A DNA stretch of 64,000 bases from Nitrospirota bacterium (GTDB taxonomy: Bacteria > Nitrospirota > JACRHJ01): assembly GCA_021784575.1 (NCBI GenBank), contig JAJYHX010000001.1, positions 413,917 through 477,916 on the forward strand. Reading direction: 5' to 3'. Both the position numbers and the translations under genes were made by a program. Shown here in pieces: positions 1 to 64,000 of the stretch (its first letter is position 1; the number at the start of each line of letters is the position of its first letter). The notes under the pieces were generated by a model. That model ran no database searches. It was given only the letters and a program-made list of their open reading frames with translations, and had not been told where the DNA came from.

Positions 1-66
1 CCAAGGTATGCGCCCGCCGCGAGGACGGCAAGTATCGAAACAAAGATAATCAGTTTCTTTTTCATC
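1..66 (-). CDS. Partial CDS (N-terminus only, runs off window): MKKKLIIFVSILAVLAAGAYL..., likely periplasmic adaptor (membrane fusion protein) of an efflux system downstream of the OEP gene
   Basis: ATG at 66 on minus strand followed by Lys-rich then hydrophobic signal/TM segment; position directly downstream of TolC-like gene in same orientation. Function inferred from operon context only. Confidence 0.35.
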
Positions 67-134
67 TGGAATTCTCCTGTCGGACTGCCAGCCGTCAGCA
101 GCCGGTCTGCCTGAAGCCGGTCTACCGGCCCGGT

Positions 135-1439
135 CTACCTGTTCGAGGCCGGTCTGCCGGGCCGGACCGCCGGTCCGACGGCTGCTTCGAGGCCGGCCGC
201 TTTGGTCTCCCTGTCGGCTCTCCTGTTGTAATATTCCGTCTGGTAACCAAGCAGCGTCCGGATGGAGTCCAGCAGGTCGATATACTGCACCTTGCCGACC
301 TCGTATCCGGCAAGCCCCGCGCTTATGTCGTCGTTCGCCTCCGGGATAATAACTTCCCTGTAGAGCTTTATCATCCTGTCGTCCTTCTCTATCTGCCAGA
401 CGAGGGACTCGACCTTTGTCTTTATCGCGTTCTCTTCGGCGTCTTTTTCTTCCTCCGCCGAGGACTTCAGCAGCGCCGCCTCCTTTATGCCCGGCTCTAT
501 CTTCGACCTGCGCCATATGGGGAGGTTTATGGAGACGACGGCGGAGACCATGTCGGAGGGCCGCACACCGTTATTCTGCCTGTCTCTTTCCATATACTGG
601 GCCGAAACGGTGAAGTCGGGATAAGCCGCCTTCCTTGCGAGCGCAATCAGCGTCTCGCCCTTCTTTATGCGTTCGGACGCGGCCATGATCTCCGGGCGGT
701 TTGCAACGGCTGCCTTTGCAAGCGCCCTGGCGTCGAGGGTAAGCGGCGCGGGTTTTATGTCCTCCACCGCCCCCTCCACCGGGGCGTCCCGCCCGAGGAG
801 CGCGCCGAGCCTGGCCCGTTCCGTCCCGTCTTCCTTCCGGAGGGCGAGCCGCCTGTCGATGAGCATGGACTGCTCGAGCTGCGTCTTGATTATATCCCTC
901 ATGCTGCCAATGCCCACGGAATAGCGGGACTGGGCGATTTTCCCCAGGCTGTCGAGCAGCGCGCCAGTCTTCTTCAGGACTTCCAGGTCCTTCTTTATCC
1001 TGTAGAGCCTGAAATAAGCCGTCTTCACGTCCAGCTCAAGCGACAGGGCGTCTTCGCCGTAATCGCCCTTGACTGCCCCGGCCTCCTCCGAGGCGGCCTT
1101 TTCTCTCAAGGCCCTTTTGCCGAAGAACGGGAATGTCTGGGACAGCCCTATCATCTTCGAGGTCATCATGTCCTCGTCGAATTCAAAGGAGTTTACGGGG
1201 AGGTTCAGGACTCCGGCCATAAGCATCGGGTCGGGCAGCGCCCCGGCCTGCGGCACGCGCTCCAGGGCCGCCCGATACTTGTATTTCACCGCCGAGAGCG
1301 CCGGGTTCTTCGCCCTCGCCTCGGCCAAGAGGGCGGAGAGCCTCAGGGTCTCTCCTGCGTGCGCCGGGACGCCGGGCGCGGCGAAAAGGACAAATGATAT
1401 TAACATCGGCGTTATTCTCATGGCAGAAATATACCTCAT
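135..1439 (-). CDS. Outer membrane efflux protein (TolC/CzcC family)
   Basis: 434 aa ORF with N-terminal signal peptide (MRITPMLISFVLFAAPGVPAHA) and OEP-family features (ETLRLSALLAEARAKNPAL..., repeated coiled/helical segments typical of TolC-like proteins). C-terminal tail RPGRPA encoded by a short GGCCGGTCTRCC tandem repeat. Confidence 0.7.
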   Translation of the reverse strand: MRYISAMRITPMLISFVLFAAPGVPAHAGETLRLSALLAEARAKNPALSAVKYKYRAALERVPQAGALPDPMLMAGVLNLPVNSFEFDEDMMTSKMIGLSQTFPFFGKRALREKAASEEAGAVKGDYGEDALSLELDVKTAYFRLYRIKKDLEVLKKTGALLDSLGKIAQSRYSVGIGSMRDIIKTQLEQSMLIDRRLALRKEDGTERARLGALLGRDAPVEGAVEDIKPAPLTLDARALAKAAVANRPEIMAASERIKKGETLIALARKAAYPDFTVSAQYMERDRQNNGVRPSDMVSAVVSINLPIWRRSKIEPGIKEAALLKSSAEEEKDAEENAIKTKVESLVWQIEKDDRMIKLYREVIIPEANDDISAGLAGYEVGKVQYIDLLDSIRTLLGYQTEYYNRRADRETKAAGLEAAVGPAVRPGRPASNR

Positions 1440-1579
1440 TTATTAAGATATTTCCAAGGAGTAACGGCGGATTCTTCGGCTGCCGCCTCAGAACGGCGCG
1501 CGCTTTTCTAGACGCAGGCGCGCCCTCGAAAGATGCGGCGTTCAAGCCGCTCTTTAAGTTCGCGCCCGCTTGAGCGGGT

Positions 1580-1972
1580 TCAGCAGAGATATGCGGAGTT
1601 AAGTTTATAGACGGGCACGGAGGCCGGAGCCCTCGGCGGGGAGCCGGTAACAAGCGGGGATTTCCCAAGGGAGATTTTTATGGCAAAAGCCGGCGAGCAG
1701 ACGTGCGGCGCGCCTGACAGATACCTTTCAGCCCGGGCCGTATTGACCGTCGCCGGAACAAGCCGCCGGGCGGCCTGGGCCATGCAACAGGGTGTTTTCT
1801 GCGCGCTTATGCTGTGCCCGGATGCGGTATCCGTCCCGCAAGCCGTCACGGCCATGCCCGGGGCCGGCCGACCGGCGCAACAGGGCATGTTGCAGGGTTT
1901 CGGCGGCATGAACGCGCCGAGGAGGTTAAGGCTTATCGCGGCAGCCAGGAATGCTTTGAAAAATATCTTCAC
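1580..1972 (-). CDS. Hypothetical small secreted cysteine-rich protein (uncertain, may be non-coding)
   Basis: 130 aa ORF starting MKIFFKAFLAAAISLNLLGAFM (signal-like) followed by Cys-rich segment (PCNMPCCAG...TPCCMAQ). No recognisable family. Competes with overlapping + strand ORF 1680..2192. Confidence 0.2.
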   Translation of the reverse strand: MKIFFKAFLAAAISLNLLGAFMPPKPCNMPCCAGRPAPGMAVTACGTDTASGHSISAQKTPCCMAQAARRLVPATVNTARAERYLSGAPHVCSPAFAIKISLGKSPLVTGSPPRAPASVPVYKLNSAYLC

Positions 1973-2065
1973 GCTTTATTTATACGTCAGGGACCTTGCG
2001 GCTGTCAAGATAAAACACATGGGGGAATACGCGATATTCCGGAATATACCGGTGTCCCGAAGCCG

Positions 2066-5000
2066 TCAAACGCGGGCAATCGCGTCGTTCATGCGGCCAT
2101 CGGCCTGGTGCATGAACGCCTCAAGGCGGGTTATCGCGCCCGCCTGCTCGTTTCCGTCGTACGACATGGAGATATACGGAAACCCTTCGTAATCCTCGGA
2201 AAATTTCTTTAGAAGCGCGGCGACGATCGTCCCCGGCATACAGTTGAACGGCATCGCGTTCACAAGACCCGAGACCCCCTGGCGCGCGAAGTCAACGCTC
2301 TTGCCCATCGAGAGTATGGCCTCGCCCTGGAAGCTCGCCTTAAGGTAGGGAAGGGCAAGCGACAGGGTCTCCTTTATAGGCGGCTCGTGCAGGGTTTTTA
2401 AGTATCCGTCGAATATCGAGGCGTATTTCTTCTCTATCCTCGTCTGGACGAAATGCGTCGTCAGGCAGGAGAAATATTCGGAGAGCTTGCCCTTGCGCTT
2501 TGAGGCGTCGATATTCGTATGGTTCTGATAGAATATCCACTCCCCGAACGGCGCAAGCCAGACCTCCCCGCCGAGGGCCTCTATCTTCTTTATGACGGAT
2601 TCGTTCGAGAACTCGTTGCTCCGGACGTATATCTCTCCGACGATGCCGATGAGGGGCCTTTGGGTGTGGTTCTTGGGCAGGGCCTCGAAGGCCTCCCGCA
2701 TGTCCCGGAGCGCAGGCTCCATCGGCAGGCCCTTCTCTATGGCGCCGCATATGACCCCGCGAAACTCCCTGTGCAGGGCCTCGGCCGTGCCCTTTTCCTT
2801 CTCGTAGGGGCGGCTTTCGTGCAGGCACTTGTTCAGGAGGTCTGTCGCCACGATGCCCTGCCAGGCGCTGCGCACGAAACTGCTCCCGACCATCCCCAGG
2901 TCGCGGTAGAGGCCCTCGTCCTGGTTCGGGGCGTAGATGGGCACGTCGGGGAAACCGATTTCGTCGAGCACGAGGCGGTGCAGCATGTTATACTGCCCGA
3001 AGCGGCACGGCCCAGTCCCGGAAGGCATGAAGAAGGCCGAAGCGCCGGGGTCGAAACCCGGCTTCGCGCATATCTTCACCATGTCGCCCGTGGTGATGAT
3101 GCAGGGATAGCACTCCTTGCCGGAGGTATGCTTCCTGCCGAGTTCGAGCGTGAGGGAATCCGGCGGCTCCGTAGGCTCGGCCTCTATGCCGTGCCGCCTG
3201 AACGCGGACGCCAGCGCGAAGGCGTGGTCGCACATGCGCGGTATGAATATCTTCCGGGCGCCCCCGCTTTTGGAGTATGACACCTGCCGTATCTTCTTCC
3301 GCGCGGCCTTTAGCATCCCGACGTTCCCGATGGAGTCCAGGAACGCCTCGCACCTCGTTATCGCGCCCGCGTCGGCGGAATGCTCGTCCAACTCGAGCTG
3401 GAGGTATGGTTTCCCGCCCATGACCTCCTTGAAGTACTTCGTCAGGAAGGAGTCCGGCCCGCAGCCGTAGTTCGTGACGTAGAGCGCGTTCAGCCTTTTG
3501 TCCTCCCGGACAATCTCCGCCCCCTGGAGTATCCTCTGGCCGCTCCGCCAGTACATGTTCGGCCACTCGCGGCTGATGTCTATGTCGCCGAGCGGCAGGA
3601 AATCGAGCGGCACGGCGGCGATGCCGAGGTCCCGGAGCTTTTCGGGGAGGTCGAGGTTCAACCCCCCGTCGCAGCCGTTGTAAGGCCTGCTCATTATTAC
3701 GATTGCGCGGCCATCTTCGCCGAGGGAGCCGAGGAATTCCTTCCCGGCCCTTTTAACGCCGTCGTAGAATTCCCTCTGCACCCCAGCCCCCGCCTCAAGC
3801 GCGGACTTTATCCTGCCCGTCCCGATACCGTAATCGGAAAACGCGGCTTTCAATTCCTTCGCCATCTCCGCGGCGTCCAGGCCGAAATCTATGGACGGGG
3901 CGATTAATTTAAGGCCCGGTATGGCCGCGCTTGCGAGATACGGGATGGTCTGGACGTATGGGCACGCAAGCCCCCGCATCTTTGCTCCGTCCTGCGCGAG
4001 GTTTATGAAAGAGGGAAGGAATATCCGCTCCACGCCCTTGTCGATCAAGTCCAGTATGTGCCCGTGGGCCATCTTTATCGGGAAGCAGGACTCGGCGCCC
4101 ACCGCCTCCAGGCCCCGGCGGATGGTGGACTTGTTCGAGCGGTCGGAGAGCATCACGGTAAATCCGAGGCCCTCCAGAAACGCCCGCCAGAACGGGAACT
4201 GCTCGTGGAAGAACAGCGTGTACGGTATGCCGATAACCGGCCTCGAACCCGCTTCGCGCGATGCGCGGGGAGACGCTTCCGGATTCGCCGTTGGCGCCGA
4301 TGTATCGTAGCCCTTCAGGAGCAGCTCCTCCCGGAGCGCGAAAAGGCGCGGGAGTTGATTTTCGTCTTTCGCGGCCTTGCGTTTCACGTCGTATTTCTCG
4401 CAGCGCGAGCCGTAGAAGAGTTTGTCCTTCTCGCCTTCTATGGTCACCTGCCTTATTTCGCATTGGTTGGAGCAGCCCTTGCAATCGAAAGACTTTACGC
4501 TGTAATTGCGGTCGCCCAGGTCGAAGCCCTTGAAGGCGCTTGTTTTGATACCCGTCTGTTCGGCGTGTTTCTTCGCAATGAGCGCCATGCCGATCGCGCC
4601 TGTTACGTCGTGGTGCGGCGGGACGGTGATGGGTTTCCCCGTAACGCGCTCGAATGCCGCCGCGACGCCTTTGTTGAACGCCACGCCGCCCTGGAAGAAT
4701 ATACGCTCGCCTACCTTCTTGTCGCCGACTACCCTGTTTAAGTAATTGTAAACGATGGAGTAGCCGAGTCCCGCGACAAGGTCTTCCTTCGGCGCGCCTT
4801 TCTGCTGGTGGGAGACGACGGCGGACTCCATGAATACGGTGCAGCGCTCGCCCAGGGATATGGGGCATCGGGAAGAAAGCGACATCTCGCCGAACTGACC
4901 TTTGATGTTTATGTCGAGCCTCTCGGCCTGCTCTTCCAGGAACGAGCCGGTGCCCGCCGCGCATACCTTGTTCATCTCGAAGTCCACGACGACTCCGTCC

Positions 5001-6265
5001 CGAAGAGAGATGAACTTGGAGTCCTGCCCCCCTATCTCGAATATCGTGTCCACGGACGGGTCTGTGTCCGCCGCCGCGGTGGCCTGGGCGGTAATCTCAT
5101 TCTTCACGACGTCCGCGCCTATGAAATCGGCAATCATGTAACGCCCGGAGCCTGTCGTGCCCGCGCCCTTTACGGTTATCCTGCCGCCGATCTCCGCGCC
5201 GACCTCGCGGAGGCCCCGGCGCACGGCTTCTATCGGCCTGCCCGCCGTCATCAGATAGCGTTTCGAGAGCACGCGCTTTTCCCCGTCTATCACCACGACG
5301 TTCGTGCTTATCGAGCCTATGTCAACGCCGAGGTACGCGTCGATTTTCCCGCCGCCTTCGATCCTGCCGACCTCCGAGAGCGGGCTGCTGCGCATCAGAA
5401 ACTTTTCGTCCGCCATTAGCGGCGCCAGCCCGCCGCCGCTGTAACGGGCCACCTTAAGGTGGGCGCGCACCCTGTCCGCGCCGTGGAAGGCGCGCATATC
5501 TCCGCGGGCCCCGGCGTAAAGCGCCGCGCCCGCAGCCGTAAGGACGGAGAAATGCTCCGGCACGATTAATCCGTCACCGGTCTCCATTACCTCCCGAAAC
5601 GCCCGCACCATGCCCGCATTGGCCGCCACTCCGCCCGCGAACATCATCGGCGGAAGCATCTTCTTCCCACGGCCTATGGCGCTCTTGAAGTTCCGCGCGA
5701 CGGCGAAACAGAGGCCTGCGACAATGTCGTAGTCCGGCGTGGCGAGCTGCTGGAGGTGTATCATGTCGGACTTTGCGAACACGCTGCACCGCCCGGCGAT
5801 GCGCGGCGGGTTTTGGGACTTGAGCGCAAGCTCGCCGAACTCGTTTTCTATTTTTATGTTCAGCCTCTCGGCCTGCTGGTCGAGGAACGAGCCGGTGCCC
5901 GCCGCGCACGCGGAGTTCATGGAGAAGTCCTTCAGCCTGCCGCTCTCCATCACAAGGAGCTTCGAGTCCTCGCCTCCCATTTCGATAACCGTCCTTGCCT
6001 CAGGGTAATATCTCCCGGCGGCGGCGGAAAGCGCGACGACTTCGTTTACGTGCGTAACGTCGAGTATGCTGGCCAGCAGCTTCCCGGCGGAGCCTGTTAC
6101 GACAAGGGGCGCGCCGTCGGGCAGCTCGTCGAGGAACTCAAGCGCGGCGGCGAGCGCCTGACCGTAATGTCTTTTGTACCGGGATGAGATAATTTCCCCG
6201 TCGGCCCCAAGCGTCACGGTCTTTACGCTGACGGAGCCCAGGTCGATCCCGACCATGCGTTCCAA
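2066..6265 (-). CDS. CoA-substrate-specific enzyme activase fused to 2-hydroxyglutaryl-CoA dehydratase D-component-like domain (two BadF/BadG/BcrA/BcrD ATPase domains plus HgdB-like dehydratase region), 1399 aa
   Basis: N-terminal MERMVGIDLGSVSVKTV (acetate/sugar kinase-fold ATPase start), internally duplicated ATPase module (second copy ~GVDIGSISTNVVVID), then Cys-containing dehydratase-like region. Internal duplication is also visible at nucleotide level (antisense ORFs 3909..4964 and 5574..5909 share the MRGGHRLVP start). Family assignment from recalled sequence signatures. Confidence 0.65.
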   Translation of the reverse strand: MERMVGIDLGSVSVKTVTLGADGEIISSRYKRHYGQALAAALEFLDELPDGAPLVVTGSAGKLLASILDVTHVNEVVALSAAAGRYYPEARTVIEMGGEDSKLLVMESGRLKDFSMNSACAAGTGSFLDQQAERLNIKIENEFGELALKSQNPPRIAGRCSVFAKSDMIHLQQLATPDYDIVAGLCFAVARNFKSAIGRGKKMLPPMMFAGGVAANAGMVRAFREVMETGDGLIVPEHFSVLTAAGAALYAGARGDMRAFHGADRVRAHLKVARYSGGGLAPLMADEKFLMRSSPLSEVGRIEGGGKIDAYLGVDIGSISTNVVVIDGEKRVLSKRYLMTAGRPIEAVRRGLREVGAEIGGRITVKGAGTTGSGRYMIADFIGADVVKNEITAQATAAADTDPSVDTIFEIGGQDSKFISLRDGVVVDFEMNKVCAAGTGSFLEEQAERLDINIKGQFGEMSLSSRCPISLGERCTVFMESAVVSHQQKGAPKEDLVAGLGYSIVYNYLNRVVGDKKVGERIFFQGGVAFNKGVAAAFERVTGKPITVPPHHDVTGAIGMALIAKKHAEQTGIKTSAFKGFDLGDRNYSVKSFDCKGCSNQCEIRQVTIEGEKDKLFYGSRCEKYDVKRKAAKDENQLPRLFALREELLLKGYDTSAPTANPEASPRASREAGSRPVIGIPYTLFFHEQFPFWRAFLEGLGFTVMLSDRSNKSTIRRGLEAVGAESCFPIKMAHGHILDLIDKGVERIFLPSFINLAQDGAKMRGLACPYVQTIPYLASAAIPGLKLIAPSIDFGLDAAEMAKELKAAFSDYGIGTGRIKSALEAGAGVQREFYDGVKRAGKEFLGSLGEDGRAIVIMSRPYNGCDGGLNLDLPEKLRDLGIAAVPLDFLPLGDIDISREWPNMYWRSGQRILQGAEIVREDKRLNALYVTNYGCGPDSFLTKYFKEVMGGKPYLQLELDEHSADAGAITRCEAFLDSIGNVGMLKAARKKIRQVSYSKSGGARKIFIPRMCDHAFALASAFRRHGIEAEPTEPPDSLTLELGRKHTSGKECYPCIITTGDMVKICAKPGFDPGASAFFMPSGTGPCRFGQYNMLHRLVLDEIGFPDVPIYAPNQDEGLYRDLGMVGSSFVRSAWQGIVATDLLNKCLHESRPYEKEKGTAEALHREFRGVICGAIEKGLPMEPALRDMREAFEALPKNHTQRPLIGIVGEIYVRSNEFSNESVIKKIEALGGEVWLAPFGEWIFYQNHTNIDASKRKGKLSEYFSCLTTHFVQTRIEKKYASIFDGYLKTLHEPPIKETLSLALPYLKASFQGEAILSMGKSVDFARQGVSGLVNAMPFNCMPGTIVAALLKKFSEDYEGFPYISMSYDGNEQAGAITRLEAFMHQADGRMNDAIARV

Positions 6266-6299
6266 TTAACGCGCCTCCTTTATGAAATTGCTCGGGAAC

Positions 6300-6400
6300 C
6301 CTCTCCCTGGCCTTCAGCCTTCCCTCTCCCACGCCGGGGAGAGGGAAAATTCTTTACCCCTCGCCCTTTTTATGGGAGAGGGGCTTGGGGAGAGGGTGAA
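6300..6400. repeat. MITE-like palindromic repeat, family B (CCCTCTCCC-N-GGGAGAGGG hairpins), copy 1
   Basis: ccctctcccacgccggggagagggaaaattctttacccctcgccc closely matches 23549..23595 (ccctctcccatgaaagggagaggggtaaactcttaccctccccc). It overlaps and supplies the last ~9 codons and stop of pncB. Confidence 0.6.
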
Positions 6401-7557
6401 GCCAGCCGACGCACCGCGTGCAGGACCTTCTCCCGTATGACGTCCGGCCCCGGAAGCTCCGGGATTAACCTGCCTCCGCGCATAAGCGGGAGCAGCAAGT
6501 CGTTCATCTCCCCGCCGCATTCGCAGTGCCTGTGCTTCTCCGTGAACGGGACGACCTTGTCGCAAAGACACGAAAAGCACCTGATGACGCTCTTGGTCCC
6601 CGAGGCCTTCCCGCGCTTGGAGACGGGTTTTCCGTTTATCTCAACTATGTCCATAGCGAAGTCCACCACGGGCGCGTTAGCAATGGATGTGCCGATGCCG
6701 TAGCCGTCCGCGACCGGGTTCAGTACCGGGATGTCCTTCTCGCCTATCCCGCCGCTCACGAAGAGCCTTATGTCCTTGTGCCCCCTCAAGTCAAGCTCCC
6801 ACCGGACTTCTTCGAGTATGCGGTAGAAATCCCCCCTGCGGGAGCCGGGCGTGTCGAGCCGCATGGCGCGAACCCGGTTCCCCATCGCATCGGCCACGCG
6901 GACGGCCTCGAACTTTTCGTCGTTGAAGGTGTCGATAAGGACGGTCCTCGCGGCGCTCTTCTCGATGACCTCGTCGAACGCCTCCGCCGCGGCCTTCGTG
7001 TCTCCGAATATGAGTATCAGCGCGTGCGGCATTGTGCCCATCGGGTCGTGCCCGATTAGCTCCCCGCTCTTCATGACCGACACGCCGTCGCAGCCGCCGA
7101 TGTATGCGTTTCTCTCTATCATCGGGGCGAGAACGGGGTGCATCCTGCGCGCGCCGAAGGATATGACCGGCCTCTCCCCGGCGAGCTTCTTCAGGCGAGC
7201 GGCCTTCGTGGCGATGCCGGATGCCTGGCAGACAAGCCCCAGGACGGCGGTCTCGTAATGGCCGAAGTCCGTGTAATTTCCCTCCACCTCCATCACCGGC
7301 TGATAGGGATAAAATACCGTGCCCTCCGGCATCGACCGGACGTTTACGGGAAGCCCCGACAGAAGCCCGGCCACTTCCTCGACCCCGGCGAGAACGGCCC
7401 AGTCCCGGTTGTCGGGCAGGGCCTTTGCGATTATCTCCATCCGGACGCGCGCGTCCATCCCCCTGGCCTTCAGGATGCGCATCGTGCGGTCGAAGTATAC
7501 GTCGGTTATCTTGCCGGCCTTTATGTCTTCCGGGTCTGCGGTGTGGAACATCCTCAA
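6370..7557 (-). CDS. pncB: Nicotinate phosphoribosyltransferase (archaeal/Thermus-type NAPRTase with C-terminal zinc-ribbon)
   Basis: 395 aa; MFHTADPEDIKAGKITDVYFDRT...; C-terminal CFSCLCDKVVPF...HCECGG zinc ribbon; adjacent to nicotinamidase gene. Confidence 0.7.
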   Translation of the reverse strand: MRMFHTADPEDIKAGKITDVYFDRTMRILKARGMDARVRMEIIAKALPDNRDWAVLAGVEEVAGLLSGLPVNVRSMPEGTVFYPYQPVMEVEGNYTDFGHYETAVLGLVCQASGIATKAARLKKLAGERPVISFGARRMHPVLAPMIERNAYIGGCDGVSVMKSGELIGHDPMGTMPHALILIFGDTKAAAEAFDEVIEKSAARTVLIDTFNDEKFEAVRVADAMGNRVRAMRLDTPGSRRGDFYRILEEVRWELDLRGHKDIRLFVSGGIGEKDIPVLNPVADGYGIGTSIANAPVVDFAMDIVEINGKPVSKRGKASGTKSVIRCFSCLCDKVVPFTEKHRHCECGGEMNDLLLPLMRGGRLIPELPGPDVIREKVLHAVRRLASPSPQAPLP

Positions 7558-8075
7558 TATACCTCCGCCTTTATCACCTGCTCCATCTCTTTTAGCGCGA
7601 ACTCGTGCATCCGCGTGTCGAGGCCCGCCGCGCAGTCCCTTGGCACGCGCACCCTGAAGCCGCGCACTGCCGCTTCGACAGCCGTGAGCATCACGCAGAT
7701 GTTCGTTACGCAGCCTGTAACCTCGACGGTTTCCACGCCGAGGCCCCGAAGCCTGTTCTCAAGCTCCGTTTTGTAAAACCCCATGAGCGTCTTTTTATGG
7801 ATAATTATATCCCGCTCCGAGGGCTTTAGCTCATCTATGACCTCCGCGCCCAATGAGCCTTCCACGGCGTGAGACGGCCAGCTCCTGAACTCCATGTCGT
7901 CCTTGTCGTGCGCGTCGCATACATAAACCACCGGAATTCCTTCCCTGCGCGCCCTGTCGAGCTCCCGCCGGATATTCGGTATGACCAGCCGCGTCATAGG
8001 GACGTAGAGCGGAGCGTCCTCCCGGCAGAAGTCGTTTAACATGTCGATGATTAAAAGGGCTTCGGCCTTTGCCAT
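7554..8075 (-). CDS. pncA: Isochorismatase-family hydrolase, probable nicotinamidase
   Basis: 173 aa; LLIIDMLNDF...VCDAHDKDD...VTGCVTNICV catalytic-Cys motif of the isochorismatase fold; 4-nt overlap with pncB start. Confidence 0.65.
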   Translation of the reverse strand: MAKAEALLIIDMLNDFCREDAPLYVPMTRLVIPNIRRELDRARREGIPVVYVCDAHDKDDMEFRSWPSHAVEGSLGAEVIDELKPSERDIIIHKKTLMGFYKTELENRLRGLGVETVEVTGCVTNICVMLTAVEAAVRGFRVRVPRDCAAGLDTRMHEFALKEMEQVIKAEVY

Positions 8076-8175
8076 GTCGGATGTGTTCTCTTTTTCGGGG
8101 CTTGCGCGGCCCGCACTTATGCGGAACTCTTATCAAGATAACAGAGAGGTATGGATTTTTCAAGGTTCAGAAGGA

Positions 8176-8206
8176 AAATAAAAGGCCGGTTTAAAAAACC
8201 GGCCCA
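8176..8206 (-). terminator. Rho-independent terminator downstream of iscS-iscU (minus strand)
   Basis: On minus strand: GGCCGGTT-loop-AACCGGCC hairpin followed by TTTTATTTT. Confidence 0.6.
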
Positions 8207-8264
8207 AATTTCATTATGAGCGAAAGAAGCGGCCCGATGCGGCTGCCCATTCATGGGGCGAAGT

Positions 8265-8642
8265 TTACTTAAGCCCCTTTTTACTCCTGTAATCTGAAAT
8301 CGCGCTCTGGAGCGCCTCTTCGGCGAGCACCGAGCAGTGCATCTTCTGGGACGGAAGCCCTCCAAGCGCCTCCGCGACCATCGAGTTGGAAATCTTCAGC
8401 GCGTCATCGAGCTTCTGCCCCTTTACCATCTCGGTAACCATGGAAGACGTGGCAATCGCCGCGCCGCAGCCAAGCGTCTGGAACTTGGCGTCAACTATGG
8501 TGTCGTCCTTCACCTTGATGTAGAGCTCCATTATATCGCCGCAGACCGGGTTGCCGACCTTCCCCACGCCGTCCGGGTCTGTCATCTCGCCGACATTCCG
8601 TGGATTCCTGAAGTGATCCATCACTTTCTCTGAATATGCCAT
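8265..8642 (-). CDS. iscU: Fe-S cluster assembly scaffold protein IscU/NifU-like (N-terminal domain only), 125 aa
   Basis: MAYSEKVMDHFRNPRNVGEM...GNPVCGDIMELYIKV...QTLGCGAAIATSS...KMHCSVLAEEAL: the three conserved Cys of IscU. The track ORF 8265..8993 is an upstream extension; true start is the ATG at 8642. Confidence 0.85.
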   Translation of the reverse strand: MAYSEKVMDHFRNPRNVGEMTDPDGVGKVGNPVCGDIMELYIKVKDDTIVDAKFQTLGCGAAIATSSMVTEMVKGQKLDDALKISNSMVAEALGGLPSQKMHCSVLAEEALQSAISDYRSKKGLK

Positions 8643-8671
8643 TTCTAAGACCTCGTCTCCTTTCAAATGCT

Positions 8672-8770
8672 CGTCACCCCGCGCTTGACACGGCGCCCAG
8701 GAATTTTGAACTCCCTGGATTCCCGCTGGAGCCTGCCCCGGCACGTATAAAGCCGGGGCGGGAATGACGG
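8672..8770 (-). repeat. MITE-like repeat family A (TGTCATTCCCGCG...GGGGTGACAGG), copy in reverse orientation with internal insertion
   Basis: Reverse complement reads ccgtcattcccgcc...cgggaatccagggagttcaaaattcctgggcgccgtgtcaagcgcggggtgacga, matching copy at 10120..10193. Located in the iscS-iscU intergenic spacer. Confidence 0.6.
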
Positions 8771-8782
8771 ATAAAGTGGATA

Positions 8783-9964
8783 TTACGCTGTCTGCTGTCT
8801 TAAAAAGTCCTTGTAAATCGGGCTGAAGCTCCTTAGTTTCTCCACGACCTTCGGGAGCGCCTCCAGCACCTTGTCCACGTCCTCCTCCGTATTTTCCCTG
8901 CCGAAAGACATCCGGAGCGCGCCGTGGCTCTTCTCCGGCGGGACGCCCATCGCCGCCAGGACGTGCGACGGCTCCAGCGCGTCGGAGGTGCACGCCGAAC
9001 CGGACGCGGCGCAGATGCCGTGCTCGTCGAGGCTGAGGATTATGGACTCGCCCTCGACGTACTCGAATATCACGTTCAGCGTCCCCGCGAGCCTCATGGC
9101 CGGATGGCCGTTAAGCTTCACGTGCGGGACCTTCGCCTTTATCCCCTCCCAGAGCCTGTCCCGAAGCTTCAGGAGCCGGGCCTCCTCGGCCGGCCCTTCG
9201 GCGGCCATAAGCTCGGCGGCCCTGCCGAAGCCGACAATCCCCGGGACGTTCTCCGTGCCGGGCCGGAGCGAGCGCTCCTGGTGTCCGCCGAACATTATAG
9301 GGAGTATCTTCGTCCCCTTCCGGACATACAGAAGCCCTACCCCCTTGGGGCCGTAAATCTTGTGCGACGACGCGGAGAGGAGGTCCGCTCCGAGCTCGTT
9401 CACGTTTACGGAGAGCTTCCCGAAGCTCTGGACGGCGTCGGTATGGAAGGTAATTTTGCGCGCCTTTGCCATCTTGCCTATCTCGGCAATCGGCTGGATG
9501 GTGCCGACCTCGTTGTTCGCGTGCATTATGCTGATAAGCGTCGTGCCGGAGGTGATGGAGCGCTCCACGTCGGCGGGATTTACCATCCCGTATTCATCCA
9601 CGGGGAGATACGTGACCTGCCAGCCTTCCTTCTCAAGGGCCTTGCAGGGGTTAAGCACCGCGTGGTGCTCGATCTTCGTCGTGATTATGTGATTGCCCTT
9701 TTTCCTGTTAGCCCTTGCGGCGCCGAGCACGGCGATATTGTCGCTCTCCGTGCCGCCGCTTGTGAATATCACTTCCTCCCTGTTGCAGCCGAGTATCCCC
9801 GCCATGATGTCCCTCGCTCGCTCCATCTCGACATGGGCTTCATGGCCGACGCAGTAAAGCGTGGAGGGGTTGCCGTAACAGCCCTTCAGCATACCTGCAA
9901 GCGCCTCCACAACCTCCGGCCTGACCGGGGTGGTGGCGTTATTGTCAAGATAAATCCTGCCCAT
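8783..9964 (-). CDS. iscS: Cysteine desulfurase (NifS/IscS, class V aminotransferase)
   Basis: 393 aa; MGRIYLDNNATTPVRPEVVEA...; PLP-lysine motif SASSHKIYGPKG; catalytic Cys loop AASGSACTS. Confidence 0.85.
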   Translation of the reverse strand: MGRIYLDNNATTPVRPEVVEALAGMLKGCYGNPSTLYCVGHEAHVEMERARDIMAGILGCNREEVIFTSGGTESDNIAVLGAARANRKKGNHIITTKIEHHAVLNPCKALEKEGWQVTYLPVDEYGMVNPADVERSITSGTTLISIMHANNEVGTIQPIAEIGKMAKARKITFHTDAVQSFGKLSVNVNELGADLLSASSHKIYGPKGVGLLYVRKGTKILPIMFGGHQERSLRPGTENVPGIVGFGRAAELMAAEGPAEEARLLKLRDRLWEGIKAKVPHVKLNGHPAMRLAGTLNVIFEYVEGESIILSLDEHGICAASGSACTSDALEPSHVLAAMGVPPEKSHGALRMSFGRENTEEDVDKVLEALPKVVEKLRSFSPIYKDFLRQQTA

Positions 9965-10119
9965 TACATCACGCTCCTTTCAAAATGCCGAACAACTCTC
10001 CCCCATTTCGCAAGCCTTTATATATACCTAATTCTAACCCTGAATGTCAACTATGTCTATAAAATTAAGTAAAAAAACCCGTCTTCGCATCCGTGCCCGT
10101 CACTCCCGCCCCTCATGTT

Positions 10120-10193
10120 TGTCATTCCCGCGAAAGCGGGAATCCGGGAAGTTTAAAATTCCTGGGCCCCGTGTCAAGCACGGGGTGACAGGC
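10120..10193 (+). repeat. MITE-like repeat family A, reference copy (terminal inverted repeats TGTCATTCCCG / CGGGGTGACA with two internal hairpins)
   Basis: tgtcattcccgcgaaagcgggaatccgggaagtttaaaattcctgggccccgtgtcaagcacggggtgacagg. Hairpins are ttcccgc-gaaa-gcgggaa and ccccgtg-tcaagca-cgggg. Related copies at 8672, 25263, 28125, 53750. Confidence 0.65.
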
Positions 10194-10227
10194 CTTACTT
10201 CTTACCAGAGCACGAACGCGAAGAACG

Positions 10228-10530
10228 TTATTTTTTAACCTGCCTCCCCAGTAACTTCTCTATGGACGCCACCTTCCCCTCGATCCTGTTCGTCCGTGTC
10301 TTCCTGTCGTCGATGCTTATCTCCGTGATGACGCGCTCCGTCTGGCCGGCCAGGAGCTGGTGGCATCTTTTTATAAGCCCCATGACCTCGTCCCAATCGC
10401 CCTCCACGACCGTCCCCATCGCGTTTACCTTGTATGGCAGGCCGGATTCGTCCACCACCTTTATAACCTTCGCCACATGCTCCGATACGGACGCCCCGAC
10501 CATCGGCCACATGGAAAATTCCACGACCAT
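10228..10530 (-). CDS. MTH1187/YkoF family protein (DUF77, thiamine-binding-like), 100 aa
   Basis: MVVEFSMWPMVGASVSEHVAKVIKVVDESGLPYKVNAMGTVVEGDWDEVMGLIKRCHQLL: typical family signature (V.EFSI.P.G...S.S.YVA). The track ORF is extended by 20 spurious N-terminal codons. Confidence 0.6.
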   Translation of the reverse strand: MVVEFSMWPMVGASVSEHVAKVIKVVDESGLPYKVNAMGTVVEGDWDEVMGLIKRCHQLLAGQTERVITEISIDDRKTRTNRIEGKVASIEKLLGRQVKK

Positions 10531-10832
10531 GACGCACCTCCATAAAAAATGAACTGCAGGGGCGGTTACATGCCACGAGCTCGGCCACAATGGCCTGCTT
10601 TAAATTAGACCGTGGCTAAGAAACCGGCCCTGCAGGAACGGACTGTATAAGTTATTATGATTAAGATTAACAGAACGGGCGGAATCTGTAAAGCCGGCAG
10701 ACCGGCTTCGGGCCGGTGCAGGGCCTAACGACGCCCCAGGATTCCGTATTTTCCCGTTGATTTTTATAACCCCTTGTGTTATCAATTAGTTTTACGCGTG
10801 AAAGTTGTTTCCATTAATTAAATTTAACTACC

Positions 10833-12038
10833 ATGTCAACTGATAAACTGATAGAAGAGTCCAAGAAGTATCTCTTTAATACTTACGGGCGGTTTCCCGT
10901 GGTGTTCGTCCGGGGCAGGGGCATGAAACTGTGGGACTCCGACGGCAAGGAGTACACGGATTTTCTCTCCGGCATAGCAGTGAACAACCTTGGGCACTGC
11001 CATCCGAAGGTTGTGATTGCGCTTCAGAAGCAGGCCCAGAAGCTTATCCACGTCTCGAACTACTTCCACATCGAGCCGCAGATAAAGCTTGCGAAGGCCC
11101 TGTGCCAGAACTCGTTCGCGGACAGGGTGTTTTTCTGCAACTCCGGCGCGGAGGCGAACGAGGCGGCCATCAAGCTCGCCCGGAAGTATGCCAAAAACAA
11201 CATGGTGGGGCAAAGGCACGAGATTATCACCGCCCTGAAGTCGTTCCACGGCAGGACGATGGCCACGATTACCGCGACCGGCCAGGAGAAGTTCCAGAGC
11301 GCGTTCACGCCGCTTCTGCCGGGTTTCAAATACGTCCCGTTCGGGGACGCGGGTGCGATACGGGACGCCATTACGGAGAAGACCTGCGCCGTCATGATGG
11401 AGCCTATACAGGCGGAGGGAGGCGTCAACATCCCGCCGGAGGATTATTTCGGCGAGCTCCGGGCGCTGTGCGACGAGAAGGGGCTTCTTCTCATCCTCGA
11501 CGAGGTGCAGACCGGCATGGGACGCACCGGGAGGCTTTTCGCACATGAACACTACGGCATAAAGCCGGACATTATGACGCTTGCGAAGGCCCTTGGCGGC
11601 GGGACGGCAATCGGGGCCTGCCTTGCCACGGAGAAGGCGGCGGAGGCTTTCTCTCCGGGCGACCACGCCTCGACGTTCGGCGGCAATCCGCTGGCCTGCG
11701 CGGCGGGGCTTGCATCGCTTGAGGCCATACTCGAAGACGGCTGGCTCATCGGGTCCTGCGCGAGGATGGGGGAATATTTCACGAAGGAGCTTTTAAAGCT
11801 CAAGGAAAAATATTATTTCATAAGGGATGTCCGGGGCAGGGGGCTTTTAATCGGCATGGAGCTCGATTTCGACGCCGCGCCGATAGTCAGGCAGGCGCTC
11901 GCGGAGGGTTTCGTGATAAATTCGACAATGGGCAGCGTGCTGAGGTTCGTGCCGCCACTTGTCGTTACGGAAGAGGAGATCGACGCGCTGGTGGAGACAT
12001 TGGACAGGATATTCGAAGGCAGGCTGCACCATGACTAA
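10833..12038 (+). CDS. argD: Acetylornithine aminotransferase
   Basis: 401 aa class-III aminotransferase; ...NLGHCHPKVV...; ILDEVQTGMGRTG PLP motif; operon with argF/argG/argH. Confidence 0.85.
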   Translation: MSTDKLIEESKKYLFNTYGRFPVVFVRGRGMKLWDSDGKEYTDFLSGIAVNNLGHCHPKVVIALQKQAQKLIHVSNYFHIEPQIKLAKALCQNSFADRVFFCNSGAEANEAAIKLARKYAKNNMVGQRHEIITALKSFHGRTMATITATGQEKFQSAFTPLLPGFKYVPFGDAGAIRDAITEKTCAVMMEPIQAEGGVNIPPEDYFGELRALCDEKGLLLILDEVQTGMGRTGRLFAHEHYGIKPDIMTLAKALGGGTAIGACLATEKAAEAFSPGDHASTFGGNPLACAAGLASLEAILEDGWLIGSCARMGEYFTKELLKLKEKYYFIRDVRGRGLLIGMELDFDAAPIVRQALAEGFVINSTMGSVLRFVPPLVVTEEEIDALVETLDRIFEGRLHHD

Positions 12039-12975
12039 GGACCTCCTTACCCTGGCTTCTTTTCCGGACAAGGATTTCTTCAAGGTCCTTGAGCGGGCGG
12101 AGACGCTCAAGGCCGTCCGTGCAGGAGGAGAGGAGAGGTTTACGCTAAAGGGCCGGTCTCTCGCCATGATATTCGAGAAGTCCTCGACGCGCACGCGGGT
12201 GTCCTTCGAGGCCGGGATGTCCCAGCTCGGCGGACATGCGATATTCCTCTCGCCCGCCGATACCCAGATAGGACGGGGCGAGGAGATAAGGGACACGGCA
12301 AGGGTGCTCTCGAGGTATGTGGACGCGATAATGGTCCGGACATACTCGCAGGAGTCCGTCGAGGAAATGGCGGAATATGCGTCCGTGCCCGTGATAAACG
12401 GCCTCACCGACAAGCATCACCCCTGCCAGGTGCTGGCCGACCTCCTTACGATAAAGGAGAGGTTCGGAAGGCTTGAGGGCCTCAGGCTCGCATATGTAGG
12501 CGACGGCAACAACATGGCGAACTCCCTCATCGAGGGCTGCGTCAAGGCCGGCATCGACATCTCGCTTGCCTGCCCCGAGGGCTACGACCCCGACCCCGGC
12601 GTCCTCGCATGGGCGAAGGCCGGTCAACCGGCGGCGAAGGGAGCGGGGAGAGCGAAAAAAGGGAAAGTAAGTCTTGTGCGGGAACCGCAGGCCGCCGCGG
12701 AGGGCGCGGACATCCTGTATACCGACGTCTGGGCCTCGATGGGCCAGGAGTCCGAAAAGACTGCAAGGCGAAAGCGTTTCAAGGGTTTCCAGATAAACGG
12801 GAAGCTGATAGGGAAGGCAAATCCCGGCTGCATCGTCCTGCACTGCCTCCCGGCGCACAGGGGCGAGGAAATAACGGACGAGGCCATGGAGGGCGTAAAT
12901 TCCGCCGTTTTCGACCAGGCTGAGAACCGCCTTCATGCGCAGAAGGCGCTTCTGGAACTGCTTATAACGGGCTGA
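12031..12975 (+). CDS. argF: Ornithine carbamoyltransferase
   Basis: Starts MTKDLLTLASF... at the ATG at 12031, overlapping argD stop by 8 nt. STRTR carbamoyl-phosphate motif (FEKSSTRTRVSFE), HPCQ and HCLP motifs. The track ORF start at 11959 is an upstream extension. Confidence 0.85.
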   Translation: MTKDLLTLASFPDKDFFKVLERAETLKAVRAGGEERFTLKGRSLAMIFEKSSTRTRVSFEAGMSQLGGHAIFLSPADTQIGRGEEIRDTARVLSRYVDAIMVRTYSQESVEEMAEYASVPVINGLTDKHHPCQVLADLLTIKERFGRLEGLRLAYVGDGNNMANSLIEGCVKAGIDISLACPEGYDPDPGVLAWAKAGQPAAKGAGRAKKGKVSLVREPQAAAEGADILYTDVWASMGQESEKTARRKRFKGFQINGKLIGKANPGCIVLHCLPAHRGEEITDEAMEGVNSAVFDQAENRLHAQKALLELLITG

Positions 12976-13058
12976 AGTCCGTTAAAGGTCAGCCCTTGTT
13001 GGTATATAATTGAGACACAGGGTTCCCGGACTGTCAAACAGTTAAAAGAGGTCCCCCT

Positions 13059-13799
13059 ATGAAGAAATTGCTGGTTGTTTTATGGCTTGCCGCGGTTTTG
13101 GCGCCGAGCGCCGCCTATTGCGAACAGAGCAAGATAGGCAGCCTGCTCGACAAGATCCTCGGACGGGCAAAGACTACGTCCTCGACGCTTGAACAGTCGG
13201 TCAAGCCGGGGAAGAAAGTGAATTATATAATCAGGCTTAGAAACGGCGGGAAAATAAAAACCGACAACTATACCGTCCTGAGAAACTCCATCCGCATAAT
13301 ACTCCCTTCCGGCGCGATTGTCATAAGCAAGGGCGAGATAAGGGATATACAGGTGGTCAACTCCGACGAGGTGGGCACGACGGTGCAGAAGTCCTTCGCC
13401 AGGACTCCCGGCTCCGGGGGCGCGGCGAAAAAAGAGGAGCTTGTCCCGGCGCCGGCCCCGGCCAACCCGGCGGCCCCGGGCTATAACACGGATAACTACG
13501 GCCATAACCGGTTCTGGTGGAAGGCCCGGATTAATAACTGGAAGAAAAAATACCGGAAGGCGGCGGAGAAATACAAGGAGGCCAGCGACGACTGGAGCCG
13601 GTACAACGGACTCCTTACAACCGTGAGCCCGACGTCCATCTCCGACTACCAGGTGACGGAATATCAGGACATGCGGGGCGCGGCGAGGGTCCGGATGGAC
13701 GACGCGCAGAAGGAAATGGACAAGGCCCAGAACATGATAAACAACGTCATCCCGGACGAGGCCAGGAAGGACGGCGCGCCGCCGGGATGGGTAAGGTAA
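13059..13799 (+). CDS. Hypothetical secreted protein inserted between argF and argG
   Basis: 246 aa; signal peptide MKKLLVVLWLAAVLAPSAAYC; Pro/Ala-rich linker; no recognisable domain. Confidence 0.45.
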   Translation: MKKLLVVLWLAAVLAPSAAYCEQSKIGSLLDKILGRAKTTSSTLEQSVKPGKKVNYIIRLRNGGKIKTDNYTVLRNSIRIILPSGAIVISKGEIRDIQVVNSDEVGTTVQKSFARTPGSGGAAKKEELVPAPAPANPAAPGYNTDNYGHNRFWWKARINNWKKKYRKAAEKYKEASDDWSRYNGLLTTVSPTSISDYQVTEYQDMRGAARVRMDDAQKEMDKAQNMINNVIPDEARKDGAPPGWVR

Positions 13800-13805
13800 G
13801 GAGAT

Positions 13806-15017
13806 ATGGTGGATAAAGGCGTCAGGAAGGTCGTCCTCGCTTATTCCGGGGGGCTGGATACATCCGTCATCATAAAATGGCTCATCGAGAACTACCACTG
13901 CGAGGTCATAGCCTTCTCGGCGGACCTGGGCCAGGGGGAAGAACTCTCTCCGCTTAACGAAAAGGCGATAAAAACCGGCGCATCGAAGATATATATCGAA
14001 GACTTGAAAGAGGAGTTCGTCCGGGACTTTGTCTTCCCGATGCTCAGGGCGAACGCGCTCTATGAGGGCAGATACCTGCTGGGCACTTCAATCGCCAGGC
14101 CGCTTATCGCAAGGCGCCAGATAGAAATAGCCCTTGCCGAGGGCGCGGACGCGGTATCCCACGGCGCGACGGGCAAGGGAAACGACCAGGTGCGCTTCGA
14201 GCTCGCGTATTACGCCCTCAAGCCCGATGTCAGGGTCATCGCGCCCTGGCGCGAGTGGAGCTTCAAGTCCCGCGAAGACCTTATCGACTACGCCCAGAGA
14301 CACGGCATACCCGTTACGGCGACAAAGAGCAAGCCCTTTTCCACGGACAGGAACCTCCTGCACATCAGCTACGAGGGCGGCATACTCGAAGACCCGTGGA
14401 TGGAGTCCACGCGCGACATGTACACCATGGCGGCGCCCGTCGAGGACGCTCCGGACAGGCCCGTATACGTAGAGGTGGATTACGAAGGCGGCAGCCCCGC
14501 CGCGATAAACGGCGTCCGGATGAGCCCTGGAAAGCTCCTTTCGGAGGCGAACAGGCTCGCCGGAGAGAACGGCGTCGGACGCGTTGACCTCGTTGAGAAC
14601 AGGTTTGTCGGGATGAAGTCCCGCGGGGTATACGAGACGCCGGGCGGGACGCTGCTACATGCCGCGCACCGCGCCGTCGAGAGCATCACTCTGGACAGGG
14701 AGGTCATGCACCTGCGGGATTCGCTCGTGCCGAGGTATGCCGAGCTGGTGTACTACGGCTTCTGGTATTCTCCGGAGCGCGAGCTCATGCAGGGGCTTAT
14801 CGACGATACGCAGAAGAACGTCACCGGGACGGCGAGGCTTAAGCTCTACAAGGGCAACTGCGATGTCGTCGGCAGGAAGTCCGCCTGCTCGCTCTATCAC
14901 CCGGAATTCGCCACGTTCGGGGAAGAGGCGGTATACAACCAGCATGACGCGGAAGGGTTCATCAGGATAAACGCGCTGAGGCTCCGCATCCGCGCGCTGC
15001 TCGGGGGCAAGGCATGA
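13806..15017 (+). CDS. argG: Argininosuccinate synthase
   Basis: 403 aa; [14 protein letters not shown]-loop-like motif at N-terminus; conserved across length. Confidence 0.9.
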
Positions 15018-16417
15018 CCGATAAACCCTGGGGCGGGAGGTTCGAGGGCCCGACGGATGAGTTCGTGGAGGAGTTCACGGCCTCGGTCCCGTTCGACAGG
15101 CGGCTTTGGCGCTACGACATCGCCGGGAGCCTCGCCCACGCCAGGATGCTCGGGCGGCAGGGTATCATATCGCCCGAAGAGGCGGACAGGATCGTCCACG
15201 GCCTCGAAGAGGTCATGGGCGAGATCGAGCGCGGGGAGTTCGTCTGGAAGACCGGGCTTGAGGACGTCCACATGAACATCGAGGCCCGCCTCGTCGAGAA
15301 GACGGGCGACGCCGGACGCAAGCTCCATACCGCAAGGAGCAGGAACGACCAGGTCGCGCTCGACGTAAAGCTTTACTTAAAGGACGAGTGCGCCGCCTGC
15401 GCGAACCTCATAGACCGCCTCCAGGAAGCCGTCCTCGAGAAAGCCGAGAGGCATATCGACATTATCATGCCCGGCTACACCCACCTCCAGCGCGCCCAGC
15501 CGGTGCTTTTTTCGCACCACCTCATGGCCTACTACGAGATGCTTGAGAGAGACTCGGGCCGCTTCTCCGACGCCCTTAAGCGCGGGGACGCGATGCCGCT
15601 CGGCTCGGGGGCTCTCGCCGGGACGGGCTATCCGATAGACCGTTCGTTCGTCTCGCTGATGCTCCGTTTCCAGGGGCCGACACATAACAGCATGGACTCC
15701 GTCTCCGACCGGGACTTCAACCTCGAATACCTTTCCGCATGTTCGATACTTATGATGCACCTCTCGCGCCTCGCGGAGGAGCTGGTGCTCTGGTCAACGG
15801 GCGAGTTCGGCTTCATAAGCCTTCCCGACCGCTGCTGCACCGGCTCGTCCATCATGCCGCAGAAGAAGAACCCGGATGTCCCGGAGCTCGTGCGCGGGAA
15901 GACCGGCAGGGTATACGGAGACCTGATGGCCCTGCTCACGGTCATGAAGGGCCTGCCGCTTGCGTATAACAAGGACATGCAGGAGGACAAGGAGCCGGTC
16001 TTCGACGCCGCGGACACCGTCCGGGGATGCCTTCGGGCCATGACGGACATAGTCTTCGGCATGGAGCCCGATGCGCAAAAGATGGCCGCGGCGGCAGGCG
16101 GGAGCTATTCCACGGCGACCGACCTCGCGGACTGGCTGGCAAGGCATGGCGTGCCGTTTCGGAGCGCGCACGAGATTGTCGGGAAGCTTGTCAGGAAGCT
16201 CTCGGAGTCCGGGCGCGGCATGGACGAGGTTACGCTTGCCGAGCTTAAGGAGTTTTATCCCGGAGCCGACGAGAGCGCGTTATCCGCCCTGAAGGTTGAA
16301 AACTCCGTCGCCGCAAGAAACCATACCGGCGGCACGGCCAGGGAGGCCGTCCTCGGGCGCATAAATTCCGTCCGCGAGCTGAGGGCCGGAACCGCGAAAA
16401 CGTCCCCGCGCGACTGA
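15014..16417 (+). CDS. argH: Argininosuccinate lyase
   Basis: 467 aa; [12 protein letters not shown]...; fumarate-lyase signature [12 protein letters not shown]. Confidence 0.9.
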
Positions 16418-17757
16418 TGGACCGTGAAACAAGGGAGCTTCTCACACAGATATACCGCGCCGCAGTCTCCGCCGCGGACGCCTATTCCTGCGTAAAGGAA
16501 AACCTCGCCCTCGAAGCCGAAGCCGGTCTGCCGGCGGCCGCGCTTGTAATAAACAATTCCCGCTATCTTCTTTCCGAAATTAAAAACATATATGTAATCG
16601 CCGCAGGGAAGGCCGCTTACGGCATGGCGAAGGCGGCTGAAGACGTCCTTGGGGACATGGTCAGGGAAGGCGTCTTTGTCACAGCCGGGGGCTACGGCGG
16701 CAGGGCGCTTTCACGGATTCAGGGCTTCGAGGCCTCCCATCCCCTCCCGGACGGCCGGGGCATAATCGCCGCCGGGCGTATAATGGAGCTTGCAGGAAGG
16801 GCCTCCGCGAACGACCTCGTCCTGTGTCTTCTCTCCGGAGGCGCGTCCTCGCTCATGGTCCTTCCGGCGGAGGGTATAAGCCTGAAGGACAAGCAGGAGG
16901 TAACGAGGCTCCTGCTTGCGTCCGGCGCGGACATAGGCGAGATAAACTGCGTCCGCAAGCACCTCTCCGCCGTCAAGGGCGGCAGGCTCGCCGAGGCCAT
17001 TTCCCCGGCCATGACGGTGAGCGTCATAATCTCGGACGTCGCGGGCGACGACACGGGCGTCATAGCCTCCGGCCCGACAGCCCCGGACGAGACGACCTGC
17101 CTCCAGGCCCTTGAGATATTGAAGATAAGGGGCGTATACGAAAGAATCCCGCCGTCCGTCCGGGAACGCCTGCAAAAAGGCGCGTCCGGACTGATACCGG
17201 AGACGCCGAAGCCAGGGGACGCCATTTTCGGAAGAGTTACGAACTTTGTCGCGGCCTCCAATGCCGCGGCCCTTGCAAAGGCGTCGGAGATGGCCGCATA
17301 CCTGGGCTACAGGCCGTATATCCTCAACGGTCTCCTCGCCGGAGAGGCGCGGGATGCGGCAAAGCGGCTTGCCCGGGAAGCGTTCCAGCACAAAAGGGCG
17401 AGGCGGCCGACCCCGGCATGTCTCCTGGCGGGCGGAGAGACGACCGTAACCGTAAAAGGAGACGGCATAGGCGGCAGGAACCAGGAGACGGCGCTTGCGT
17501 TCGCCATAGAGATAAAAGGGGACAGGCGCGTGTCCGCCCTTTTCGCCGGCACCGACGGTATCGACGGCCCGACGGACGCCGCCGGGGCGTTCGTCGGCGG
17601 AGAGACGATAAAAGACGCCGGGGACAAGGGGCTAAGCGCCGGGGATTATTTGCAAAATAACGACTCGAACAGCTTCTTCGGAAAGACCGGCGGCCTCTTC
17701 TCGCCGGGGCCTACCGGCACGAACGTGATGGATATAGGCGTTATATTGGTAAAGTGA
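16417..17757 (+). CDS. Glycerate 2-kinase (MOFRL family, GckA/TtuD-like)
   Basis: 446 aa; DUF4147-MOFRL architecture (…LLSGGASSLMVLP…KHLSAVKGG…ISDVAGDD…); start overlaps argH stop (TGATGG). Confidence 0.65.
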   Translation: MDRETRELLTQIYRAAVSAADAYSCVKENLALEAEAGLPAAALVINNSRYLLSEIKNIYVIAAGKAAYGMAKAAEDVLGDMVREGVFVTAGGYGGRALSRIQGFEASHPLPDGRGIIAAGRIMELAGRASANDLVLCLLSGGASSLMVLPAEGISLKDKQEVTRLLLASGADIGEINCVRKHLSAVKGGRLAEAISPAMTVSVIISDVAGDDTGVIASGPTAPDETTCLQALEILKIRGVYERIPPSVRERLQKGASGLIPETPKPGDAIFGRVTNFVAASNAAALAKASEMAAYLGYRPYILNGLLAGEARDAAKRLAREAFQHKRARRPTPACLLAGGETTVTVKGDGIGGRNQETALAFAIEIKGDRRVSALFAGTDGIDGPTDAAGAFVGGETIKDAGDKGLSAGDYLQNNDSNSFFGKTGGLFSPGPTGTNVMDIGVILVK

Positions 17758-17856
17758 ATTTTCTTGTAAACCTTTAACCCGGCTGGCCGTCTAACATTCG
17801 CGCTGGGATTAAAACCCATTTTTTTTTATGGCCCACCGGGCCGGGAGGAAAGAGGA

Positions 17857-18249
17857 ATGAAGAAGATTCTCGCAGGACTGATTATGGCCGTGCTTTTGGC
17901 CGCCCCGATGTCCATGGCTTTCGCGCAGAGCGCGAGCGCCGCTCCCGCCGCCAAGACCGCGGCGAAGAAGAAGGTAAAGAAGGCCAAGAAAAAGGCCGTC
18001 AAGAAGGCCAAGAAGGGCAAGAAAAGGGTCGTCAAAAAGGCCAAGAAAGCCAGGAGAAGGGTTGTCAGGAAGGCCAAGAAAGGCAAGAAGAGGGTTGTCA
18101 GGAAGGCAATGAAGGGCAAGAAAAGGGTCGCCAGGAAGGCAATGAAGGGCAAGAAAAAGGCCGTCAAAAAGGCAATGAAGGGCAAGAAAAAGGCTGTCAA
18201 AAAGGCCGTTAAAAAGGCCAAGAAAGCCAAAAAGGGAGCAAAGAAGTAA
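17857..18249 (+). CDS. Secreted lysine/alanine-rich repeat protein (histone H1-like polycationic tail), 130 aa
   Basis: Signal peptide MKKILAGLIMAVLLAAPMSMAFA followed by ~100 aa of KKAKKGKKRVV(R/K)KA tandem 11-aa repeats; 33-nt tandem repeats visible in DNA from ~17990 to 18235. Confidence 0.6.
   Translation: MKKILAGLIMAVLLAAPMSMAFAQSASAAPAAKTAAKKKVKKAKKKAVKKAKKGKKRVVKKAKKARRRVVRKAKKGKKRVVRKAMKGKKRVARKAMKGKKKAVKKAMKGKKKAVKKAVKKAKKAKKGAKK
17990..18235 (+). repeat. Tandem ~33-nt coding repeats (KKAKKGKKRVVRKAM units) inside the Lys-rich gene
   Basis: Repeated gtcaggaaggccaagaaaggcaagaagagggtt / gtcaggaaggcaatgaagggcaagaaaagggtc / gccgtcaaaaaggcaatgaagggcaagaaaaaggc units. Confidence 0.7.
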
Positions 18250-18639
18250 GGTTTTTTCCGGGGGCCTTCCCAGCGCGCGATGGTCCCCGGGAAAGCGCGG
18301 TCGGCCACAGTTAACACTGATAAAGGCCGGGACTTCCATGAAAAAGGCAGTCCCGGCCCCCGGCCCTCCGGCAAGGCAGGCCAGACAGTCCAGGCAGATT
18401 TTTCAAATCGGGCGTTTCCCAAACCCTCCAGCCGGAACGCGGGCAGGTCAATAGCCTCCGGACGATTTCCAAACCGGGTATTACCGCGAACCTTCGACCG
18501 AAACCCCGAACACGCCGTCCAGCCGGCGTTGTAAACCTTCTTCGTCTGCCATACGTCTAATATAATAGTTCCGCAGCCGGACGCCATGTTCCCTTGAAGT
18601 AAAGGCCCCGAATGAAGTATAATAGGCGCATACAGGGGC

Positions 18640-18840
18640 CGGGAGTTTAGTGTTCAGGGAGCCGGGCGCCTTGATTCAAAGGGGCATCTCGCTGAGAGAT
18701 GTCCAGCCCCGAGGTTGGTTTCAGGGGCGGGCGCCCTGGTTCAGTCCGGCAGTTTCAGCGCAGTGGGAATAGCCTGGGGCGGGCGCCTGATTTGAGGGCC
18801 GGGTTGTAAAGGCTGAATAAGACCGCCGGGGTTCGACAGG
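18640..18840. promoter_or_regulatory. Three imperfect direct repeats (core GGGCGCCYTGRTTYARR, ~57-60 bp spacing) in the 620-bp leader upstream of the ECF sigma factor gene
   Basis: gccgggcgccttgattcaaagggg (18660), ggggcgggcgccctggttcagtccgg (18723), ggggcgggcgcctgatttgagggccgg (18778). Function as operator array or small RNA is inference. Confidence 0.35.
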
Positions 18841-18867
18841 CGCGGCTGTTACACAGAAGGAAAACAT

Positions 18868-19695
18868 ATGCTGGAAGAGACGGCGACCGGTCAGTCGGCC
18901 TGTGTTGCGCCGAAGCCGGCTGGCGGGATGTCTGGCGGACAGGCGGATGCGGCGGATAGCCCGCACGGCTTTGCGAGTGGGCTCGGAGGGGCCGGGGGCA
19001 GCGCGGAAGAGACCGGGTTTATCTCCGTGCCGATGGATGCGGCGGGTGCCGGTATGCCGGCGGCGGGTTTTGGGCCGCGCCGCGTAAAAGGTCCGGGCCA
19101 GGCCGGGACAGCCCCGAACGAGCAGGAGCTTGTCGAGGCTTCGAGGAACGGAGACCCGGAGGCGTTCGGCGCGCTGGTAAAGTTGTATATGCCGAGGGCG
19201 CTTGCGTTCGCCCGGCAGATGACCGGGAACGCGGACGACGCCCAGGACCTCGCCCAGGACGCCTTCGTAAAGGCATACAGGGCGCTGAATTCCTTCAAGG
19301 GCGGCTCGTCGTTTTACACGTGGTTTGTCAGGATATTGTCGAACGTCTGTCTGGATTTCTTACGCAAAAGGACGTTCATAAAGAAGCTCTTCTTCTTTGC
19401 CGCCCCCGAGGAAGAGGATGACGGGCATGACGCGGTAGATCAGGCGCCGGATTGTTCCCGCTCGATAAAACCGGACATGCCCCTCGAACAAAAGGAACTC
19501 CGGGCGGCGCTCAGGAAGGCGCTCTTGTCGCTGCCCCCGAGGCAGCGGGTTGTATTCCTTATGAAGCACGAGGAAGACCTTAAGCTTACGGAGATAGCGA
19601 CGGCCCTGAGAATAAGCGAAGGCGCCGTCAAGGCCCACCTCTTCAGGGCGGTTGAGACCTTGAAAAAGAGCATGAAAGGGTATCGTTATGGATGA
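18868..19695 (+). CDS. ECF-type RNA polymerase sigma factor (sigma-70 family) with ~90-aa Gly/Ala-rich N-terminal extension
   Basis: Region 2 (LVEASRNGDPEAFGALVKLYMPRALAFARQMTGNADDAQDLAQDAFVKAYRAL) and region 4 (RQRVVFLMKHEEDLKLTEIATALRISEGAVKAHLFRA) are recognisable. Good RBS (gaaggaaaacatATG) at 18868. Confidence 0.75.
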   Translation: MLEETATGQSACVAPKPAGGMSGGQADAADSPHGFASGLGGAGGSAEETGFISVPMDAAGAGMPAAGFGPRRVKGPGQAGTAPNEQELVEASRNGDPEAFGALVKLYMPRALAFARQMTGNADDAQDLAQDAFVKAYRALNSFKGGSSFYTWFVRILSNVCLDFLRKRTFIKKLFFFAAPEEEDDGHDAVDQAPDCSRSIKPDMPLEQKELRAALRKALLSLPPRQRVVFLMKHEEDLKLTEIATALRISEGAVKAHLFRAVETLKKSMKGYRYG

Positions 19696-20272
19696 CAGGT
19701 CTTCATGTGATTTCAGCGAGAAGCTGATACTTTACCACTATGGAGAGCTCTCACGAGAGCAGGCCTCCGAGGTAGCCGCGCACGTCATTTCCTGCGCCTC
19801 CTGCCGACGCGAGCTCGATGACATCTCCTTTACGCTCTCCAGCGTTCCTGGGCCCAAGAACCCGACCTCCGGCGAGAGTTATGCCGCCGCCAAGGGCGTT
19901 ATGCGCAGGCTTTTCCGAAAGCCCTCCGCGTTCAGGAGGTTTGTCCCCGTCTACATCACCGCCGCCGCTGCGATAGCCGCCGTGTTGATAGCTTTGTATT
20001 ATCCCGGTTTTAATGCCGGACGGCAGCCCATGCAGGCGCAGGCGGTAAAGGCCCCCGCGCCGGTGGATTGGGAAGTCCTGAACAATATCGATGTAATAGA
20101 CGACCTCGACGTCATACACCAGATAGACCAGAGCGGCCTGGACCAGCTGGGGCCGATAAGGGAATCCCGGCACAGCGTCAGGGCGAGGATGGCGGACAAG
20201 GGGCCTGTCAAGGCGGGAATCAGCGCGGACGGCGGGCGTCCTGAGATTGCCGAGGCAAATAACGGCGGATAA
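19688..20272 (+). CDS. Anti-sigma factor, zinc-finger (zf-HC2) type with one TM segment
   Basis: 194 aa; 8-nt overlap with sigma gene; HVISCASC (HxxxCxxC) motif; central hydrophobic segment PVYITAAAAIAAVLIALYY. Confidence 0.65.
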   Translation: MDDRSSCDFSEKLILYHYGELSREQASEVAAHVISCASCRRELDDISFTLSSVPGPKNPTSGESYAAAKGVMRRLFRKPSAFRRFVPVYITAAAAIAAVLIALYYPGFNAGRQPMQAQAVKAPAPVDWEVLNNIDVIDDLDVIHQIDQSGLDQLGPIRESRHSVRARMADKGPVKAGISADGGRPEIAEANNGG

Positions 20273-20273
20273 G

Positions 20274-20903
20274 ATGTTTATAAAAAAGCTTGCAATCGCA
20301 GCCCTGTTCATCGGGCTGTTTTTTTCCGTTTCGGCCTTCGCGGCGCAGGTTCAGGCCCCTCCTGTTAACGCAAATAAACCGCTTACCTCTCATAAAGCGC
20401 GGACGACGCATACCGTCCGCTTTAAGAGAAGGCTGTTAAAAGACCGCTGGGATTCCCTTTCCCCGCGCGAGCAGCAGGACCTGCTGGAAAACTACGAGAT
20501 ATGGAGGACGATGTCGCCCGCGAGGCGCAGGCGCCTCAGAAGGGCGTACCGCCTTTTCAACTCGCTCCCGCCCGCCAGGAGGCAGGAGCTCCGGGAAAAA
20601 TACGAAAAGATGAAGGCCCTCCCGCCGGAAGAGCGCGCGAAGGTGATGGGCAAGGTGGAGCGCTGGCGGAAGATGACCCCGCAGGAGAAACAGGACTACA
20701 GGGAAGGAATTGCCCGGTTCGACGCACTGCCGCCGGAGAAACAGGCGAAAATTCGCTCACAGCTTCGGGAGCTAAAGTCCCTCCCGCCGAGAGAGCGCGC
20801 CAGGCGGCGCGAAGAGATAAGGCGGGAACTCGCCCGACAGGGAATAATAATCCCCCGCAGGGAAACAGCCGAAAAGACTCAAAAGCCTGTATCCAAACCA
20901 TAA
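20274..20903 (+). CDS. Periplasmic repeat protein, DUF3106-like (repeated LPPxxRxxLRxxxxxW(R)xM motifs)
   Basis: Signal peptide MFIKKLAIAALFIGLFFSVSAFA. At least 5 repeats (SLSPREQQDLLENYEIWRTMSP, LPPARRQELREKYEKMKALPPEERAKVMGKVERWRKMTPQEK, LPPEKQAKIRSQLRELKSLPPRER). Third gene of the sigma/anti-sigma module. Confidence 0.5.
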   Translation: MFIKKLAIAALFIGLFFSVSAFAAQVQAPPVNANKPLTSHKARTTHTVRFKRRLLKDRWDSLSPREQQDLLENYEIWRTMSPARRRRLRRAYRLFNSLPPARRQELREKYEKMKALPPEERAKVMGKVERWRKMTPQEKQDYREGIARFDALPPEKQAKIRSQLRELKSLPPRERARRREEIRRELARQGIIIPRRETAEKTQKPVSKP

Positions 20904-20927
20904 CCGCCCGACCGAGCGGAGTTAACG

Positions 20928-21425
20928 TCAGCGCGCCCGCAGAGGCGTGAGAGGCGTTTTCATAACGAACGGGCCGGATATCTTGCCGGCCATGTAAAGG
21001 CACCGCCTGGTCTCGTCGAGCATCATGCCTATGCCATTCTGCCAGCTCACGGCCCCGCCCGGACGGTTCATGCCGTAGCCCGGCCCTTTGGCGCTGCCTA
21101 TCAGCGCAAGAAGCGCGAGGTTTATCTGGTCGAGGTTCCGGACAAGGAGCCTGAAAAGCCCTCTCTGATCCCTCGGTAGGACCTTAAGACCCAGCCTGCG
21201 CAGGTTGTCTATGGCCGCCCGCCTTGCCGTAATCCTGTCGGCAGCCGCCTTCAGCTTCCGCGCGTCCATTGCCCTGGCGCCGCCCGTGCCGCGCATATCC
21301 ACCTTTACAGTCTCGTAGTCCCTTTGTGTGGCGTCGAGGAGATTGGAAAACCTGCTTTCGGCGCGCGCGGTAGCGGCAAGGGAAGCAAATGCCATTACCG
21401 ATACCAAAAAAGCTTGATACTTCAT
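20928..21425 (-). CDS. Hypothetical secreted protein
   Basis: Signal peptide MKYQAFLVSVMAFASLAATARA with strong RBS (ggaaaggaggcggcgATG); no recognisable domain. The track ORF is extended by 17 codons upstream. Confidence 0.45.
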   Translation of the reverse strand: MKYQAFLVSVMAFASLAATARAESRFSNLLDATQRDYETVKVDMRGTGGARAMDARKLKAAADRITARRAAIDNLRRLGLKVLPRDQRGLFRLLVRNLDQINLALLALIGSAKGPGYGMNRPGGAVSWQNGIGMMLDETRRCLYMAGKISGPFVMKTPLTPLRAR

Positions 21426-21811
21426 CGCCGCCTCCTTTCCTGTAACCGGGATTTTCGCCAAGCTCAAAAGCGGCAAAGGCCCGGCATGGATAAAGCTCGC
21501 CGTCCTTAAGCCGTGTCGAAAACCCGTTTTTCGATTTTTGCCGGAGATTTCGTATTGCTTTTTATTTGTAAAACGGAACGCCCGGAGGTTGATTCCGGGG
21601 TCTATAGGGAGTATAATATTTGTGTTTCTTTCAAAGAACGCGTTACTGCGAAGACGTATGCATAAGTATAATGCCTTTTAGCATCCTGGTCAAGTGTTAT
21701 ATTTTGCAGCAATTTCACGGGGATAGACATTAAGTAAAATTAATTATTATTTTCTTGCCGCGCATAACCCGTCAAAGCTATCATCTCTCGGGGGGCAGGA
21801 AAGGGATAAAG

Positions 21812-22546
21812 TTGAAAGACCTCAAGATAGATTTCCATATACACTCGAAGGAAGACCCGCACGACTTCCTCAGAAACGACGCCTGCAAGATAATCGACAT
21901 GATGGCGGCAAGGGGTTTCGACGCAATCGCCATCACGAACCATAACCGGTTCACCTGGTCGGAGCGGCTCCGGGACTACGCCGGGGAGAGAGGCGTCATT
22001 TTGATACGCGGGGTCGAGCGCACGATAAAACGTAGGCACGTCCTGCTTATAAATTTCCCGGGCGAAACCGGCGATTACCGCACCCTGGACGACGTCGAGG
22101 GTGCAAAAAGGGAGGACAACCTTGTAATAGCCGCGCATCCGTACTTCCCGATGCCGACGGCCTCCGGGACGCTTCTCGACAGCCGCCCCGAGGTGTTCGA
22201 CGCCCTGGAATACTGCCATTATTACGTAAAGAACTTAAACTTCAACAACCGGGCGGTCTCGCGCGCCCTGGAGATGGGAAAGCCACTCATAGGCAACTCC
22301 GACGCGCACGTAACCCGACAGATTGGCCGCACCTATTCCATTGTAAAGGCTGAGAAAAACCCTGAAGCGATAATCCGGGCCATCAAGGAAGGCCGGGTGA
22401 AGGTAATAAGCCGCCCGTACCGCGCCGCCCAGCTTTTGCGCATATCCTCGGTAATTTCCATAAGGAACTTCCACGGCAGGATGAAATGCCTGATAAAAAA
22501 CGGCAAATACGGCTACCGGGGCGATGTGGACACGCTGCCGGACTAA
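21812..22546 (+). CDS. PHP-domain metal-dependent phosphoesterase
   Basis: LKDLKIDFHIHS... (His-rich PHP motif I), ...AITNHN..., ...AHPYFP..., ...GNSDAHV. Probable TTG start at 21812 with RBS aggaaaggg; the track ORF begins at an upstream TTG at 21755. Confidence 0.6.
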   Translation: MKDLKIDFHIHSKEDPHDFLRNDACKIIDMMAARGFDAIAITNHNRFTWSERLRDYAGERGVILIRGVERTIKRRHVLLINFPGETGDYRTLDDVEGAKREDNLVIAAHPYFPMPTASGTLLDSRPEVFDALEYCHYYVKNLNFNNRAVSRALEMGKPLIGNSDAHVTRQIGRTYSIVKAEKNPEAIIRAIKEGRVKVISRPYRAAQLLRISSVISIRNFHGRMKCLIKNGKYGYRGDVDTLPD

Positions 22547-22572
22547 GCGGAACCGCTTGTTTTTCTGCTATG

Positions 22573-23109
22573 TCAGCCCGTCAGCCTGGGGAAGCCCAGG
22601 CCCTTCCGGCTTGGCGCCGGCATACTTAAGACCCGCATTTCCTTAAACCTGCTCCCGTCCCAGTAGAAGAACAGGTTCGGCCCGTTCTGGATAAAAAGAT
22701 TGATTCCCGGCGCCCTCAGAACAAGGTTTGCCTTCCGGTTATTTTTGTCCAGCACCTCGTAGTTCCCCGGTGGCGCGGGCTGTATGCTCCAGAACTGCGG
22801 GCCTGTGTCCCCTTCGGCAACCTCTTGTATTTCCGGCTGATTTCCGGTATTCAAGAACACGAAAAGCCCCCACCACTGCGGCCTGTCCGTCCGGATGAGT
22901 ATCCAGGCGTCGTCCTGGGCGCCGACGCCTGTAAAGTCGGCCCGGAAGTGGAACGGCACCGGGATTTCCTTCCTGTAGGTCTGCCAGAAGCCCGAGTAAT
23001 CGCTATCGACAGGGTATCGCCAGCCTTCCGGCGGCGCCGTTTGGGCGAATACGGCGGAAGCCGATGAAAACACAAGGAAAACGAGGAGATGTCTTAGAAA
23101 ACGCGGCAT
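22573..23109 (-). CDS. Hypothetical secreted protein
   Basis: Signal peptide MPRFLRHLLVFLVFSSASAVFAQ; Trp/Pro-rich; no recognisable family. Confidence 0.4.
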   Translation of the reverse strand: MPRFLRHLLVFLVFSSASAVFAQTAPPEGWRYPVDSDYSGFWQTYRKEIPVPFHFRADFTGVGAQDDAWILIRTDRPQWWGLFVFLNTGNQPEIQEVAEGDTGPQFWSIQPAPPGNYEVLDKNNRKANLVLRAPGINLFIQNGPNLFFYWDGSRFKEMRVLSMPAPSRKGLGFPRLTG

Positions 23110-23466
23110 AATGCACAATTATCGCCCTCACTAATGGCAGTGTCAAATAAAGGTTTTTTTATTAATTTGCCAGTCGGACCGCGCCCTGTTTTACCCCCGG
23201 AATCACACCCTGCCCGACGCCCGGTTTTTGTCCCAAAATCACGCCGTTCCCAGCACCCCCTTTTTGGCCAGAAATTGCCCCAAAACGGCCCGTTTTCGAG
23301 CCGCTTTCGATGCCGCCCGAAAAACTCTATTTTAACTTATTTTTTCTTTAATAATCAGTTTGTTGTGTAGTTAATCCGGAATAACCACTAACAATGAATT
23401 TCGCCTACCGATGAGGATTGCTCAATGGCGTTCAGGTCGAAGTATTAGTAAATAGCATCGCCATTC

Positions 23467-23510
23467 ATCCCCCTCTTAAGATAAGAGGGGGAACGAGGGG
23501 GCGTTATGAC
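23467..23510. repeat. MITE-like palindromic repeat family C (CCCCTCT-TAAGATAA-GAGGGGG ... GGGGGCGTTATG), copy 1
   Basis: atccccctcttaagataagagggggaacgagggggcgttatgac; near-identical to 63771..63812; related copies 23866 and 25316. Confidence 0.65.
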
Positions 23511-23527
23511 AACTGTGGATGGCGGCG

Positions 23528-23670
23528 AACCCTCTCCCGGCCTTAGGCCACCCTCTCCCATGAAAGGGAGAGGGGTAAACTCTTACCCTCCCCCGCCGCT
23601 GGAGGAGGGGGAACCGGCCCCCGCCGGTGGGAGAGGGCTGAGGGGCGGGCGCAAGTGAACTTGCGCCCCT
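23528..23670. repeat. MITE-like repeat family B, copy 2, plus additional GC-rich hairpins (gggcgcaagt-gaac-ttgcgccc)
   Basis: ccctctcccatgaaagggagaggggtaaactcttaccctcccccgccgctggaggagggggaa matches 6300..6400 copy. Confidence 0.55.
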
Positions 23671-23865
23671 ACGACAGGCAGCCGCGGAGGCTTGGCCAAG
23701 ATTCCGGTTGAGGTGTTCGGGAATAACGGGCGGCGGCATTATCTCCTTGACATTTCTTTAATTCTCCAATAAAATCCATCCTTCCCGTAATATGGGAAGG
23801 CGCGGAGGTGCGCCCTTTTTGCTGCGGCGCCAAAAAGGCCGGGGCGTGATATAATTTTCATAACT

Positions 23866-23908
23866 CCCCTAATCCCCTCTGAATCTTAAGAGGAGAGCCG
23901 GGGGGGGT
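23866..23908. repeat. Family C-related palindromic repeat immediately upstream of ffh
   Basis: taactcccctaatcccctctgaatcttaagaggagagccgggggggg (cccctct-N-taagagg palindrome). Confidence 0.45.
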
Positions 23909-23923
23909 AGTTCAGGCGGCTGG

Positions 23924-25252
23924 ATGTTCGAGAGCTTATCCGAAAAACTGGAGAAGGTATTCAAGCGGCTTAAGGGGCGGGGTGTCCTGACAGAGGCGGA
24001 CGTCTCCGACGCGCTCCGCGAGGTGCGGATGGCGCTCCTTGAAGCCGACGTAAACTTCAAGGTCGTAAAGGATTTCGTCGAGGCAGTCCGCGTAAAGGCC
24101 GTCGGAAGCGGCGTCCTTGAGAGCCTCACCCCCGGCCAGCAGGTCGTGAAGATCGTCCATGACGAGCTGGTGAGGATGATGGGCGAGTCCGCGGCCCGCA
24201 TACAGCTTGTCCCGAACAGGCCGACGGTCGTGATGATGGTCGGCCTTCAAGGCTCCGGAAAGACGACCACCTCCGGCAAGCTCGCGCGGATGTTCAGGAA
24301 GGGCGGCAGAAAGACCCTGCTTGTCGCGGCGGATACGCAAAGGCCCGCGGCAATCGACCAGCTCATCACGCTCGGAAAGCAGCTCGGCGTCGAGGTGGAG
24401 GAATCCCGTCCGGGCGAAGACCCGGTCGCCGTCTGCGAGCGCGGCCTTGACAGGGCGAGGCGCGGGGCATTCGGCGTGGTTATAATGGATACCGCCGGAC
24501 GCCTGCACGTGGACGACGCCCTGATGGACCAGCTCCAGGCGGTCAGGGCGAAGGTCAGCCCCGACGAGATACTGTTCGTCGCCGACGCCATGACCGGCCA
24601 GGACGCCGTAAAGGCGGCCGCGGCCTTCGACGGCATGCTCGGCCTGACCGGCGTCATCCTTACGAAGATGGACGGCGACGCAAGGGGCGGCGCGGCGCTC
24701 TCGATACGGGCCGTTACCGGGCGTCCGATAAAGTTCGCGGGCATGGGCGAGAAGCTCGACGCCCTGGAGCCTTTTTACCCGGACAGGGTGGCCTCCCGGA
24801 TACTCGGCATGGGAGACGTCCTCTCGCTCATCGAGAAGGCGGAAGAGAGCGTATCCCTCGAGGAGGCGAAAGACCTCGAAGCAAAGGTCCGGCAGGGAGA
24901 TTTCTCGCTCGAGGACTTCCGCGTCCAGCTCATGCAGGTAAAGAAACTGGGGCCGCTCGACCAGCTGCTTGGGATGATACCGGGCATGGGCAAGCTCAAG
25001 GGCGCGATGGCGAACGTGGACGACCGGGAGGTTGACCGCATCGTCGCCATAATAAACTCCATGACGTCGAAGGAGCGCAGGAACGTAAACATAATAAACG
25101 GCAGCAGGCGTAAGCGCATCGCGAGGGGCAGCGGCACTCAGGTGCAGGAAGTGAACCGCCTGCTGAAGCAGTTCGCCGAGACCCGAAAGATTATGAAAAT
25201 GCTCTCCAGGCCGGGAGGGAAACTCAGGCTCGGCAGGGGGCTGTTCGGATAA
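23924..25252 (+). CDS. ffh: Signal recognition particle protein Ffh
   Basis: 442 aa; MFESLSEKLEKVFKRLKGRG...; GTPase P-loop GLQGSGKTTTSGKLA; DTAGR; M-domain Met-rich C-terminus. Confidence 0.95.
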   Translation: MFESLSEKLEKVFKRLKGRGVLTEADVSDALREVRMALLEADVNFKVVKDFVEAVRVKAVGSGVLESLTPGQQVVKIVHDELVRMMGESAARIQLVPNRPTVVMMVGLQGSGKTTTSGKLARMFRKGGRKTLLVAADTQRPAAIDQLITLGKQLGVEVEESRPGEDPVAVCERGLDRARRGAFGVVIMDTAGRLHVDDALMDQLQAVRAKVSPDEILFVADAMTGQDAVKAAAAFDGMLGLTGVILTKMDGDARGGAALSIRAVTGRPIKFAGMGEKLDALEPFYPDRVASRILGMGDVLSLIEKAEESVSLEEAKDLEAKVRQGDFSLEDFRVQLMQVKKLGPLDQLLGMIPGMGKLKGAMANVDDREVDRIVAIINSMTSKERRNVNIINGSRRKRIARGSGTQVQEVNRLLKQFAETRKIMKMLSRPGGKLRLGRGLFG

Positions 25253-25262
25253 GATTTTGTTC

Positions 25263-25291
25263 GTCATTCCCGCGAAAGCGGGAACCCGGTG
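25263..25291 (+). repeat. Partial family A repeat (left arm only) just downstream of ffh, followed by a family C copy at 25316..25350
   Basis: gtcattcccgcgaaagcgggaacccggtg then aatccccctcttgtcttaagaggggcgaaagagg. Confidence 0.5.
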
Positions 25292-25375
25292 TATTTTAAT
25301 AACGCCACCTTAATCCCCCTCTTGTCTTAAGAGGGGCGAAAGAGGAGCAAAGATAATTTAGAAGGAGGTGATTGA

Positions 25376-25645
25376 ATGGCGGTAAAGATAAGGCTTACGC
25401 GCAAGGGAACTCACAAACAGCCGTATTACAGGGTTGTGGCGACGGACTCCCGCTCGCCAAGAGACGGGCGCTTTCTGGACATACTCGGCACCTACGACCC
25501 CCTTGCGAAACCGGCTCTCATAGAGCTCGACCGTGAGAAAGTGGTGTCCTGGCTTAAAAAAGGCGCGACTCCCTCGGAGACGGTCAGGTCTCTTATAAAG
25601 ACGTCCGGAGTCCTCAAGGCCGGGGACGCGCCACAGGTTTCCTAA
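25376..25645 (+). CDS. rpsP: 30S ribosomal protein S16
   Basis: MAVKIRLTRKGTHKQPYYRVVATDSRSPRDGRFLD...; RBS gaaggaggtg upstream. Confidence 0.95.
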   Translation: MAVKIRLTRKGTHKQPYYRVVATDSRSPRDGRFLDILGTYDPLAKPALIELDREKVVSWLKKGATPSETVRSLIKTSGVLKAGDAPQVS

Positions 25646-25799
25646 GGCTTGAATCCGTGTTCGCGGCAAATCGAAAACACGTGTTCGTGATTCGCCACTC
25701 GTGTTCGTGGCGGAACTTGAGAATTTAGATTTTCACGGACACGCATAACGTCCTTTATGTTCTGACCGGCACGGCCACTACTACCAGCGGAGGTGGGCA

Positions 25800-26030
25800 A
25801 TGAAAGACCTGATCGAACACATCGCCAAGGCTCTGGTCGATAATCCTGAACAGGTGAGCGTCGCCGAAGTCGAGGGAGAGAAAACCACCGTCATCGAACT
25901 GAGGGTCGCCCAATCCGACCTGGGGAAGGTTATAGGCAAGGAGGGCAAGACCGCCCGCGCCATGCGCACAATCCTGAACGCAGCCGGGACAAAGATCGGG
26001 AAAAGGTGCGTCCTGGAGATACTCGAATAA
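25800..26030 (+). CDS. KH-domain RNA-binding protein (YlqC/UPF0109 family)
   Basis: 76 aa; [16 protein letters not shown] (GXXG KH loop); conserved position between rpsP and rimM. Confidence 0.8.
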
Positions 26031-26671
26031 AAAAGCGCGTCCTTGTCGGCATAGTTCTGAAGACCATCGGGCTTAAAGGCGAGCTTAAAATAAGGTCCCT
26101 CACCGACAACCCGGACCGTTACCGGCCCGGGGCAGTGATGTGGGCGGCCGGGGCCGGCGGGACGGGGAATACGGGAGGCGCCGGGGCGCGAGCCGCCGGT
26201 CAACCGGACACCGGGCGCGCCGAAGCTGTTTTGGAAGGCCCGGGGCGCGCCGAGGTTGTTCCGTCGGCGGACGTGCCGCTTACCGTAAAATCCGTGCGGG
26301 AAAGCGGGCGCGACCTTGCCGTGTTCTTTGAAGAGGCAGGCTCGATCGAAGACGCCGAGGCCCTGCGGGGCAAAGAGCTTTTCGTCCCGGAGTCGGAAGT
26401 CCCGCCCCTGCCGGAAGGCGAGTATTACCACTTCCAGATGCTGGGCCTCCGGGTCTACACCAGCCGCGGGAGGCTCCTGGGCATGTTGAGCGATATAATC
26501 TCCGCGGGCGCGAGAGACGTATACGTCGTGAAGCCTGTCGAGCCGGCAGACCGGCTGCGCGGGACGGGACGGGAATATTTGATACCCGCCACAGACGACG
26601 CGATTGAGATGATAGACATGGCGGGCGGCAGGATAACCCTGCGCCCGATGAAGGGCTATATCCCGGAGTGA
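26006..26671 (+). CDS. rimM: Ribosome maturation factor RimM (with Gly/Ala-rich internal insertion)
   Basis: GTG start overlapping KH gene; [25 protein letters not shown]... RimM N-domain; PRC-barrel C-domain ([25 protein letters not shown]). Confidence 0.75.
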
Positions 26672-26685
26672 GGCCGGTCAACCGG

Positions 26686-27420
26686 ATGAACTGCGAGGTC
26701 CTTACCCTTTTCCCGGGTATTGTCGAGGCCGCGGTCGGCGACAGCATCCTGAAGCGCGCGCGGGAGAAGGGTCTTCTCAACATAAAAATAACCGACATCC
26801 GGAGCTTCACCAAAGGGAAACACAAGACGGCTGACGACGTCCCCTTCGGCGGCGGGCCGGGTATGGTTATGAAGCCGGAGCCGGTCTTCGAGGCCGTCGA
26901 GGCCGCAGCCGGGGGTGACGGGAATAAGGCTGCGCGTGTTATCCTCATGTCGCCCCAGGGGCCGGCATTCAGCCACGCAAAGGCCGTGGAGCTCTCCCGC
27001 GAGACCAGGAAGCTCATATTCATCTGCGGGCGCTACGAAGGCATCGACGAGCGTGTGCGGACCCTGGCGGACGAAGAGCTTTCCCTGGGCGATTTTGTCC
27101 TTTCCGGCGGAGAGCTCGCGGCGGCGGCGGTCATAGAGGCCTCGACAAGGCTCATCCCCGGCGTGCTTGGAGACGATGAATCCGCCGGACAGGATTCGTT
27201 CTGCGAAGGTCTCCTGGACTACCCGCACTATACCCGTCCGGCGGAGTATCGGGGGATGAAGGTTCCGGAAGCGCTTCTCTCCGGGAACCATGCCGAGATA
27301 CGGCGTTGGAGGCGAAAAGAGGCGCTTAGGGCGACCATGCAAAAACGGCCCGACCTGCTTGAGGGCGCGGCCCTGACGGATGAGGACAGAAGGCTGATAG
27401 AGGAACTGGAAAACGAGTAA
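26686..27420 (+). CDS. trmD: tRNA (guanine37-N1)-methyltransferase
   Basis: MNCEVLTLFPGIVEAAVGDSILKRAREKGLL...DDVPFGGGPGMVMKPEP...: canonical TrmD. An alternative start at 26668 would overlap the rimM stop. Confidence 0.9.
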   Translation: MNCEVLTLFPGIVEAAVGDSILKRAREKGLLNIKITDIRSFTKGKHKTADDVPFGGGPGMVMKPEPVFEAVEAAAGGDGNKAARVILMSPQGPAFSHAKAVELSRETRKLIFICGRYEGIDERVRTLADEELSLGDFVLSGGELAAAAVIEASTRLIPGVLGDDESAGQDSFCEGLLDYPHYTRPAEYRGMKVPEALLSGNHAEIRRWRRKEALRATMQKRPDLLEGAALTDEDRRLIEELENE

Positions 27421-27469
27421 TTTATACATTGCCCTTATTCACTACCCCGTAAAGAACAAAAACGGGGAC

Positions 27470-28075
27470 GTGGTCTCCACCGCGATTACGAACCTCGACC
27501 TGCACGACATGGCGCGGACGGCGAAGACATACGGCGTGAAGGGCTATTACATAATTAACCCGATGGCCGCCCAGAGGGAGCTTGCCGAAAGGATAATAAG
27601 GCACTGGACGGAAGGTTTCGGAGCGGGTTACAACCCGAACCGCGGCGAGGCGCTCCGCATCATAAAAATCGTGCCGGAGTTCCATGACGCGCTTTCCGGG
27701 ATAGAGCGGGAAACCGGGGCAAGGCCGAAGGTCGTGGCCACGGCGGCGCGCGAACCCGGCGAAAGCGGACGCGCATGTGACGACCAAGTTATACGGGAGC
27801 GGGCCGAGCAGGGTTCGCATGGCGGCAGGGTTATAGGTTTTGCGCGGGCGCGGGAGATAATAAACGCCGGGCCGGCTGTAATTGCCTTCGGGACGGGCTG
27901 GGGACTGACGGATGAGTTCATGGAATCATGCGACTTCCGGCTCGTGCCCATCCGGTGCGCGGGCGGATATGAGGGCCGCTCTGCCGACCCGGCCGGCGGC
28001 GATAACGGATACAACCACCTGCCGGTTCGTTCCGCCGCCGCGATTATCCTTGACAGGCTGGCGGGAGAACGGTAA
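27470..28075 (+). CDS. Predicted SPOUT-class RNA methyltransferase (Methyltrn_RNA_4/DUF2168-like) inserted between trmD and rplS
   Basis: C-terminal SPOUT motif GYNHLPVRSAAAIILDRL. The in-frame upstream sequence LYIALIHYPVKNKNGDV lacks ATG/GTG/TTG, so the annotated GTG start at 27470 may truncate the real N-terminus. Confidence 0.5.
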   Translation: MVSTAITNLDLHDMARTAKTYGVKGYYIINPMAAQRELAERIIRHWTEGFGAGYNPNRGEALRIIKIVPEFHDALSGIERETGARPKVVATAAREPGESGRACDDQVIRERAEQGSHGGRVIGFARAREIINAGPAVIAFGTGWGLTDEFMESCDFRLVPIRCAGGYEGRSADPAGGDNGYNHLPVRSAAAIILDRLAGER

Positions 28076-28124
28076 TAATAGACGGCCCGAAAATACGCTA
28101 TTCGTGTTTACGAAAAATAGCGGC

Positions 28125-28210
28125 TGTTATTCCCGCGAAAGCGGGAACCCGGCGTCTTTTGTCATTCGATGGGAAGTCTCCGGGCCCCCGTTTCCACGGG
28201 GGTGACGAGC
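28125..28210 (+). repeat. MITE-like repeat family A copy upstream of rplS
   Basis: ctgttattcccgcgaaagcgggaacccggcg...ccgggcccccgtttccacgggggtgacgagcc. Confidence 0.6.
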
Positions 28211-28278
28211 CTTTAAATTCCTTACACGAACACGGACAACGAACCACGGACACGGATTTATAAGGAGGTTTTAGAAAA

Positions 28279-28767
28279 ATGAATATTCTCGATTCCATAG
28301 AAAAAGAGCAGATGAGGAGCATCCCCGAGTTCGCCATCGGGGACACGCTCAAGGTATCCCTGAAGGTAAAGGAAGGCGACAAGGAACGCATACAGATGTT
28401 CGAGGGTGTCTGCATCGCCAGAAACGGCGGCGGCATCCGCGAGACCTTCACCGTGCGCAAGGTCAGCTACGGCGAGGGCGTCGAAAGAATCCTGCCGCTT
28501 CACTCCCCGCTCATCGCCGACATAAAGGTCGCCAAGCGCGGCAAGGTGGCGAGGGCGAAGCTCTTCTACCTGCGCGACCTCTCCGGCAAGGCCACGAGGA
28601 TAAAGGAGAAGGAATTCAAGCCCGAAGGCGCGGGAAAAGCGGAGGCGTCAGCCAAGAAGGCGAAGGCCGAAAAGCCCGAAAAACCGGCAAAGGCCGAGAA
28701 ACCCGCAAAGGCGGAGAAGCCGGCAAAGGCGCCAAAGGCCCCTAAGGCTGCAAAGGCAAGGAAATAG
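28279..28767 (+). CDS. rplS: 50S ribosomal protein L19 with ~45-aa Lys/Ala/Glu/Pro-rich C-terminal extension
   Basis: [61 protein letters not shown]...; tail [33 protein letters not shown]. Confidence 0.9.
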
Positions 28768-28951
28768 CCGGAACCGCGTGGCGAGCGCACATATGACGAC
28801 CGGGACGGTAAATGTCAGTGAAGCGAATGGTCATGCGGGAAACTGTCCGAGGCGGGAGCCGGGTTTTCCCCGCATAATTGGCGGGCCTTGCATTTACCGG
28901 AGGGATTCATCCGGGAGCGAGGCGTGCGGGTCCGACAGCGGCAGGTAGAGT

Positions 28952-29605
28952 ATGCCGTCGAGTAAAAAACAGTCCGGTTTCGATTTCGGGGATGGCCTGG
29001 CGCCGTCCCTTTATTTTTTCGAGGCGGACCTTGCGGGCCGGGGGTATGCCAGGATTGCCGGCGTGGACGAGGCGGGCCGCGGGCCGCTTGCCGGGCCGGT
29101 GGTTGCGGGCTGCGTAATACTTCGGCCCGGCCAGACAATACCGGGCGTCAACGACTCTAAAAAACTCACCGAGCGCGAGCGCGACAGGCTCTGCAGGATT
29201 ATATGCGCCGAGGCGCTCGATTTCGGAGTAGGCATCGTCGAGGCCGGCGAGATAGACGAAATCAATATCTACCAAGCCGCCAGGAAGGCGATGCTGCTTG
29301 CCGCGCAGGACCTCAATGCGCCCCCCGACTTCATACTCCTCGACGCGATGAGCATAGACCTCGACATACCCCAGCGCTCCTTGATAAAGGGCGACTTAAG
29401 GAGCGCGTCCATCGCCGCCGCGTCGATTGTCGCAAAGACGACACGCGACCGCATCATGGTGCGCTACGACATGGAATACCCCCAGTACGGCTTCGCAAGG
29501 CACAAGGGCTACGGCGCCATGACGCACAAAGACGCCCTGAAAAGGCACGGTCCGTGCCCCATCCACAGGCGGTCTTTCCGGGGCGTCATAAACCCGGACG
29601 GATGA
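28952..29605 (+). CDS. rnhB: Ribonuclease HII
   Basis: IAGVDEAGRGPLAGPVVAGCVIL...DSKKL (DEDD active site); 217 aa. Confidence 0.9.
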   Translation: MPSSKKQSGFDFGDGLAPSLYFFEADLAGRGYARIAGVDEAGRGPLAGPVVAGCVILRPGQTIPGVNDSKKLTERERDRLCRIICAEALDFGVGIVEAGEIDEINIYQAARKAMLLAAQDLNAPPDFILLDAMSIDLDIPQRSLIKGDLRSASIAAASIVAKTTRDRIMVRYDMEYPQYGFARHKGYGAMTHKDALKRHGPCPIHRRSFRGVINPDG

Positions 29606-29671
29606 AAATAACCTATCGGCGCTTGCCTTATTTTTTCTTAATTGTTACAATTGGATTACAATTGAGTTTCT

Positions 29672-30211
29672 ATGTATCGGGGGGCGGGTCAATTGGAATA
29701 TTTCGACGTTATAAACGAAAAGGGCGAGATAATCGGGAAGGCGCTCAGAAGCGAGTGCCACGGGAACCCGGCGCTTTTGCACCGGGCGGCGCACGTGCTG
29801 GTGTTCAACAAGAAGGGGAAGCTTCTCTTGCAGCTGCGTTCAAAGGACAAGGACATCCAGCCCGGCAAATGGGATACGTCCGTCGGCGGGCACCTCGGTG
29901 TCGGCGAGAGCTACGAGCAGGCGGCCCTCAGGGAGATGAAGGAAGAGCTTGGAGTGGATCCGCCGGAGCTGGAACATCTCTACGACTACCCTATGCGGAA
30001 CGAGATTGAATCGGAGAACATACGAAGCTTCCTGACCCGGTGCGAAGGGCCGTTCACGCCGCAGGCGGAGGAGATAGAGAAGATCAAGTTCTGGAGCCTC
30101 GAAGAGATTGCGTCGTCCATGGGCAAGGGCGTCTTCACGCCGAATTTCGAGACGGAGTTTCGGATGCTTGCGCTCTTCTTCAAGAAGTCGGAAGACACGC
30201 CGCTTCACTAA
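29672..30211 (+). CDS. NUDIX hydrolase
   Basis: Nudix box GGHLGVGESYEQAALREMKEELGV (GX5EX7REUXEEXGU). Confidence 0.75.
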   Translation: MYRGAGQLEYFDVINEKGEIIGKALRSECHGNPALLHRAAHVLVFNKKGKLLLQLRSKDKDIQPGKWDTSVGGHLGVGESYEQAALREMKEELGVDPPELEHLYDYPMRNEIESENIRSFLTRCEGPFTPQAEEIEKIKFWSLEEIASSMGKGVFTPNFETEFRMLALFFKKSEDTPLH

Positions 30212-30255
30212 TTTCCCTCTCCATCGGCGGGAGAGGACGGGCACAGGGTGAACCA

Positions 30256-31266
30256 GTGAGTCCCGCATACCTGGGGACGCTTGAGACGGCGGACCCGCTG
30301 TATTCATATCTTGTAAAAGACGTCATGCCGAAGGTGAGGCTCGATGTAAGGACGCCGACCTTCCATGTCAGCCGCCTGTCCGGTTCCAACCTTGTATACC
30401 GATACCGGGAAAGCGCGTCTCAATTAAACCTCATCGGCAAGTTCTATACCCCGGCCGAGGCCTCGAAAGGGCCGAAGCTCATCGGGGAATATCACAACCT
30501 CAGGAAGGCGCGGGCGCTGGGGCTGACGGGGCCGCCGAACAGAGTCGTCCGGCCTCTTGCGAGCGAAAAAAGCCTGGGGCTCGGGCTCCTGGAAGAATAT
30601 GTCGCCGGGCGCGACCTCGACCATTACATCAGACGCGCGGCTTTCGAGGGCAGGCACGACAGGCTTAGGACGCGGCTTTCGGACCTGGCCTTCTTCCTCT
30701 CGGAGTTTCACAAAAGGACCACCTCGGACTTCCCGCTCTCGCTTGGGCGCTCGTCCGATTATTTCGACCGGATACTCTCAAAGCTCGCAAAGAAAGGTCT
30801 TCTGGACGAACACCTGGAGAGTGTTTTCAGAAAGCTCAAGGAAGCGTGGCTTGAGCGCGACTGCATGAAAGACGACCGCCGCGTGCTGGTGCACGGCGAC
30901 GCGACGCCGACGAACTTCATCTTTCCGGACGGCCAGGGGTGCATAGCGATAGACCTTGAGAGAATGCGCCCGGACGACCGGATGATGGATATAGGGATGA
31001 TTTGCGGGGAGCTCAAGCATTCCTTCCTCTGGCGCACGGGCAACAAATACGTCTCCGAGGAGCATATCGGGCATTTTCTAAACGAGTATGCGGGGCATTT
31101 CGGCAATCCGCGCAAGGTCTTCGGTAGCATAGCCCGCAGAAATCCCTTCTACATGGCCCTGACGGAGCTTCGCATAGCCCGTAACTCCTGGCTCGACCGG
31201 GAACACAGGAGGAGGCTCGTCTCGGAGGCGCGCGAATGCCTCGCATGGGGGCTCAAGCTTTCATGA
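30256..31266 (+). CDS. Aminoglycoside/choline-kinase-like phosphotransferase (APH family, protein-kinase-like fold)
   Basis: GTG start (VSPAYLGTLETADPLYSYL...). Catalytic Brenner motif VLVHGDATPTNFIF and D-loop IAIDLERM. The track ORF from 30040 is an upstream extension overlapping the NUDIX gene. Confidence 0.6.
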   Translation: MSPAYLGTLETADPLYSYLVKDVMPKVRLDVRTPTFHVSRLSGSNLVYRYRESASQLNLIGKFYTPAEASKGPKLIGEYHNLRKARALGLTGPPNRVVRPLASEKSLGLGLLEEYVAGRDLDHYIRRAAFEGRHDRLRTRLSDLAFFLSEFHKRTTSDFPLSLGRSSDYFDRILSKLAKKGLLDEHLESVFRKLKEAWLERDCMKDDRRVLVHGDATPTNFIFPDGQGCIAIDLERMRPDDRMMDIGMICGELKHSFLWRTGNKYVSEEHIGHFLNEYAGHFGNPRKVFGSIARRNPFYMALTELRIARNSWLDREHRRRLVSEARECLAWGLKLS

Positions 31267-31288
31267 GCCTGCCCGGAGGACATAGGCT

Positions 31289-31999
31289 TTGGGCATAAAG
31301 GCGCTGATATTCGACCTCTACGGGACGCTCGTCAATATCCGCACGGACGAGCAGGACCCGGCGATATACTCGGAGCTAAGCAAGTTCCTCTCGTACAGCC
31401 ATGTGAATATTTCCCCGGAAGACCTGAAAGACGAATACACGAGAGGCGTCAGGCGGTGCCTCTCCGCCGGGAAGGAGCAATACCCGGAAGTGGACGTGCG
31501 CCGCATATTCACCGGCATTGTAGGGTCGAGGCGCGAGGGCAGGGCGGAGCCTCGCACGGCCCTCGTCGCGGCGAGGCTTTTCCGCTCGCTCTCCAGAAAG
31601 AATTTCGAGCCTTTTCCGGGGATTTACGGGATGCTCGAGCGGCTGCGGGAACAATACTCAATGGCGCTTCTCTCGGACGCGCAGAGGTGTTTCACGGAGC
31701 CGGAGATAAACCAGCTAAAGCTCGGGTGGTTCTTCGACCGCATATTCCTTTCCTCGGATTACGGTTTCAGAAAACCGGAGACGAAATATTTCCGCATGGC
31801 CCTCGACGCGCTAAAGGTGGCCCCGGAAGAGGCCGTATACGTGGGAGACAACGCCTTCCGCGACCTCTGGGGAGCGAAAAAGGCCGGGATGCGAGTGGCG
31901 CTTGTAAACAGCTCCGTCCGCGAATACGACGGCATAAAACCGGACGTCTACATAGACGAAATAGCCTCGCTTGAGCAGGCCGTCGCGGATATGTTATAA
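31289..31999 (+). CDS. HAD-superfamily hydrolase (subfamily IA)
   Basis: Motif I ALIFDLYGTLV (DxD nucleophile), motif II LLSDAQ, motif III/IV ...VYVGDNAFRDLWGAKKAG; TTG start. Confidence 0.65.
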   Translation: MGIKALIFDLYGTLVNIRTDEQDPAIYSELSKFLSYSHVNISPEDLKDEYTRGVRRCLSAGKEQYPEVDVRRIFTGIVGSRREGRAEPRTALVAARLFRSLSRKNFEPFPGIYGMLERLREQYSMALLSDAQRCFTEPEINQLKLGWFFDRIFLSSDYGFRKPETKYFRMALDALKVAPEEAVYVGDNAFRDLWGAKKAGMRVALVNSSVREYDGIKPDVYIDEIASLEQAVADML

Positions 32000-32108
32000 T
32001 TTAAATCAGGAGTCGTGGGCCGGGGGCAGGGGGCGGCAAGATTCAAATTCCTTTATGCCTGCCGCCGACGGCTGACCCCCGGCTTCCGCTTTGTAGGAGG
32101 GTTTTGCG

Positions 32109-32453
32109 ATGGTAAGGTCGATTGAACGCGACGAGCTCAGGCGAAAGCTCCATGAATCGCCGGGCAGGGTAATACTGGTGGATGTCCGGGAGAGGGTCGA
32201 TTACGAAAATGAGCATATAAAAGGGGCCATATCCATACCAGTCTCCGAGCTGTCCATGCGTGTCCAGAAGGATTTCGGCAAGGATATGGAAATTATAGTA
32301 TACTGCGGCGCTTTCGATTGCACGATAAGCACCAAGGCCTCGGAGATTCTCCTGAACATGGGATACGAAAACGTCATGGAGTATGAAGGCGGGCTTAAAG
32401 ACTGGAAGATTGCCGGTTTCCTGACAGAGGGGCCTGAACGCCTCGCCGCATAA
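32109..32453 (+). CDS. Rhodanese-domain protein (single domain sulfurtransferase-like)
   Basis: 114 aa; VILVDVRERVDYENEHIKGAISIP...EIIVYCGAFDCTIS (active-site Cys loop). Confidence 0.7.
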   Translation: MVRSIERDELRRKLHESPGRVILVDVRERVDYENEHIKGAISIPVSELSMRVQKDFGKDMEIIVYCGAFDCTISTKASEILLNMGYENVMEYEGGLKDWKIAGFLTEGPERLAA

Positions 32454-32606
32454 GGCGCAAATTATCCTGAAACCCGCCCCCGGAGGCGAGTTTTTTTGTC
32501 TTCTTGCGCCCCGAATAAAATCAAGAAAATTATGGACAAAAAGCGGGCGGAGTGATAGATTATCTATCACTTTGTCGTATAGACGTTTTTTGAGACAGGA
32601 GCAGCC

Positions 32607-33614
32607 ATGTTTGTGAAACGCCTGGTAAGGACTTTTATTCCGTTCCTGATAGCGGGCGCCGTCCTCGCGGGGACTTCCCATGCCGCAAACGCCTTCAGGA
32701 ACGTCTCCGTGGGCCAGCACGCCCCCGACTTCACCCTTCAGGACAGCTCCGGCAAGGACTACTCCCTTTCGTCTTACTCGGGGAGGATTACGCTGGTAAT
32801 ATTCATCAGGCCGGACCAGGGGAGCTCCGTCAACGCGATGAAGATCCTCCAGAAGATATATCCCGAATTTTCATCAAAGGGTGTCGAGTTCCTGGCTATC
32901 GTCTCCGAGACCGACCAGAAAAACAACATACCCGTCCTGGTGCAGAAGGAAAATATTACGTTCCCGGTCCTGTTTGACGAAAACCGCAAGGTGTACGGCG
33001 CCTGGGGCACAATACTTTACCCCACAACCGGCATAGTCGGAAAAGACGGGAAACTGGCAGTCCAGGTGCCGATGTGCGACTGGAAATTCAAGGACACGGT
33101 CGTGGGCAACCTCAAACTTGCGCTGGGCGAGATAAGCAAAGAGCAGCTCGAAGAGGAGCTTAACCCGAAGGCCAACGAGACTGTCGCCCCGGGCCTGGCC
33201 AAGGCGCAGCGCCACATGATGCTGGCAGAAGACCTGATGAAGCGCCAGATGTACACGGACGCGTGCAAGCAACTTTCCGCTGCGGTCAAATCCGCGCCCG
33301 ACCTCACCGATGCGCATATAAAATACGGCTTCGCCCTCCTCAGCAAGGGAGATACGAAGAAGGCCGGGGAACAGTTTACCCTGGCGCTTAAGCAGGAGCC
33401 GAAATCGAACGATGCGAAGACGGGGCTTGGGTCCTGCCTTGTGGCGCAGGGGCAGGTGGATAAAGGCATCGAACTTCTGACGGAGGCGTCGAAGCTGAAC
33501 CCGCAGCCGGCCCGGGCGTATTTTGAACTCGGCAAGGCTTACGAGAAAAAGGGCGCCTTCGACAAGGCTGCGGAGTATTACAGAAAATCTGCGGAGAAAC
33601 TCGCCAACTGGTAA
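32607..33614 (+). CDS. Secreted thioredoxin-fold (AhpC/TSA-redoxin-like, no CXXC) protein fused to C-terminal TPR repeats
   Basis: Signal peptide MFVKRLVRTFIPFLIAGAVLAGTSHA; GQHAPDFTLQDSSGKDYSLSSYSGRITLVIFIRPDQGSS lacks the usual Cys pair; TPR-like helices (AYFELGKAYEKKGAFDKAAEYYRKSAE). Confidence 0.55.
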   Translation: MFVKRLVRTFIPFLIAGAVLAGTSHAANAFRNVSVGQHAPDFTLQDSSGKDYSLSSYSGRITLVIFIRPDQGSSVNAMKILQKIYPEFSSKGVEFLAIVSETDQKNNIPVLVQKENITFPVLFDENRKVYGAWGTILYPTTGIVGKDGKLAVQVPMCDWKFKDTVVGNLKLALGEISKEQLEEELNPKANETVAPGLAKAQRHMMLAEDLMKRQMYTDACKQLSAAVKSAPDLTDAHIKYGFALLSKGDTKKAGEQFTLALKQEPKSNDAKTGLGSCLVAQGQVDKGIELLTEASKLNPQPARAYFELGKAYEKKGAFDKAAEYYRKSAEKLANW

Positions 33615-33628
33615 GGTTTAAAGAACAG

Positions 33629-35425
33629 ATGACCGAGGAAAAGAACGGCGTTTTTAAAATAACGGCGGGCACCTTTGCGGGCCTCGCCGTTTTTTTTGGG
33701 GCTTTCACGGTATATCTCCTCACGCTCGCCCCGGAGGTGACATTCTGGGACTGCGGCGAGCTCTCCACCGCCGCGTGGTCTCTCGGAATCCCCCATCCTC
33801 CCGGATATCCCTTGTTCTGCATGATAGGAAAGCTCTTTACCTTCCTGCCGCTGGGGAGCATCGTCTACAGGCTGAACGTCATGTCCGCCTTCTTCGCCGC
33901 GGCAGTGGTATACGTCCTGTTCCTGACGCTTAAAAAAGTCCTTCGCGGGGCGCCTTTTGCCGAATGGCTTTCCGCCGCCGCCGCGCTGTCTTTTGCGTTC
34001 TACAGCTATTTCTGGGGCGTCTCCGTCGTGGCCGCCGTCCGCACCCTGTCGACATTCCTGCTTGCCCTGACCGCCTGGTTCCTGCTCGTCTTCGAGGAGT
34101 CCCAGGACATCAGGTGGCTCTACCTCTCCGCGTTTTTTCTGGGGTTTTCGCTTGTAAGCCACGAGAGCGCATATTTCATCATCCCGGCATTTATCATTTA
34201 CCACCTCTTGCGCCCAGGCACAAGGAAGGCCGGCGTAATCGCCGTGTCGGCGAGCCTGTTTTTGCTTGCATGGTCTGCGTTCCTTTACGAGCCCGTGCGC
34301 GGACATGCCGGGCCGATAATCGACATAGGCAGACCGGACACCTTCAGGAATATCCTGTGGACGCTGAAGTGGGACGTCTACGCCAACATGGTCAGGTCCA
34401 CCCTGTCGAACATCTCCTCGTTCTTTACGGGCGCAAGGATGGCCGCGGGCGCGGCGGGGCTCGGCCTTGCCGCCGTGGTCGTTTACCTGCTCAGGAAGCG
34501 GCGCTGGCTTCTGTTCATGGTCCTTGCCGGGGCGTCATTTTATCTCTGCATGACGTTCTTTACCCTGAACGCCACCGCGGTGAGGAAGATGGGCCTTCTC
34601 GACAAATATTACAACCCGGTCTTCATCTTCCTTATGCCCGCGCTGGCCGCGGGGTTTGCGTTTATGTGGGAGAGGTTCCCGGCAAGGAACAGGCTGGCGC
34701 CGGCCATTGCCGCAATTGCGCTTTCCGCGCTCCCGGCATTCCTGCTCGTCTCCAATTACAAGGCGCTCGATAACTCGAATAACTTCTTCGCGTACGACCT
34801 TGCCGGCAACGAGCTTAATTCGCTTCGGCCCTTTTCCGTACTATTCTCCTGGGGAGACAACGGCGTCTTCCCGATGTGGTACAGGCAGGGCGTCGAGAAA
34901 TACAGGGACGACGTTTTGCTCATACACGCCGAGCTTCTGTCATACGCCTGGTACATGGAGAACCGCCAGGCCGAGACGTACAGGAGATACGGCGTTGTCT
35001 TCTCGCCGTGCGCCCCCCTTTCGGACATCGGAAGCAATGTGGAGGCGATGGCCGCAACGCTGAAGAAGAGAACCCGCGTCTATTTCGATTTTTCCTCGGC
35101 GGCTCAGCTGAAGATCCCCATGACATCCCTGATTCCGCAGGGAGTGGCGTGGATGCTGCCGTCCGGGAGTCCTGAGCCCCTCGGGGAAATATGGGGACGT
35201 TATAATCTCCGGGGCGCCCTGGACGACAGTACGAACAAGGCCTTCGCGGTGGAGGGGATATTGAATATTTACGCATGGGAAGCGGCGGTGTGGTCCCAGA
35301 CCACGGCGCATCCGGCAGAGGCTTTAAGCGCCTATTTTATCGCAAAAAAACTCGGTTATAAAAACAAGCTTCTCGACAATTGGGCGATTTCGCTCCAAAG
35401 TAAGCTCGAAGGTGTTGGCAAATAA
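33629..35425 (+). CDS. Polytopic membrane protein, DUF2723 / GT-C fold (PMT-ArnT/TMEM260-like putative glycosyltransferase)
   Basis: 598 aa with ~11 predicted TM helices; N-terminal TFWDCGELSTAAWSLGIPHPPGYPLF motif characteristic of DUF2723. Confidence 0.55.
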   Translation: MTEEKNGVFKITAGTFAGLAVFFGAFTVYLLTLAPEVTFWDCGELSTAAWSLGIPHPPGYPLFCMIGKLFTFLPLGSIVYRLNVMSAFFAAAVVYVLFLTLKKVLRGAPFAEWLSAAAALSFAFYSYFWGVSVVAAVRTLSTFLLALTAWFLLVFEESQDIRWLYLSAFFLGFSLVSHESAYFIIPAFIIYHLLRPGTRKAGVIAVSASLFLLAWSAFLYEPVRGHAGPIIDIGRPDTFRNILWTLKWDVYANMVRSTLSNISSFFTGARMAAGAAGLGLAAVVVYLLRKRRWLLFMVLAGASFYLCMTFFTLNATAVRKMGLLDKYYNPVFIFLMPALAAGFAFMWERFPARNRLAPAIAAIALSALPAFLLVSNYKALDNSNNFFAYDLAGNELNSLRPFSVLFSWGDNGVFPMWYRQGVEKYRDDVLLIHAELLSYAWYMENRQAETYRRYGVVFSPCAPLSDIGSNVEAMAATLKKRTRVYFDFSSAAQLKIPMTSLIPQGVAWMLPSGSPEPLGEIWGRYNLRGALDDSTNKAFAVEGILNIYAWEAAVWSQTTAHPAEALSAYFIAKKLGYKNKLLDNWAISLQSKLEGVGK

Positions 35426-35874
35426 CTGAGCTATTTCGCGCAACACGGATTTTATGTTTGAGTGAGAACGCAGGACAAGGCTTGCCGGGCATATGATAAT
35501 TCAATAATTGTTATGAGTATATAAATATAATTTTAGACCCGCAGGGAAATCGGCCGCAGGCTGACCTGAAGATGTAATCCCTTGATTATTCAATAAATTA
35601 TTAATCAAGGCGGAATGACTTCCATGTGGATTGTAATTTTGGGAGGGGGAGTGCAGAAATGTGTTTTAAAGCTATAATAACCCGATTTTGCTTGGATTTT
35701 TCGCCATAGCGTTAATGCGGCGGAGGGGATTATGAGTTAAGCTATGATAAAAATGGGAGATGCTGTTTTCCGGGAAAGGCATGGGAATTGCATCCCTATT
35801 GGGATGGCTTCAGTGCAACTTAATAGTAAAAAATCCTGAAAACGGATTTTTTTAATAGGTTTGGAGGTAGGAAA

Positions 35875-37551
35875 ATGAAGGGTGGATACTTCGTGAAACC
35901 GTTGTTGTTTGCTTTAGTTTTCGGGGTGTTTATTGCCGGAGCGGTCCCGGCCTTCGCCGGCGGCGTTAAGTTCATGGGCGGATATCCAAGGCGTGAAGGC
36001 AAGTCCGTCCTTATGCAATGGCTTCCCGTTCACGGGGCATCGGCATACAAGGTCTACCGGGCCGAAGGACGCATGAAGGCCAGGGTCATAGGCGAGCCGA
36101 AGGTCAACAGGTTTATAGACAAGAGCCTCCCGGCGGGCAAGACCCTGCATTATTACGTCTCCGCGGTTATCGGCGGGAAAGAGTCCTCGAAGACGACGGT
36201 ATGGAGCACAACCACCGCCTCGAAGGCGCCTAAAAAAGTCTTTATTCCCCTTAAGACGCCAAGGCTCGCCGGCCTTCATCTGAAGCCGGAGCCCGGCAAC
36301 AAATACTCCGTCGGGATGAGGTGGGAAAACGCCGGCGGGACAAACTTTGTCGGTGTAAATATTTACCGCTCCACCGTAAAAGGCAAGGATTTCGCCCTCA
36401 TAGGCTCATCTTCCAGCGACATGTACAACGACAAAAACGTAAAGCCCGGCATGACATACTACTATGTCGCGACGTCCGTGGACAGCCAGTTCCACGAGAC
36501 CAGATATTCAAACGAGCTTTCGGTATCGATTCCATCTCCCGCAGCGCTGGCGGCTGAGCAGAAACAGGCCGAAAAAGAAGACGAGCCGGTAAAAATGAGG
36601 CCGGCGAAGCTCCTCTTCCGGATACCCGACAGCGAGGAATCTAAAAACAAGGATGAAATACCTTACGCGGCCATGTCCGTGGCCGTCGATGAGGCGGTTG
36701 GACACATATACGTCACTTCAGTGGTCTACGGCGGCGTCCTGGTATACAACCTCGACGGCAAATACCAGTTCGGCATCCGCAAGGACGGCGTGGACGGCAA
36801 GGAAAAATTCGGCACCGCGATGGGCGTGGCTGTCGGCAAGGGCGGCGATATTTACGTGTCCGATTACAGCGGCCCGACGGTAAGCATATTCGATTTCACG
36901 GGCAAGCCCGTCGGGACGATAAACATAGACACCACCAAAATGCCGGAATACAGCGACGTCCTGAGGAACCATGCCAGGAACCACAGCATAGCCATTGCAA
37001 AGGATGGAAGGATGTACATATGCGACCCGGCCGTCAATTCGATACACGTCTATAACGCCGCCAACAACAGACACATAACCGATTTCCGTGGCGCAAGGAA
37101 CGCGATGGAAGAAAAGAAATTCCACACGAAGCTTTTGCTGAACGGGCCGGCATATAGCGCAATACTGAATAATGGAGACCTGGCAATAGTGGATTCCGGG
37201 ATCGCCAGGATTGATGTATTGGACAAAGAGGGGCATCTTGTAAACCATATCGGGGAATACGGCGAGGGCGCGGGCGAACTCTACTTCCCGTCCGGCGTGG
37301 CGGTCGACAGGAAAGGCGATGTTTTTGTCGGACTGGCGCAGTCCCCGAACATACAGGTGTTCAGCCCGGAGGGCAAGTTCCTCTATGCGCTTAGCAATGA
37401 ATCTGCAAACGGGCCTTTGCCGATACAGTCCTCCGGCGGCCTGGCCGTAGACAGCCACGACAGGCTTTACGTGGCCGAGACGATGGCCGGCAGGGTCTCG
37501 GTATTCCAGCTTCAGGGGAATACCAGGGACATTAAGACGGGAGTAAAGTAA
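35875..37551 (+). CDS. Secreted NHL-repeat beta-propeller protein with two N-terminal fibronectin-III-like domains (paralog 1)
   Basis: Signal peptide MKGGYFVKPLLFALVFGVFIAGAVPAFA; FN3 signatures (YKVYRAEG...LHYYVSAV; VNIYRSTVKG...MTYYYVATSVD); ~6 NHL blades (GHIYVTSVVYGGVLVYNLDGKYQFG, GDIYVSDYSGPTVSIFDFTGKPVG, GRMYICDPAVNSIHVYN, GDLAIVDSGIARIDVLDKEGHLV, GDVFVGLAQSPNIQVFSPEGKFL, DRLYVAETMAGRVSVFQ). Confidence 0.7.
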   Translation: MKGGYFVKPLLFALVFGVFIAGAVPAFAGGVKFMGGYPRREGKSVLMQWLPVHGASAYKVYRAEGRMKARVIGEPKVNRFIDKSLPAGKTLHYYVSAVIGGKESSKTTVWSTTTASKAPKKVFIPLKTPRLAGLHLKPEPGNKYSVGMRWENAGGTNFVGVNIYRSTVKGKDFALIGSSSSDMYNDKNVKPGMTYYYVATSVDSQFHETRYSNELSVSIPSPAALAAEQKQAEKEDEPVKMRPAKLLFRIPDSEESKNKDEIPYAAMSVAVDEAVGHIYVTSVVYGGVLVYNLDGKYQFGIRKDGVDGKEKFGTAMGVAVGKGGDIYVSDYSGPTVSIFDFTGKPVGTINIDTTKMPEYSDVLRNHARNHSIAIAKDGRMYICDPAVNSIHVYNAANNRHITDFRGARNAMEEKKFHTKLLLNGPAYSAILNNGDLAIVDSGIARIDVLDKEGHLVNHIGEYGEGAGELYFPSGVAVDRKGDVFVGLAQSPNIQVFSPEGKFLYALSNESANGPLPIQSSGGLAVDSHDRLYVAETMAGRVSVFQLQGNTRDIKTGVK

Positions 37552-37681
37552 TCGTTTTCTTTGGAGTATCAAGGTATTGAGAGATTATGGAATCTATAAA
37601 TTTCGACAAGGAAGGGAGGTGAAGATTTTTTAGGGAGAAGTATCGTTAGCGCATTTTTTTCAATCAAACAGGAGAGTAGAG

Positions 37682-40609
37682 ATGAAAAGATTATTAACGG
37701 TTCTAATCGCGGCGGCGGTGGTGCTTACGGCCTACCCGGCGTTCGCGATGATTCTCGGGTCGCCGCACGACTTCACTGGGCAGGCAGGCGCCGGCACCTA
37801 CGTTTACGGCACCTGCGATACATGCCACGTGCCGCACGCCGCGAAAGAGAGAAAACGTTTGTGGAATAACGTCACCGGCATTACAATAGGAGGCACCCCT
37901 TGGGGCAGCACCACGAAGGGCATAGGCCTTCTCTGCGGAAGCTGCCACTATGGAAACGCTTTTACGGTCGCGAACATTGGAGGCAGGCCGGCTGACAATA
38001 TGGCCAATCTTGCCTATGCCGCCACCTCTCACGGCGACAACCTGGGTGTCCTCGAAGGAACCGCCGCGGGCGACCTCAACGACACCGCTGGCGCCGCGCC
38101 CGACGCGACCCTGCCTTACACCCAGACCGCATCGAACACCATCGAATGCACCTCGTGCCACAACCCGCACCAGGACGGCGGCCCGGGCGGCGAAGCCAGT
38201 CCAAGCACCGGCATCAGGCCGTTCCTTCGCGCCGATACCGGCGTCACCGACATTTCCGATTTCTGCGCCGAGTGTCATAAGTCGAGGGTAAACAACCCGG
38301 TCAATTCCCTCAGCACAAACGACTACCAGAACGGCGACCCGACAGGCGCAGCGACGGCTTCAATGTCGGACTTTACCAGGAACCACCCGGTAAATGTTCT
38401 GTATGGCGACGACCCATCTAACGGCATCGGCTGGTTCAAGAACCAGCCTGCCGGCGGCCCGCTCACGACCGTCGTCTACGGCAAAAATGCGACCAACAAC
38501 GCCCTCATCGGCTGGTCCCTGGGCGGCAAGATGCAGAACACCGACGGCAGCATTCCGTCAACCGCATATACTGAAAACGCCGGCAGTACTCCCGATGCAA
38601 ATAACGTATTGGGCGGCACGAGCCAGGGAGCGCAGCAAATAGGCTGCATGACCTGCCACTCCATACACAAGCCTGGCGACAGCAACGGGTATGTAGGGTC
38701 TGACGCGGGTCTGAGCACCGGAACCGGTAGCTATCAGGCTCTCTGGCTTCTTGCGGTGGGCAACAGCGGCCAGGGCGGCGATTACAGGTCTGACCTCTGC
38801 GAGACCTGCCACGGCCAGGCTATTTCGACAAGCGCCACCACCTGGGATACGAGGGCGGGCGGCGTTGCGCCGAGCACCACTGGAGGCTATGACCACCCGA
38901 TAGACGGCCCGATTGCCGGCACATATCTCACCACCTTCATCACCGCATGGTCTATGGAGACAAACGGCAATACCACTTTCGGCCTTAACAGCCTCCGCAC
39001 CAGGGCCGAGCGCGTGCCGGCCGGCACATCTGCCACATGGCCCGCGGGCAACATGGGGTCTGCCACGCCCCAGATTATTTGCACCTCCTGCCACAGCGCC
39101 CATCATGCCGGGTCAAGGCTGAGGAGGATGAATGGTGATGTGAATGACTGGTGCAAGTCCTGCCATCCGTCGGTATCTCCGCTCGGGCATCACTCCAATC
39201 ACGCGAACGACTACCTTTCGGTGCTCGTGTGCTCAAACTGTCATACCGATGTGCCGGCTCTGAGCGGCGGCACGTATACTGTAAATGGGGTCGCTGAGAC
39301 CTCGTCAGGCCTGGCCCATAACGGCTTCGTCTACTATAACCTTGGCGGCGACAATATGGGCTCCACCCCGCTTGCCACCAATACAAATGGTGTGACTGTT
39401 TCCGAACCGTCTACGCAGTTGGCCAATGGATCCGGCTGTTCCTACTGCCATGCTATCGCGAAGGAACAAATAACATATCCGAATACTCAGAGTGCTACTA
39501 ATCCCGGTTATGCGGTGCCGCCGGTAAACAGGCTGGGCGACGTGACTAATTCGTATCAGGTGAACCACTACCTCGGCCAGTTTGACACCAACGCCAAGTC
39601 TGGTGTATCCATAAACGTCAAGACCGGGGCCTGGAACAGCTACCAGATGCTCCCGAACCACAAGGGCGAGCAAAGGGACTACTCCAAGTTCGGCAATTCC
39701 ACCGGCATCGGGAAGCGCGCAGCCGGCTGGTTACTCACCTGCGAGTCCTGCCATTCGATACTCGGCAACATAGGCAGGGAGGCGCCGGGACAAGGAGCGC
39801 CGATACTCGCCGGCATATCGTCCGGATGGGAGAACAACCTGCTCCTGGAGGACTACCAGGACGACAGCTACTACGGCAATGGAGCGGCAAGCGATCCTAC
39901 GTCCACCACAGCGACTGCTGGTGTAAACGCCGGCAACGGGATCACCTGGGCGACCCAGGCGAACGCCCTGAGCGTCGGTTCCGGTCTGTGCATAGCCTGT
40001 CATAATCAGGGCGGCGCACAGTACAACCAGGGCGCGGCCAACGGCACGGTGCCGGACTACGCAATTCAGGATCCTACGGTTGCGCCTCTGAACATGCACC
40101 CGATGACCGGATGGTCGATAACCAGGGCTCAGGACGCGGGCAGGACAACCGGTAACGGTTTCTTCCTGACCACGGACCAGGATGGGACAACCGATGACCT
40201 TTCTTACGCCAACAACCCGCAGCTTACTACCGGAGGCGCTTATGGGACGACTGGCGCTCCGGCGAAGAAGACCGGCGGATCGGTCGGGCTTGGCGCGGGT
40301 GAGGGCGCGGTATCCTATCCCGTAACTCCGGGCTCGTTGCATACGTCGAACGGCGATCCCCTTACATACTCTGGCGCTATGGACTGCGACAGCTGCCACA
40401 GGCCGCACAACGCGCCTTCCGGCGCCTGGTTGCCCGCGTCCGAAATAAAGACGCGCACACTCAGCAGCAGCGCCATCGGGAACGGCGCAGTCGATACCAC
40501 GGTGACAGGGGCTGTGGGTGTGCCGGTTATACTTGAGTACGCTAATACCGCTCAGGGTACCACCGCTGACAATACCGGGACCCTGTGCGAGCAGTGTCAC
40601 AGCTATTAG
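37682..40609 (+). CDS. Secreted multiheme c-type cytochrome, 975 aa, 14 CXXCH motifs arranged as paired (doubled-CXXCH) units, Gly/Thr/Ser/Asn-rich (cytochrome A)
   Basis: Signal peptide MKRLLTVLIAAAVVLTAYPAFA. Haem motifs CDTCH, CGSCH, CTSCH, CAECH, CMTCH, CETCH, CTSCH, CKSCH, CSNCH, CSYCH, CESCH, CIACH, CDSCH, CEQCH. Recurrent CxxCHxPH(xx) context as in TIGR01905 paired-CXXCH domains. N-terminal GSPHDF motif shared with cytochrome B. Confidence 0.75.
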   Translation: MKRLLTVLIAAAVVLTAYPAFAMILGSPHDFTGQAGAGTYVYGTCDTCHVPHAAKERKRLWNNVTGITIGGTPWGSTTKGIGLLCGSCHYGNAFTVANIGGRPADNMANLAYAATSHGDNLGVLEGTAAGDLNDTAGAAPDATLPYTQTASNTIECTSCHNPHQDGGPGGEASPSTGIRPFLRADTGVTDISDFCAECHKSRVNNPVNSLSTNDYQNGDPTGAATASMSDFTRNHPVNVLYGDDPSNGIGWFKNQPAGGPLTTVVYGKNATNNALIGWSLGGKMQNTDGSIPSTAYTENAGSTPDANNVLGGTSQGAQQIGCMTCHSIHKPGDSNGYVGSDAGLSTGTGSYQALWLLAVGNSGQGGDYRSDLCETCHGQAISTSATTWDTRAGGVAPSTTGGYDHPIDGPIAGTYLTTFITAWSMETNGNTTFGLNSLRTRAERVPAGTSATWPAGNMGSATPQIICTSCHSAHHAGSRLRRMNGDVNDWCKSCHPSVSPLGHHSNHANDYLSVLVCSNCHTDVPALSGGTYTVNGVAETSSGLAHNGFVYYNLGGDNMGSTPLATNTNGVTVSEPSTQLANGSGCSYCHAIAKEQITYPNTQSATNPGYAVPPVNRLGDVTNSYQVNHYLGQFDTNAKSGVSINVKTGAWNSYQMLPNHKGEQRDYSKFGNSTGIGKRAAGWLLTCESCHSILGNIGREAPGQGAPILAGISSGWENNLLLEDYQDDSYYGNGAASDPTSTTATAGVNAGNGITWATQANALSVGSGLCIACHNQGGAQYNQGAANGTVPDYAIQDPTVAPLNMHPMTGWSITRAQDAGRTTGNGFFLTTDQDGTTDDLSYANNPQLTTGGAYGTTGAPAKKTGGSVGLGAGEGAVSYPVTPGSLHTSNGDPLTYSGAMDCDSCHRPHNAPSGAWLPASEIKTRTLSSSAIGNGAVDTTVTGAVGVPVILEYANTAQGTTADNTGTLCEQCHSY

Positions 40610-40640
40610 TGGGTTGTGCCGGAAACTGACAACCATGACG

Positions 40641-40671
40641 AAAGGAGGGCCGCATGGCCCTCCTTTTTTTA
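40641..40671 (+). terminator. Rho-independent terminator after cytochrome A
   Basis: aggagggcc-gcat-ggccctcct followed by TTTTTTT. Confidence 0.75.
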
Positions 40672-40684
40672 AGGACGCAAAGGG

Positions 40685-40713
40685 CACGTCCTGATTGACT
40701 TGCGGAGCATTCT
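40685..40713 (+). promoter_or_regulatory. Near-consensus sigma-70 promoter upstream of the PPIase gene (TTGACT-17 nt-TATTAT)
   Basis: ttgacttgcggagcattctcctgtattat; -35 at 40685..40690, -10 at 40708..40713. Confidence 0.5.
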
Positions 40714-40817
40714 CCTGTATTATACCTAAGGCAAATTGCCGTTATTCCGGAAAGCGTTATGGGGAAGCGGCGTACCGGAGTTGGTTGATTAAAACAGCGT
40801 TTTGGAGGTTTTAAAAA

Positions 40818-42398
40818 ATGCGTCTCCCTGACAGAAAAAAATGGCTGACGGCGCTCCTGGCCGGATTGGTGATTTTGTCCGCTTTGAGCCAGGGCTGCGT
40901 CAGAACCCGACATTTCGGCAAGGGAGTGCTGGCGACCATCGATAATCAACCGCTTACCGTGGAAGAGTATAAAATCGTTGTCGGGAGGATACCGACGGAT
41001 TTCAAGAAAAGAAAGCGCAGGCTTCAGCAGATGATAAGCACGAGGCTCCTTGCGGAAGAGGCGCTTGCGAAAGGCTATCTCGGGACGTCCGCGGTTTACT
41101 GGGGCATGCAGAGGTTTTATTACTTCAGGCTGCCCGAACTGTTAAAGTGGGATGTCTACAATAAAATCAAGGTGGACAAGAACAAGCTGGACGCCATAAG
41201 AAAGGCAATGAATCTCCAGACGGTGGTGCATGTCAAGATGCTTGTCGCGCCGACGATAGGGAGGGCGCAGGCGGCGCTTAGCGACCTCGAAAAAGGCGAG
41301 AAATTTGAAGACGTGGCGGCAAAGTATACGGTCGTGAAGTCGGATGTCAGGCACGAGATAAGCCTCGACGATTCTCTTTATCCCATCGGGGTCAGGGCGA
41401 TATTAAACCGCACGAAACCCGGCCAGCTCACGCCGCCGATGAAGCTTGACATCGGCTACGCCGTGATGCAGGTGCAGTCGAAAGACGACCCGGCCGCCGT
41501 ATGGAAGTCCGTGGAAGACAGAATGGCGGGGAACCTGAAACAACAGGAAATGAAAAAAGAGATGGCGGATATACTTGCCCGGCTTCGTTCCACCGCCAAG
41601 ATAAAGATATATTCACAGAAGAACAAGCAAGGACAGACAATATATACCGGCGCGGAGGTCAACGGCATAAATATAAACATGAACCCGCGCCTCTTCAAGC
41701 GGCAGAACAACCCTCATTTCGCGCACACGATGATGAACGCCCAGACACTGATGGCAGCGCTCAACGAAAGAATCAACGACATACTTTACACCGAGGAGGC
41801 GAAGGCGCGCGGCCTCCAGTACAACCCAAGGTTCAGGGAAGACGTGCGGCTGAAGAGGGAGGAGGTGCTTGCGGATTGTTACCTTGAGGCGATGGTAGGA
41901 AACAATACCGCAACTCCGCAGGATATAGAGAACTATTACGAAAAATATAAAAAGAGACACGAACAGAACCGGCTTGCGCGCATAAGCCACATACTGCTTC
42001 CGAGCGAGAGCCAGGCGGAGACGGTTCTCTCAGAATTGAAAAAAGGAAAGGATTTCGCCCGGCTTGCAAAAGAAATGTCGCTCGACCTGCCGACAAAAAA
42101 CGCCGGCGGCGTTGTCGGTTTTATCGATCCGAAAACCCTGAAGGAACCGATGAAGAGCGTTATCATGGGAATGAAGCCCGGAGAGATAAGCGGGATTGTA
42201 AAAGGCCCGGCTGGGTACGAAATAGTGAAGGTGACCGAGTGGAAAAACGAGATCGTGCCGCCGCTTTCCGAGATAAAGGACGAGATGACAAACAGGGTAC
42301 TCTTGAACAAGCGCTCGGACAAAGTGACGGCGCTTTATAAGGTGGTTTACGCAAAGCACAAGGTCGAAATAAACGAGCAGCTTCTAAAGTCGCTGTAA
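40818..42398 (+). CDS. Periplasmic parvulin-type peptidyl-prolyl cis-trans isomerase (SurA/PrsA/PpiD-like chaperone), probable lipoprotein
   Basis: 526 aa; signal plus Cys (LVILSALSQGC); SurA-N-like region; PpiC rotamase domain (ARISHILLPSESQAETVLSELKKGKDFARLAKEMS...GGVVGFI). Confidence 0.65.
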   Translation: MRLPDRKKWLTALLAGLVILSALSQGCVRTRHFGKGVLATIDNQPLTVEEYKIVVGRIPTDFKKRKRRLQQMISTRLLAEEALAKGYLGTSAVYWGMQRFYYFRLPELLKWDVYNKIKVDKNKLDAIRKAMNLQTVVHVKMLVAPTIGRAQAALSDLEKGEKFEDVAAKYTVVKSDVRHEISLDDSLYPIGVRAILNRTKPGQLTPPMKLDIGYAVMQVQSKDDPAAVWKSVEDRMAGNLKQQEMKKEMADILARLRSTAKIKIYSQKNKQGQTIYTGAEVNGININMNPRLFKRQNNPHFAHTMMNAQTLMAALNERINDILYTEEAKARGLQYNPRFREDVRLKREEVLADCYLEAMVGNNTATPQDIENYYEKYKKRHEQNRLARISHILLPSESQAETVLSELKKGKDFARLAKEMSLDLPTKNAGGVVGFIDPKTLKEPMKSVIMGMKPGEISGIVKGPAGYEIVKVTEWKNEIVPPLSEIKDEMTNRVLLNKRSDKVTALYKVVYAKHKVEINEQLLKSL

Positions 42399-42423
42399 CA
42401 TCAGCACCGAGGTTTACGCACTA

Positions 42424-44052
42424 ATGGGTAGTAAGATGTTCACGAGAAACAAGCTGGTTGCCTTGGCGGCGGCTTCGCTTCTCTTTATTCTAAGTGTTGT
42501 TGCCGCATTTCCCGCGCAGGACTCCGTCAAGCCTCCGATATGGGTTGGCATCTACATCGCCGCAGAGAAGGTGGGGCTTAAGTGGACGCCGGTCAAGGGC
42601 GCTGTACGGTATAAGATATACCGTTCCATTTCCAGCGGCGGCCAGTACAACCTCATCGCGTCAACTACGGACGACTCTTACATCGACCCCACGGTCCTCA
42701 TAGGGGAGACCTACTACTACGTCCTCAAGTCCGTCGGAGCCGGCAGCAAGGAATCGGGTTATTCCGAAGAGCGTTATATAAAGGTGCCGGTCGTCAAGGA
42801 GACCGTGCCCGTCCAGCCGCCGGAATGGGTTGGCGCGCTGGTGGGAAGAAGAAGGATAAGGCTCGCCTGGAATCCCTCCGCCTCGAAGGACGTCCTCGCA
42901 TATAACGTCTACAGGAGCGCCGACCCAACGAAGGGTTTTCAGCTCATCGGCTCCACTCAGGACACCAGCCTCACCGACACGGACATAAAAGAAGGCGAGA
43001 CATACTACTATGCCGTCTCCGCCCTGGATAGAAATTTCAGGGAGACAAAGCTCGGAAAGGTGCAGACCGTCCGGTATGCGCCTTCGGAGGGGAAACCGGG
43101 CGTCGGGGCCGTCCGGCCAGGCGCGTCCGAGATGCCGCCGCGGATTATACCGACAAGGCTGACTATCAGGCGCACCCGGCGGGTGGGATATATCCTGAGG
43201 TGGAAGAACCGCAGGCCGCTTTTTTCTCCGACGGATGTCGTCCTTGGCAAGGACGGGAAGATATACGTATCTGATACCGGCGACAGCATGATACAGGTCT
43301 TCAAGCCGGGAGGCGCCTTCATACGGTCCATCGGCAAGTTCGGGACAAAGCCTGGGCAGTTCGAGAAGCTCCTCGGCGTGGATGTCAACGACAAGGACGA
43401 AGTCCTCGCCGTTGACGCTTATACCGGCACGATACAGAAGTTCGACAAGAAGGGCCGTCTCATAATGTTCAAGAAGATGCTTGATGACAGCAAGGCCATC
43501 GCGCTTGACCTTGGACGCAAGAAGCCGGTGGAGGTCTTCGGCATAATAAAGGGCCTCTTCGCCCCGGACGGGAACCTGTACATAATCGACAACTTCAACG
43601 ACTGCGTCGAAATTTATTCGCCGACCGGCAAATATATAAAGACGTTCGGAGGCAAGGGAAGGCAGGACGGGAAGTTCCTGTCTCCCACCTTTGCCATATT
43701 CGGGAAAGACGGGCATCTCTACGTGTCCGATTGCATGAACGCGCGCGTCCAGGTGTTCGACAAGGACGGACACTTTCTGTGGAAGTTCGGCGGGTACGGA
43801 AATATCGCCGGGACATTCGGCAGGCCGAAGGGCATCTGCATCGACAAGGCCGGCAATATATACGTCTCGGATTCCATGTCCAACGCGATACAGGTGTTCG
43901 ACAGGCACGGCAGGTTCAAGTACGCCCTGGCGAACAGAATGGGCAAACAGATTGATATGGCCACTCCGAACGGTATAGCCATCGACAAAGACAAGCGCAT
44001 CTATATCGTCGAGAAGCTGGTGAACCGTATCCAGATCAGACAGGTCGAGTAG
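42424..44052 (+). CDS. Secreted NHL-repeat beta-propeller protein with two N-terminal FN3-like domains (paralog 2)
   Basis: Signal peptide; FN3 signatures (RYKIYRSISSGGQYNLIA...ETYYYVLKSV; YNVYRSADPTKGFQ...ETYYYAVSALD); NHL blades (GKIYVSDTGDSMIQVFKPGGAF, GNLYIIDNFNDCVEIYSPTGKYI, GHLYVSDCMNARVQVFDKDGHFL, GNIYVSDSMSNAIQVFDRHGRF, KRIYIVEKLVNRIQI). Confidence 0.7.
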   Translation: MGSKMFTRNKLVALAAASLLFILSVVAAFPAQDSVKPPIWVGIYIAAEKVGLKWTPVKGAVRYKIYRSISSGGQYNLIASTTDDSYIDPTVLIGETYYYVLKSVGAGSKESGYSEERYIKVPVVKETVPVQPPEWVGALVGRRRIRLAWNPSASKDVLAYNVYRSADPTKGFQLIGSTQDTSLTDTDIKEGETYYYAVSALDRNFRETKLGKVQTVRYAPSEGKPGVGAVRPGASEMPPRIIPTRLTIRRTRRVGYILRWKNRRPLFSPTDVVLGKDGKIYVSDTGDSMIQVFKPGGAFIRSIGKFGTKPGQFEKLLGVDVNDKDEVLAVDAYTGTIQKFDKKGRLIMFKKMLDDSKAIALDLGRKKPVEVFGIIKGLFAPDGNLYIIDNFNDCVEIYSPTGKYIKTFGGKGRQDGKFLSPTFAIFGKDGHLYVSDCMNARVQVFDKDGHFLWKFGGYGNIAGTFGRPKGICIDKAGNIYVSDSMSNAIQVFDRHGRFKYALANRMGKQIDMATPNGIAIDKDKRIYIVEKLVNRIQIRQVE

Positions 44053-44054
44053 CC

Positions 44055-46181
44055 GTGAAAAAGCTTGTTTTGATTCTTGCCGCAATAGTAAGCGTAATCG
44101 CCGCGAAAGAAGTTTTCGCGGGGGTTATCGGTTCTCCGCACGATATAGCCGCCCAGAAGTATGTTGTAGCCGGCGAGCAGCAGTGGACCAAGAACGTGTG
44201 CAACTACTGCCACGTTCCGCACAAGGCGAAGGGCGCGATGCTCTGGCCGACGCCTCCTCCGGCGCTCAAGGGCTGGGGCAGGGTAGGGCCTTTGTGTTAT
44301 TCCTGCCACGACGGCGTGGCGATTGTCTCTCCCTACGTGGATGCGTCCCAGACGGTTTTCAATCCGAAGAGCCACGGACTCAAGCTTGCAGACCTCCCGG
44401 CGGGCGACGACGCATCCGGCTCCGGCCTGCCGTATACCAACGGCAGCCAGGACCACATCGAATGCAGCACGTGCCATAATCCGCACGACGACACGCACAG
44501 GCCCTTCCTCCGGGTGGACATCAACCAGCTCTGCGAGAAGTGCCACAAGCACCGCGAGAACTCCGGCTACGGCATAAACAACGCCGAGGGAACCCATCCG
44601 GTTCACATGCCGCTTAAAGACCAGACTGGCGGCCGCATCCCGCTTGAGCCCATCAGCAGCTTCATGGTGCCGTTCCCGATGCCGTATCCAAAAGAGAACG
44701 GGAAAAACACGTACGGCGTGCACTGGACGCTTGGCGGGCATCTCTCGGATGGCTCAACCGGAACGGTGGAATGCACCACCTGCCACAGCATACACGGCAG
44801 ACTGCCCTCCGGGCCGTTCTACAAGCTTCTCAGCGTCGATCCTGTGAAGGACGACGCGGACAATTTCTGCGAGGGCTGCCACAGGGGCAAGAGAGCCGAC
44901 GGACTGCCGTCCCCGCCATATCCGAACCCGGGCGGCACGACAGCCCCGCTCAGTTATCATCCCGCCGACAACGACACCTGCAACGGCACGACCGACACGA
45001 CCAACGGCAGGATTGTGGCGATAAACGAGCCGGACGGATGGGTATTCGGCAAGCACGGAGAGGTTCTCTGCACGACCTGCCATGAACCGCACGGCGCCCG
45101 GAAAAACTCTCCGATACTGAGGCAGGACCCGGATTCGCCGACGTTCTGCGAGTCGTGCCACTCGGTTCCGTTCCCGCATCACCCGACCGGAGACCTCACC
45201 GGCAATTCAAACATAAATTCGGGCGACGCGCACGCCAGCACGAGAGAGATTGTAATACCCCCGTCCTTTCCCGCCGGGATCACGTACGGCGACCCGAAGC
45301 CCGGCTGGCTGTACTGCTCAAGCTGCCACAGGGCGCACAACGCCAACTGCACCCCGATTCTGGTAATAGACTGTCGAAACGGCACCGCCTGCGACATATG
45401 CACTATGTGTCATCCGAAGTACAACCCTACATGGCAGACTGACGACAACTGGAAGTCTACCCATTTCATGGGAGATCCGACGGCGTTTACAGTGCCCTAC
45501 ATAACATTGCAGGGCGATCTCGAAGGAACACAGCCGGGGTATTACGACCAGTATCCGCCCATGCACATAGGAAAATGGCCGGAATCGGGGCTGGAGTCGC
45601 AATACGGAGGGCCGAGCGGCAAAGAGATAACGTGCTGTTCGTGCCACAGCTTCGACGTGGGTAACATTACCGCCGGAAACGCCGACCAGTCTCCGTACCT
45701 TGGGCCGATACTCGCTCCCGGATACCAGCCGACTGACCTGGTTTCAGGGCTTCTTGCGAGGGCCGGCAGTTACAAGGAATGGCTGCCGAGCGACGTGCAG
45801 GATGTTATAATCGGCGGCAACCGCGGCACCGAACAGATAGTTGACAAATACCTCTGCACAGGCTGTCACGGCCTGACGCCGAGGACGGACGTGTCGTCGG
45901 GCTGGGAAGGCTTTACGCATCCCATGATGAATGCCGACGGCTCCACCCTGGCGAATATAATTGCGCCTGCCACCCTGACTTTCAACCAGCATGTAAACTG
46001 CGAGTCCTGCCATACCCCGCACGAAGCCGACAGCAGGGGCGGTTTCCTGATACTAAAGACTGCGGCCCTGAAAGACCCGATGGCAAACAGCGCGCCGCCG
46101 GATCCCTACCGCATCTACAAGGATCCGGTCAATTACATCGAGTTCGCGCCGCTTTGCGAACTCTGCCACATAGGATATTGA
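44055..46181 (+). CDS. Secreted multiheme c-type cytochrome, 708 aa, 14 CXXCH motifs in paired arrangement (cytochrome B)
   Basis: GTG start 3 nt after NHL2 stop; signal peptide MKKLVLILAAIVSVIAAKEVFA; GSPHDI motif; CNYCH, CYSCH, CSTCH, CEKCH, CTTCH, CEGCH, CTTCH, CESCH, CSSCH, CTMCH, CSCH(CCSCH), CTGCH, CESCH, CELCH. Confidence 0.75.
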   Translation: MKKLVLILAAIVSVIAAKEVFAGVIGSPHDIAAQKYVVAGEQQWTKNVCNYCHVPHKAKGAMLWPTPPPALKGWGRVGPLCYSCHDGVAIVSPYVDASQTVFNPKSHGLKLADLPAGDDASGSGLPYTNGSQDHIECSTCHNPHDDTHRPFLRVDINQLCEKCHKHRENSGYGINNAEGTHPVHMPLKDQTGGRIPLEPISSFMVPFPMPYPKENGKNTYGVHWTLGGHLSDGSTGTVECTTCHSIHGRLPSGPFYKLLSVDPVKDDADNFCEGCHRGKRADGLPSPPYPNPGGTTAPLSYHPADNDTCNGTTDTTNGRIVAINEPDGWVFGKHGEVLCTTCHEPHGARKNSPILRQDPDSPTFCESCHSVPFPHHPTGDLTGNSNINSGDAHASTREIVIPPSFPAGITYGDPKPGWLYCSSCHRAHNANCTPILVIDCRNGTACDICTMCHPKYNPTWQTDDNWKSTHFMGDPTAFTVPYITLQGDLEGTQPGYYDQYPPMHIGKWPESGLESQYGGPSGKEITCCSCHSFDVGNITAGNADQSPYLGPILAPGYQPTDLVSGLLARAGSYKEWLPSDVQDVIIGGNRGTEQIVDKYLCTGCHGLTPRTDVSSGWEGFTHPMMNADGSTLANIIAPATLTFNQHVNCESCHTPHEADSRGGFLILKTAALKDPMANSAPPDPYRIYKDPVNYIEFAPLCELCHIGY

Positions 46182-46189
46182 GGGATACA

Positions 46190-48481
46190 ATGCTGCGGAC
46201 GGCGAAACATATCATGCTTGTTCTGACGGTCGCGGCGGCGCTGCTCCCGGCTGTTGCGTACGCGGCAATAGGCGGCACGGAATCGAAACACAACATGACA
46301 CTGTTAGGCGGCTACCCCTACGGCCAGAACGTATGCGACGCATGTCATTCGTCACATTTCGACTCGGGCGTTAGGCTTTGGGCGGCGGGCAGGCAGACGG
46401 AACTCGCTAACGCAAAGAATCAGTCTCAGGACGAACTGGCCGGCGGGAATTATCCGGGCATATACCTCTGCCTCGACTGCCATAGCACGGCAGCGTCGGT
46501 TCCATCGGCGCCTGCCTCCTGGGCAAAGCCCGCCGCCGAGAACGTCGTCACGCACTCGACGCTCGAAATGAAATTCGCCGGGTATTCCACGAAATACGAG
46601 TCTTTTACGATGCAGTGCACCACCTGCCATAATACGCATCAGTACTGGAACGGCACGTTCCAGCCGGGCCAAAACGGATACATGATACGCTCCACCATCA
46701 TCACCCCGAACAGCGGCGTTAAGAAGGTGGTCTTCTACGCGATATCCGGCCCGAACTCCATGGGGAACGACTATACGCCCCATACGTCCATATGCGAGGT
46801 CTGCCATACCAGGACCACTTACCACAACAACGCGTCATCCAATAACCCGCATTACGACGGGCAGAAATGCACTCTCTGCCACAACCACCAGAACGGTTTC
46901 AGCGCGAGGTGGACATGCACCTCCTGCCACGGGAACCCGCCGACGAGCCAGCCGCTGCTTGTGGGCCGCTCCCTGAAGAACGGTTATCCGCCCACAGGCG
47001 AGACCTCGGCGGGTATGCACGCCTTCCACTTCTACTCCACGAAGGTTTATTCCACAAACGGGTCCTTCAGCGTCGGTTATTCCTGCGACTACTGCCACAA
47101 GGGCGGCATGAACGATACCGGGCTTACCGACAAGATTATAGAAGTGAAGTTCTCGGATTTTAGCCGCTACACATCCGGCAGTTTCGACGGCTTTGCTCCG
47201 ATAAGCGGCTATACCTTCAGCCCCGGCAATACCACCGGCGGGACGCAGGCCTGCTCCAACACCTATTGCCACGGCAACTTCTACGGCGGGAACAAGACCA
47301 ACAAGCCCGTATGGACAAACGCCGCGAGCGGGGCATGCGGCACCTGCCACGCCACCGCCCCACCGGCCCTTCTCGACCACAGCGTGCACCTAACGGCCTC
47401 GTGGGGACCGAAGGCGTCCTGCGACGACTGCCACGGCGCCAACGCCTCCATTGGCAGCAACACCGGGCACGTGGGCGGGTTCGTCATATTTGCAGACTTG
47501 AAGAACTTCTCCACCACGACCGTTTGCAACGGGTGCCACGGAAGCGGCGCGGCGATGGCAAAGGCATACTGGGGGCACACCAGCATCAGGTCGCAGGACT
47601 CCTGGTGCGAGTCCTGCCACAACGGCAACAGCCCGGCGTCCGTCGTGAATACCGCCGCCGGGACAGGCGGAGTCAATGTTACCGCGCAGAATGTCGTCGG
47701 CGACAAAACGACCTACGGTTACGACTATACCGGCCACGGCGCGCCCCCGGGCGCGATCCAGTGCACCGCATGTCACGACATAAAGTCTCAGCACGTGGGC
47801 CCAGCCTCGTTCTCGTACAAGGCGTCGTCCAATAACTACAGGTCCGCCTTCAGGATGGGTTCGGTGTCCAATACCGTCCCGCTGCTCGGCAGCTATACGT
47901 CTTCGGCGGCGGCGCTGTGCTATTCCTGCCACAGCCAGACGAAGATACTGGGTATGCCCGCCGAGGGAAAACCGTCATCCATGCACGTCCACAACCCCAT
48001 ATACATTTCCTCCTGGGCCACGGATTTCCGCAATACCTCGACGATACTCGGACTTTACAGCGGCGGCGACTGGGACGCCACCGGCAGCAGCGCCGACGAG
48101 CCCACCAACATCCACTGGAACCACCTTGACGACTACGGGAGCACCAAACGCTACCCGTCGGCCTACATATACGACTCCGACGGCGACGGAGCCGGAGACT
48201 CCCGCATCGTCTGCGATACATGTCACGACCCGCACGGCACGCAGCAGCCCGCGATGGTATACGATGCGTTCGACCTGAGGACTTATTCCGCCCCGCCCAA
48301 TCCCGGCTACAGATGGGTAAACGGAAGCGGATATGCGACGAACAGGTGCATTTCCCCCGGCAACTCATGTCATACGGCGGGAGATTTTCCTGGAACCGCG
48401 GGCATGAGGTGGTATCGGCAGACCCTGTCGAATACCACAACCGGCGCCCCGGTGGGACTTACGGCGACTCAGCTGCAATAG
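46190..48481 (+). CDS. Secreted multiheme c-type cytochrome, ~764 aa, ~15 CXXCH (one CX4CH) motifs (cytochrome C)
   Basis: ATG at 46190 with RBS gaggg; signal peptide MLRTAKHIMLVLTVAAALLPAVAYA; CDACH, CLDCH, CTTCH, CEVCH, CTLCH, CTSCH, CDYCH, CSNTYCH, CGTCH, CDDCH, CNGCH, CESCH, CTACH, CYSCH, CDTCH. The track ORF start at 46154 overlaps cytochrome B. Confidence 0.75.
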   Translation: MLRTAKHIMLVLTVAAALLPAVAYAAIGGTESKHNMTLLGGYPYGQNVCDACHSSHFDSGVRLWAAGRQTELANAKNQSQDELAGGNYPGIYLCLDCHSTAASVPSAPASWAKPAAENVVTHSTLEMKFAGYSTKYESFTMQCTTCHNTHQYWNGTFQPGQNGYMIRSTIITPNSGVKKVVFYAISGPNSMGNDYTPHTSICEVCHTRTTYHNNASSNNPHYDGQKCTLCHNHQNGFSARWTCTSCHGNPPTSQPLLVGRSLKNGYPPTGETSAGMHAFHFYSTKVYSTNGSFSVGYSCDYCHKGGMNDTGLTDKIIEVKFSDFSRYTSGSFDGFAPISGYTFSPGNTTGGTQACSNTYCHGNFYGGNKTNKPVWTNAASGACGTCHATAPPALLDHSVHLTASWGPKASCDDCHGANASIGSNTGHVGGFVIFADLKNFSTTTVCNGCHGSGAAMAKAYWGHTSIRSQDSWCESCHNGNSPASVVNTAAGTGGVNVTAQNVVGDKTTYGYDYTGHGAPPGAIQCTACHDIKSQHVGPASFSYKASSNNYRSAFRMGSVSNTVPLLGSYTSSAAALCYSCHSQTKILGMPAEGKPSSMHVHNPIYISSWATDFRNTSTILGLYSGGDWDATGSSADEPTNIHWNHLDDYGSTKRYPSAYIYDSDGDGAGDSRIVCDTCHDPHGTQQPAMVYDAFDLRTYSAPPNPGYRWVNGSGYATNRCISPGNSCHTAGDFPGTAGMRWYRQTLSNTTTGAPVGLTATQLQ

Positions 48482-48492
48482 GAGAGTCGGCT

Positions 48493-50928
48493 ATGAAGAT
48501 GAAAATGACGAAGACAAAAACGGTTCTACTTTTTGCGGTGTTCGCGCTTGTTGGCGTTGCCGCAGGGCTGCCCGCCGAGGCTGCGCCGGCGACCGCGCGT
48601 ATCGTGCCTGCGCGGATGCGTCCGCAGATGGCGGCGCGCGTGTTTGCGCCGGAAACGTCCGTGCATATGCAGAGGTTCGCGCCCGGGCATATGTCCATGC
48701 CCATGCGTATGCCGGCGCAGATTCGTCCATGGCAGAGGCCCGCGCCCGGGCAGGCATCCACGCCCATGCGTATGCCGGCGCAGATTCGTCCGATGCAGAG
48801 GCCCGTGCCCGCGCAGACCAGTCCGGTGCGGAGGTCCGCGTCCGGGCAGACCAGTCCGCAGGCGCCTGCGCAGAAGCCCGTCTCCGGCCAAACGTCCGCC
48901 GCCGGTCAAACCGCCCCGGCCGGTAAAAGCGGCGGGCCTGGCATAAAGCTTCAATGGAAGGCCCCCGCCGGCATTGCCGTGTCGAAGATAGCGGGGTACT
49001 ACATCCTGCGCGCCGACAAAGAGCTTGGGCCGTATAAAAGAATAAACGAAAGCCCTGTCAAGACGCTTTCGTACGACGATAAGGGCCTGAAAGACAAGGC
49101 GGGGTATTTCTACGAGGTTTGCACGGTTTTGCAAAACGGCACGATGAGCCGCCCCACGAAGCCTGTCGGGATAATTGTCGGAAGCAAGCAGACGTACGCG
49201 CCGCCGCGGATAGAATCCTTTGGCGCGGATTCCGCCGGGAAAGTCAGATATGCCGGAGAGACCGCGTTTTTCAACATGAGCGGGACTCCGGGAGACAACG
49301 CGGTTTTTTCCATCGAAGGTCAGACAGGCGGGATAACGACGCCCGGCACGCAGATAACGATGAAGGAGATAACGCCCGGCGTTTACAGGGGCGCATACAC
49401 CGTGGCGCGCGGCGTCCGGATAATAAACGGTTATGCGGCGGCTACATTGTCGGATGACAAGGGAGGGCAGGCTGCCGCAAAGACCGGCGCCAACCTCGAT
49501 TTTATCGGGATGGCCAAACCGGCAATCTCCGGACTTTACGCAAGCCGGATTACAAGCGACAGCGTGTGCGTCGGCTGGCCCCGCGTCGACACCGGCGAAG
49601 GATATTACAACCTGTATCGGGACACCTCGCGCATAGTGGACGCCAGCAAACTTACCCCGCTGTCTGCGAACATGAACACCAGCGTATCCACATTCATAGA
49701 CGATTCCGTAAAGGCGGGGACAAGCTACTACTATGTCCTGGTTTACGACGATCTTTCGGGCGCGCCGCTCGCCATAAGCGATAACCTGGAAGTCAATGTC
49801 CCGTGGATGCATGTTTCATTCGGAGCAAACTCCGTGCATGAAGACTCCGGAGGGAAAACCCTGAAGCCCGGAGACGTCCTCGGCGTAACCGTGAACACGG
49901 CGGCCGGCGGCAAGGCGGCATTCAGTATAAGCAATACGGCCAGCAACCTTGCGCTGACGGAAGGCCCGGCCGGGGTCTACAAGGGCGCGTGGACGATAAA
50001 GGAGGGCGACGGGATATTCAAGAGCAGGGTGGCCGTGAATTTTACGGCCCCTGACGGCAGACAGCATTCCGCGCTGTCCGCAACGCTTGTCTCCGTGGAC
50101 GCCCCGAAGGCAAATCAAGTGAAGCCCGCCGTTCTTGCGGCCTCCGTGAAAACCATTGGGGGCAGGAATCCGGTACTGGTCAATAGCAGAAATCCAGCCG
50201 GGATTAATAAGAAGCTGCCCGGAGCCGGGAAGCCGGTTATCGCCGGGATTAAAGGCAACGTCAGGGTAATTCCGGGGCCGCCGGGCAGGCCGGCAGCCGG
50301 AAAGAAACTTACCGTATTGCCCGGGAAGGCGGGAAGAACGTCAATCATCACAACCGGAGGGCTTGCCTCAAGACCCGGCGGTGTCATCGGCGCGGCGCAG
50401 GCGGCGAAGAGCGCATCAATCATCACGGGCGGGAGGCCTGACTCAATACCGCGTGGGCTGCCGTATGAATTTCAGAAGCCGGAACCCCGGCCATCTCCTG
50501 CTCCGGGAATGCATTCTCCGGCTTCGGGAATACAAAGGGCCGGCGGCTCGTTTCCGGGCAGGCCGGCGGAAAGCGCCGGAACCCCGGCGAACGCTGTGAA
50601 CCCGATTGGCGTTGTAAACCCGGCAGGCACTGTGGCCCCGATTGGCGTTGTGAACCCGCTTGGCGCTGTAAACCCGGCAGGCACTGTGGCCACGATTGGC
50701 GTTGTGAACCCGCTTGGCACGGTGAACGCGGCGGGCGCGGGGAATGCTGCCGCGGGGCCTGTCTCAAGCCTTCCGGCGCCGTCGCATGGGAAGAAAAAAC
50801 CGGGAACTCCGCAGTCTCCGGCTTCGGGAACACAGTCTCCGGTTCCGGGAATGCAGTCTCCGGTTCCGGGAATGCAAAAGGCCGGCGGCTCGGTTCCGGG
50901 CCACGGCGTTTCGGCCTTTGGAGACTGA
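48493..50928 (+). CDS. Large repetitive secreted/surface protein (~811 aa) with FN3-like and Ig-like domains, N-terminal Met/Pro/Arg-rich repeats and C-terminal NPxGxV repeats
   Basis: Signal peptide MKMKMTKTKTVLLFAVFALVGVAAGLPAEA. Repeats MPMRMPAQIRP(W/M)QRP x2; FN3-like (GYYILRADKELGPY...; GYYNLYRD...SYYYVLVYDD); two Ig-like modules; C-terminal tandem (NPIGVVNPAGTVAPIGVVNPLGAVNPAGTVATIGVVNPLGTVN) mirrored by ~60-nt DNA tandem repeats at ~50590..50720 and ~48700..48830. Confidence 0.55.
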   Translation: MKMKMTKTKTVLLFAVFALVGVAAGLPAEAAPATARIVPARMRPQMAARVFAPETSVHMQRFAPGHMSMPMRMPAQIRPWQRPAPGQASTPMRMPAQIRPMQRPVPAQTSPVRRSASGQTSPQAPAQKPVSGQTSAAGQTAPAGKSGGPGIKLQWKAPAGIAVSKIAGYYILRADKELGPYKRINESPVKTLSYDDKGLKDKAGYFYEVCTVLQNGTMSRPTKPVGIIVGSKQTYAPPRIESFGADSAGKVRYAGETAFFNMSGTPGDNAVFSIEGQTGGITTPGTQITMKEITPGVYRGAYTVARGVRIINGYAAATLSDDKGGQAAAKTGANLDFIGMAKPAISGLYASRITSDSVCVGWPRVDTGEGYYNLYRDTSRIVDASKLTPLSANMNTSVSTFIDDSVKAGTSYYYVLVYDDLSGAPLAISDNLEVNVPWMHVSFGANSVHEDSGGKTLKPGDVLGVTVNTAAGGKAAFSISNTASNLALTEGPAGVYKGAWTIKEGDGIFKSRVAVNFTAPDGRQHSALSATLVSVDAPKANQVKPAVLAASVKTIGGRNPVLVNSRNPAGINKKLPGAGKPVIAGIKGNVRVIPGPPGRPAAGKKLTVLPGKAGRTSIITTGGLASRPGGVIGAAQAAKSASIITGGRPDSIPRGLPYEFQKPEPRPSPAPGMHSPASGIQRAGGSFPGRPAESAGTPANAVNPIGVVNPAGTVAPIGVVNPLGAVNPAGTVATIGVVNPLGTVNAAGAGNAAAGPVSSLPAPSHGKKKPGTPQSPASGTQSPVPGMQSPVPGMQKAGGSVPGHGVSAFGD

Positions 50929-51007
50929 AATTTATATAACTGGCCGTAAAGACATGGCGTAAAGGCATTGGGGACCTGTGAAAATATTCCCGACCCTGTC
51001 TGGGAAA

Positions 51008-52813
51008 ATGCTCTTTGTAAAGTATTGGCCCGCGGTTGTGGCGGGGGCCGCGGTGTTTTTTGCCCTGTTCTCAAACCCGATGCTCTCTTTTGCCGCGATG
51101 AGCTACGGAACGGATTTATCTTATCAGCAGAACAGTTCGACCAGCGGCAGTATTACCAGCAGCAACGCCCAGGAGCGGTTCGGAGCCTATTTCGACATGC
51201 TGTCCGCGCCAAACTCCAAACTGACGCTTACCGGGATATTCCGCCTGGACGTTGTCAGGAATACGGCAAATGCCGGGAGCAAGAGCTTCGAGCTCGACCC
51301 GGATGTCGCCGTCAATATGTCCACCAGGGCGACGCAGATTGGCGTCGGCTACACGGATATTAACGTGACCAACAATATCATAACAAACGGACAGACCCAG
51401 ACCCAGACGACGAAAGCCACGGATATGTACGCGGACTCCGCTTTTGCCAGCGGGAACCTTCCGGCGCTCAGGGTCAGATACGACGCGCGCAACCAGAACC
51501 AGTCCGCCTCGGGCTCGCCGTCCAGCGACACGAAGACGGGAGCGTTCGACGTGTCGACTAATTACAGGATCGGCATAATTGCGTTTAGCGGCGATTACAA
51601 CAACCAGGCGACAACGACCAACACGACCGGACAGACCCAGGATACGACCTCTATAAACGGCCAGGTCAGCGCGGCGAAAAGTTTTGGAAGCAGATTTACC
51701 GCAGGCGTGAGCGAGAATTACAACTACGCGCTCGCCACCACTGACGGCCAGGCCAATTCCAAGGCCTATAATTCAATATCCGATTTGACTGCGTCATATG
51801 TGCCTATTGCCGGGGCGCAGGTTTCGGGGAGCTATCTATACAGGTTGTCGGAAGACCTCCTCAATGCGTCCGGCACCGGCAGGACCACCCAGAGCACGTA
51901 TTTCAGCTCGGCCAGTTACGCATTTCCGAAATATCTCCGGCTCTACGGTTCGTATATCCTGAACGACTCATCGGGGGGGATAAGCTCGTCCTCGAGCCAG
52001 ACGCTCGGCGGAATGGACCTGATCCACCACGTAGGCATATTTACCTTCAGCTCAAGGTACGAAAAGAGATTCGACACAAACAGCAGCCAGGGGAGCGCCT
52101 CGACTTCGGATACTCAGGACAACGTGGACTGGCTTATCTCCGCCCATCCGTCCATGTTCCTCAACATGGCCCTCTCCGAATCGTACGTCAATTCCTCGAA
52201 CTCATCCAACACGGGCAGTTCGTCAAACGAATTCAGGTTTATGACCAACATCGGCCCGATAAAGAACCTGTCCATGAACCCTTACTGGGACTATACGGTA
52301 TCGGCCACATCTCCCGGTTCTTCCTCGACCAACAATATGGATATGGTTATCCCGGTGATGTATGTGCTGAGCCTGCGGCAGAGGTTGATGATGAATTTCT
52401 CAGACATGTACAGGATGGCATGGGCCGGCGGCACAGGCGCGGCCACCACGTCTACAACCCAGAACAACGCGGTTGTAAGGCTTTCTCTCGCAAGGCCGCT
52501 GCCCAACACGATGTTGACCGCCGACGCGGCCTTCAACACCTCATGGGGCACCAACGCGCAAGCCGTCACGACCAGCTCATATTCTCTCATGGGAAGCTGG
52601 TTTGATCAGCCGCACGCGCTGAACTTCAATTTAATGTATCAGCCGGCGTCCTTGTCTCCGGCCACCATGAATTTGGCCGCGCAGTACAGCCTCGGCGTAA
52701 GGCTCAGGAACCTGGCCGTGAGCTTGCAGGCGCGGTATAGCTACTCACAGGTTTTTACATCCGAAAGGAACAATTCACAGGCGATTTACCTTTCGTTAAG
52801 TATCAGGAAATAA
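51008..52813 (+). CDS. Putative outer-membrane beta-barrel protein (Ser/Thr/Asn/Gln/Tyr-rich, amphipathic beta-strand pattern)
   Basis: Signal peptide MLFVKYWPAVVAGAAVFFALFSNPMLSFA; many alternating hydrophobic/polar strands (RFTAGVSENYNYAL, YLRLYGSYILND, AVVRLSLARPL, NLAVSLQARYSYSQVF, AIYLSLSIRK). No terminal Phe, so beta-barrel assignment is tentative. Confidence 0.4.
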   Translation: MLFVKYWPAVVAGAAVFFALFSNPMLSFAAMSYGTDLSYQQNSSTSGSITSSNAQERFGAYFDMLSAPNSKLTLTGIFRLDVVRNTANAGSKSFELDPDVAVNMSTRATQIGVGYTDINVTNNIITNGQTQTQTTKATDMYADSAFASGNLPALRVRYDARNQNQSASGSPSSDTKTGAFDVSTNYRIGIIAFSGDYNNQATTTNTTGQTQDTTSINGQVSAAKSFGSRFTAGVSENYNYALATTDGQANSKAYNSISDLTASYVPIAGAQVSGSYLYRLSEDLLNASGTGRTTQSTYFSSASYAFPKYLRLYGSYILNDSSGGISSSSSQTLGGMDLIHHVGIFTFSSRYEKRFDTNSSQGSASTSDTQDNVDWLISAHPSMFLNMALSESYVNSSNSSNTGSSSNEFRFMTNIGPIKNLSMNPYWDYTVSATSPGSSSTNNMDMVIPVMYVLSLRQRLMMNFSDMYRMAWAGGTGAATTSTTQNNAVVRLSLARPLPNTMLTADAAFNTSWGTNAQAVTTSSYSLMGSWFDQPHALNFNLMYQPASLSPATMNLAAQYSLGVRLRNLAVSLQARYSYSQVFTSERNNSQAIYLSLSIRK

Positions 52814-52917
52814 AGAGTGAATTCAATCTTTAAAAATTTTTAATTTTCAAAGATTGATGTTGCAAATCAATTATAGCTATGATAAAAAGTCAAACTGGGG
52901 GAGGGGGAGCGTTTATT

Positions 52918-53697
52918 ATGCGAATTAGTATCAGGTTTCTTCTTTTTGCATGTCTGGCGGTTTTATTTCTTGCTGGTTGCGGAAGCGGGACGACCCGTCT
53001 TTTTACCAAGCCTATCGCCGAATCCACTTACGTGACATATCCGGAATGGGGCCCCGACTGCGACGTCGCGGTTATGCCTTTCGTGAACGTGTCCAAGGAC
53101 AAGGATGCGGGCCTTAAGGCGCGCGATCTCTTCGTTACCGAGCTCTATATCTCCGGCGCCTTCAAGGATGTCGTGGACGAGGGCCAGATGGTCGAGGTAA
53201 TGAAGAAGCTTAAGCTTAGGGAGACCGACAACATCGGCAAGGACACGCTGAAGACCCTTGGGGACAGCTTGGGCGTTCAGGCCGTCATATTCGGCACGGT
53301 CGAGGTGTACAACGAACGGTCCACCCAGGGCGCGCAATTCGCGGTATCGTTGCGCATGGTGGATGTCGATACCGGCCAGATACTCTGGCTCGGGGACGCG
53401 TCCAAGGAGGGCGGCGGGACGGTTTCCGAGGCCCTGGGGCTTTCCAGCGGCCCGCCCGTAATCGACGTTGCGCGCGACGTCATGAGCGGCCTCGTGGACG
53501 ACCTTGCGAGTGAAATAAGGGACAGGAAGGTAACGGGTAAAAAGGCCCTTGCGCTTTTAAAGAGAGAGAAGATGGGAAATGTATTGAAGGCCAAGGTGAA
53601 TAGCGCGCTCGTCCCGAACCAGCAGGCCGGAGCTGTGCCGCCGCCCGCCGTTAAAAGCAACTCCGCGGGCATAACGCCTGCGCCGGTCGTTCCTTAA
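52918..53697 (+). CDS. Lipoprotein of the LpoB/CsgG/TolB-N-like fold family (PF-type VAVMPFxNxS motif)
   Basis: Lipobox LFLAGCGS with ATG at 52918 and RBS gggggaggggga. VAVMPFVNVSKDKDAGLKARDLFVTELYISGAFKDVVDEGQ...AVIFGTVEVY matches the conserved LpoB/CsgG-like core. Pro/Ala-rich C-terminal tail. Confidence 0.45.
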   Translation: MRISIRFLLFACLAVLFLAGCGSGTTRLFTKPIAESTYVTYPEWGPDCDVAVMPFVNVSKDKDAGLKARDLFVTELYISGAFKDVVDEGQMVEVMKKLKLRETDNIGKDTLKTLGDSLGVQAVIFGTVEVYNERSTQGAQFAVSLRMVDVDTGQILWLGDASKEGGGTVSEALGLSSGPPVIDVARDVMSGLVDDLASEIRDRKVTGKKALALLKREKMGNVLKAKVNSALVPNQQAGAVPPPAVKSNSAGITPAPVVP

Positions 53698-53749
53698 GAT
53701 GGGGTGGCGGGAAAATACCGTGATTCCCGGATGACGATGTTTCATTGTT

Positions 53750-53832
53750 CGTCATTCCCGCGAAGGCGGGAATCCAGTGACTTTAAAAATCGCTGGGCCC
53801 CCGTTTAAAGACGTCCGGGGATGACAGGCTTT
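53750..53832 (+). repeat. MITE-like repeat family A copy in the spacer upstream of NHL paralog 3
   Basis: cgtcattcccgcgaaggcgggaatccagtgactttaaaaatcgctgggcccccgtttaaagacgtccggggatgacaggc. Confidence 0.6.
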
Positions 53833-53896
53833 AAAATTCGCGGGCACGGGTATTAATAACGAGAACAGGGGTTTTAAGTATAAAATGCGTATATCC

Positions 53897-55381
53897 ATGA
53901 AGAATATAAAAACTGTTGCGGTATATGCGGCCTTCGCCCTTGCAGTCTGGGGCTGCGGCCACAGCACGGTGGTCGTGGGGCGCCGGGCCGAGATTAAAGG
54001 CATAAAACCCCAGGAGCAGTCCCAGCCTTCGGTATCGGCGAAGTCCGCCAAGGCCGCCGGCCGGAAACAACAGTCCGTCCTCGCGGGCGCAAAAGGCGGC
54101 GCGATGGGCATGGGCGGGCCGTCCGGCGCGAAAGCATCGACTGCCAAGGTTGCCGCCAATATGCTGCCGCAGTCTTCGCCGGCAAGGCCGCGGCCCGCGC
54201 CTCCGAAAGAGGAAGCAAAGTCAAAATCCGGCCCCGCGCCATACAAGCTCGACCTCTCCTTCGGCGGTTTCGGGCTTGGGATAGGGCTTTTCGATACGCC
54301 CGTGGCCGTTGCGGTGGACGACCAGGAAAATATGTATGTCGTTGACCAGGGTAACTACCGCATACAGAAGTTTGACCGTTTCGGCCTCTTCCAGTTCGCA
54401 TTCGGCAGGCAGGGCATGGGAGAGGGGGAGTTTGCGCAATCCATGACGACCCCCACGGCCCTGCGCGAGACCGGCGAGTTCGAGTTCAACAAGCCCGTCG
54501 GGATATACCTCGACCAGGACCGCACCAGGAACCTGACCAGGATACAGGTTGTGGACTCTCTGAACAACCGCATACAGCGTTTCCTCGTCGCGTCCAACGT
54601 ATCGGACTTCATGAATGTGTACAACCCCTTCGACGCAAGTCCGCCGAACGTTTTTATCATGCTCACAAAAACCGGGAATGCGGTCGATACGGCCCTGCAC
54701 GACAAGTTCCTTGCGGAGAACAGGCTCGTCATACTCGACCCGCTATACCTCCAGGACATTGCGGGAAAGGCCAACGCATTCCTGCTTACTCCGTTTATAT
54801 GGGGTGGGCTGGGCTTCACGCAGGGCCAGCTTAACCAGCCGACATATCTTACAATGGACGAAAACAACGTCCTTTGGGTTTCCGACACCGGGAACGGACG
54901 CGTGGAAGGCTTCAATGTAAGCGAGTCCAACCCCGCGGTCGATGCGACATATTTCCGCGAGTTCGGAAACGACACGAACCTCTCTTACGGCAAGGGCAGG
55001 CTCAATCAGCCGACCGCCATCGCCTACGATAACGAGGGACTCGGCGGGTTCCTTGTCCTCGACAAGCTCCCGGACGGCACTTACGCAATCGAGAAATTCG
55101 ACAGAGACGGCCGTTTCAAGGGGATATTTACCAAATCCGGCGACAAGGAAGGACAGTTGAAAGAGCCGGTTGACATCGCCCTGAGCCCTTTCGACAATAC
55201 CTGTTTCGTTACGGACAGGGGCAGGCGGAAGGTTATGGTCTACAACAACAAGGGCGTGTTCATGTACGAGTTCGGCGGCAACGAGCTGGCGGATCCGAGG
55301 GGCATAACGGTCTTAAGGAACGGCTATGTCTATGTTACGGACGCCGCCAAGAACATGGTCTACCGGTATGTCCCGCAATAA
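53897..55381 (+). CDS. Secreted/lipo NHL-repeat beta-propeller protein (paralog 3; lacks FN3 domains, has Ala/Lys/Gly-rich linker)
   Basis: MKNIKTVAVYAAFALAVWGCGHS signal; NHL blades (ENMYVVDQGNYRIQKFDRFGLFQFAFG, TRIQVVDSLNNRIQRF, NNVLWVSDTGNGRVEGFN, FLVLDKLPDGTYAIEKFDRDGRF, NTCFVTDRGRRKVMVYNNKGVFM, GYVYVTDAAKNMVYRY). Confidence 0.65.
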   Translation: MKNIKTVAVYAAFALAVWGCGHSTVVVGRRAEIKGIKPQEQSQPSVSAKSAKAAGRKQQSVLAGAKGGAMGMGGPSGAKASTAKVAANMLPQSSPARPRPAPPKEEAKSKSGPAPYKLDLSFGGFGLGIGLFDTPVAVAVDDQENMYVVDQGNYRIQKFDRFGLFQFAFGRQGMGEGEFAQSMTTPTALRETGEFEFNKPVGIYLDQDRTRNLTRIQVVDSLNNRIQRFLVASNVSDFMNVYNPFDASPPNVFIMLTKTGNAVDTALHDKFLAENRLVILDPLYLQDIAGKANAFLLTPFIWGGLGFTQGQLNQPTYLTMDENNVLWVSDTGNGRVEGFNVSESNPAVDATYFREFGNDTNLSYGKGRLNQPTAIAYDNEGLGGFLVLDKLPDGTYAIEKFDRDGRFKGIFTKSGDKEGQLKEPVDIALSPFDNTCFVTDRGRRKVMVYNNKGVFMYEFGGNELADPRGITVLRNGYVYVTDAAKNMVYRYVPQ

Positions 55382-56624
55382 GCCTGTAATTGTCCTCTTT
55401 GCGCTGTTTTTGTTTGTCTTAGCAATCCCTCTCGCAAGGTCAGCGGCTGCCGGAACGAAGGCGCGGAATGGTGTCACATCCGGGGCCGGCTCTCCGCGGG
55501 ACCGCTCCCACGCAGGGTCAAAGACCGACAAAGTGAAGACGCAGGGCAAAGGCGTGCTCGTGCTCGTGCCCGAGAACCTTTCCGCCGTCTACTCCGAAAC
55601 CGAGCTCTCCGGGGCCCGGCGGCGCGAGGTCTCTGTCCAATCCACCACAGAAGGAGAGATTTCGGTGGTGGGAATAGCGGACGGCAAGCCGGAGATAGAG
55701 ATAGTAAATAACGGCAGGTCCAAGGTAACGCCGGTATTTTACGGCAAGTATTTCCACGCGCAGATTATCCTGTCGCTCGGCGAGAACATGATAAGCGTGC
55801 GCTGGAGAAGGAAGGGCGGGGACTGGAATGTCCAGACCATTTCGCTTTTCCGCTCCTCCAGGATGCTCGGCGCGCCGGTTGTAAACTACCCGCCTTATTC
55901 CTTTCACACTCCCAAGAACGAAGAGCAGTGCCAGGAGTGCCACCAGATGCAGCTTACGCGTAAGGAAATAGAAACGGCAAGGGACTTGAGCTGCCTTAAG
56001 TGCCATGCCGACCTGACGAGCAATATTTACGTCCACGGCCCGGTAAACGTGGGCATATGCACGGTATGCCACGACCCGAACAGCAAGCCGAACAAATACA
56101 AGGTGGAGGAAGGCGACAAGACACTGTGCTACTCCTGCCACACGGACAGGGAGAAGATAGACGACAAGATGAAGCGCGAGCACGGCCCCGTAGGCGCGGG
56201 GCTTTGCACTGTATGCCACGACCCTCACGGCTCGCCATTCAGGTATCAGCTTGTTAAATCCAAAAACGAGATATGCCTGATGTGCCATCAGAGCGATGCG
56301 AACCACTGGCTAAACCAAAGCAGCCTTCATCCGCCGTTTAAAAAGGGAGAATGCTACAGGTGCCACGACCCTCATTCCGCGAACTATAAATACAACCTCA
56401 AGGCCGACAGGAAGCATATCTGCTTGATTTGTCATACCCTTCCCATACCCGGCCATCTTCACGACCCGGGCAAGGTGCCGCTTTTCAAGCTGCCGCCGGA
56501 TTTTCCCCTTACAAAACATGGGAAAACGATGTGTCTGACCTGCCACTCCCCACATGGCGCCATAGGCCCGCACCTGACCCGCCGGAGGGGTTGCAAGGGC
56601 TGCCATCCGGACAAGGACTCGTAG
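55368..56624 (+). CDS. Periplasmic decahaem c-type cytochrome (~418 aa, 10 CXXCH; MtrA/OmaB-like size class) (cytochrome D)
   Basis: ATG at 55368 overlapping NHL3 end; signal/TM MSRNKPVIVLFALFLFVLAIPLARSAAAG; CQECH, CLKCH, CTVCH, CYSCH, CTVCH, CLMCH, CYRCH, CLICH, CLTCH, CKGCH. Confidence 0.7.
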   Translation: MSRNKPVIVLFALFLFVLAIPLARSAAAGTKARNGVTSGAGSPRDRSHAGSKTDKVKTQGKGVLVLVPENLSAVYSETELSGARRREVSVQSTTEGEISVVGIADGKPEIEIVNNGRSKVTPVFYGKYFHAQIILSLGENMISVRWRRKGGDWNVQTISLFRSSRMLGAPVVNYPPYSFHTPKNEEQCQECHQMQLTRKEIETARDLSCLKCHADLTSNIYVHGPVNVGICTVCHDPNSKPNKYKVEEGDKTLCYSCHTDREKIDDKMKREHGPVGAGLCTVCHDPHGSPFRYQLVKSKNEICLMCHQSDANHWLNQSSLHPPFKKGECYRCHDPHSANYKYNLKADRKHICLICHTLPIPGHLHDPGKVPLFKLPPDFPLTKHGKTMCLTCHSPHGAIGPHLTRRRGCKGCHPDKDS

Positions 56625-56646
56625 GCCGGCCGCTCGGTTTCAAAAT

Positions 56647-56679
56647 AAAAAAAGCCCCGTAAAAACGGGGCCTTTTTTA
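56647..56679. terminator. Bidirectional rho-independent terminator (A-run, GCCCCG-loop-CGGGGC, T-run) closing the cytochrome cluster and the convergent small gene
   Basis: aaaaaaagccccgtaaaaacggggcctttttt. Confidence 0.8.
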
Positions 56680-56690
56680 TGTCTTTCCGG

Positions 56691-56837
56691 TCAGTCCTTC
56701 TTGCCGATTTTAAAAATTTTGGTTCCGCATACCGGGCATTTGCCTTCGACGGCGGGTTTTCCGTTCTTCATCGTAATCTCTTTTGCGTCGCTAATATCCC
56801 GTTTTTCCTTGCATTTTACGCAATATCCGCTTGTCAT
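56691..56837 (-). CDS. Small zinc-ribbon protein, DUF5679-like (48 aa), not in the supplied ORF track
   Basis: Minus-strand ATG at 56837 preceded by RBS aggagggg; translation MTSGYCVKCKEKRDISDAKEITMKNGKPAVEGKCPVCGTKIFKIGKKD with CxxC...CxxC zinc ribbon. Confidence 0.55.
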   Translation of the reverse strand: MTSGYCVKCKEKRDISDAKEITMKNGKPAVEGKCPVCGTKIFKIGKKD

Positions 56838-57175
56838 CGCCCCTCCTTTGAAGTGGATTTATTTCCTCAATACTACCACTAAATTTCTATAAATCAATTT
56901 GTTTTTCATGGAGTTTCATGCGCCGCGAAACGCACCATCCCATCGCCCGGTTTTTGGGCGCGGAACAGATCTAAAAAATGGCCGTTTTCGGGCAATTTCG
57001 GGGCAAAACGGGGGCGCGGGGAGGGGACGTTTCCCTGCGGTAATTTAGTAAATTCCTCTTATTCCACAATGTGTTGCGGTTCATATAAATATTTATCGCG
57101 TTTATATACTTGACAAACCCAAATAATTCTGGTAGAGTTTAAACATTCTAAACATTCATTCGTCTAAAGGGAGCT

Positions 57176-58114
57176 ATGGAAACCAAGAATAAGATTACTC
57201 TACCGGAACTTGCAACTTACTTCCACAATGAGGATGCCGCGCGGGAATTCCTTGAGAAACTCCGTTGGCCGGACGGCGTGGTCTGCCCGCATTGCGGCTC
57301 TATCAATGAACATTATCGGATTGTGCCAAAAGAAGGCTCCAAGACCCGCAAGGGCCTTTGGAAGTGTAAGGACTGCCGCAAGCAGTTCAGCGTTACGGTA
57401 GGAACCGTTTTTGAAGGCTCTCATATTCCCATTCATATCTGGCTTTATGCTATCCATGAAATGAGTTCCGCTAAAAAAGGCGTGAGCGCGCACCAGCTTC
57501 ACCGGAAACTTGGGATAACCTATAAATCCGCTTGGTTTATGGCACATCGGATAAGATTTATAATGGAAGGTGATACGCCGTTAGCCGAGAAAATGAAGGG
57601 CATCGTTGAATGCGATGAAACGTATGTAGGGGGAAAAGGGAAGGGGCTTGGCAAGAAATTCTGTGGTCGTGGAACTCTCAAGACTCCTGTCTTTGCACTC
57701 GTTGAAAGGGATGGTCGTGTTAAATCTCAGGTTGTGGAGCGCGTAACCGGTAAGAATTTAAAGGGTATAATCAAGAAAAACGTCGAAACCGCTTCCACGA
57801 TAATGACGGACGATTTCAAGTCCTATAAAGGGTTAAACAAGATATTTTATGCTCATAAGGTGGTAGAGCACGGCAAGAAGATTTACAGTAAGCCCGGTGG
57901 AATTCACACCAACACAATTGAAGGCTATTTTTCTATCCTGAAACGTGGTATAGTTGGCGTATACCAGCACGTCGGCAAACAGCACCTTGACAGGTATCTC
58001 GCCGAATTTGATTTCAGATACAATGCCCGCAAGGTTACGGATGGGGAGCGTGCCGTATTAGCTCTCAAGGGCATTGAAGGAAAGCGGCTGATGTATCGGG
58101 ACTCATCGCTATGA
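57176..58114 (+). CDS. IS1595-family transposase (N-terminal zinc-ribbon plus DDE_Tnp_IS1595 domain)
   Basis: 312 aa; VCPHCGS...WKCKDCRKQFSVTVGTVFEGSHIPIHIWLYAIHEM (ISXO2-like Zn ribbon/HTH), DDE region ...VECDETYVGGK...IMTDDFKSYKGL...HKVVEHGKK...HTNTIEGYFSILKRGIVGVYQHV. Confidence 0.8.
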   Translation: METKNKITLPELATYFHNEDAAREFLEKLRWPDGVVCPHCGSINEHYRIVPKEGSKTRKGLWKCKDCRKQFSVTVGTVFEGSHIPIHIWLYAIHEMSSAKKGVSAHQLHRKLGITYKSAWFMAHRIRFIMEGDTPLAEKMKGIVECDETYVGGKGKGLGKKFCGRGTLKTPVFALVERDGRVKSQVVERVTGKNLKGIIKKNVETASTIMTDDFKSYKGLNKIFYAHKVVEHGKKIYSKPGGIHTNTIEGYFSILKRGIVGVYQHVGKQHLDRYLAEFDFRYNARKVTDGERAVLALKGIEGKRLMYRDSSL

Positions 58115-58866
58115 AGAACAGACTAATAAGCCCCCGGACTATCGCTCTTAGGATTGAAGGCGAGAAAATACCCGCCGAAAAACTCCGCCGCGCTATTGGC
58201 GATTTCTTTAATTTTCTTGATGAGGCAAGCGCAAATGTAACTGGCAGACGAAAGCCAATAGAATGGCTTGTGACTGTCAAGAAGGGAAGCGCTATCTTTG
58301 CCGCCGATCCTGCAATTAAAGGTAAGGTAAAACCAAATACCGTGAATGATGTTTTTAAAGCAGTAGAAAACGGAATCGATGTTTTAGAAAGAGGGAAGGG
58401 GCGTCCCAAAATACTTAGCGATAAGGCTTTGGAATACTATCAACATTTGGCTATTAGCCCTTCTGTGAGGGGGGAAGAAGGAATAATAGGTATAAGTGTC
58501 ATTATTGACGAAAGGGAACCTTTAAAATTAACCAAACACGCAGTTGAGCATATAGACGAGATATTGGGGACGCACTCTAAAGCTTTAGGCTCCGTGGAAG
58601 GACAGCTTTTAACCATCTCTGAAAGAGGAAGTTTAAAAGTAGTAATATATGAAGCTCTAACGGATAGAGCGATTGACTGCCATATAGATGATTTTATGCT
58701 TGAGGATGCCATGAACGCCTTTGGGAAAAGGGTTTATGTTTACGGTCTGATTAGTTATAACAAGCAAGGACTACCAAATAGAATAATAGTTGAAGATATG
58801 CGGATATTTCCAGAGGATGAAGCCATACCTACCGCCCGTGAGATTTGTGGACTCTTAGGAGCCTAA
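58111..58866 (+). CDS. Hypothetical 251-aa protein translationally coupled to the transposase (ATGA overlap) and to the downstream PIN gene
   Basis: No recognisable domain; lower-GC codon usage matching the island. Confidence 0.5.
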   Translation: MKNRLISPRTIALRIEGEKIPAEKLRRAIGDFFNFLDEASANVTGRRKPIEWLVTVKKGSAIFAADPAIKGKVKPNTVNDVFKAVENGIDVLERGKGRPKILSDKALEYYQHLAISPSVRGEEGIIGISVIIDEREPLKLTKHAVEHIDEILGTHSKALGSVEGQLLTISERGSLKVVIYEALTDRAIDCHIDDFMLEDAMNAFGKRVYVYGLISYNKQGLPNRIIVEDMRIFPEDEAIPTAREICGLLGA

Positions 58867-58867
58867 T

Positions 58868-59344
58868 TTGCCGCCACAGAGAAGATACTGGGATTCAGAT
58901 TGTTTTTTGGCTTATCTTGGAGAAGATACCGGAAAACGCGGTAAATGCTTAGGTGTGCTTGATGCCGCCGAAAAAGGTGATGTGCTGATAATTACCTCCG
59001 CCCTTACCATTGCAGAGGTCGTTTATCTCAAAGGCAATCCTAAAATTACTCCCGAAAAATCTGATAAAATTTGCCGCTTTTTCGAAAACAAATATATCCA
59101 GCCAATTAACTTAGACCGTTATCTCGCTGAAGAAGCAAGACAACTCTTGTGGATACACCCGGCACTAAAACCAAAAGATGCAATTCATGTGGCGAGCGCT
59201 ATCCGCGCAAAAGTCCATTTGATGGACACTTTCGATAAATATCTTATTGGATTAAGTGGTAAAATAGGAGACAATCCTCTTATTATTGGAGAGCCAAACA
59301 TACCCTATGAAGAAGATATGTTTAAAGGACTCGAAGAAAACTAA
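58868..59344 (+). CDS. PIN-domain protein (VapC-like ribonuclease toxin)
   Basis: 158 aa; acidic PIN residues in conserved positions (WDSDCFLAYL, ITSALTIAEV, PKDAIHVASAI, LMDTFDKYL); starts 1 nt after previous stop. Confidence 0.6.
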   Translation: MPPQRRYWDSDCFLAYLGEDTGKRGKCLGVLDAAEKGDVLIITSALTIAEVVYLKGNPKITPEKSDKICRFFENKYIQPINLDRYLAEEARQLLWIHPALKPKDAIHVASAIRAKVHLMDTFDKYLIGLSGKIGDNPLIIGEPNIPYEEDMFKGLEEN

Positions 59345-59633
59345 GGAAAAACATAAGGGGGCCGAGAAGCCCATCTCCCTTTATCCCCTCGGTTTCGAGG
59401 ATGCTATGAAGGCTATTCTTCAAACCCCGCATGAGTCAAAGCGCGTAAGTCCTAAAAAACAAAAAGAAAAAAAAGGTAAGCAAGGGTAATTTCTTCTATA
59501 TCTGTTAGAATTCGCTCCTATTCCCTTCCCGCTTGGGTTTGTCAAATATACAATCGCGATATTTATCGATAAGCAAGGCCCCGTTTTGCAACTATTTGAG
59601 AAATAAGGGTAAATTTGTGCTATATTTTGAGAT

Positions 59634-60152
59634 ATGGACAGGGATATAAGAGAAGCCCGCGACAAGGCCGTCGATGCCTTGGCCGTGGCAATAGGGTTTT
59701 GGGGAATCGACCCCCTTGAGGCGCGCATCTGGGGTTTCCTTTTCCTTTCGCGGGCGCCGCTCTGCCTGACAGGGCTGGCAGAGAGCTTAAGCGCCGACGC
59801 GCAGGCGGTGGAAGCCAAGCTTAACCTGTTGAAAAGGCTGGGCGCAGTGAAGGAATCCGCGCAGTCGCCGGGGCGGGATAAGTGCTTCGAGGCGGAGGCG
59901 GATTTCTTCCGGATACTGCAAACCGTCCTGAAGGAGCGCCGCGAAAAGGAAATGGGATCGGCCCTCCAGGAGATCTGCGACCAGCGCGCGTATGTGGAAT
60001 ACCGCTATGACGAGGAAAAAGCCCCGGAGCTTAAGTTCATGGCGGAACGTCTGGAGAAGCTCGAAGGTTTTATACACCTGATAGACCGCGCGATGTTCGG
60101 GCTTAGGACTTTTGCCGGGATAAGGGGCATGTTCCGGGGGCGTGAGAAATGA
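59634..60152 (+). CDS. MarR/GbsR-like winged-helix transcriptional regulator
   Basis: 172 aa; GIDPLEARIWGFLFLSRAPLCLTGLAESLSADAQAVEAKLNLLKRLGAV (HTH) as in GbsR/TrmB-like choline-responsive repressors. Confidence 0.5.
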   Translation: MDRDIREARDKAVDALAVAIGFWGIDPLEARIWGFLFLSRAPLCLTGLAESLSADAQAVEAKLNLLKRLGAVKESAQSPGRDKCFEAEADFFRILQTVLKERREKEMGSALQEICDQRAYVEYRYDEEKAPELKFMAERLEKLEGFIHLIDRAMFGLRTFAGIRGMFRGREK

Positions 60153-60195
60153 AATTTCCTTGACAGGGTAAATAGATACAAATATACTCGGGCGT

Positions 60196-61170
60196 ATGAA
60201 ATATATAAACGAGCTGTCGGAGGGCGAGAGGATTGAGTCCGTATTTGCCGCAACGGAAAAGCAGCTCAAAAAGACAAGGGCGGGGAAGCCGTTTCTTTCT
60301 TTTCGGCTGGCGGACAAGACCGGGAGCGTCGAGTCCGTAGCCTGGGACAATGCCGAGGCCCTTGCGCTGAAGTTTGAAAAGGGCGATATTGTGGCCGTCC
60401 GGGCCGAGGCGGGCTCGTATAACGGCAGCCTACAGCTGACAGTCAGGGACATAAAGAAGGTTCAGGCGCCGGACGAGTACCTGTCCCGAATTCTGCCGAC
60501 GACGGACAGGGACGTCGAGGCCATGCTCTCGGAGCTTAAGGCGGCGGCGCAGGGCGTAGGGACGGGCTGGTTAAGGGAACTCATGCAGGGTTTCCTTGAC
60601 GATTCCGCGTTCATGGACGCGTTCAAGAAAGCCCCGGCGGCCAAGGGAATGCACCATGTATTCGCCGGAGGACTGCTCCAGCACACGCTGAAGGTCGTGC
60701 GGCTCGTGAGGCTGATATTCGAGGAATATAGCGCCTCCGACCCGCTGGTCGCCTCTATGACAGACAAAGACCTCCTCGTCGCGGGGGCCTTCCTGCACGA
60801 CATCGGCAAGATAGAGGAACTCTCTCCCGGCGCGGGGTTCGATTACACCTTCCGCGGCAGGCTCATCGGGCATGTGACGCTCGGGCTTATGGCCCTCAAG
60901 GATAGGCTGGACGGGATAAAAAACATAGACAGGGAAAAAGCTGACCTGCTCATGCACATGGTAATATCCCATCACGGCAGTCTCGAATACGGCTCGCCCA
61001 AGATGCCGATGTGCATGGAGGCCATGATACTGCACTACGCGGACAACCTCGACGCGAAGCTACAGGGCCTGGCCGAGTTCGCGGACAAGGACGTCCAGGA
61101 CGGGAAGTTCACGGCCTGGCACAGGCTCTACGAGCGGCAGTTCTATAAAGGCGGCGATACGGACCGGTAA
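60196..61170 (+). CDS. yhaM: 3'-5' exoribonuclease YhaM-like (OB-fold plus HD domain)
   Basis: N-terminal OB fold (RIESVFAATEKQLKKTRAGKPFLSFRLADKTGSVESVAWDN), HD motif (HTLKV...LVAGAFLHDIGK...HMVISHHGSLEYGSP). Confidence 0.7.
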   Translation: MKYINELSEGERIESVFAATEKQLKKTRAGKPFLSFRLADKTGSVESVAWDNAEALALKFEKGDIVAVRAEAGSYNGSLQLTVRDIKKVQAPDEYLSRILPTTDRDVEAMLSELKAAAQGVGTGWLRELMQGFLDDSAFMDAFKKAPAAKGMHHVFAGGLLQHTLKVVRLVRLIFEEYSASDPLVASMTDKDLLVAGAFLHDIGKIEELSPGAGFDYTFRGRLIGHVTLGLMALKDRLDGIKNIDREKADLLMHMVISHHGSLEYGSPKMPMCMEAMILHYADNLDAKLQGLAEFADKDVQDGKFTAWHRLYERQFYKGGDTDR

Positions 61171-61190
61171 ACAACGGGCGGCGGAAACTC

Positions 61191-61739
61191 ATGAACCTGC
61201 CGAACATCATTACCCTCTTGAGAATCGCGCTTGTCCCGGTCTTCCTCGCCTTTCTTATCCAGAACAGGTACGGCCTCGCCATCGGCGTTTTCATCGTTGC
61301 CGGGCTGACGGACGCAATCGACGGCGCCATTGCCCGGATGATGAACAAAAAGACCAGCCTGGGCGCGCTGCTCGACCCGCTTGCGGACAAGCTCCTCGTC
61401 CTCACGGCGTTCGTCGCCCTGGCCCTGACGGGCAGGCTTCCGCTCTGGCTCGCGGGAGCGGTGATAGCAAGGGACGCGGCGATTGTCGCCGGATGGCTGT
61501 ATCTTAGCAGGTTCGGCTCCCGGGAGTCCCTCCGGCCCACAGCGCTCGGGAAGCTTACGACGTTCATGCTCATAGTGCTGATTATGGCCGCCCTCGCCGG
61601 GCTGTATACGGGACGCGGGCCCGCCCTGACGGAATATCTTTTATGGCCTGCGGCCATGCTCCTGGCCGCATCGGGACTGCATTACATCATCCGGGGTTTC
61701 AGGATCATACATGGTAAAAAAGATAATCTGGCAGGCTGA
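61191..61739 (+). CDS. pgsA: CDP-diacylglycerol--glycerol-3-phosphate 3-phosphatidyltransferase (CDP-alcohol phosphatidyltransferase family)
   Basis: NIITLLRIALVPVFL...GLTDAIDGAIARMMNKKTSLGALLDPLADKLL (D-G-x2-A-R...G-x3-D-x3-D motif). Confidence 0.8.
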   Translation: MNLPNIITLLRIALVPVFLAFLIQNRYGLAIGVFIVAGLTDAIDGAIARMMNKKTSLGALLDPLADKLLVLTAFVALALTGRLPLWLAGAVIARDAAIVAGWLYLSRFGSRESLRPTALGKLTTFMLIVLIMAALAGLYTGRGPALTEYLLWPAAMLLAASGLHYIIRGFRIIHGKKDNLAG

Positions 61740-62790
61740 CCTCGCGGTATTCATCTTCCTGGCCCTTTTTTTCATGCTCGCGTGGGCGCTCGGCGCTTCC
61801 ATAACCCCGTTCGTCCTGGCGCTTCTTTTTGCATACATACTGAACCCGGCCGTGCGCTTCCTCGAAAGGCGCGGCGTGCCGAGAGGCGCCGGCGCGGCCA
61901 TTTTCTCCGTTTTGCTCTTCGCCGCCCTTGCCGGGGTCCTGTTCGGGGCGGTATATGTCCTGATGAGGGAAATCACGCAACTCGTGAACAACATCCCGGC
62001 GTATATCTACACGTTCAAAAACGAGTATTTCCCGTACATCAGCCGCGCGCTTGGACTTGGGCCGGCGTATGATTTCAACACGCTCATCGGAAAGCTTAAG
62101 GCGCAGGTCTCGAATCTCTCGCCGGAGTCCTTCGCGTCGGCGTTCGGGCATGTCCTCGGCATCGTCGCCGGGACGCTCAATGTCTTCTTCCTTATCCTGG
62201 CGCTGTTCCTGATACCGATATTCATGATATACCTGCTTATGTCCTGGAACGACATGAAGCAGAACGCGCTCGCGATGATGCCGGAGGGGTATCGTGAATA
62301 TATCGTCGGGAAGCTTGGCGAGGTGGAGGCGGTTCTGAGGGACTTCGTCAAGGGACAGCTCCTCGTGGCGCTGATAATGGGCGCGATGTATTGCGCGGGC
62401 TTCTATTTCGCGGGCGTGGACATGTCCGTGCTCGTCGGAATGGGCGGGGGCATTCTAAACCTCGTGCCGTATCTCGGCACGACCGTGGCGGGCCTCACCG
62501 CCGTCGTCCTCGCGCTCCTCAAGTATCACGATATACTCCACCCGCTTATAGTTGTAGGCATAATGGCATTTGTCCAGGCGATGGAAGGTTATATCATCAC
62601 GCCGAAGGTAATCGGGCACAGGCTCGGGCTGCATCCGCTTATCATTATCCTCTCGCTCCTTGTGCTTGGGAAGCTGTTCGGCTTCGTGGGGATACTGCTG
62701 GCCGTGCCGATAGCCGCGGTCATAAAGGTCTTTCTGGCGGGTTTCGTTACGAGCTACTGGGAATCGAAGTTTTATACGGGCAAGCCGTAA
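61711..62790 (+). CDS. AI-2E family transporter (PerM/YhhT, UPF0118)
   Basis: 359 aa, ~8 TM helices, typical AI-2E topology and conserved C-terminal LAVPIAAVIKV segment. Confidence 0.7.
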   Translation: MVKKIIWQADLAVFIFLALFFMLAWALGASITPFVLALLFAYILNPAVRFLERRGVPRGAGAAIFSVLLFAALAGVLFGAVYVLMREITQLVNNIPAYIYTFKNEYFPYISRALGLGPAYDFNTLIGKLKAQVSNLSPESFASAFGHVLGIVAGTLNVFFLILALFLIPIFMIYLLMSWNDMKQNALAMMPEGYREYIVGKLGEVEAVLRDFVKGQLLVALIMGAMYCAGFYFAGVDMSVLVGMGGGILNLVPYLGTTVAGLTAVVLALLKYHDILHPLIVVGIMAFVQAMEGYIITPKVIGHRLGLHPLIIILSLLVLGKLFGFVGILLAVPIAAVIKVFLAGFVTSYWESKFYTGKP

Positions 62791-62793
62791 AAT

Positions 62794-64000
62794 ATGGTCA
62801 AGGGTCTTAAAATCATCGGCGTGGAGGCGGGCGGCACGGCTCTTGATGTCGGAATAGGGGAGGGGGACAGGATAATCTCCATAAACTCCGCGCCCGTGCC
62901 CGACTACCTCGCGTACCGCTATCTTATCGCCTCGGAGGAAGTCGTCCTGCTGGTCGGGAAGAAGTCCGGCGGTGAAGTCGAGATAGAGATTGAAAAAGAC
63001 GAGGACGACGACCTGGGGATTATCCCCGCCCCGATGAAGGTGCGCTCCTGCAACAACCGGTGCGTGTTCTGTTTCGTGGAGCAGATGCCGAAGGGCCTGA
63101 GGCGGACCCTTTATGTTAAGGACGAGGATTATCTCCACAGCTTCCTGTACGGCAACTACATCACGCTTACGACGCTGAAGGACGTGGATTACGAGCGTAT
63201 AATCCGCGAGCGCCTCTCGCCGCTTTACGTCTCCGTCCACGCCACGGACGACGGCCTCCGCCGCTTCCTGCTCGGGAACTGCAAGGCCCCATCCATTCTC
63301 GACGGCATAAAGAAACTGACGGAAGGCGGCATAGTCCTTCATACGCAGGCGGTTGTCGCTCCGGGGATAAACGACGGCGCGGCGCTTGTCAGGACGGTGG
63401 AGGATATGGCGGTTTTTTATCCCGGCGTGCAGTCTATTGCGGTAGTTCCCGTGGGGCTTACAAGGCACAGGGAAAGGCTCTATCCGCTCCGGACGTTCAC
63501 GAAAAGGGAGGCCGCGCGCCTCCTCGACGGGTTGGAGCCGCTCAGGAAGAAGTGCAGAAGGAAATTCGGCGTAAGTTTCGTATATCCGTCGGACGAATTT
63601 TATCTGAAGGCCGGGCGGGATTTCCCGAAGGCCGGGGAATACGACGGCTACCCTCAGTTCGACAACGGTGTCGGGCTGACGCGGGATTTTCTGGACGAGT
63701 TTAAGCAGATTGGGAAAAGAGGCGCCTCCATTGCCTGTAATTCCGAGCGACAGCGAAGAATCCACCGTTACCCCCCTCTCAAGATAAGAGGGGGGACAGG
63801 GGGGCGTTATGGAGTCAGGAAGATAATCCTCATAACCGGCAAATCTTTTGCGCCGATTCTGAAAACCATCGCAAAGGAAATCGAGACGATGAACGGCCTG
63901 AAACTTTCCGTCCTGCCGGTAAAGAACAATTTATTCGGCGGGAAGGTGACGGTCGCCGGGCTTCTGTCCGGCGGGGACATAATAGCGGCCCTGAAGGGCA
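62794..64000 (+). CDS. DUF512-family protein (PDZ-like N-terminus plus radical-SAM-like Cys cluster), partial at window end, carrying an in-frame MITE-C insertion
   Basis: MVKGLKIIGVEAGGTALDVGIGEGDRIISINS...CNNRCVFCFVEQMPKG...; reading frame stays open to the window end; not in the ORF track because no stop is reached. Confidence 0.6.
   Translation, partial: MVKGLKIIGVEAGGTALDVGIGEGDRIISINSAPVPDYLAYRYLIASEEVVLLVGKKSGGEVEIEIEKDEDDDLGIIPAPMKVRSCNNRCVFCFVEQMPKGLRRTLYVKDEDYLHSFLYGNYITLTTLKDVDYERIIRERLSPLYVSVHATDDGLRRFLLGNCKAPSILDGIKKLTEGGIVLHTQAVVAPGINDGAALVRTVEDMAVFYPGVQSIAVVPVGLTRHRERLYPLRTFTKREAARLLDGLEPLRKKCRRKFGVSFVYPSDEFYLKAGRDFPKAGEYDGYPQFDNGVGLTRDFLDEFKQIGKRGASIACNSERQRRIHRYPPLKIRGGTGGRYGVRKIILITGKSFAPILKTIAKEIETMNGLKLSVLPVKNNLFGGKVTVAGLLSGGDIIAALKG
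63771..63812 (+). repeat. MITE-like repeat family C copy lying inside the DUF512 coding sequence, in frame
   Basis: cccccctctcaagataagaggggggacaggggggcgttatgg, encoding ...YPPLKIRGGTGGRYG...; near-identical to the intergenic copy at 23467..23510. Confidence 0.6.

Follow-up and report, generated by a model that had tools for sequence, protein, structure and literature searches.

A conserved Nitrospirota gene cluster for very large multihaem cytochromes, probably a remote relative of the osc and omcE nanowire loci of Geobacter

Results

Eleven genes between an AT-rich leader and a terminator

The window, the whole 64,000-nt stretch of DNA that was analysed, comes from an uncultured Nitrospirota bacterium and contains a cluster of about 21 kb. 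ORF scanning and translation gave 11 plus-strand ORFs from 35875 to 56624, in agreement with the eleven co-directional genes of a first-pass annotation of this DNA. The cluster and its borders comprise the following features.

35426..35874, no strand: AT-rich leader or regulatory region 5' of the first gene (39.9% GC versus 57.5% for the cluster)
35875..37551, + strand: NHL1, a secreted protein of 558 aa with an NHL beta-propeller and, N-terminally, an Fn3-like region (Pfam NHL, 45 bits)
37682..40609, + strand: cytA, 975 aa, 14 CXXCH, whose N-terminal part is a tetrahaem module resembling OmcE (above cut-off: Paired_CXXCH, MtrC/MtrF domain II/IV)
40818..42398, + strand: PPIase chaperone, periplasmic and membrane-tethered, with two parvulin stretches, 526 aa, OscH-like (Rotamase 89.7 bits, weak SurA_N)
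42424..44052, + strand: NHL2, a secreted protein of 542 aa with an NHL beta-propeller and Fn3-like domains at the N-terminus (NHL 92 bits, DUF5128 six-bladed propeller)
44055..46181, + strand: cytB, 708 aa, 14 CXXCH, consisting of an OmcE-like module at the N-terminus and an extension with ten haems (phmmer against 7TFS, E 7e-7)
46190..48481, + strand: cytC, ~763 aa, 14 CXXCH and one CX4CH (Pfam MtrC/MtrF II-IV domain 68 bits, Cytochrome_C7)
48493..50928, + strand: secreted Fn3/Ig-like protein, 811 aa, with Pro/Ala/Gln-rich tandem repeats at both ends (weak fn3 match)
51008..52813, + strand: predicted large outer-membrane beta-barrel, 601 aa, a distant OscE relative (profile and AF2 model)
52918..53697, + strand (ORF opens at 52879): LpoB/CsgG/GNA1162-fold lipoprotein with lipobox LAGC, OscF-like (CsgG 29.7, LpoB 26.7, GNA1162-like 25.5 bits)
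53885..55381, + strand: NHL3, NHL beta-propeller lipoprotein with a VWGC lipobox recognised by eye, 498 aa (NHL 58 bits)
55368..56624, + strand: cytD, paired-CXXCH cytochrome with ten haems and a haem-free N-terminal domain of 190 aa, resembling OscJ, OscI and MtrA (Paired_CXXCH 134 bits)
56645..56680, + strand: intrinsic terminator of A-run, 7-bp GC stem and T-run (terminator scan; reads alike on both strands)

The leader, which had been described as AT-rich with a hairpin, contains two perfect 9-nt inverted repeats (35580-35588/35602-35610 and 35828-35836/35844-35852), and a GGAGG ribosome-binding site is found just 5' of 35875. The strong bidirectional terminator proposed for the other border was recovered by the terminator scan, and the segment 56654..56671 with its flanking T-run and A-run has a predicted RNA fold of -26.6 kcal/mol (z = -4.1), a stability reached by none of 200 shuffles. 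Junctions between genes, said to be short or overlapping, range from -14 to 208 nt and include three gaps of 130-208 nt that are not short. The cluster is indeed lower in GC than the DNA upstream, but the difference is trivial (57.5% versus 59.1%), and we rejected horizontal acquisition on this measure. Clearly lower GC downstream is confined to an IS1595/PIN region. Upstream of the cluster, ffh lies ~10 kb away, a PMT_2/TMEM260-like GT-C gene adjoins the cluster, and a gene for a TPR protein is also present.

A signal peptide or lipobox had been assigned to every product, and by eye this holds for ten: Sec-type signal peptides in NHL1, cytA, NHL2, cytB, cytC, the Fn3/Ig-like protein (start 48493), the barrel and cytD (start 55368), and lipoboxes in the 52918 lipoprotein (LAGC) and in NHL3 at 53885 (VWGC). 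The PPIase differs in having a hydrophobic N-terminus with a non-canonical SQGC. Pfam searches returned NHL in 35875, 42424 and 53885, in line with the NHL beta-propellers of the first-pass annotation, together with Rotamase and CsgG/LpoB/GNA1162-like matches. A comparison of the CXXCH-rich ORFs with cytochrome c models had been set beforehand as a refutation test; Paired_CXXCH and related cytochrome models scored above the Pfam cut-off in all four. NCBIfam gave a specific family for none of the 11 proteins, and the hematite-binding motif [ST]-hydrophobic-[ST]-P-[ST] was absent from all cluster products scanned.

The large cytochromes carry an OmcE-like module

The first-pass annotation gave 53 or more predicted haem sites; 53 were counted here, 52 CXXCH and one CX4CH, distributed as 14, 14, 14 plus 1, and 10 over cytA to cytD. 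The four cytochromes contain 32, 38, 39 and 25 histidines in gene order, enough for bis-His ligation of every haem, and the haem counts are kept in orthologues (14; 12-14 plus 1; 10). By eye, cytA, cytB and cytC have Sec-type signal peptides and no lipoboxes, and are not lipoproteins.

cytA and cytB are paralogous (E 4e-29 over 500 aa), with N-terminal modules that are 44% identical. Searched against the PDB, a profile of this module gave E 2e-17 with the OmcE filament 7TFS and E 2.3e-13 with 9YUQ, spanning the full OmcE chain, while OmcS (6EF8) was matched at E 0.004 only. The module represents a complete tetrahaem unit, with all four CXXCH and all four distal histidines conserved (eight invariant His), and has the CxxCHxxH motif common to OmcS. 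It is fused, however: in proteins of 708-975 aa with 14 haems it accounts for a fifth to a quarter of the chain, at the N-terminus, and 540-770 residues follow as an extension. In cytC, whose ORF opens at TTG 46154 with ATG 46190 as the likely start, the N-terminus aligned with the OmcE-like profile over the first three haems only (iE 3.9e-6); this protein also has the GSu_C4xC__C2xCH motif of Pfam. Exactly 14 CXXCH were counted in 72 of 88 cytB-family representatives (600-850 aa, among the best 150 matches), and a characterised member of this 14-haem family was not found in the literature and databases searched.

The fourth cytochrome, cytD, is the one decahaem of MtrA size class that had been predicted, with 10 CXXCH at a spacing of 20-37 residues; its ORF opens at 55326, and we took 55368 as the start.

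Accessory proteins resemble those of the Geobacter osc locus

The osc cluster of G. sulfurreducens (GSU2493-GSU2505) comprises, in the account of it relayed by PMC13194489, the PPIase OscH, the channel-like OscEFG and the propeller OscD (Shen et al. 2025, Cell Chem Biol 32:239). We compared the window proteins with this Geobacter locus (L005). The gene at 40818, annotated as a periplasmic parvulin chaperone and containing Pfam Rotamase in two stretches, aligned with OscH at 20% identity over 494 aa (E 1.2e-8); a metagenome scan with the PPIase returned one short contig only. BLASTP matched NHL1 to a 315-aa Geobacter protein encoded 5' of omcS (GSU2505-like; we take it to be GSU2505 itself) at E 2e-9 and to OscK at E 9e-6. 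NHL2 matched the same GSU2505-like protein at E 6e-15, and NHL3 gave weak matches to it and to OscK. The window propellers are NHL-type, with none of the YncE/lactonase type of OscD, against which BLASTP gave E 0.01 or worse. BLASTP of cytD identified OscJ (31%, E 2.5e-24) and OscI (E 6e-24), and the lipoprotein, which was correctly called LpoB-like given its Pfam matches and the LAGC lipobox seen by eye, aligned with OscF over its full length (29% over 195 aa, E 8e-15) and with OscG at E 2e-6.

Whether the 51008 ORF is a barrel or a soluble protein was a second test set beforehand, and a large outer-membrane barrel is predicted, with ~26-32 strands in AF2 models. When 28 OscE relatives were included in the alignment, the pLDDT of the AF2 model rose from 54.5 to 73.3 and its pTM from 0.43 to 0.59. 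Consistent with a distant relationship to OscE, hhalign aligned the two co-linearly from the N-terminus with 92-94% probability (E 2e-7 to 8e-7), compared with 0.2-0.5% for reversed-sequence controls; pairwise BLASTP found nothing, and the likeness is visible at profile level only.

The 811-aa product had been called a repetitive surface protein. Tandem repeats are present, with periods of 63, 54 and 21 nt in the gene, but Fn3/Ig-like domains were also found and the start of the ORF at 48220 had to be corrected to near 48493. The protein matched titin/myomesin Fn3 domains with E as low as 1e-7, and its orthologues have Big_1/Invasin_D3 domains.

Taken as a whole, the window cluster shares with osc a secreted PPIase (OscH), a large barrel without a Pfam family (OscE) directly followed by an LpoB/GNA1162-fold lipoprotein (OscF), beta-propellers including NHL types (OscK, the GSU2505-like protein), paired-CXXCH periplasmic cytochromes (OscI/J) and non-lipoprotein extracellular cytochromes with an N-terminal CxxCHxxH motif. 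A GT-C glycosyltransferase and a TPR protein upstream are also shared, though at superfamily level only, as the window GT-C protein has no pairwise similarity to the PMT_2/TPR protein upstream of Geobacter omcS. In contrast, identities to osc proteins are only 20-31%, gene order is not the same, and the cargo consists of three 14-haem proteins. The window has no OmcS/OmcT/OscC hexahaem, and no OmcS-like protein was found in it, the best cytochrome BLASTP match being OmcT (E 1e-5, 23%). OscB, a spermine-synthase-like membrane protein, had no BLASTP match in the window. There is one LpoB-fold gene where osc has two, with no two-domain OscG; the barrel does not have the insertion in the middle of OscE that a UniRef name labels an F5/8 type C domain; and the Fn3/Ig repeat protein is an addition.

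The gene order is conserved in Nitrospirota

The gene order PPIase-NHL-cytB-cytC-Ig protein-barrel-lipoprotein-NHL-cytD was found in 8 further loci, with barrel identities of 34-85%, and those with an organism name are all Nitrospirota MAGs. One locus (L012) was left out of the synteny comparison, as it looks frameshift-ridden 5' of its barrel. In another (L013), an orthologue of cytA adjoins the PPIase. A Nitrospirae MAG also contains a canonical osc cluster (L014), which is 36-55% identical to Geobacter osc and much closer to it than the window cluster is. Because the window cluster is equally distant from the L014 and Geobacter osc clusters, it is not an osc orthologue.

Similarity to the omcE cluster

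According to bioRxiv 10.1101/2025.10.22.684050, a minimal omcE cluster encodes OmcE, a large beta-barrel, a pair of multihaem cytochromes and a pair of beta-propeller lipoproteins. The same source places omcE clusters near ffh, often with GT2/4/39 and TPR genes after them, reports OmcE homologues from Nitrospirota and prefers a porin-type model of secretion. The window has a counterpart of each part of this minimal set from Desulfuromonadia, where the barrel and propellers were compared by published description. The module of cytA and cytB covers the whole OmcE chain (7TFS; D. soudanensis bundle 9YUQ), and ffh (~10 kb 5') and a GT-C gene accompany the window cluster as well. The OmcE-like unit of the window is nevertheless a fused domain, with no free ~230-aa subunit; OmcE ends at the fourth haem motif, whereas the window module continues into the 540-770-residue extension. 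A lipobox is present on one of the three window propellers, and the PPIase and LpoB-fold lipoprotein are not listed for the minimal omcE set.

Similarity to Mtr/Pio/Pcc conduits

The first-pass annotation had drawn a parallel to porin-cytochrome conduits, and this stands in part. The cluster and MtrCAB/PioAB/MtoAB (6R2Q) have three elements in common: a decahaem of the periplasm whose paired CXXCH lie close together, an outer-membrane barrel of very large size, and extracellular cytochromes with multiple haems and domains like those of MtrC/MtrF. MtrB (6R2Q_B) is the solved structure with the top Foldseek TM-score to the barrel model (0.45), and cytD matched MtrA (6R2Q_A) at E 8.5e-10. Membership of the Mtr/Pio family, on the other hand, was rejected. 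The barrel had no match at E <= 0.01 in Pfam, including MtrB_PioB (presumably PF11854); cytD scored 109.3 bits against DmsE/MtrA (TIGR03508), below the cut-off of 192.2, and 88.7 against the NCBIfam GSU2203-family decahaem (cut-off 325). The best score of a large cytochrome against OmcA/MtrC (TIGR03507) was 38.7 bits versus a cut-off of 209.3. Gene order differs as well, the porin and decahaem genes being separated by two genes, and the extracellular cytochromes are not lipoproteins. Five accessory genes of the window are absent from mtr/pcc loci.

Discussion

All of these findings agree with the claim that the cluster encodes secreted multihaem cytochromes and their partners for extracellular electron transfer. 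Judged by sequence, the closest described systems are the cytochrome-nanowire loci of Geobacter and not Mtr/Pcc conduits, and the predicted accessory set of propellers, PPIase, LpoB-fold lipoprotein and large barrel is exactly that of the osc/omcE loci. The NHL propellers are therefore no anomaly but point to the right family, because the osc/omcE loci share them and direct sequence similarity is detected. We consider it reasonably probable that the cluster is a conserved Nitrospirota module that produces and exports very large cytochromes and mounts them outside the outer membrane, a distant relative of osc/omcE. In our reading, it represents a new form of the nanowire-type system for exporting and assembling extracellular cytochromes, here with tetradecahaem cargo.

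In the mechanism we propose, each step of which we infer from homology, Sec would transport all eleven products through the inner membrane and haem attachment would take place in the periplasm, where the OscH-like double-parvulin PPIase may hold the coil-rich apo- and holo-cytochromes fit for folding and export. The ~30-strand barrel (OscE-like, of MtrB-like size), with the OscF-like lipoprotein on its periplasmic face, would provide passage through and anchorage in the outer membrane, and a rod-like cytD (OscJ/MtrA-like) would bring periplasmic electrons to or through the barrel. The NHL propellers (three, including one lipoprotein) could act as scaffolds for assembly or shape control, as proposed for OscD/OscK. 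The three tetradecahaem cytochromes would be the extracellular cargo, giving electrons to an external partner or taking them from it, and cytA, cytB and cytC may oligomerise head-to-tail via the OmcE-like N-terminal module. The Fn3/Ig-like repeat protein probably serves surface attachment or spacing. Against an osc-type reading, the identities are low (20-31%) and the link of the barrel is at profile level only. The roles of the Osc proteins in Geobacter itself are only proposed, and the physiological role of the Geobacter filaments is disputed (PMC11077965).

A static Mtr/Pcc conduit, with cytD inside the barrel passing electrons to cytA, cytB and cytC at the surface, nothing polymerising and the other genes being general envelope helpers, is the strongest competitor, though we think it rather unlikely. 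The MtrA match and MtrA-like close haem spacing of cytD argue for it, as do the MtrC/MtrF domain II/IV matches above the Pfam cut-off in cytA and cytC. The failure of barrel, decahaem and large cytochromes to enter the Mtr families argues against it, as do large cytochromes without lipoboxes and a porin and decahaem two genes apart, unlike mtrAB or omaB-ombB. Furthermore, the conserved accessory genes have specific osc counterparts that a plain conduit would not need. The conduit and the nanowire-type model overlap in architecture, and the difference is one of degree.

MtrA/PioA/MtoA-type decahaems operate in both directions, and nothing in the sequences sets the direction of electron flow. 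The system could accordingly work inward, taking up electrons from Fe(II), Mn(II), a cathode or a partner cell instead of reducing metals, and the carriers with an organism name are all uncultured Nitrospirota, a phylum that includes lithotrophs. The window has no Cyc2, multicopper oxidase or other oxidation marker, however, and metal reducers are the source of the closest relatives that have been characterised, OmcE/OmcS and the osc locus, making uptake an unlikely direction.

A bolder proposal is that the tetradecahaem cytochromes polymerise head-to-tail via the OmcE-like module as a new 'decorated' nanowire class, with the accessory core a general, cargo-independent machine across phyla. 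We regard this as quite improbable; the 540-770-residue extension may make such polymerisation sterically impossible.

Very improbable is an adhesin-export pair of barrel and Fn3/Ig-like protein that has no part in electron transfer, with the cytochromes as periplasmic electron stores or a soluble-substrate pathway: the repeat-protein gene is directly 5' of the barrel gene and its orthologues have Big_1/Invasin_D3 domains typical of adhesins, but intimin/invasin-type barrels have 12 strands, compared with the ~26-32 modelled here, no catalytic subunit is present, and 53 haem sites in a strictly conserved gene order and the OmcE-like modules are left unexplained.

The 2025 review PMC12307469 and bioRxiv 10.1101/2025.10.22.684050 both regard it as unsettled how cytochrome nanowires pass through the outer membrane and are fixed to it. 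If the export/assembly reading holds, the cluster would be a third, phylogenetically remote case of the accessory set, with quite different cargo, which would help to tell conserved machinery from cargo-specific parts and provide concrete targets for co-folding and genetics. On the bolder proposal, the barrel, LpoB-fold lipoprotein, PPIase, propellers and paired-CXXCH periplasmic cytochrome, shared with the osc and omcE loci, would form a general machine in the outer membrane that exports and assembles cytochromes. Were polymerisation also true, each subunit would add four haems to an insulated core while a ten-haem side arm faces minerals or partner cells. The cluster further draws attention to a broad family of cytochromes that have 14 haems and an N-terminus of OmcE type, and it would extend candidate extracellular electron transfer to uncultured Nitrospirota of soil, sediment and the subsurface.

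Gene content and surroundings of the cluster

Scanning for open reading frames and translating them, we identified 11 plus-strand genes within 35875-56624, with likely gene starts picked by ribosome-binding site and signal peptide.

Genes of the cluster (coordinates, strand, product)
35875-37551, +, NHL1 beta-propeller, 558 aa
37682-40609, +, cytA multihaem cytochrome, 975 aa, 14 CXXCH
40818-42398, +, PPIase, 526 aa
42424-44052, +, NHL2 beta-propeller, 542 aa
44055-46181, +, cytB multihaem cytochrome, 708 aa, 14 CXXCH
46190-48481, +, cytC multihaem cytochrome, about 763 aa, 14 CXXCH and one CX4CH
48493-50928, +, Fn3/Ig repeat protein, 811 aa
51008-52813, +, predicted barrel, 601 aa
52918-53697, +, lipoprotein, 259 aa
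53885-55381, +, NHL3 beta-propeller, 498 aa
55368-56624, +, cytD multihaem cytochrome, 418 aa, 10 CXXCH

Together with Pfam, these data bear out the secreted 11-gene multihaem-cytochrome cluster proposed in the first-pass annotation, with small corrections only. The start of the repeat protein has been corrected to 48493, and the junctions, described as short or overlapping, are so in most cases but not in three (range -14 to 208 nt). The slightly lower GC ascribed to the cluster proved to be a negligible difference. Pfam detected NHL repeats in the propellers, paired-CXXCH and related cytochrome models in the cytochromes, two parvulin stretches in the PPIase and CsgG/LpoB/GNA1162-like models in the lipoprotein, and made no assignment for the 601-aa barrel protein. 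The His content of all four cytochromes is enough for bis-His ligation throughout. By inspection, Sec-type signal peptides were recognised on 8 of the 11 products and lipoboxes on two others (LAGC, VWGC); the hydrophobic N-terminus of the PPIase ends in a non-canonical SQGC.

Features around the cluster
2066..6265, -, BadF/BcrA-type CoA-enzyme activase with DUF2229, 1399 aa, in the housekeeping half and unrelated to the cluster
23924..25252, +, ffh (SRP54), ~10 kb upstream of the cluster
32607..33614, +, secreted thioredoxin-fold (AhpC/TSA, ResA-like) and TPR protein, two genes upstream of the cluster
33629..35425, +, GT-C glycosyltransferase (TMEM260-like/PMT_2), co-directional, adjoining the cluster on its upstream side
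35580..35610, perfect 9-nt palindrome-like inverted repeat, arms CCTTGATTA / TAATCAAGG, 13 nt between
35828..35852, AT-rich hairpin AAAAAATCC / GGATTTTTT, directly 5' of the first gene's ribosome-binding site
57176..59344, +, directly after the terminator, IS1595-family transposase, unknown 251-aa protein and PIN-domain protein, 45-49% GC

A 449-nt leader (39.9% GC) with two perfect 9-nt inverted repeats precedes the cluster, and a terminator of A-run, GC-stem and T-run (-26.6 kcal/mol, z -4.1) ends it. The repeat at 35580..35610 could be an operator. The genes beyond the terminator resemble an islet of mobile or toxin-antitoxin type that borders the cluster. Upstream are housekeeping genes (arginine biosynthesis, the ffh-trmD-rnhB region), followed by the thioredoxin-fold/TPR protein and then the glycosyltransferase. 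In the former, none of the 3 Cys lies in a WCxxC context, leaving the active-site position without CxxC, and there is a weak CcmH/CycH-type TPR match; this protein may be a redox-inactive helper in cytochrome maturation or assembly.

Conservation of the cluster in Nitrospirota

Nine relatives of the barrel were found in a collection of 5.8 billion proteins, and the two with names are both from Nitrospirota MAGs. Scanning GTDB with each species represented by a single genome located seven loci, all in Nitrospirota/Nitrospirae MAGs. When all window proteins were compared by tblastn with these loci and two metagenome contigs, the order PPIase, NHL, cytB, cytC, repeat protein, barrel, lipoprotein, NHL, cytD was kept every time. 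Haem counts are conserved across orthologues, and on a short metagenome contig a cytA orthologue lies directly 5' of the PPIase. Conservation of the cluster as a unit has so far been seen in Nitrospirota alone. In the locus of MFD01299.bin.2.211 (1..10000) many short plus-strand ORFs lie upstream of the barrel orthologue, and these look like frameshift errors of long-read assembly rather than other gene content. The barrel is the fastest-evolving member (34-39% identity where neighbouring proteins have 55-68%), as expected of a surface-exposed outer-membrane protein.

Comparison with the Geobacter osc locus

The Geobacter osc cluster, the nanowire locus that accompanies omcS, served as a lead for the window cluster, and the comparison was then run on sequences. 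An OmcS query identical to PDB 6EF8 was used to locate Geobacter OmcS and the surrounding DNA. The locus begins with an NHL-like 315-aa protein, omcS, omcT, oscB (1017 aa, spermine-synthase-like) and oscC, continues with oscD (YncE-type propeller), oscE (725 aa, no Pfam), oscF (199 aa, LpoB/GNA1162-like) and oscG, and ends with oscH (rotamase), oscI (26 haems), oscJ (16 haems) and oscK (NHL). Names are anchored on omcS GSU2504, omcT GSU2503, oscC GSU2501, oscI GSU2495 and oscJ GSU2494 (PMC13194489), and those between were assigned by gene order.

BLASTP matched the lipoprotein to OscF (29% over 195 aa, E 8e-15) and OscG (E 2e-6), cytD to OscJ (31%, E 2.5e-24) and OscI (E 6e-24), the PPIase to OscH (20% over 494 aa, E 1.2e-8), NHL2 to the 315-aa protein (E 6e-15) and the NHL proteins to OscK (about E 1e-5). 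Barrel-then-lipoprotein gene order is common to both loci. The window has no counterpart to the OmcS-type hexahaem, OscB, the YncE-type propeller OscD or the second gene of LpoB type, and has the Fn3/Ig repeat protein in addition. Upstream of omcS, Geobacter encodes a PMT_2+TPR protein, as the window has its GT-C gene upstream of the cluster; the two proteins show no pairwise similarity. The GT-C neighbour is a possible hint that the secreted cytochromes are glycosylated.

A Nitrospirae MAG (GCA_016208845.1, locus L014, 1..16918) carries a canonical osc-type cluster, with an OmcS-like hexahaem and OscD/E/F/G/H/I/J-like genes that are 36-55% identical to Geobacter's, protein for protein. The window proteins are 22-33% identical to those of L014, about as distant as from Geobacter's. 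Since the true osc cluster of L014 is much nearer to Geobacter's, the window cluster is ruled out as an osc orthologue. The identities suggest that the osc system moved laterally as a whole between Desulfuromonadia and Nitrospirota.

The barrel and its relation to OscE

As proposed in the first-pass annotation, the 51008 ORF is predicted to encode a barrel, not a soluble protein. AlphaFold2, given eight close relatives, produced an all-beta model with 26 long strands, although at low confidence (pLDDT 54.5), and its highest Foldseek TM-score was to MtrB (6R2Q_B, 0.45; other chains listed 0.2-0.34). On this modelling the 601-aa protein is probably a very large outer-membrane barrel. Foldseek found no close solved homologue and Pfam no MtrB_PioB signature. 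BLASTP detected no pairwise similarity to OscE, whereas profile-profile comparison of the two families gave 92-94% probability (E 2e-7 to 8e-7; reversed-sequence controls 0.2-0.5%), in an alignment that starts at the signal peptide and stays co-linear for about 250 columns. AlphaFold2 confidence jumps once OscE relatives join the alignment, independent support for a predicted shared fold. The central insertion of OscE is absent from the window barrel.

An OmcE-like module in the large cytochromes

The paralogues cytA and cytB (E 4e-29 over 500 residues) both begin with a module (residues 1 to 170-200) of four CXXCH and eight invariant His. Its profile matches two OmcE structures over the whole OmcE chain, as far as the C-terminal CxxCHK: the filament subunit 7TFS (E 2e-17) and 9YUQ, the bundle subunit from D. 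soudanensis (E 2.3e-13). The value for OmcS is 0.004. The haem 1 CxxCHxxH motif is common to the module, OmcS and OmcE. OmcE homologues conserve exactly the four CXXCH of the module plus four extra His, and at each subunit interface a haem is completed by the neighbour's His (bioRxiv 10.1101/2025.10.22.684050). Unlike OmcE, the module in cytA and cytB is joined to an extension of 540-770 residues that adds ten haems. In cytC the module profile matches over the first three haems, alongside c7-type, CX4CH and MtrC/MtrF II-IV-like regions.

An exhaustive HMMER search found 711 representative cytB relatives at E <= 1e-3, and 38 of them pass E <= 1e-30. Of the 711, the best 150 include 88 that are 600-850 aa long, with exactly 14 CXXCH in 72 and N-terminal CxxCHxxH in 75 of these 88. 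By these numbers the family is genuine and fairly broad, and we found no characterised member in it. The collected relatives P0215-P0364 represent a sizeable metagenomic family of roughly 700-780-aa cytochromes, most with N-terminal G-S/T-x-H-D ... CxxCH-V/I-P-H; a sub-branch (e.g. P0216-P0219) is without the +3 His.

By published description, omcE clusters resemble the window's in content and neighbourhood: the minimal cluster comprises OmcE, a large beta-barrel, two multihaem cytochromes and two beta-propeller lipoproteins, and in Desulfuromonadia it adjoins ffh, often with GT2/4/39 and TPR genes after it (bioRxiv 10.1101/2025.10.22.684050). The proximity of ffh in both settings may be chance or may reflect synteny of long standing.

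Interpretation

Best supported is the reading as a module for exporting and assembling extracellular cytochromes, similar in general kind to the Geobacter nanowire loci, with other cargo. Sequence and profile comparison and the kept gene order show its composition, its secretion signals (by eye), its conserved synteny, and homology both for five accessory families and for the module at the N-terminus of the cytochromes. By analogy, the parts would have the roles proposed for the Osc proteins; the cargo would be outer-membrane or extracellular, and might polymerise. The Mtr/Pcc conduit, with which the first-pass annotation had compared the cluster, overlaps such a module in architecture and is a possible, less likely alternative; every family-membership test run for it came out negative, and a conduit leaves the conserved accessory genes without explanation. 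A decorated nanowire of 14-haem subunits, assembled by a cargo-independent secretion core, seems unlikely.

Comparable finds are being made in other phyla, among them porin-cytochrome clusters with OmcE-like cytochromes in Acidobacteriota and Verrucomicrobiota from peat (bioRxiv 10.64898/2026.05.27.727921), and the kind of system is therefore already known. What is new is the combination: osc-type accessories, tetradecahaem proteins into which OmcE-type modules are fused, an Fn3/Ig protein and a range restricted to Nitrospirota.

Follow-up and report, generated by a model that had tools for sequence, protein, structure and literature searches.

A putative extracellular electron transfer cluster of uncultured Nitrospirota pairs NHL propeller genes with genes for OmcE-type and MtrA-like multihaem cytochromes

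Introduction

Pairing of NHL-repeat beta-propellers with multihaem cytochromes (MHCs) has been in the literature since 2018, when propellers of D. ferrophilus were reported to be co-expressed with outer-membrane cytochromes at comparable levels and a role in stabilising the complex was proposed (PMC5815863, 2018). In strain IS5 the propellers are encoded among MtrA-like and extracellular MHCs (DFE_0448-0451 and DFE_0461-0465), and many sediment bacteria were noted to have homologs (Deng et al. 2018). The undecahaem electron transfer (Uet) cluster, reported in 2022 for Ca. Tenderia electrophaga and Gallionella and comprising UetA-J, contains two NHL proteins (UetH/I), the second encoded, in the gene order as published, directly before the undecahaem UetJ, together with a PPIase (UetB) and a beta-barrel (UetC). 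NHL beta-propellers have also been reported with outer-membrane cytochromes at a G. ferrihydriticus locus, and the omcE clusters of Desulfuromonadia and other phyla, defined by two MHCs, two beta-propeller lipoproteins, OmcE and a large beta-barrel, always encode both the propeller pair and the barrel (bioRxiv 10.1101/2025.10.22.684050, 2025). For the osc (omcS-companion) machinery of G. sulfurreducens, a porin-like pathway has been reported (Shen et al. 2025). In MtrCAB (PCC) systems an MtrB-type porin of 26 strands sheathes a decahaem cytochrome, and the Mtr operons are without NHL propellers and PPIase. The osc components reportedly include a prolyl-isomerase chaperone, channel-like outer-membrane parts and a beta-propeller-like accessory protein.

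The locus described here lies within a 64,000-nt stretch of Nitrospirota DNA (the window) and is a new example of this known arrangement, which the initial annotation did not know as described. As in the omcE-type clusters, two cytochromes (cytA and cytB) have OmcE-homologous N-termini, in which the four haem sites keep their order and the start is of the TKHDLS type, and three propellers and four MHCs (one of them MtrA-like) are encoded with a barrel and a PMT-like glycosyltransferase; around the nearest relatives of the NHL2 propeller in other phyla, the gene order reads 4-haem, propeller, 5-haem, barrel, propeller, 12-haem. Unlike in those clusters, there is no free tetrahaem OmcE (no free-standing tetrahaem gene of OmcE size, ~200-250 aa, was found within the window) and the OmcE-like module instead heads 14-haem proteins; NHL1 and NHL2 appear to carry FN3 stalks rather than lipid anchors, and a third propeller, an LpoB-like lipoprotein and a Big_1/FN3 protein are present in addition.

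Compared by its published description, Uet shares the PPIase, the barrel, the two NHL proteins and a multihaem cytochrome, all within a single block, and its small extracellular tetrahaem can be counted as a further likeness; in contrast, no triheme c7 (UetDEG) or cupredoxin (UetF) genes lie in the 32.6-56.6 kb interval, and the Nitrospirota cytochromes carry 14/14/15/10 haems. The D. ferrophilus loci, likened by description, belong to another phylum and are smaller, and neither PPIase nor barrel is described there. The osc machinery follows the same logic of cytochrome, prolyl isomerase, channel and propeller, its accessory proteins again being compared by description, but no homolog of the hexahaem OmcS was found among the four Nitrospirota cytochromes (no match to OmcS chains at E <= 1 in PDB searches). 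The resemblance to MtrCAB lies in the MtrA/DmsE-like cytD, in a large barrel (BB) whose second-best fold match is MtrB (at low TM), and in the co-encoded extracellular MHCs; on the other hand, cytD, which bears an additional N-terminal domain, scores under the DmsE cut-off, and the cluster has no MtrC/OmcA-family member.

Results

Organisation of the cluster

Between positions 35875 and 56624, on the plus strand, three NHL propeller genes are each directly followed by an MHC gene, and the open reading frames of these genes were recovered at the coordinates initially given (Table 1). That annotation had overlooked the larger porin-cytochrome-type setting of the pairs, which are part of a 13-gene cluster on a single strand. 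Related Nitrospirota MAGs share the full order of 13 genes, with identities of 30-68%, and haem counts of 14/14/15-16/10 are retained among the orthologs. Components of a conduit are co-encoded, namely the MtrA-like cytD, the large beta-barrel and the PPIase. The best explanation is that the region is a lineage-specific extracellular electron transfer (porin-cytochrome / OmcE-type) cluster of uncultured Nitrospirota, a reading that we favour with modest confidence.

Table 1. Genes and other features of the Nitrospirota cluster, in order along the window.
Feature	Coordinates	Strand	Evidence
Redoxin (AhpC/TSA)-TPR protein, signal peptide	32607..33614	+	Pfam AhpC-TSA E 4.5e-19, Redoxin, TPR, TPR_CcmH_CycH
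TMEM260/PMT_2-like GT-C membrane glycosyltransferase	33629..35425	+	Pfam PF11028 E 5e-33, PMT_2
NHL1: signal peptide, two FN3-like domains, six-bladed NHL propeller	35875..37551	+	Pfam NHL E 7e-12
cytA: 14 CXXCH, 975 aa, OmcE-type N-terminal module	37682..40609	+	
PpiC/parvulin-type peptidyl-prolyl isomerase (PPIase), SurA/PrsA/PpiD-like	40818..42398	+	Pfam Rotamase E 2e-25, NCBIfam PPIase models
NHL2: N-terminal signal/anchor, two FN3-like domains, six-bladed NHL propeller	42424..44052	+	Pfam NHL E 8e-27
cytB: 14 CXXCH, 708 aa, GTG start, OmcE-type N-terminal tetrahaem module	44055..46181	+	
cytC: 15 haems (14 CXXCH + 1 CX4CH)	46190..48481	+	GSu_C4xC_C2xCH, c7-type triheme domain
Pro/Ala/Gly-rich large repetitive protein, FN3/Ig-like domains	48493..50928	+	weak fn3 match
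BB: large outer-membrane beta-barrel (putative porin / secretion channel)	50978..52813	+	AF2, Foldseek
LpoB/CsgG/GNA1162-like lipoprotein	52879..53697	+	Pfam CsgG E 5e-7, LpoB E 6e-6, GNA1162-like
NHL3: probable lipoprotein, six-bladed NHL propeller with insertion	53897..55381	+	Pfam NHL E 5e-16
cytD: MtrA/DmsE-like decahaem, 10 CXXCH, N-terminal extension of ~170 residues	55368..56624	+	
Terminator-like GC hairpin and T-run, 30 nt past the cytD stop	56654..56671	+	

The redoxin-TPR gene is the first of the cluster, a position kept in two related loci (L001 and L002), and its product is probably a thiol-disulfide oxidoreductase handling apocytochrome. The GT-C glycosyltransferase, syntenic in the same two loci, possibly glycosylates exported proteins of the cluster. 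The PPIase, whose N-terminus contains an anchor or a lipobox-like LSQGC, has homologs in 11 other NHL loci. Orthologs of the FN3/Ig-like repetitive protein (39-40% identity) match Pfam Big_1 and Invasin_D3 (invasin D3), and the protein is probably a surface or periplasm-spanning scaffold. The LpoB-like lipoprotein has a canonical LAGC lipobox and orthologs that are 63-68% identical. For BB no family match was obtained in Pfam and NCBIfam, and one homolog is annotated as 'porin family protein'. Its AF2 model (pLDDT 61) consists of a signal helix and ~28-30 long antiparallel strands, all-beta, for which the best Foldseek matches are the LptD, MtrB (6r2q_B), SlpA and SprA barrels at low TM; MtrB ranks second, with E 3e-6 and a TM of only 0.26. 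The hairpin beyond cytD hints at the probable end of the transcription unit; terminator-like sites in total are no more numerous than the shuffled expectation.

The NHL propellers

The NHL assignment survives the profile search, all three proteins exceeding the PF01436 cut-off of 20 bits, and a blade HMM counts six blades per protein; the strict GxxYVxDxxNxRIQxF consensus proposed for every blade fits only two blades of NHL2, the others being degenerate. NHL2 matches the TRIM71/Thin NHL domains of the PDB (E 1e-45). The AF2 model of NHL3, with pLDDT >90 in the propeller and <50 for residues 19-110, superposes on the six-bladed NHL domains of TRIM71, Thin and TRIM2 (TMt 0.76-0.84, Foldseek). 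The signal for the tandem FN3 domains ascribed to two of the proteins is weak: residues 49-122 of NHL2 match PDB 3mpc 'Fn3-like' (E 3e-7), residues 140-204 match Pfam fn3 under its cut-off (E 1.6e-3), and the alignment of NHL1 with NHL2 extends through the FN3-like region.

Signal peptides are predicted on all cytochromes and NHL proteins of the cluster (a signal or an anchor in NHL2). In NHL3, Cys20 follows the signal h-region in a non-canonical lipobox (VWGC) and is invariant across 27 orthologs, and a disordered tether of ~90 residues lies N-terminal to the propeller. A lipobox search of NHL1 and NHL2 found none; many NHL homologs bear one. Identity to orthologs is 48-50% for NHL1 (L001/L002), 56-60% for NHL2 and 55-62% for NHL3, and the propellers (57% for NHL2 in this comparison) are better conserved than cytA (30%) or BB (35%).

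The cytochromes and their pairing with propellers

The N-terminal GSPHD(F/I) motif noted in cytA (GSPHDF) and cytB (GSPHDI) was confirmed, and by homology is the local version of the TKHDLS start of OmcE, whose general form is xKH(D/N)LS. Residues 1-165 of cytB match the OmcE filament structure 7TFS (E 5e-9) in three collinear segments containing all four CXXCH in order, and cytB also matches 9YUQ (D. soudanensis OmcE); the N-terminal 215 aa of cytA are homologous to this part of cytB and to MHCs of 48 loci. Judged by these alignments, both proteins start with an OmcE-like tetrahaem module, which had been missed in the initial annotation. With 41% S/T/G/N, and as the fastest-evolving gene of the cluster (30-32% identity to orthologs, 14 haems retained), cytA is probably surface-exposed. 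The most conserved cytochrome is cytB, 65-67% identical to its orthologs. It is followed by cytC, which has no propeller of its own, an N-terminal ESKHNMT motif, and orthologs of 51-55% identity with 15-16 haems. The His counts of cytA and cytB (32 and 38) permit bis-His ligation of 14 haems and are non-discriminating. The fourth cytochrome, cytD, matches MtrA (6R2Q chain A, E 7e-10) and the DmsE family model TIGR03508 (E 2e-31; 109 bits against a curated cut-off of 192), and the OmcE-type motif is absent from its N-terminus.

The gap between NHL1 and cytA is 130 nt and that between NHL2 and cytB is 2 nt (given previously as 3 nt), while NHL3 and cytD overlap by the 14 nt originally noted; the identical overlap occurs in the orthologous locus L086, and the NHL3-cytD pair is kept in both L085 and L086. 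NHL1 and NHL2 are paralogs (25% identity over 518 aa, E 3e-43), as are cytA and cytB (27% over 536 aa, E 3e-29). NHL2 and NHL3 align in the propeller only (23%, E 2e-11), so the suggested paralogy of all three NHL proteins extends to NHL3 in that domain alone, and an all-vs-all comparison gave no paralogy of cytC or cytD to cytA and cytB. The threefold duplication of a two-gene unit proposed earlier thus reduces, on alignment, to one duplicated unit, represented by NHL1-cytA and NHL2-cytB. Since cytD is an MtrA/DmsE-like decahaem unrelated to these, NHL3-cytD is by homology a different pair, with a divergent, tethered propeller.

Conservation of the pairing across genomes

If the stretch that opens with NHL1 and closes with cytD, 12 genes in all (3 NHL, 4 MHC, 5 other), were ordered at random, all NHL genes would lie upstream of an MHC gene with P = 0.018. 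Cross-genome statistics are far stronger than this within-window value. Among the best 80 genome loci with an NHL2-like propeller, from ~12 phyla, an MHC starts -100 to +400 nt downstream on the same strand in 53/77; 17 of these 53 junctions overlap, 13 of them by exactly 4 nt. In an in-locus control covering 78 non-orthologous loci from ~12 phyla, an MHC comes next after 72/114 NHL genes (63%) vs 45/457 other genes (9.8%; OR 15.7, p 6e-31), and the claim that the pairing is conserved across taxa above chance therefore stands. Several loci of other phyla hold 2-3 NHL-MHC pairs per cluster.

The partner is also of a specific kind, most often with an OmcE-type N-terminus. Homology to the N-terminal module of cytA/cytB was found in 50 of the 56 MHCs downstream of NHL genes, and the OmcE-type N-terminal motif in 65/82 MHCs after NHL (79%) vs 25/162 others (15%; OR 21, p 9e-23). 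Propeller subfamily and partner class agree between nearest neighbours in 61/79 cases, where 21 are expected. Adjacency and subfamily concordance may in part stem from shared ancestry of syntenic clusters and not from a physical interaction.

Discussion

That the adjacency is conserved between taxa at a rate far exceeding background, in many cases with stop and start codons that overlap, argues for the functional partnership originally suggested, the overall interpretation of which is partly supported. Gene content, homologies, conservation and pairing specificity are what we observe; localisation, physical binding, the direction of electron flow and the standing of the propeller, as a lasting subunit or as a factor engaged only during assembly, are inferred. 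Our preferred reading, which we consider somewhat the more probable, assigns every propeller to the cytochrome encoded downstream of it, as that protein's own partner for binding or assembly within a porin-cytochrome export apparatus. Propeller and cognate cytochrome would be produced together through the tight or overlapping gene junctions, and the propeller would reside either in the periplasm or on the outer membrane, with a lipid tether securing NHL3 and an FN3 stalk securing the other two. There each propeller would capture its haem-loaded cytochrome and either position it at the large beta-barrel or pass it on to the barrel, with the PPIase, LpoB-like lipoprotein, GT-C glycosyltransferase and redoxin acting as helpers in folding, assembly and modification. 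NHL1 and NHL2 would serve the two OmcE-type 14-haem cytochromes, probably outward-facing, and NHL3 the MtrA-like decahaem cytD, which would thread the barrel.

The topology signals (signal peptides, the Cys and tether of NHL3, lipoboxes of homologs) fit this model, and the published propeller-cytochrome clusters cited above support it. Against it can be set that cytC shares the N-terminal motif yet has no propeller, that NHL1 and NHL2 have no lipobox, that the BB model is of moderate confidence only and low in TM to known barrels, and that in the loci sampled about a third of the NHL homologs are not directly followed by an MHC. The matches of the PDB searches included no solved NHL-cytochrome complex.

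A wider proposal, which we put forward tentatively as rather doubtful, is that an NHL propeller and an OmcE-type cytochrome N-terminus together constitute a universal recognition module of two genes, present in 12 phyla or more, the propeller binding the N-terminus at a segment of the form (S/T)(K/P)H(D/N)(L/F/I), ~15 residues before the first CXXCH. If so, the propeller would be a chaperone/usher-like gatekeeper of extracellular cytochromes, controlling if and at what place they self-associate or dock at the outer-membrane barrel, and the Nitrospirota cluster would hold duplicate copies of the module, fused with long wires of 14 haems.

The foremost alternative to a docking partner is that the propellers are transient periplasmic factors for assembly or quality control, which we judge possible though on balance unlikely. 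Such a factor might hold the OmcE-type N-terminus, block premature self-association or set polymer shape, and release its client at the barrel, much as a chaperone does in a chaperone-usher system. The conserved N-terminal motif common to the partner MHCs, which a propeller could recognise, is consistent with this, as are the homology of the cytB N-terminus to filament-forming OmcE, the PPIase chaperone encoded alongside and the proposal in the literature of porin-like OmcS secretion with accessory proteins; the beta-propeller-like OscD is moreover said to influence nanowire morphology. However, tethering through lipid or a stalk, together with translational coupling at 1:1, suits a stoichiometric subunit at least equally, polymerisation of the 14-haem cytA and cytB is conjectural, and cytD, the partner of NHL3, does not have the motif.

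A role for the propellers as surface adhesion or substrate-binding modules, bringing the cytochrome to an extracellular donor or acceptor (mineral, electrode or partner cell), is improbable. The FN3-FN3-propeller architecture is frequent among surface proteins, and an NHL role in adhesion (Gmet_0556) or in binding mineral nanocrystals has been the subject of published speculation, but the family consists mostly of short lipoproteins whose export signals go no further than Sec/Lol, the propellers are better conserved than the exposed cytA and BB (the latter 35%), and propeller subfamilies follow the class of cytochrome instead of the habitat. It is more improbable still that the NHL domains are enzymes, comparable to PAL, virginiamycin B lyase or the SGL lactonases, that modify a cytochrome, a glycan or a small-molecule shuttle: weak Pfam/NCBIfam similarity to SGL, arylesterase, Vgb_lyase and ScyF, the presence of PAL and Vgb lyase among the lower Foldseek matches and the neighbouring GT-C glycosyltransferase are outweighed by top sequence and fold matches to protein- or RNA-binding TRIM-type NHL domains, and the invariant columns are the structural Asp, Gly and Pro of the repeat, with no conserved metal-binding or catalytic-looking set of His, Cys or Glu. 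Finally, coincidental adjacency of two kinds of gene that both abound in such genomes is rejected, for although MHC-rich clusters lead one to expect some adjacency and the chance value within the window is not extreme, the in-locus control, the specificity for partner type and the retention of order, strand and overlap over ~12 phyla all stand against it.

Organisation and conservation of the gene cluster

The three NHL-repeat beta-propeller genes (NHL1, NHL2 and NHL3) and four multihaem cytochrome (MHC) genes (cytA to cytD) lie within 32.6-56.6 kb of the window in a cluster of 13 genes that run in one direction, and whose products were named by Pfam and NCBIfam profile searches. No multihaem genes beyond these four were found in the whole 64 kb window. 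The coordinates, the haem counts and the 14-nt overlap of NHL3 with cytD in the initial annotation were correct; the NHL2/cytB spacer, given there as 3 nt, measures 2 nt. The whole gene order, from redoxin to decahaem, is kept in orthologous loci of related Nitrospirota MAGs (L001, L002, L085 and L086), as are the haem counts (14/14/15-16/10). For the fast-evolving genes among them, the divergence agrees with surface exposure of the products.

Genes of the cluster, with the basis of assignment and amino acid identity to the Nitrospirota orthologs
Product	Position	Strand	Basis	Identity to orthologs
Redoxin-TPR protein	32607-33614	+	Pfam/NCBIfam	
TMEM260/PMT_2-like GT-C glycosyltransferase	33629-35425	+	Pfam/NCBIfam	
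NHL1	35875-37551	+	Pfam NHL	48%
cytA, 14 CXXCH	37682-40609	+		30-32%
PpiC-type prolyl isomerase	40818-42398	+	Pfam/NCBIfam	
NHL2	42424-44052	+	Pfam NHL	57%
cytB, 14 CXXCH	44055-46181	+		65-67%
cytC, 14 CXXCH plus 1 CX4CH	46190-48481	+		
Repetitive FN3/Ig-like protein	48493-50928	+		39%
Putative beta-barrel, 611 aa, without family match	50978-52813	+		35%
LpoB/CsgG-like lipoprotein	52879-53697	+		
NHL3	53897-55381	+	Pfam NHL	55-62%
cytD, 10 CXXCH	55368-56624	+		

Structure and paralogy of the propellers

All three NHL proteins exceed the Pfam NHL cut-off (E 7e-12, 8e-27 and 5e-16 for NHL1, NHL2 and NHL3), so that their original assignment survives profile searching, and NHL2 also matches crystal structures of the TRIM71/Thin NHL domains (E 1e-45). 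According to a blade HMM each protein has six blades, as first described, but the strict blade consensus proposed for them (GxxYVxDxxNxRIQxF) fits two blades of NHL2 only; the accompanying FN3 domains are real, although their matches are weak. In the AF2 model of NHL3 the propeller has pLDDT >90 and superposes on six-bladed NHL domains with a TM-score of about 0.8. A seventh blade in the irregular segment 231-312 of this protein was considered and rejected, since the HMM detects six repeats and the fold matches six-bladed domains. Ahead of its propeller NHL3 has an invariant Cys20 and then some 90 residues of disordered linker, the build of a tethered lipoprotein. The window propellers belong to the TRIM-type, macromolecule-binding class of NHL domains.

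By blastp, NHL1 aligns with NHL2 over its full length (25% identity, 518 aa, E 3e-43) and cytA with cytB over 536 aa (27% identity, E 3e-29), whereas NHL2 and NHL3 align over the propeller only (23% identity, E 2e-11), and cytC and cytD are not paralogous to cytA/cytB. NHL1-cytA and NHL2-cytB are therefore a duplicated two-gene unit, and the threefold duplication claimed initially does not extend to NHL3-cytD, which is a different pair. Placement of NHL3 in the propeller subgroup that precedes MtrA-like pentahaem cytochromes of other phyla was also considered and is unsupported, as all close relatives of NHL3 fall within its own clade.

The cytochromes and the putative barrel

Residues 1-165 of cytB match the OmcE subunit (7TFS; E 5e-9), the tetrahaem filament cytochrome of G. 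sulfurreducens, in three segments that together include the four haem sites of OmcE in the same order, and they also match a putative multihaem cytochrome chain of 9YUQ. The GSPHD(F/I) motif of cytA and cytB aligns with NTKHDLS of OmcE, and the OmcE-like module is common to both. cytA has no significant sequence match of its own in the PDB; its likeness to OmcE follows from homology to the N-terminal part of cytB and to related MHCs. The paralogs cytA and cytB differ strongly in evolutionary rate: cytA orthologs range from 746 to 975 aa and cytB is constant in length, with all 14 haem motifs retained in both. cytC carries the N-terminal motif ESKHNMT. For cytD there are matches to chain A of 6R2Q, which is MtrA in the solved Mtr complex (E 7e-10), and to the DmsE/MtrA family model (E 2e-31, with a score under the curated cut-off).

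The putative beta-barrel protein has nine detectable homologs in all, of which one bears the name 'porin family protein'. Its AF2 model (pLDDT 61) comprises a signal helix and then about 28-30 long antiparallel strands, and the best fold matches, at low TM-scores, are the large outer-membrane barrels LptD, MtrB, SlpA and SprA.

Pairing of propellers and cytochromes across phyla

One genome per species was scanned for the pattern, with a reduced propeller alignment as query because a 15-sequence alignment was too diverse; at least 562 loci were confirmed, and the best 80 of them were analysed. These come from Nitrospirota, Thermodesulfobacteriota, Planctomycetota, Verrucomicrobiota, Kiritimatiellota, Ignavibacteriota, Aquificota, Campylobacterota, Gammaproteobacteria, Acidobacteriota, Zixibacteria, Binatia and others. 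Among these best 80 of at least 562, a downstream MHC (a same-strand ORF with at least three haem motifs starting -100 to +400 nt from the NHL stop) was present in 53 of the 77 loci with room for one; 17 NHL/MHC junctions overlap, 13 of them by exactly 4 nt. In a control drawn from these same MHC-rich loci, an MHC came next after 72/114 NHL genes (63%) and after 45/457 other genes (9.8%; OR 15.7, p 6e-31), so that co-occurrence across genomes goes beyond chance. Most of the downstream MHCs (50/56) are homologous to the cytA/cytB N-terminal module, and an OmcE-type N-terminal motif is carried by 65 of the 82 MHCs located directly behind an NHL gene, compared with 25 of 162 others (OR 21, p 9e-23). 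A propeller and its nearest relative in another genome had the same partner class in 61/79 cases (21 after label shuffling), a concordance to which shared ancestry contributes.

Several loci of other phyla hold two or three such pairs per cluster, and one layout recurs: a 4-haem cytochrome, a propeller, an MtrA-like 5-haem cytochrome, a haem-free ORF of ~680 aa, a second propeller and a 12-haem cytochrome with an OmcE-type head. The pairing is thus biologically real and widespread, and the partnership between propeller and cytochrome suggested by the initial annotation is supported by conserved, specific adjacency across phyla. phmmer detected no homologs of the putative barrel, the LpoB/CsgG-like lipoprotein, the glycosyltransferase or the FN3/Ig-like protein in 78 non-orthologous loci; for the barrel this means that equivalence across phyla is by position only.

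Locus L004 (8064-19608) contains a distant relative of NHL2 (32% identity) and two further NHL-MHC pairs (514 aa followed by a 374-aa MHC, and 354 aa followed by a 221-aa MHC and then an ORF of >745 aa without Pfam match), among which lie genes for three redoxins, for a GGDEF protein and for a sigma-54 two-component system. Ten loci matched the same pattern without a neighbouring MHC (L007, L012, L031, L032, L036, L047, L076, L081, L082 and L084). Their NHL proteins are long (>600 aa) or multi-propeller and several are archaeal (Methanolinea, Methanomicrobiales, Nitrosopumilaceae); lacking a multihaem neighbour, they represent a separate, unrelated use of the fold.

Relation to known systems and proposed function

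The initial annotation did not know the pair as a described module, yet the association has been in the literature since the report that D. ferrophilus encodes and co-expresses two NHL beta-propellers with MtrA-like and extracellular cytochromes; these propellers were proposed to stabilise the complex and have homologs in many sediment bacteria (Deng et al., 2018; PMC5815863). In Ca. Tenderia and Gallionella the Uet cluster brings together a PPIase, a barrel, a pair of NHL proteins and an undecahaem cytochrome, and a G. ferrihydriticus locus places two NHL proteins beside cytochromes of MtoA-like and OmcE-like type. Glycosyltransferases of family 2/4/39 often come after omcE clusters, according to a preprint on the latter (bioRxiv 10.1101/2025.10.22.684050), which cites Shen et al. 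(2025) for an assembly of OmcS that is porin-like and aided by accessory proteins. The window cluster would work like all of these systems, the omcE type being the nearest. Strictly it belongs to none of them, because it has no free tetrahaem subunit and has FN3 stalks on NHL1 and NHL2 in place of lipid anchors (unlike the omcE type), no triheme c7 or cupredoxin genes (unlike Uet), and no OmcS or MtrC homolog. What is added here is a measure, across about 12 phyla, of how specifically NHL propellers are followed by cytochromes that have an OmcE-type N-terminus, and a Nitrospirota version with 14-haem OmcE-headed cytochromes.

The genes, their homologies and their conserved, specific adjacency are observed; the compartment of the proteins, their binding, how permanent the complex is and which way electrons flow are inferred. 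In its set of parts the cluster matches an electron conduit of the outer membrane together with helpers for its assembly. The putative barrel would be the large barrel of the conduit, and cytD, an MtrA-like decahaem, could thread it. cytA, cytB and cytC are long OmcE-headed cytochromes and are probably outward-facing, since cytA in particular is 41% S/T/G/N and fast-evolving. The prolyl isomerase, redoxin, GT-C glycosyltransferase and LpoB-like lipoprotein would act as helpers. Each propeller may be co-translated with one cytochrome, each subfamily retaining its own partner class. Given this, the TRIM-type fold and the lack of any conserved catalytic set found in the propellers, we lean towards each propeller being a binding partner dedicated to its cognate cytochrome, which it would capture and then either dock at the barrel or deliver there.

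The OmcE-type N-terminus that marks the downstream cytochromes might instead be guarded by the propeller as a transient chaperone, a possible but less likely role. The OmcS machinery reportedly comprises a chaperone of the PPIase type, channel-like proteins and a protein resembling a beta-propeller. That the propellers are surface adhesins or mineral binders is improbable. That they are enzymes is very improbable without a conserved catalytic set. Chance adjacency is effectively refuted by the in-locus control.

How extracellular cytochromes and nanowires are exported, anchored and kept from mis-assembly is called 'unanswered' or 'speculative' in the literature. An NHL gene directly 5' of an OmcE-type gene is a strongly conserved and specific arrangement in many phyla, which makes the propeller a leading candidate for the assembly or docking factor that is still missing. 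The window result by itself is incremental, as the association was already in the literature and the mechanism is not newly demonstrated; the system is now extended to uncultured Nitrospirota, and the presence of this cluster type suggests that they exchange electrons with solids.

Cluster boundaries and accessory genes

An AT-rich non-coding spacer of 449 nt (35426-35874) upstream of NHL1 may be a regulatory region of the cluster. L001 has a gene for a 147-aa lipoprotein at this position, of which tblastn finds nothing in the window. A terminator-like hairpin with a T-run lies 3' of cytD; in a promoter/terminator scan the number of sites was not above shuffled expectation. Just past the hairpin is an IS1595-family transposase gene (57176-58114, plus strand; DDE_Tnp_IS1595 E 1e-39, with a zinc ribbon). 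The orthologous clusters are followed instead by a convergent AP_endonuc_2/peptidase M17/gatB block, and the difference looks like a local insertion or rearrangement at the edge of the cluster.

The Redoxin-TPR and GT-C glycosyltransferase genes are the first two of the cluster in all orthologous loci, which hints that thiol reduction of apocytochromes and O-glycosylation of proteins are dedicated functions here. The longest ORF for the FN3/Ig-like protein begins at 48220 and overlaps the 3' end of cytC, so that the true start is probably the ATG at 48493, which is preceded by AGGAG. The resulting 811-aa protein is Pro/Ala/Gly-rich with short tandem peptide repeats (PMRMPAQIRP..., NPxGxV..., SPVPGMQ...), and its orthologs, which at 961-995 aa are longer, have Big_1/invasin D3 domains.

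Follow-up and report, generated by a model that had tools for sequence, protein, structure and literature searches.

Three very large multihaem cytochromes, here called A, B and C, are encoded close to each other in a stretch of Nitrospirota DNA of 64,000 nucleotides, which we analysed as a whole and refer to as the window (all positions are given within it). A preliminary description, made from the letters of the DNA alone, had pictured them as giant proteins with few haems for their length that recall outer-surface or filament-forming cytochromes. What kind of proteins are these, and do they and their neighboring genes belong to a known electron transfer system or to a new one?

Size, composition and haem motifs of the three cytochromes

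The three genes are located as follows:

37682..40609, plus strand: cytochrome A, 975 aa, 14 CXXCH motifs, 40% G/T/S/N
44055..46181, plus strand: cytochrome B, 708 aa, 14 CXXCH motifs, 15 conserved distal His
46214..48481, plus strand: cytochrome C, 755 aa, 14 CXXCH motifs plus CX4CH and a C-terminal CX6CH

For C the open reading frame spans 46154-48481 and gives 775 aa from a TTG codon; a database protein that is 100% identical to C (P0137) comprises 755 aa, which fits a start at 46214. Low haem density had been claimed for these proteins and it holds, with 14 CXXCH in each of the 708-975 aa chains, or one per 50-70 residues (69.6 aa per haem in A, 50.6 aa in B). As a protein of such size and composition is expected to contain about 0.03 CXXCH by chance, the haem motifs of A, B and C are not chance occurrences; in A 28/28 Cys sit inside them. 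The long Cys-free stretches noted earlier reach 128 aa in A, 76 aa in B and 94 aa in C. In a Kyte-Doolittle window test the N-terminal signal peptide was the only hydrophobic segment to pass in each of the three, in agreement with the earlier view that no membrane anchor follows it. The reported richness in Gly, Thr, Ser and Asn is evident in A (40.3%) and C (37.7%) but weaker in B (28.5%), compared to 21.6% for a set of 15 ORFs of housekeeping type in this window. The interval 37682-48481 had been presented as one of cytochromes; besides A, B and C it holds two genes that do not encode cytochromes, one for an NHL protein and one for a prolyl isomerase, and the fourth cytochrome, F, with 10 haems (55326-56624), lies beyond it.

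Regarding the arrangement of the haem motifs, a CxxCHxxH followed by a plain CxxCH forms a recurring pair, found five times in A, six times in B and three times in C. Such pairs had been described with a spacing of 35-45 aa; the pairing stands, but the spacing within pairs ranges from 23 to 67 aa. The doubled-CXXCH pattern is the curated domain PF09699/TIGR01905. All four cytochromes pass the Pfam cutoff of 20.6 bits for PF09699 (A 56.2, B 76.0, C 42.5, F 134 bits), and in the comparison with TIGR01905 that had been suggested (NCBIfam cutoff 25.2 bits) A with 51.2 and B with 61.6 bits pass, with C just under the cutoff at 24.5 bits. The CSNTYCH of C (CX4CH, 47252-47272), previously taken as atypical, is invariant in 18 orthologues, and residues 358-404 of C (numbering of the 775-aa ORF) pass the CxxxxCH/CxxCH families TIGR01904 (37.8 bits, NCBIfam cutoff 27) and PF09698 (27.1 bits, Pfam cutoff 21.7), for which A and B gave no match. 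The motif is therefore a feature of the family and not an oddity, so that both motifs that had been treated as unusual correspond to curated domain families. Such families cover short stretches at the level of motifs, have not been given a function and do not describe the overall architecture of the proteins. Orthologues of C have already been named by NCBI after these motif families. C and A additionally pass PF22113, the Pfam MtrC/MtrF domain II/IV (68 and 38.8 bits, cutoff 30), which is a pentahaem domain, and C also matches a c7-type trihaem domain.

A further Cys..Cys-His close to the C-terminus of C is CX3CH in most of 17 aligned orthologues and CX6CH here (48347-48373). Because this motif and the CX4CH are conserved extras, C probably binds 16 haems. 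The CXXCH motifs are invariant across each of the families A, B and C, conserved distal His number 14 in the A family, 15 in the B family and 18 in the C family, and no CXXCK motif is present in any of the three proteins. This combination fits haems for electron transfer rather than catalysis, most or all of them probably bis-His ligated.

An OmcE-like module at the N-terminus

Single-sequence searches of the PDB yielded only weak c3/c7-type matches for A and C, so that family profiles were needed to detect OmcE. Positions 1-184 of the A-family profile align, each time in a single collinear stretch, with residues 1-217 of 9YUQ (E 5.9e-15) and with residues 11-231 of 7TFS (E 4e-12). The B-family profile likewise matches 7TFS (E 2.2e-15) and 9YUQ (E 9.2e-12), and further MtrA (6R2Q_A, E 1.4e-8) and OmcS (E 1.2e-6), OmcE and OmcS being among the proteins that the preliminary description had proposed for comparison. 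Both profiles span OmcE from end to end, with the four CXXCH in order, and C is tied to OmcE only via its N-terminal likeness to A. The tetrahaem module occupies aa 1 to ~200 in A (37682-38281), and its OmcE-like counterpart in B aa 1 to ~166 (44055-44552). It consists of a signal peptide, a His about 7-9 residues into the mature chain and then the CXXCH motifs, all four of which are found in A and B, and of the module in C only the first three haems could be aligned to A. Past the module, ten or more extra haems are strung on a loop-rich chain.

Profile-profile comparison shows A and B to be full-length paralogues, with homology across 580 columns (E 6e-65), and pairs C with A in the 140 columns at the N-terminus (E 4e-24). 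Judged from these alignments, A, B and C share a superfamily with the nanowire subunit OmcE. The homology of A and B to OmcE is new; the doubled-CXXCH and CX4CH domains were already known. What had been sensed as a likeness to outer-surface or filament cytochromes is partly supported, and the motifs noted at the time are those of curated families.

OmcE subunits carry four conserved distal His in addition to their four CXXCH. The A family has four invariant His in the module (H29, H52, H117 and H163), three of which align with OmcE His and the fourth is displaced. The His near the mature N-terminus is invariant in A (H29), conserved to 98% in B and to 94% in C (H26). The CHxPH His is kept by every member of the A and C families; in the B family just 25% carry it after haem 1. 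An AlphaFold model of B shows pLDDT values of 46-74 at residues 21-110, exactly the OmcE-like region, and fold searches with this model recovered OmcE over just 35 columns; for C an AlphaFold2 model made with 18 sequences had a mean pLDDT of 29 and was unusable. B belongs to a widespread 14-haem family. In 82 loci from many phyla the OmcE-like module heads proteins of 4, 11 or 14 haem motifs, with an NHL gene at ≤10 kb from it in 74/82 and an F-like cytochrome at ≤10 kb in 50/82.

The surrounding gene cluster and its proposed role

The features surrounding A, B and C are:

32607..33614, plus strand: thioredoxin-TPR protein, secreted thiol-disulfide oxidoreductase (ResA/AhpC type) with fused TPR, opens the conserved cluster
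33629..35425, plus strand: TMEM260/PMT glycosyltransferase (O-mannosyltransferase-like), polytopic membrane protein (PF11028 114.8 bits, PF13231)
35875..37551, plus strand: NHL1, secreted NHL beta-propeller directly 5' of A (PF01436 and other propeller families)
40636..40672, plus strand: intrinsic terminator directly 3' of the A stop codon, fold with 11-bp GC-rich stem, 4-nt loop and seven T
40818..42398, plus strand: PpiC/SurA-type peptidyl-prolyl isomerase with lipoprotein-type signal LSQGC (PF00639, PF13145)
42424..44052, plus strand: NHL2, secreted, weak fn3-like part followed by an NHL propeller, directly 5' of B (PF01436 92 bits)
48493..50928, plus strand: protein D, secreted, weak fn3-like match
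50978..52813, plus strand: protein E, putative large outer-membrane beta-barrel, 611 aa, no Cys, 39% G/T/S/N
52879..53697, plus strand: CsgG/LpoB/GNA1162-like lipoprotein, lipobox LAGC (PF03783 29.7 bits, PF13036, PF05643)
53885..55381, plus strand: NHL3, NHL propeller lipoprotein with lipobox VWGC, directly 5' of F (PF01436 58 bits)
55326..56624, plus strand: cytochrome F, MtrA-like decahaem (PF09699 134 bits)

The thioredoxin-TPR protein matches the Pfam families AhpC-TSA, Redoxin and TPR, weakly the CcmH/CycH TPR, and NCBIfam ResA under the cutoff; it probably helps cytochrome c maturation. The glycosyltransferase is a candidate for the glycosylation of the Ser/Thr-rich cytochromes. Four NHL propeller proteins are encoded in the cluster, one of them (1/4) with a lipobox. 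Protein D, whose start codon was picked by eye, has a net charge of +42, is rich in Pro, Ala and Gly and contains short tandem peptide repeats. The gene for the CsgG-like lipoprotein was also found in a close relative. Trihaem, cupredoxin and stand-alone tetrahaem genes are absent from the cluster.

Protein E shows many alternating hydrophobic and polar segments, and its alternation score of 0.38 is the highest of the ORFs scored. Its relatives comprise 20 clusters among 1.84 billion representatives. Searches of Pfam and NCBIfam gave no match, nor did those of the PDB with the single sequence or the family profile; in profile-profile comparison E is not similar to the putative barrels of the Uet-like loci L025 and L032, and no similarity to any known barrel, MtrB included, was detected. 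The C-terminus is RK and not an aromatic residue. From its composition and the alternation of its segments we infer a barrel, and E is a putative large outer-membrane beta-barrel. Cytochrome F is basic, with a haem-free N-terminal part of ~200 aa followed by 10 CXXCH in ~230 aa (five doubled-CXXCH units). Among solved structures, chain A of 6R2Q matches F best (E 8.5e-10); we take this chain to be MtrA although the label in the search table differs. F is a candidate periplasmic or barrel-threading component.

The gene order thioredoxin-TPR, glycosyltransferase, NHL, A, prolyl isomerase, NHL, B, C, D is kept in Nitrospirota MAGs (7 Nitrospirota loci). Orthologues of A share 73, 41, 40, 32 and 30% identity, those of B 94, 74, ~65, 60 and 67%. 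A is the fastest-evolving gene of the cluster, and the length variation among its orthologues is located in the G/T/S/N-rich loops, as expected of the most exposed component. The terminator stem is identical, with variable loop, after the A orthologue in 5/5 other Nitrospirota loci examined. This terminator was found by folding; the consensus promoter/terminator scan was uninformative and missed it.

We consider it rather likely, from these homologies and the gene neighbourhood, that A, B and C are Sec-exported electron-transfer proteins which form the outer-surface part of an extracellular conduit. From the observed motifs, homologies and synteny we infer location, glycosylation and order of the components as follows. 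The thioredoxin-TPR protein and the prolyl isomerase would help maturation, the TMEM260/PMT-like transferase would probably glycosylate the Ser/Thr-rich loops and the NHL propellers would serve as scaffold. E would be an outer-membrane barrel threaded by the dense, MtrA-like decahaem F, and electrons would travel between periplasm and outside by way of F, E, the pair B and C, and finally A, an order which is guessed; exposure and variability would be greatest in A. The direction of flow is not readable from the sequence and could correspond to metal reduction or to electron uptake. Against an extracellular position of B speak its lower G/T/S/N content, its high conservation and its local similarity to MtrA and DmsE, so that B could instead be periplasmic or inserted into the barrel.

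The kinship with OmcE raises the possibility that A, B or C polymerise head-to-tail into extracellular filaments as OmcE does, with the N-terminal His of one subunit supplying the missing ligand to the C-terminal haem in the next, 14-16 haems per subunit and possibly a glycan sheath. We regard this as doubtful. It would be in keeping with the homology of the N-terminal module to entire OmcE subunits and with the conservation of the mature-N-terminal His in all three families and of the CHxPH His in A and C, as OmcE and OmcS filaments depend on His passed between subunits. A and B moreover stop directly after the last CXXCH with a CHxPH-type motif before it, like OmcE, the N-terminus of B is conserved yet badly modelled as a monomer, and the terminator after A would let one structural subunit be over-expressed. 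However, no filament with subunits this large has been reported, the CHxPH His after haem 1 is rare in the B family, and each family holds enough conserved His to ligate all haems in one chain. The wider proposal that A, possibly with B and C, represents a new nanowire class, with 14-16-haem subunits or stacked paralogues joined by the OmcE-type module, glycosylated loops outside and export via the orphan barrel E with help of the NHL proteins, seems to us unlikely as well. If true, these would be the largest nanowire subunits known, and the range of cytochrome filaments would widen to take in uncultured Nitrospirota as well as those MAGs of Acidobacteria, Rokubacteria, Deltaproteobacteria and Gemmatimonadota in which the 14-haem family occurs.

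Could the proteins never leave the periplasm, as relays or storage wires comparable to the Geobacter dodecahaem GSU1996 or MtrA-type proteins? Their signals are Sec signal peptides only, with no recognisable secretion signal, no secretion system was identified confidently, the decahaem families DmsE/MtrA and GSU2203 match B and C below threshold, and the c7-type trihaem unit is present in C. On the other hand, haem density is 2-3x lower than in F or MtrA-type proteins, A diverges quickly with loop expansion, the closest matches among solved structures are OmcE subunits, which are extracellular, and glycosyltransferase, putative barrel and propeller genes are present as in clusters of extracellular cytochromes; we rate a purely periplasmic location as quite improbable. 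An enzymatic role for A, B and C, in the manner of nitrite reductase, hydroxylamine oxidoreductase or octahaem tetrathionate reductase, is very improbable. This reading (NrfA, HAO, OTR) is largely refuted: CXXCK is lacking, and fold searches with the B model returned nothing significant. As to the enzyme likeness that the preliminary description had named as the result that would speak against it, A, B and C showed no similarity to nitrite or hydroxylamine reductases, the NrfA matches of the A and B family profiles (E 3e-5 to 0.05) being local only.

Nanowires and outer-membrane conduits have been characterised in just a few cultured metal reducers. Here the tetrahaem unit of OmcE turns up repeatedly as a module at the N-terminus, with an NHL propeller gene nearly always near it, and uncultured Nitrospirota hold three enlarged versions in one conserved, apparently self-contained cluster, which makes the cluster a concrete and testable candidate for electron exchange with minerals in these organisms. 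The series of 4, 11 and 14 haems lets one ask what makes an OmcE-like unit a polymer or a single long wire, and A, B, C and E are specific markers for metatranscriptomic surveys of extracellular electron transfer.

Comparison with known systems

Large multihaem cytochromes that are co-expressed with NHL propeller "scaffold" proteins, or have their genes next to them, are known from outer-membrane cytochrome clusters of Desulfovibrio ferrophilus IS5 (Deng et al. 2018), where two cytochromes have 12 and 14 haems, and from clusters of peat Acidobacteriota and Verrucomicrobiota (bioRxiv 2026), in which extended OmcE-like cytochromes with 8-13 haems had been recognised from structural models. Both sets were compared with A, B and C from their descriptions, and the haem counts differ. 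The Manganitrophaceae PCC clusters and a paper on Nitrosomonas communis were also looked at and judged irrelevant.

With MtrCAB of Shewanella (6R2Q) the window shares the MtrA-like character of F and of parts of B, as well as the MtrC/MtrF domain II/IV carried by C and A. The best scores against the OmcA/MtrC family TIGR03507 (C, 38.7 bits, cutoff 209) and the DmsE/MtrA family TIGR03508 (B, 44.3 bits, cutoff 192) are both under the cutoff. By analogy, the overall logic may be the one of MtrCAB, with a periplasmic decahaem in a barrel and surface cytochromes outside.

The Uet (undecahaem electron transfer) cluster of 'Ca. Tenderia electrophaga' and Gallionella encodes a tetrahaem (UetA), a prolyl isomerase (UetB), a barrel (UetC), trihaems (UetDEG), a cupredoxin (UetF), two NHL proteins (UetH/I) and an extracellular undecahaem (UetJ). 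Prolyl isomerase, NHL propellers and a barrel, putative here, are common to both, the PpiC/SurA-type isomerase being the equivalent of UetB. In loci that we call Uet-like by architecture, not by direct comparison with Tenderia sequences, the 11-haem proteins and the B family have the N-terminal module in common (profile-profile E 5e-22), but the match ends after ~150 residues, and from there to the C-terminus the proteins are unrelated. The window further differs by 14-16 instead of 11 haems, by missing the trihaem c7 proteins and the cupredoxin, and by protein E, which is not detectably related to Uet-like barrels.

A and B share with OmcE of Geobacter sulfurreducens (7TFS) and Desulfuromonas soudanensis (9YUQ) the signal peptide, a His-Asp near the mature N-terminus and four collinear CXXCH in CHxPH, PFLR and terminal LCxxCH contexts. 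In published clusters, OmcE is accompanied by a large beta-barrel, a pair of beta-propeller lipoproteins and two other multihaem cytochromes, and GT39 and TPR genes are often present as well; propellers, further multihaem cytochromes, a putative barrel, GT39-like and TPR genes are likewise present here. In its gene classes the window resembles the published architecture of OmcE and Uet clusters, with the barrel putative and a lipobox in one of the propeller proteins. In contrast to the two propeller proteins of OmcE clusters there are four here, together with the prolyl isomerase and the CsgG-like lipoprotein. OmcE itself comprises 218-232 aa and ends at haem 4, whereas A, B and C continue for another 500-800 residues and 10-12 haems, and with 708-975 aa and 14-16 haem motifs they are not tetrahaem subunits of ~200-230 aa. 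Taking the OmcE-like module together with a gene cluster of the outer-membrane electron-transfer type, the sequence comparisons identify A, B and C as new and enlarged relatives within the known OmcE-type system and not as a new kind of system.

Cytochromes A, B and C and their gene cluster

The interval 37682-48481 of the window holds five co-directional genes, those for the large multihaem cytochromes A, B and C, a prolyl isomerase and a propeller protein with NHL repeats, and lies within a longer cluster, as listed here.

Genes of the cluster (window positions)
32607-33614, ResA-like thioredoxin fused to TPR repeats
33629-35425, TMEM260/PMT-like membrane glycosyltransferase
35875-37551, NHL1 propeller protein
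37682-40609, cytochrome A, 975 aa, 14 CXXCH
40818-42398, PpiC/SurA-type prolyl isomerase, between A and NHL2
42424-44052, NHL-repeat propeller protein (NHL2), directly before B
44055-46181, cytochrome B, 708 aa, 14 CXXCH
46154-48481, ORF of cytochrome C, 14 CXXCH plus CSNTYCH
48493-50928, basic Pro/Ala-rich protein D
50978-52813, protein E, 611 aa, Cys-free, S/T/N-rich
52879-53697, CsgG-like lipoprotein
53885-55381, NHL3 propeller lipoprotein
55326-56624, haem-dense decahaem cytochrome F

The preliminary description was accurate in its motif counts, in the density of one haem motif per 50-70 residues and in naming the N-terminal signal peptide as the sole segment of A, B and C hydrophobic enough to span a membrane; all 28 Cys of A sit inside CXXCH motifs. 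Its picture of G/T/S/N-rich proteins fits A (40%) and C (38%) when set against 22% for housekeeping-type ORFs elsewhere in the window, but B is lower with 28.5%. A and B are both acidic (net charge -27 and -22, respectively). The doubled CXXCH units do exist, although the pairs are 23-67 residues apart instead of the proposed 35-45, and they correspond to an already curated domain (PF09699/TIGR01905). CSNTYCH is likewise present in C, but this CX4CH is hardly atypical, being the curated TIGR01904/PF09698 motif and invariant in 18 orthologues. For C, a start at 46214 would fit a 100%-identical database protein of 755 aa (P0137). A second conserved non-canonical Cys..Cys-His site lies near its C-terminus (48347-48373, aa 712-720 of the 755-aa protein), reading CX3CH in most of 17 aligned orthologues, CX4CH in the orthologue P0145 and CX6CH (RCISPGNSCH) in the window protein. 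Because this site and the invariant CX4CH add to the 14 CXXCH, C probably carries 16 haems rather than 14, as judged from sequence.

The whole cluster order is repeated in a close relative, and the order from the thioredoxin-TPR gene to C (plus D where the fetched stretch extends that far) is kept in Nitrospirota MAGs whose A is down to 30-40% identity. Downstream the cluster is bordered by an IS1595-family transposase (57176-58114, PF12762, E 1.4e-39) within a drop in G+C from about 0.58 to 0.45-0.49 (56600-60000), which suggests that a mobile or recently acquired segment adjoins it. The best solved relative of F is 6R2Q chain A (E 8.5e-10), which we take to be MtrA of the Shewanella MtrCAB complex; the PDB table names this chain of 333 residues "Cystathionine beta-synthase", a label not to be relied on; CXXCH motifs abound in the aligned sequence. 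D is secreted, very basic (net +42, opposite in charge to A and B) and Pro/Ala/Gly-rich, is conserved in the Nitrospirota cluster, and carries short tandem peptide repeats (RMPAQIRPxQRP, GVVNPxGTV, SPVPGMQ); a weak fn3-like match was its only one. The small lipoprotein between E and NHL3 is weakly similar to CsgG, which forms the curli secretion channel, and to the LpoB and GNA1162-like families; the accessible parts of the published OmcE and Uet (undecahaem electron transfer) cluster descriptions contain no counterpart of its gene.

An OmcE-like N-terminal module and its distribution

The B family comprises 224 proteins in a word-indexed search, with named members from MAGs labelled Nitrospirota, Methylomirabilia, Acidobacteria and Methanoperedens and "cytochrome c3 family protein" as the sole annotation; all 14 CXXCH and 15 further His are conserved in an alignment of 80 sequences. 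The A family is small (16 proteins, every named one from Nitrospirota MAGs) and ranges from 740 to 975 aa, since the invariant haem motifs are separated by inserted G/T/S/N-rich loops that vary in length. Full-length orthologues of C number about two dozen and are named "CxxxxCH/CxxCH domain c-type cytochrome" at NCBI. Profile-profile comparison reveals homology between A and B along practically the entire chain (580 columns, E 6e-65), and C has its N-terminal ~140 residues in common with A (E 4e-24).

Single sequences of A, B and C barely detect anything in the PDB, whereas family profiles detect relatives. Positions 1-184 of the A-family profile align in one collinear stretch with the entire tetrahaem nanowire subunit OmcE (9YUQ of Desulfuromonas soudanensis, E 5.9e-15; 7TFS of Geobacter sulfurreducens, E 4e-12), and the top two PDB matches of the B-family profile are 7TFS and 9YUQ (E 2.2e-15 and 9.2e-12), with 6R2Q chain A (MtrCAB complex, E 1.4e-8) and OmcS (E 1.2e-6) next. 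The aligned features follow in order: signal peptide, a His-Asp/Asn roughly seven residues from the mature N-terminus, CxxCHxPH...LW, CxSCHDG, CxxCHxxHd...PFLR and a final LCxxCH, the end point of OmcE. A and B therefore consist of an OmcE-like tetrahaem module and ten further haems; C and A have the first three haems of the module in common.

Complete ORFs starting with the module were surveyed in 82 loci, 80 from a scan of species-representative genomes and two fetched earlier, and fall into three main size classes.

Module-headed complete ORFs by number of haem motifs
4 motifs, 60 ORFs, about 190-380 aa, OmcE/UetA-like
11 motifs, 48 ORFs, mostly about 555-650 aa, as described for UetJ
14 motifs, 22 ORFs, 695-1010 aa, in Nitrospirota, Acidobacteria, Rokubacteria, Deltaproteobacteria and Gemmatimonadota MAGs

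Between the B family and an 11-haem protein, homology does not reach past the N-terminal ~150 residues (E 5e-22). Of the 82 loci, 74 have an NHL propeller gene and 50 an F-like doubled-CXXCH cytochrome at a distance of no more than 10 kb. Many of the loci L018-L082 encode a 4-haem protein as well as an 11-haem one, both headed by this module and accompanied by an NHL propeller gene and by a large, Cys-poor ORF whose last residue is aromatic (for example L025 14357-16852 and L032 6655-8916). Such loci resemble Uet-type clusters, and their MAGs carry labels from Gamma- and Betaproteobacteria, Bacteroidota, Verrucomicrobiota, Acidobacteriota and other phyla.

Terminator and rapid divergence of A

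Directly 3' of the A stop codon we found a strong intrinsic terminator (40636-40672; 11-bp GC-rich stem, 4-nt loop, seven T) that a simple terminator scan had missed. Across loci it reads AAAGGAGGGCC, 4-nt loop, GGCCCTCCTTT and 6-9 T, the stem being identical and the loop variable behind the A orthologue in each of the five other Nitrospirota loci examined (L003-L005, L007, L008), even where A has only 30-40% identity. A itself diverges much faster than every other cluster gene (L003-L008; e.g. 41% identity where B has 74% and NHL2 66%), with length changes concentrated in the G/T/S/N-rich loops that separate the invariant haem motifs. The terminator makes A the last gene of its transcription unit, so that its expression level can differ from that of the prolyl isomerase, NHL2, B and C downstream, and may plausibly be higher. 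Such an arrangement is common for the major structural subunits of surface appendages.

Proposed role and relation to known systems

The best-supported reading, which we consider rather probable, makes A, B and C electron-transfer cytochromes without catalytic function that form the outward part of an OmcE/Uet-type outer-membrane conduit; most or all of their haems probably have bis-His ligation. F would be the periplasmic, barrel-threading component, E the putative barrel and the NHL propellers scaffolds; the thioredoxin-TPR protein and prolyl isomerase would aid maturation, the PMT-like transferase would glycosylate Ser/Thr-rich loops, and A, the most variable member, would also be the most exposed. 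Sequence alone does not tell which way the electrons flow. The weakest link of the conduit reading is the putative barrel identity of E. Its composition (39% G/T/S/N, no Cys) and alternating hydrophobic pattern resemble an outer-membrane barrel, with the top alternation score among the ORFs scored (0.38), but its conserved C-terminus ends in RK, atypical for such a barrel; E has no match in Pfam, the PDB or profile-profile comparison, putative barrels of Uet-like loci included, and its family is tiny, with just 20 clusters in a set of 1.84 billion representative proteins. The structure model of C was unusable (pLDDT 29), and the OmcE-like part is the least confident region of the B model.

Polymerisation of the three cytochromes in the manner of OmcE is doubtful. 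The whole module with its conserved N-terminal His residues is kept, the chain ends at a CXXCH like OmcE and a terminator follows A, yet the CHxPH His is missing in three quarters of the B family, the conserved His in each chain suffice for all its own haems, and no known filament has subunits this large. Compared with the conduit reading, a purely periplasmic role of the three cytochromes is improbable, even more so than polymerisation, and an enzymatic role is hardly credible.

Neither the motifs nor the cluster logic is new, and earlier work briefly mentions extended OmcE-like cytochromes. The literature searched did not describe a whole OmcE tetrahaem subunit serving as the N-terminal module in distinct 11-haem and 14-haem families, full-length paralogy between the A and B families, or a conserved Nitrospirota cluster in which three such proteins occur with an orphan putative barrel and the fastest-evolving member is followed by a conserved terminator. 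A 2026 preprint reports OmcE-like cytochromes with 8-13 haems in clusters of peat Acidobacteriota and Verrucomicrobiota. In published OmcE clusters, OmcE is encoded together with two multihaem cytochromes, a pair of beta-propeller lipoproteins and a large beta-barrel, and GT2/4/39 and TPR genes commonly come next; Nitrospirota homologues of OmcE are already noted there (bioRxiv 10.1101/2025.10.22.684050). The Uet cluster combines a tetrahaem and an undecahaem with a prolyl isomerase, a barrel and two NHL proteins (bioRxiv 10.1101/2022.05.06.490989, PMC10734462), and NHL-associated outer-membrane cytochromes are described for Desulfovibrio ferrophilus (PMC5815863). The content of the window cluster matches these published descriptions in its classes of gene, with E as putative barrel; the cytochromes themselves differ in that the OmcE chain ends at its final LCxxCH, whereas A and B continue beyond it.
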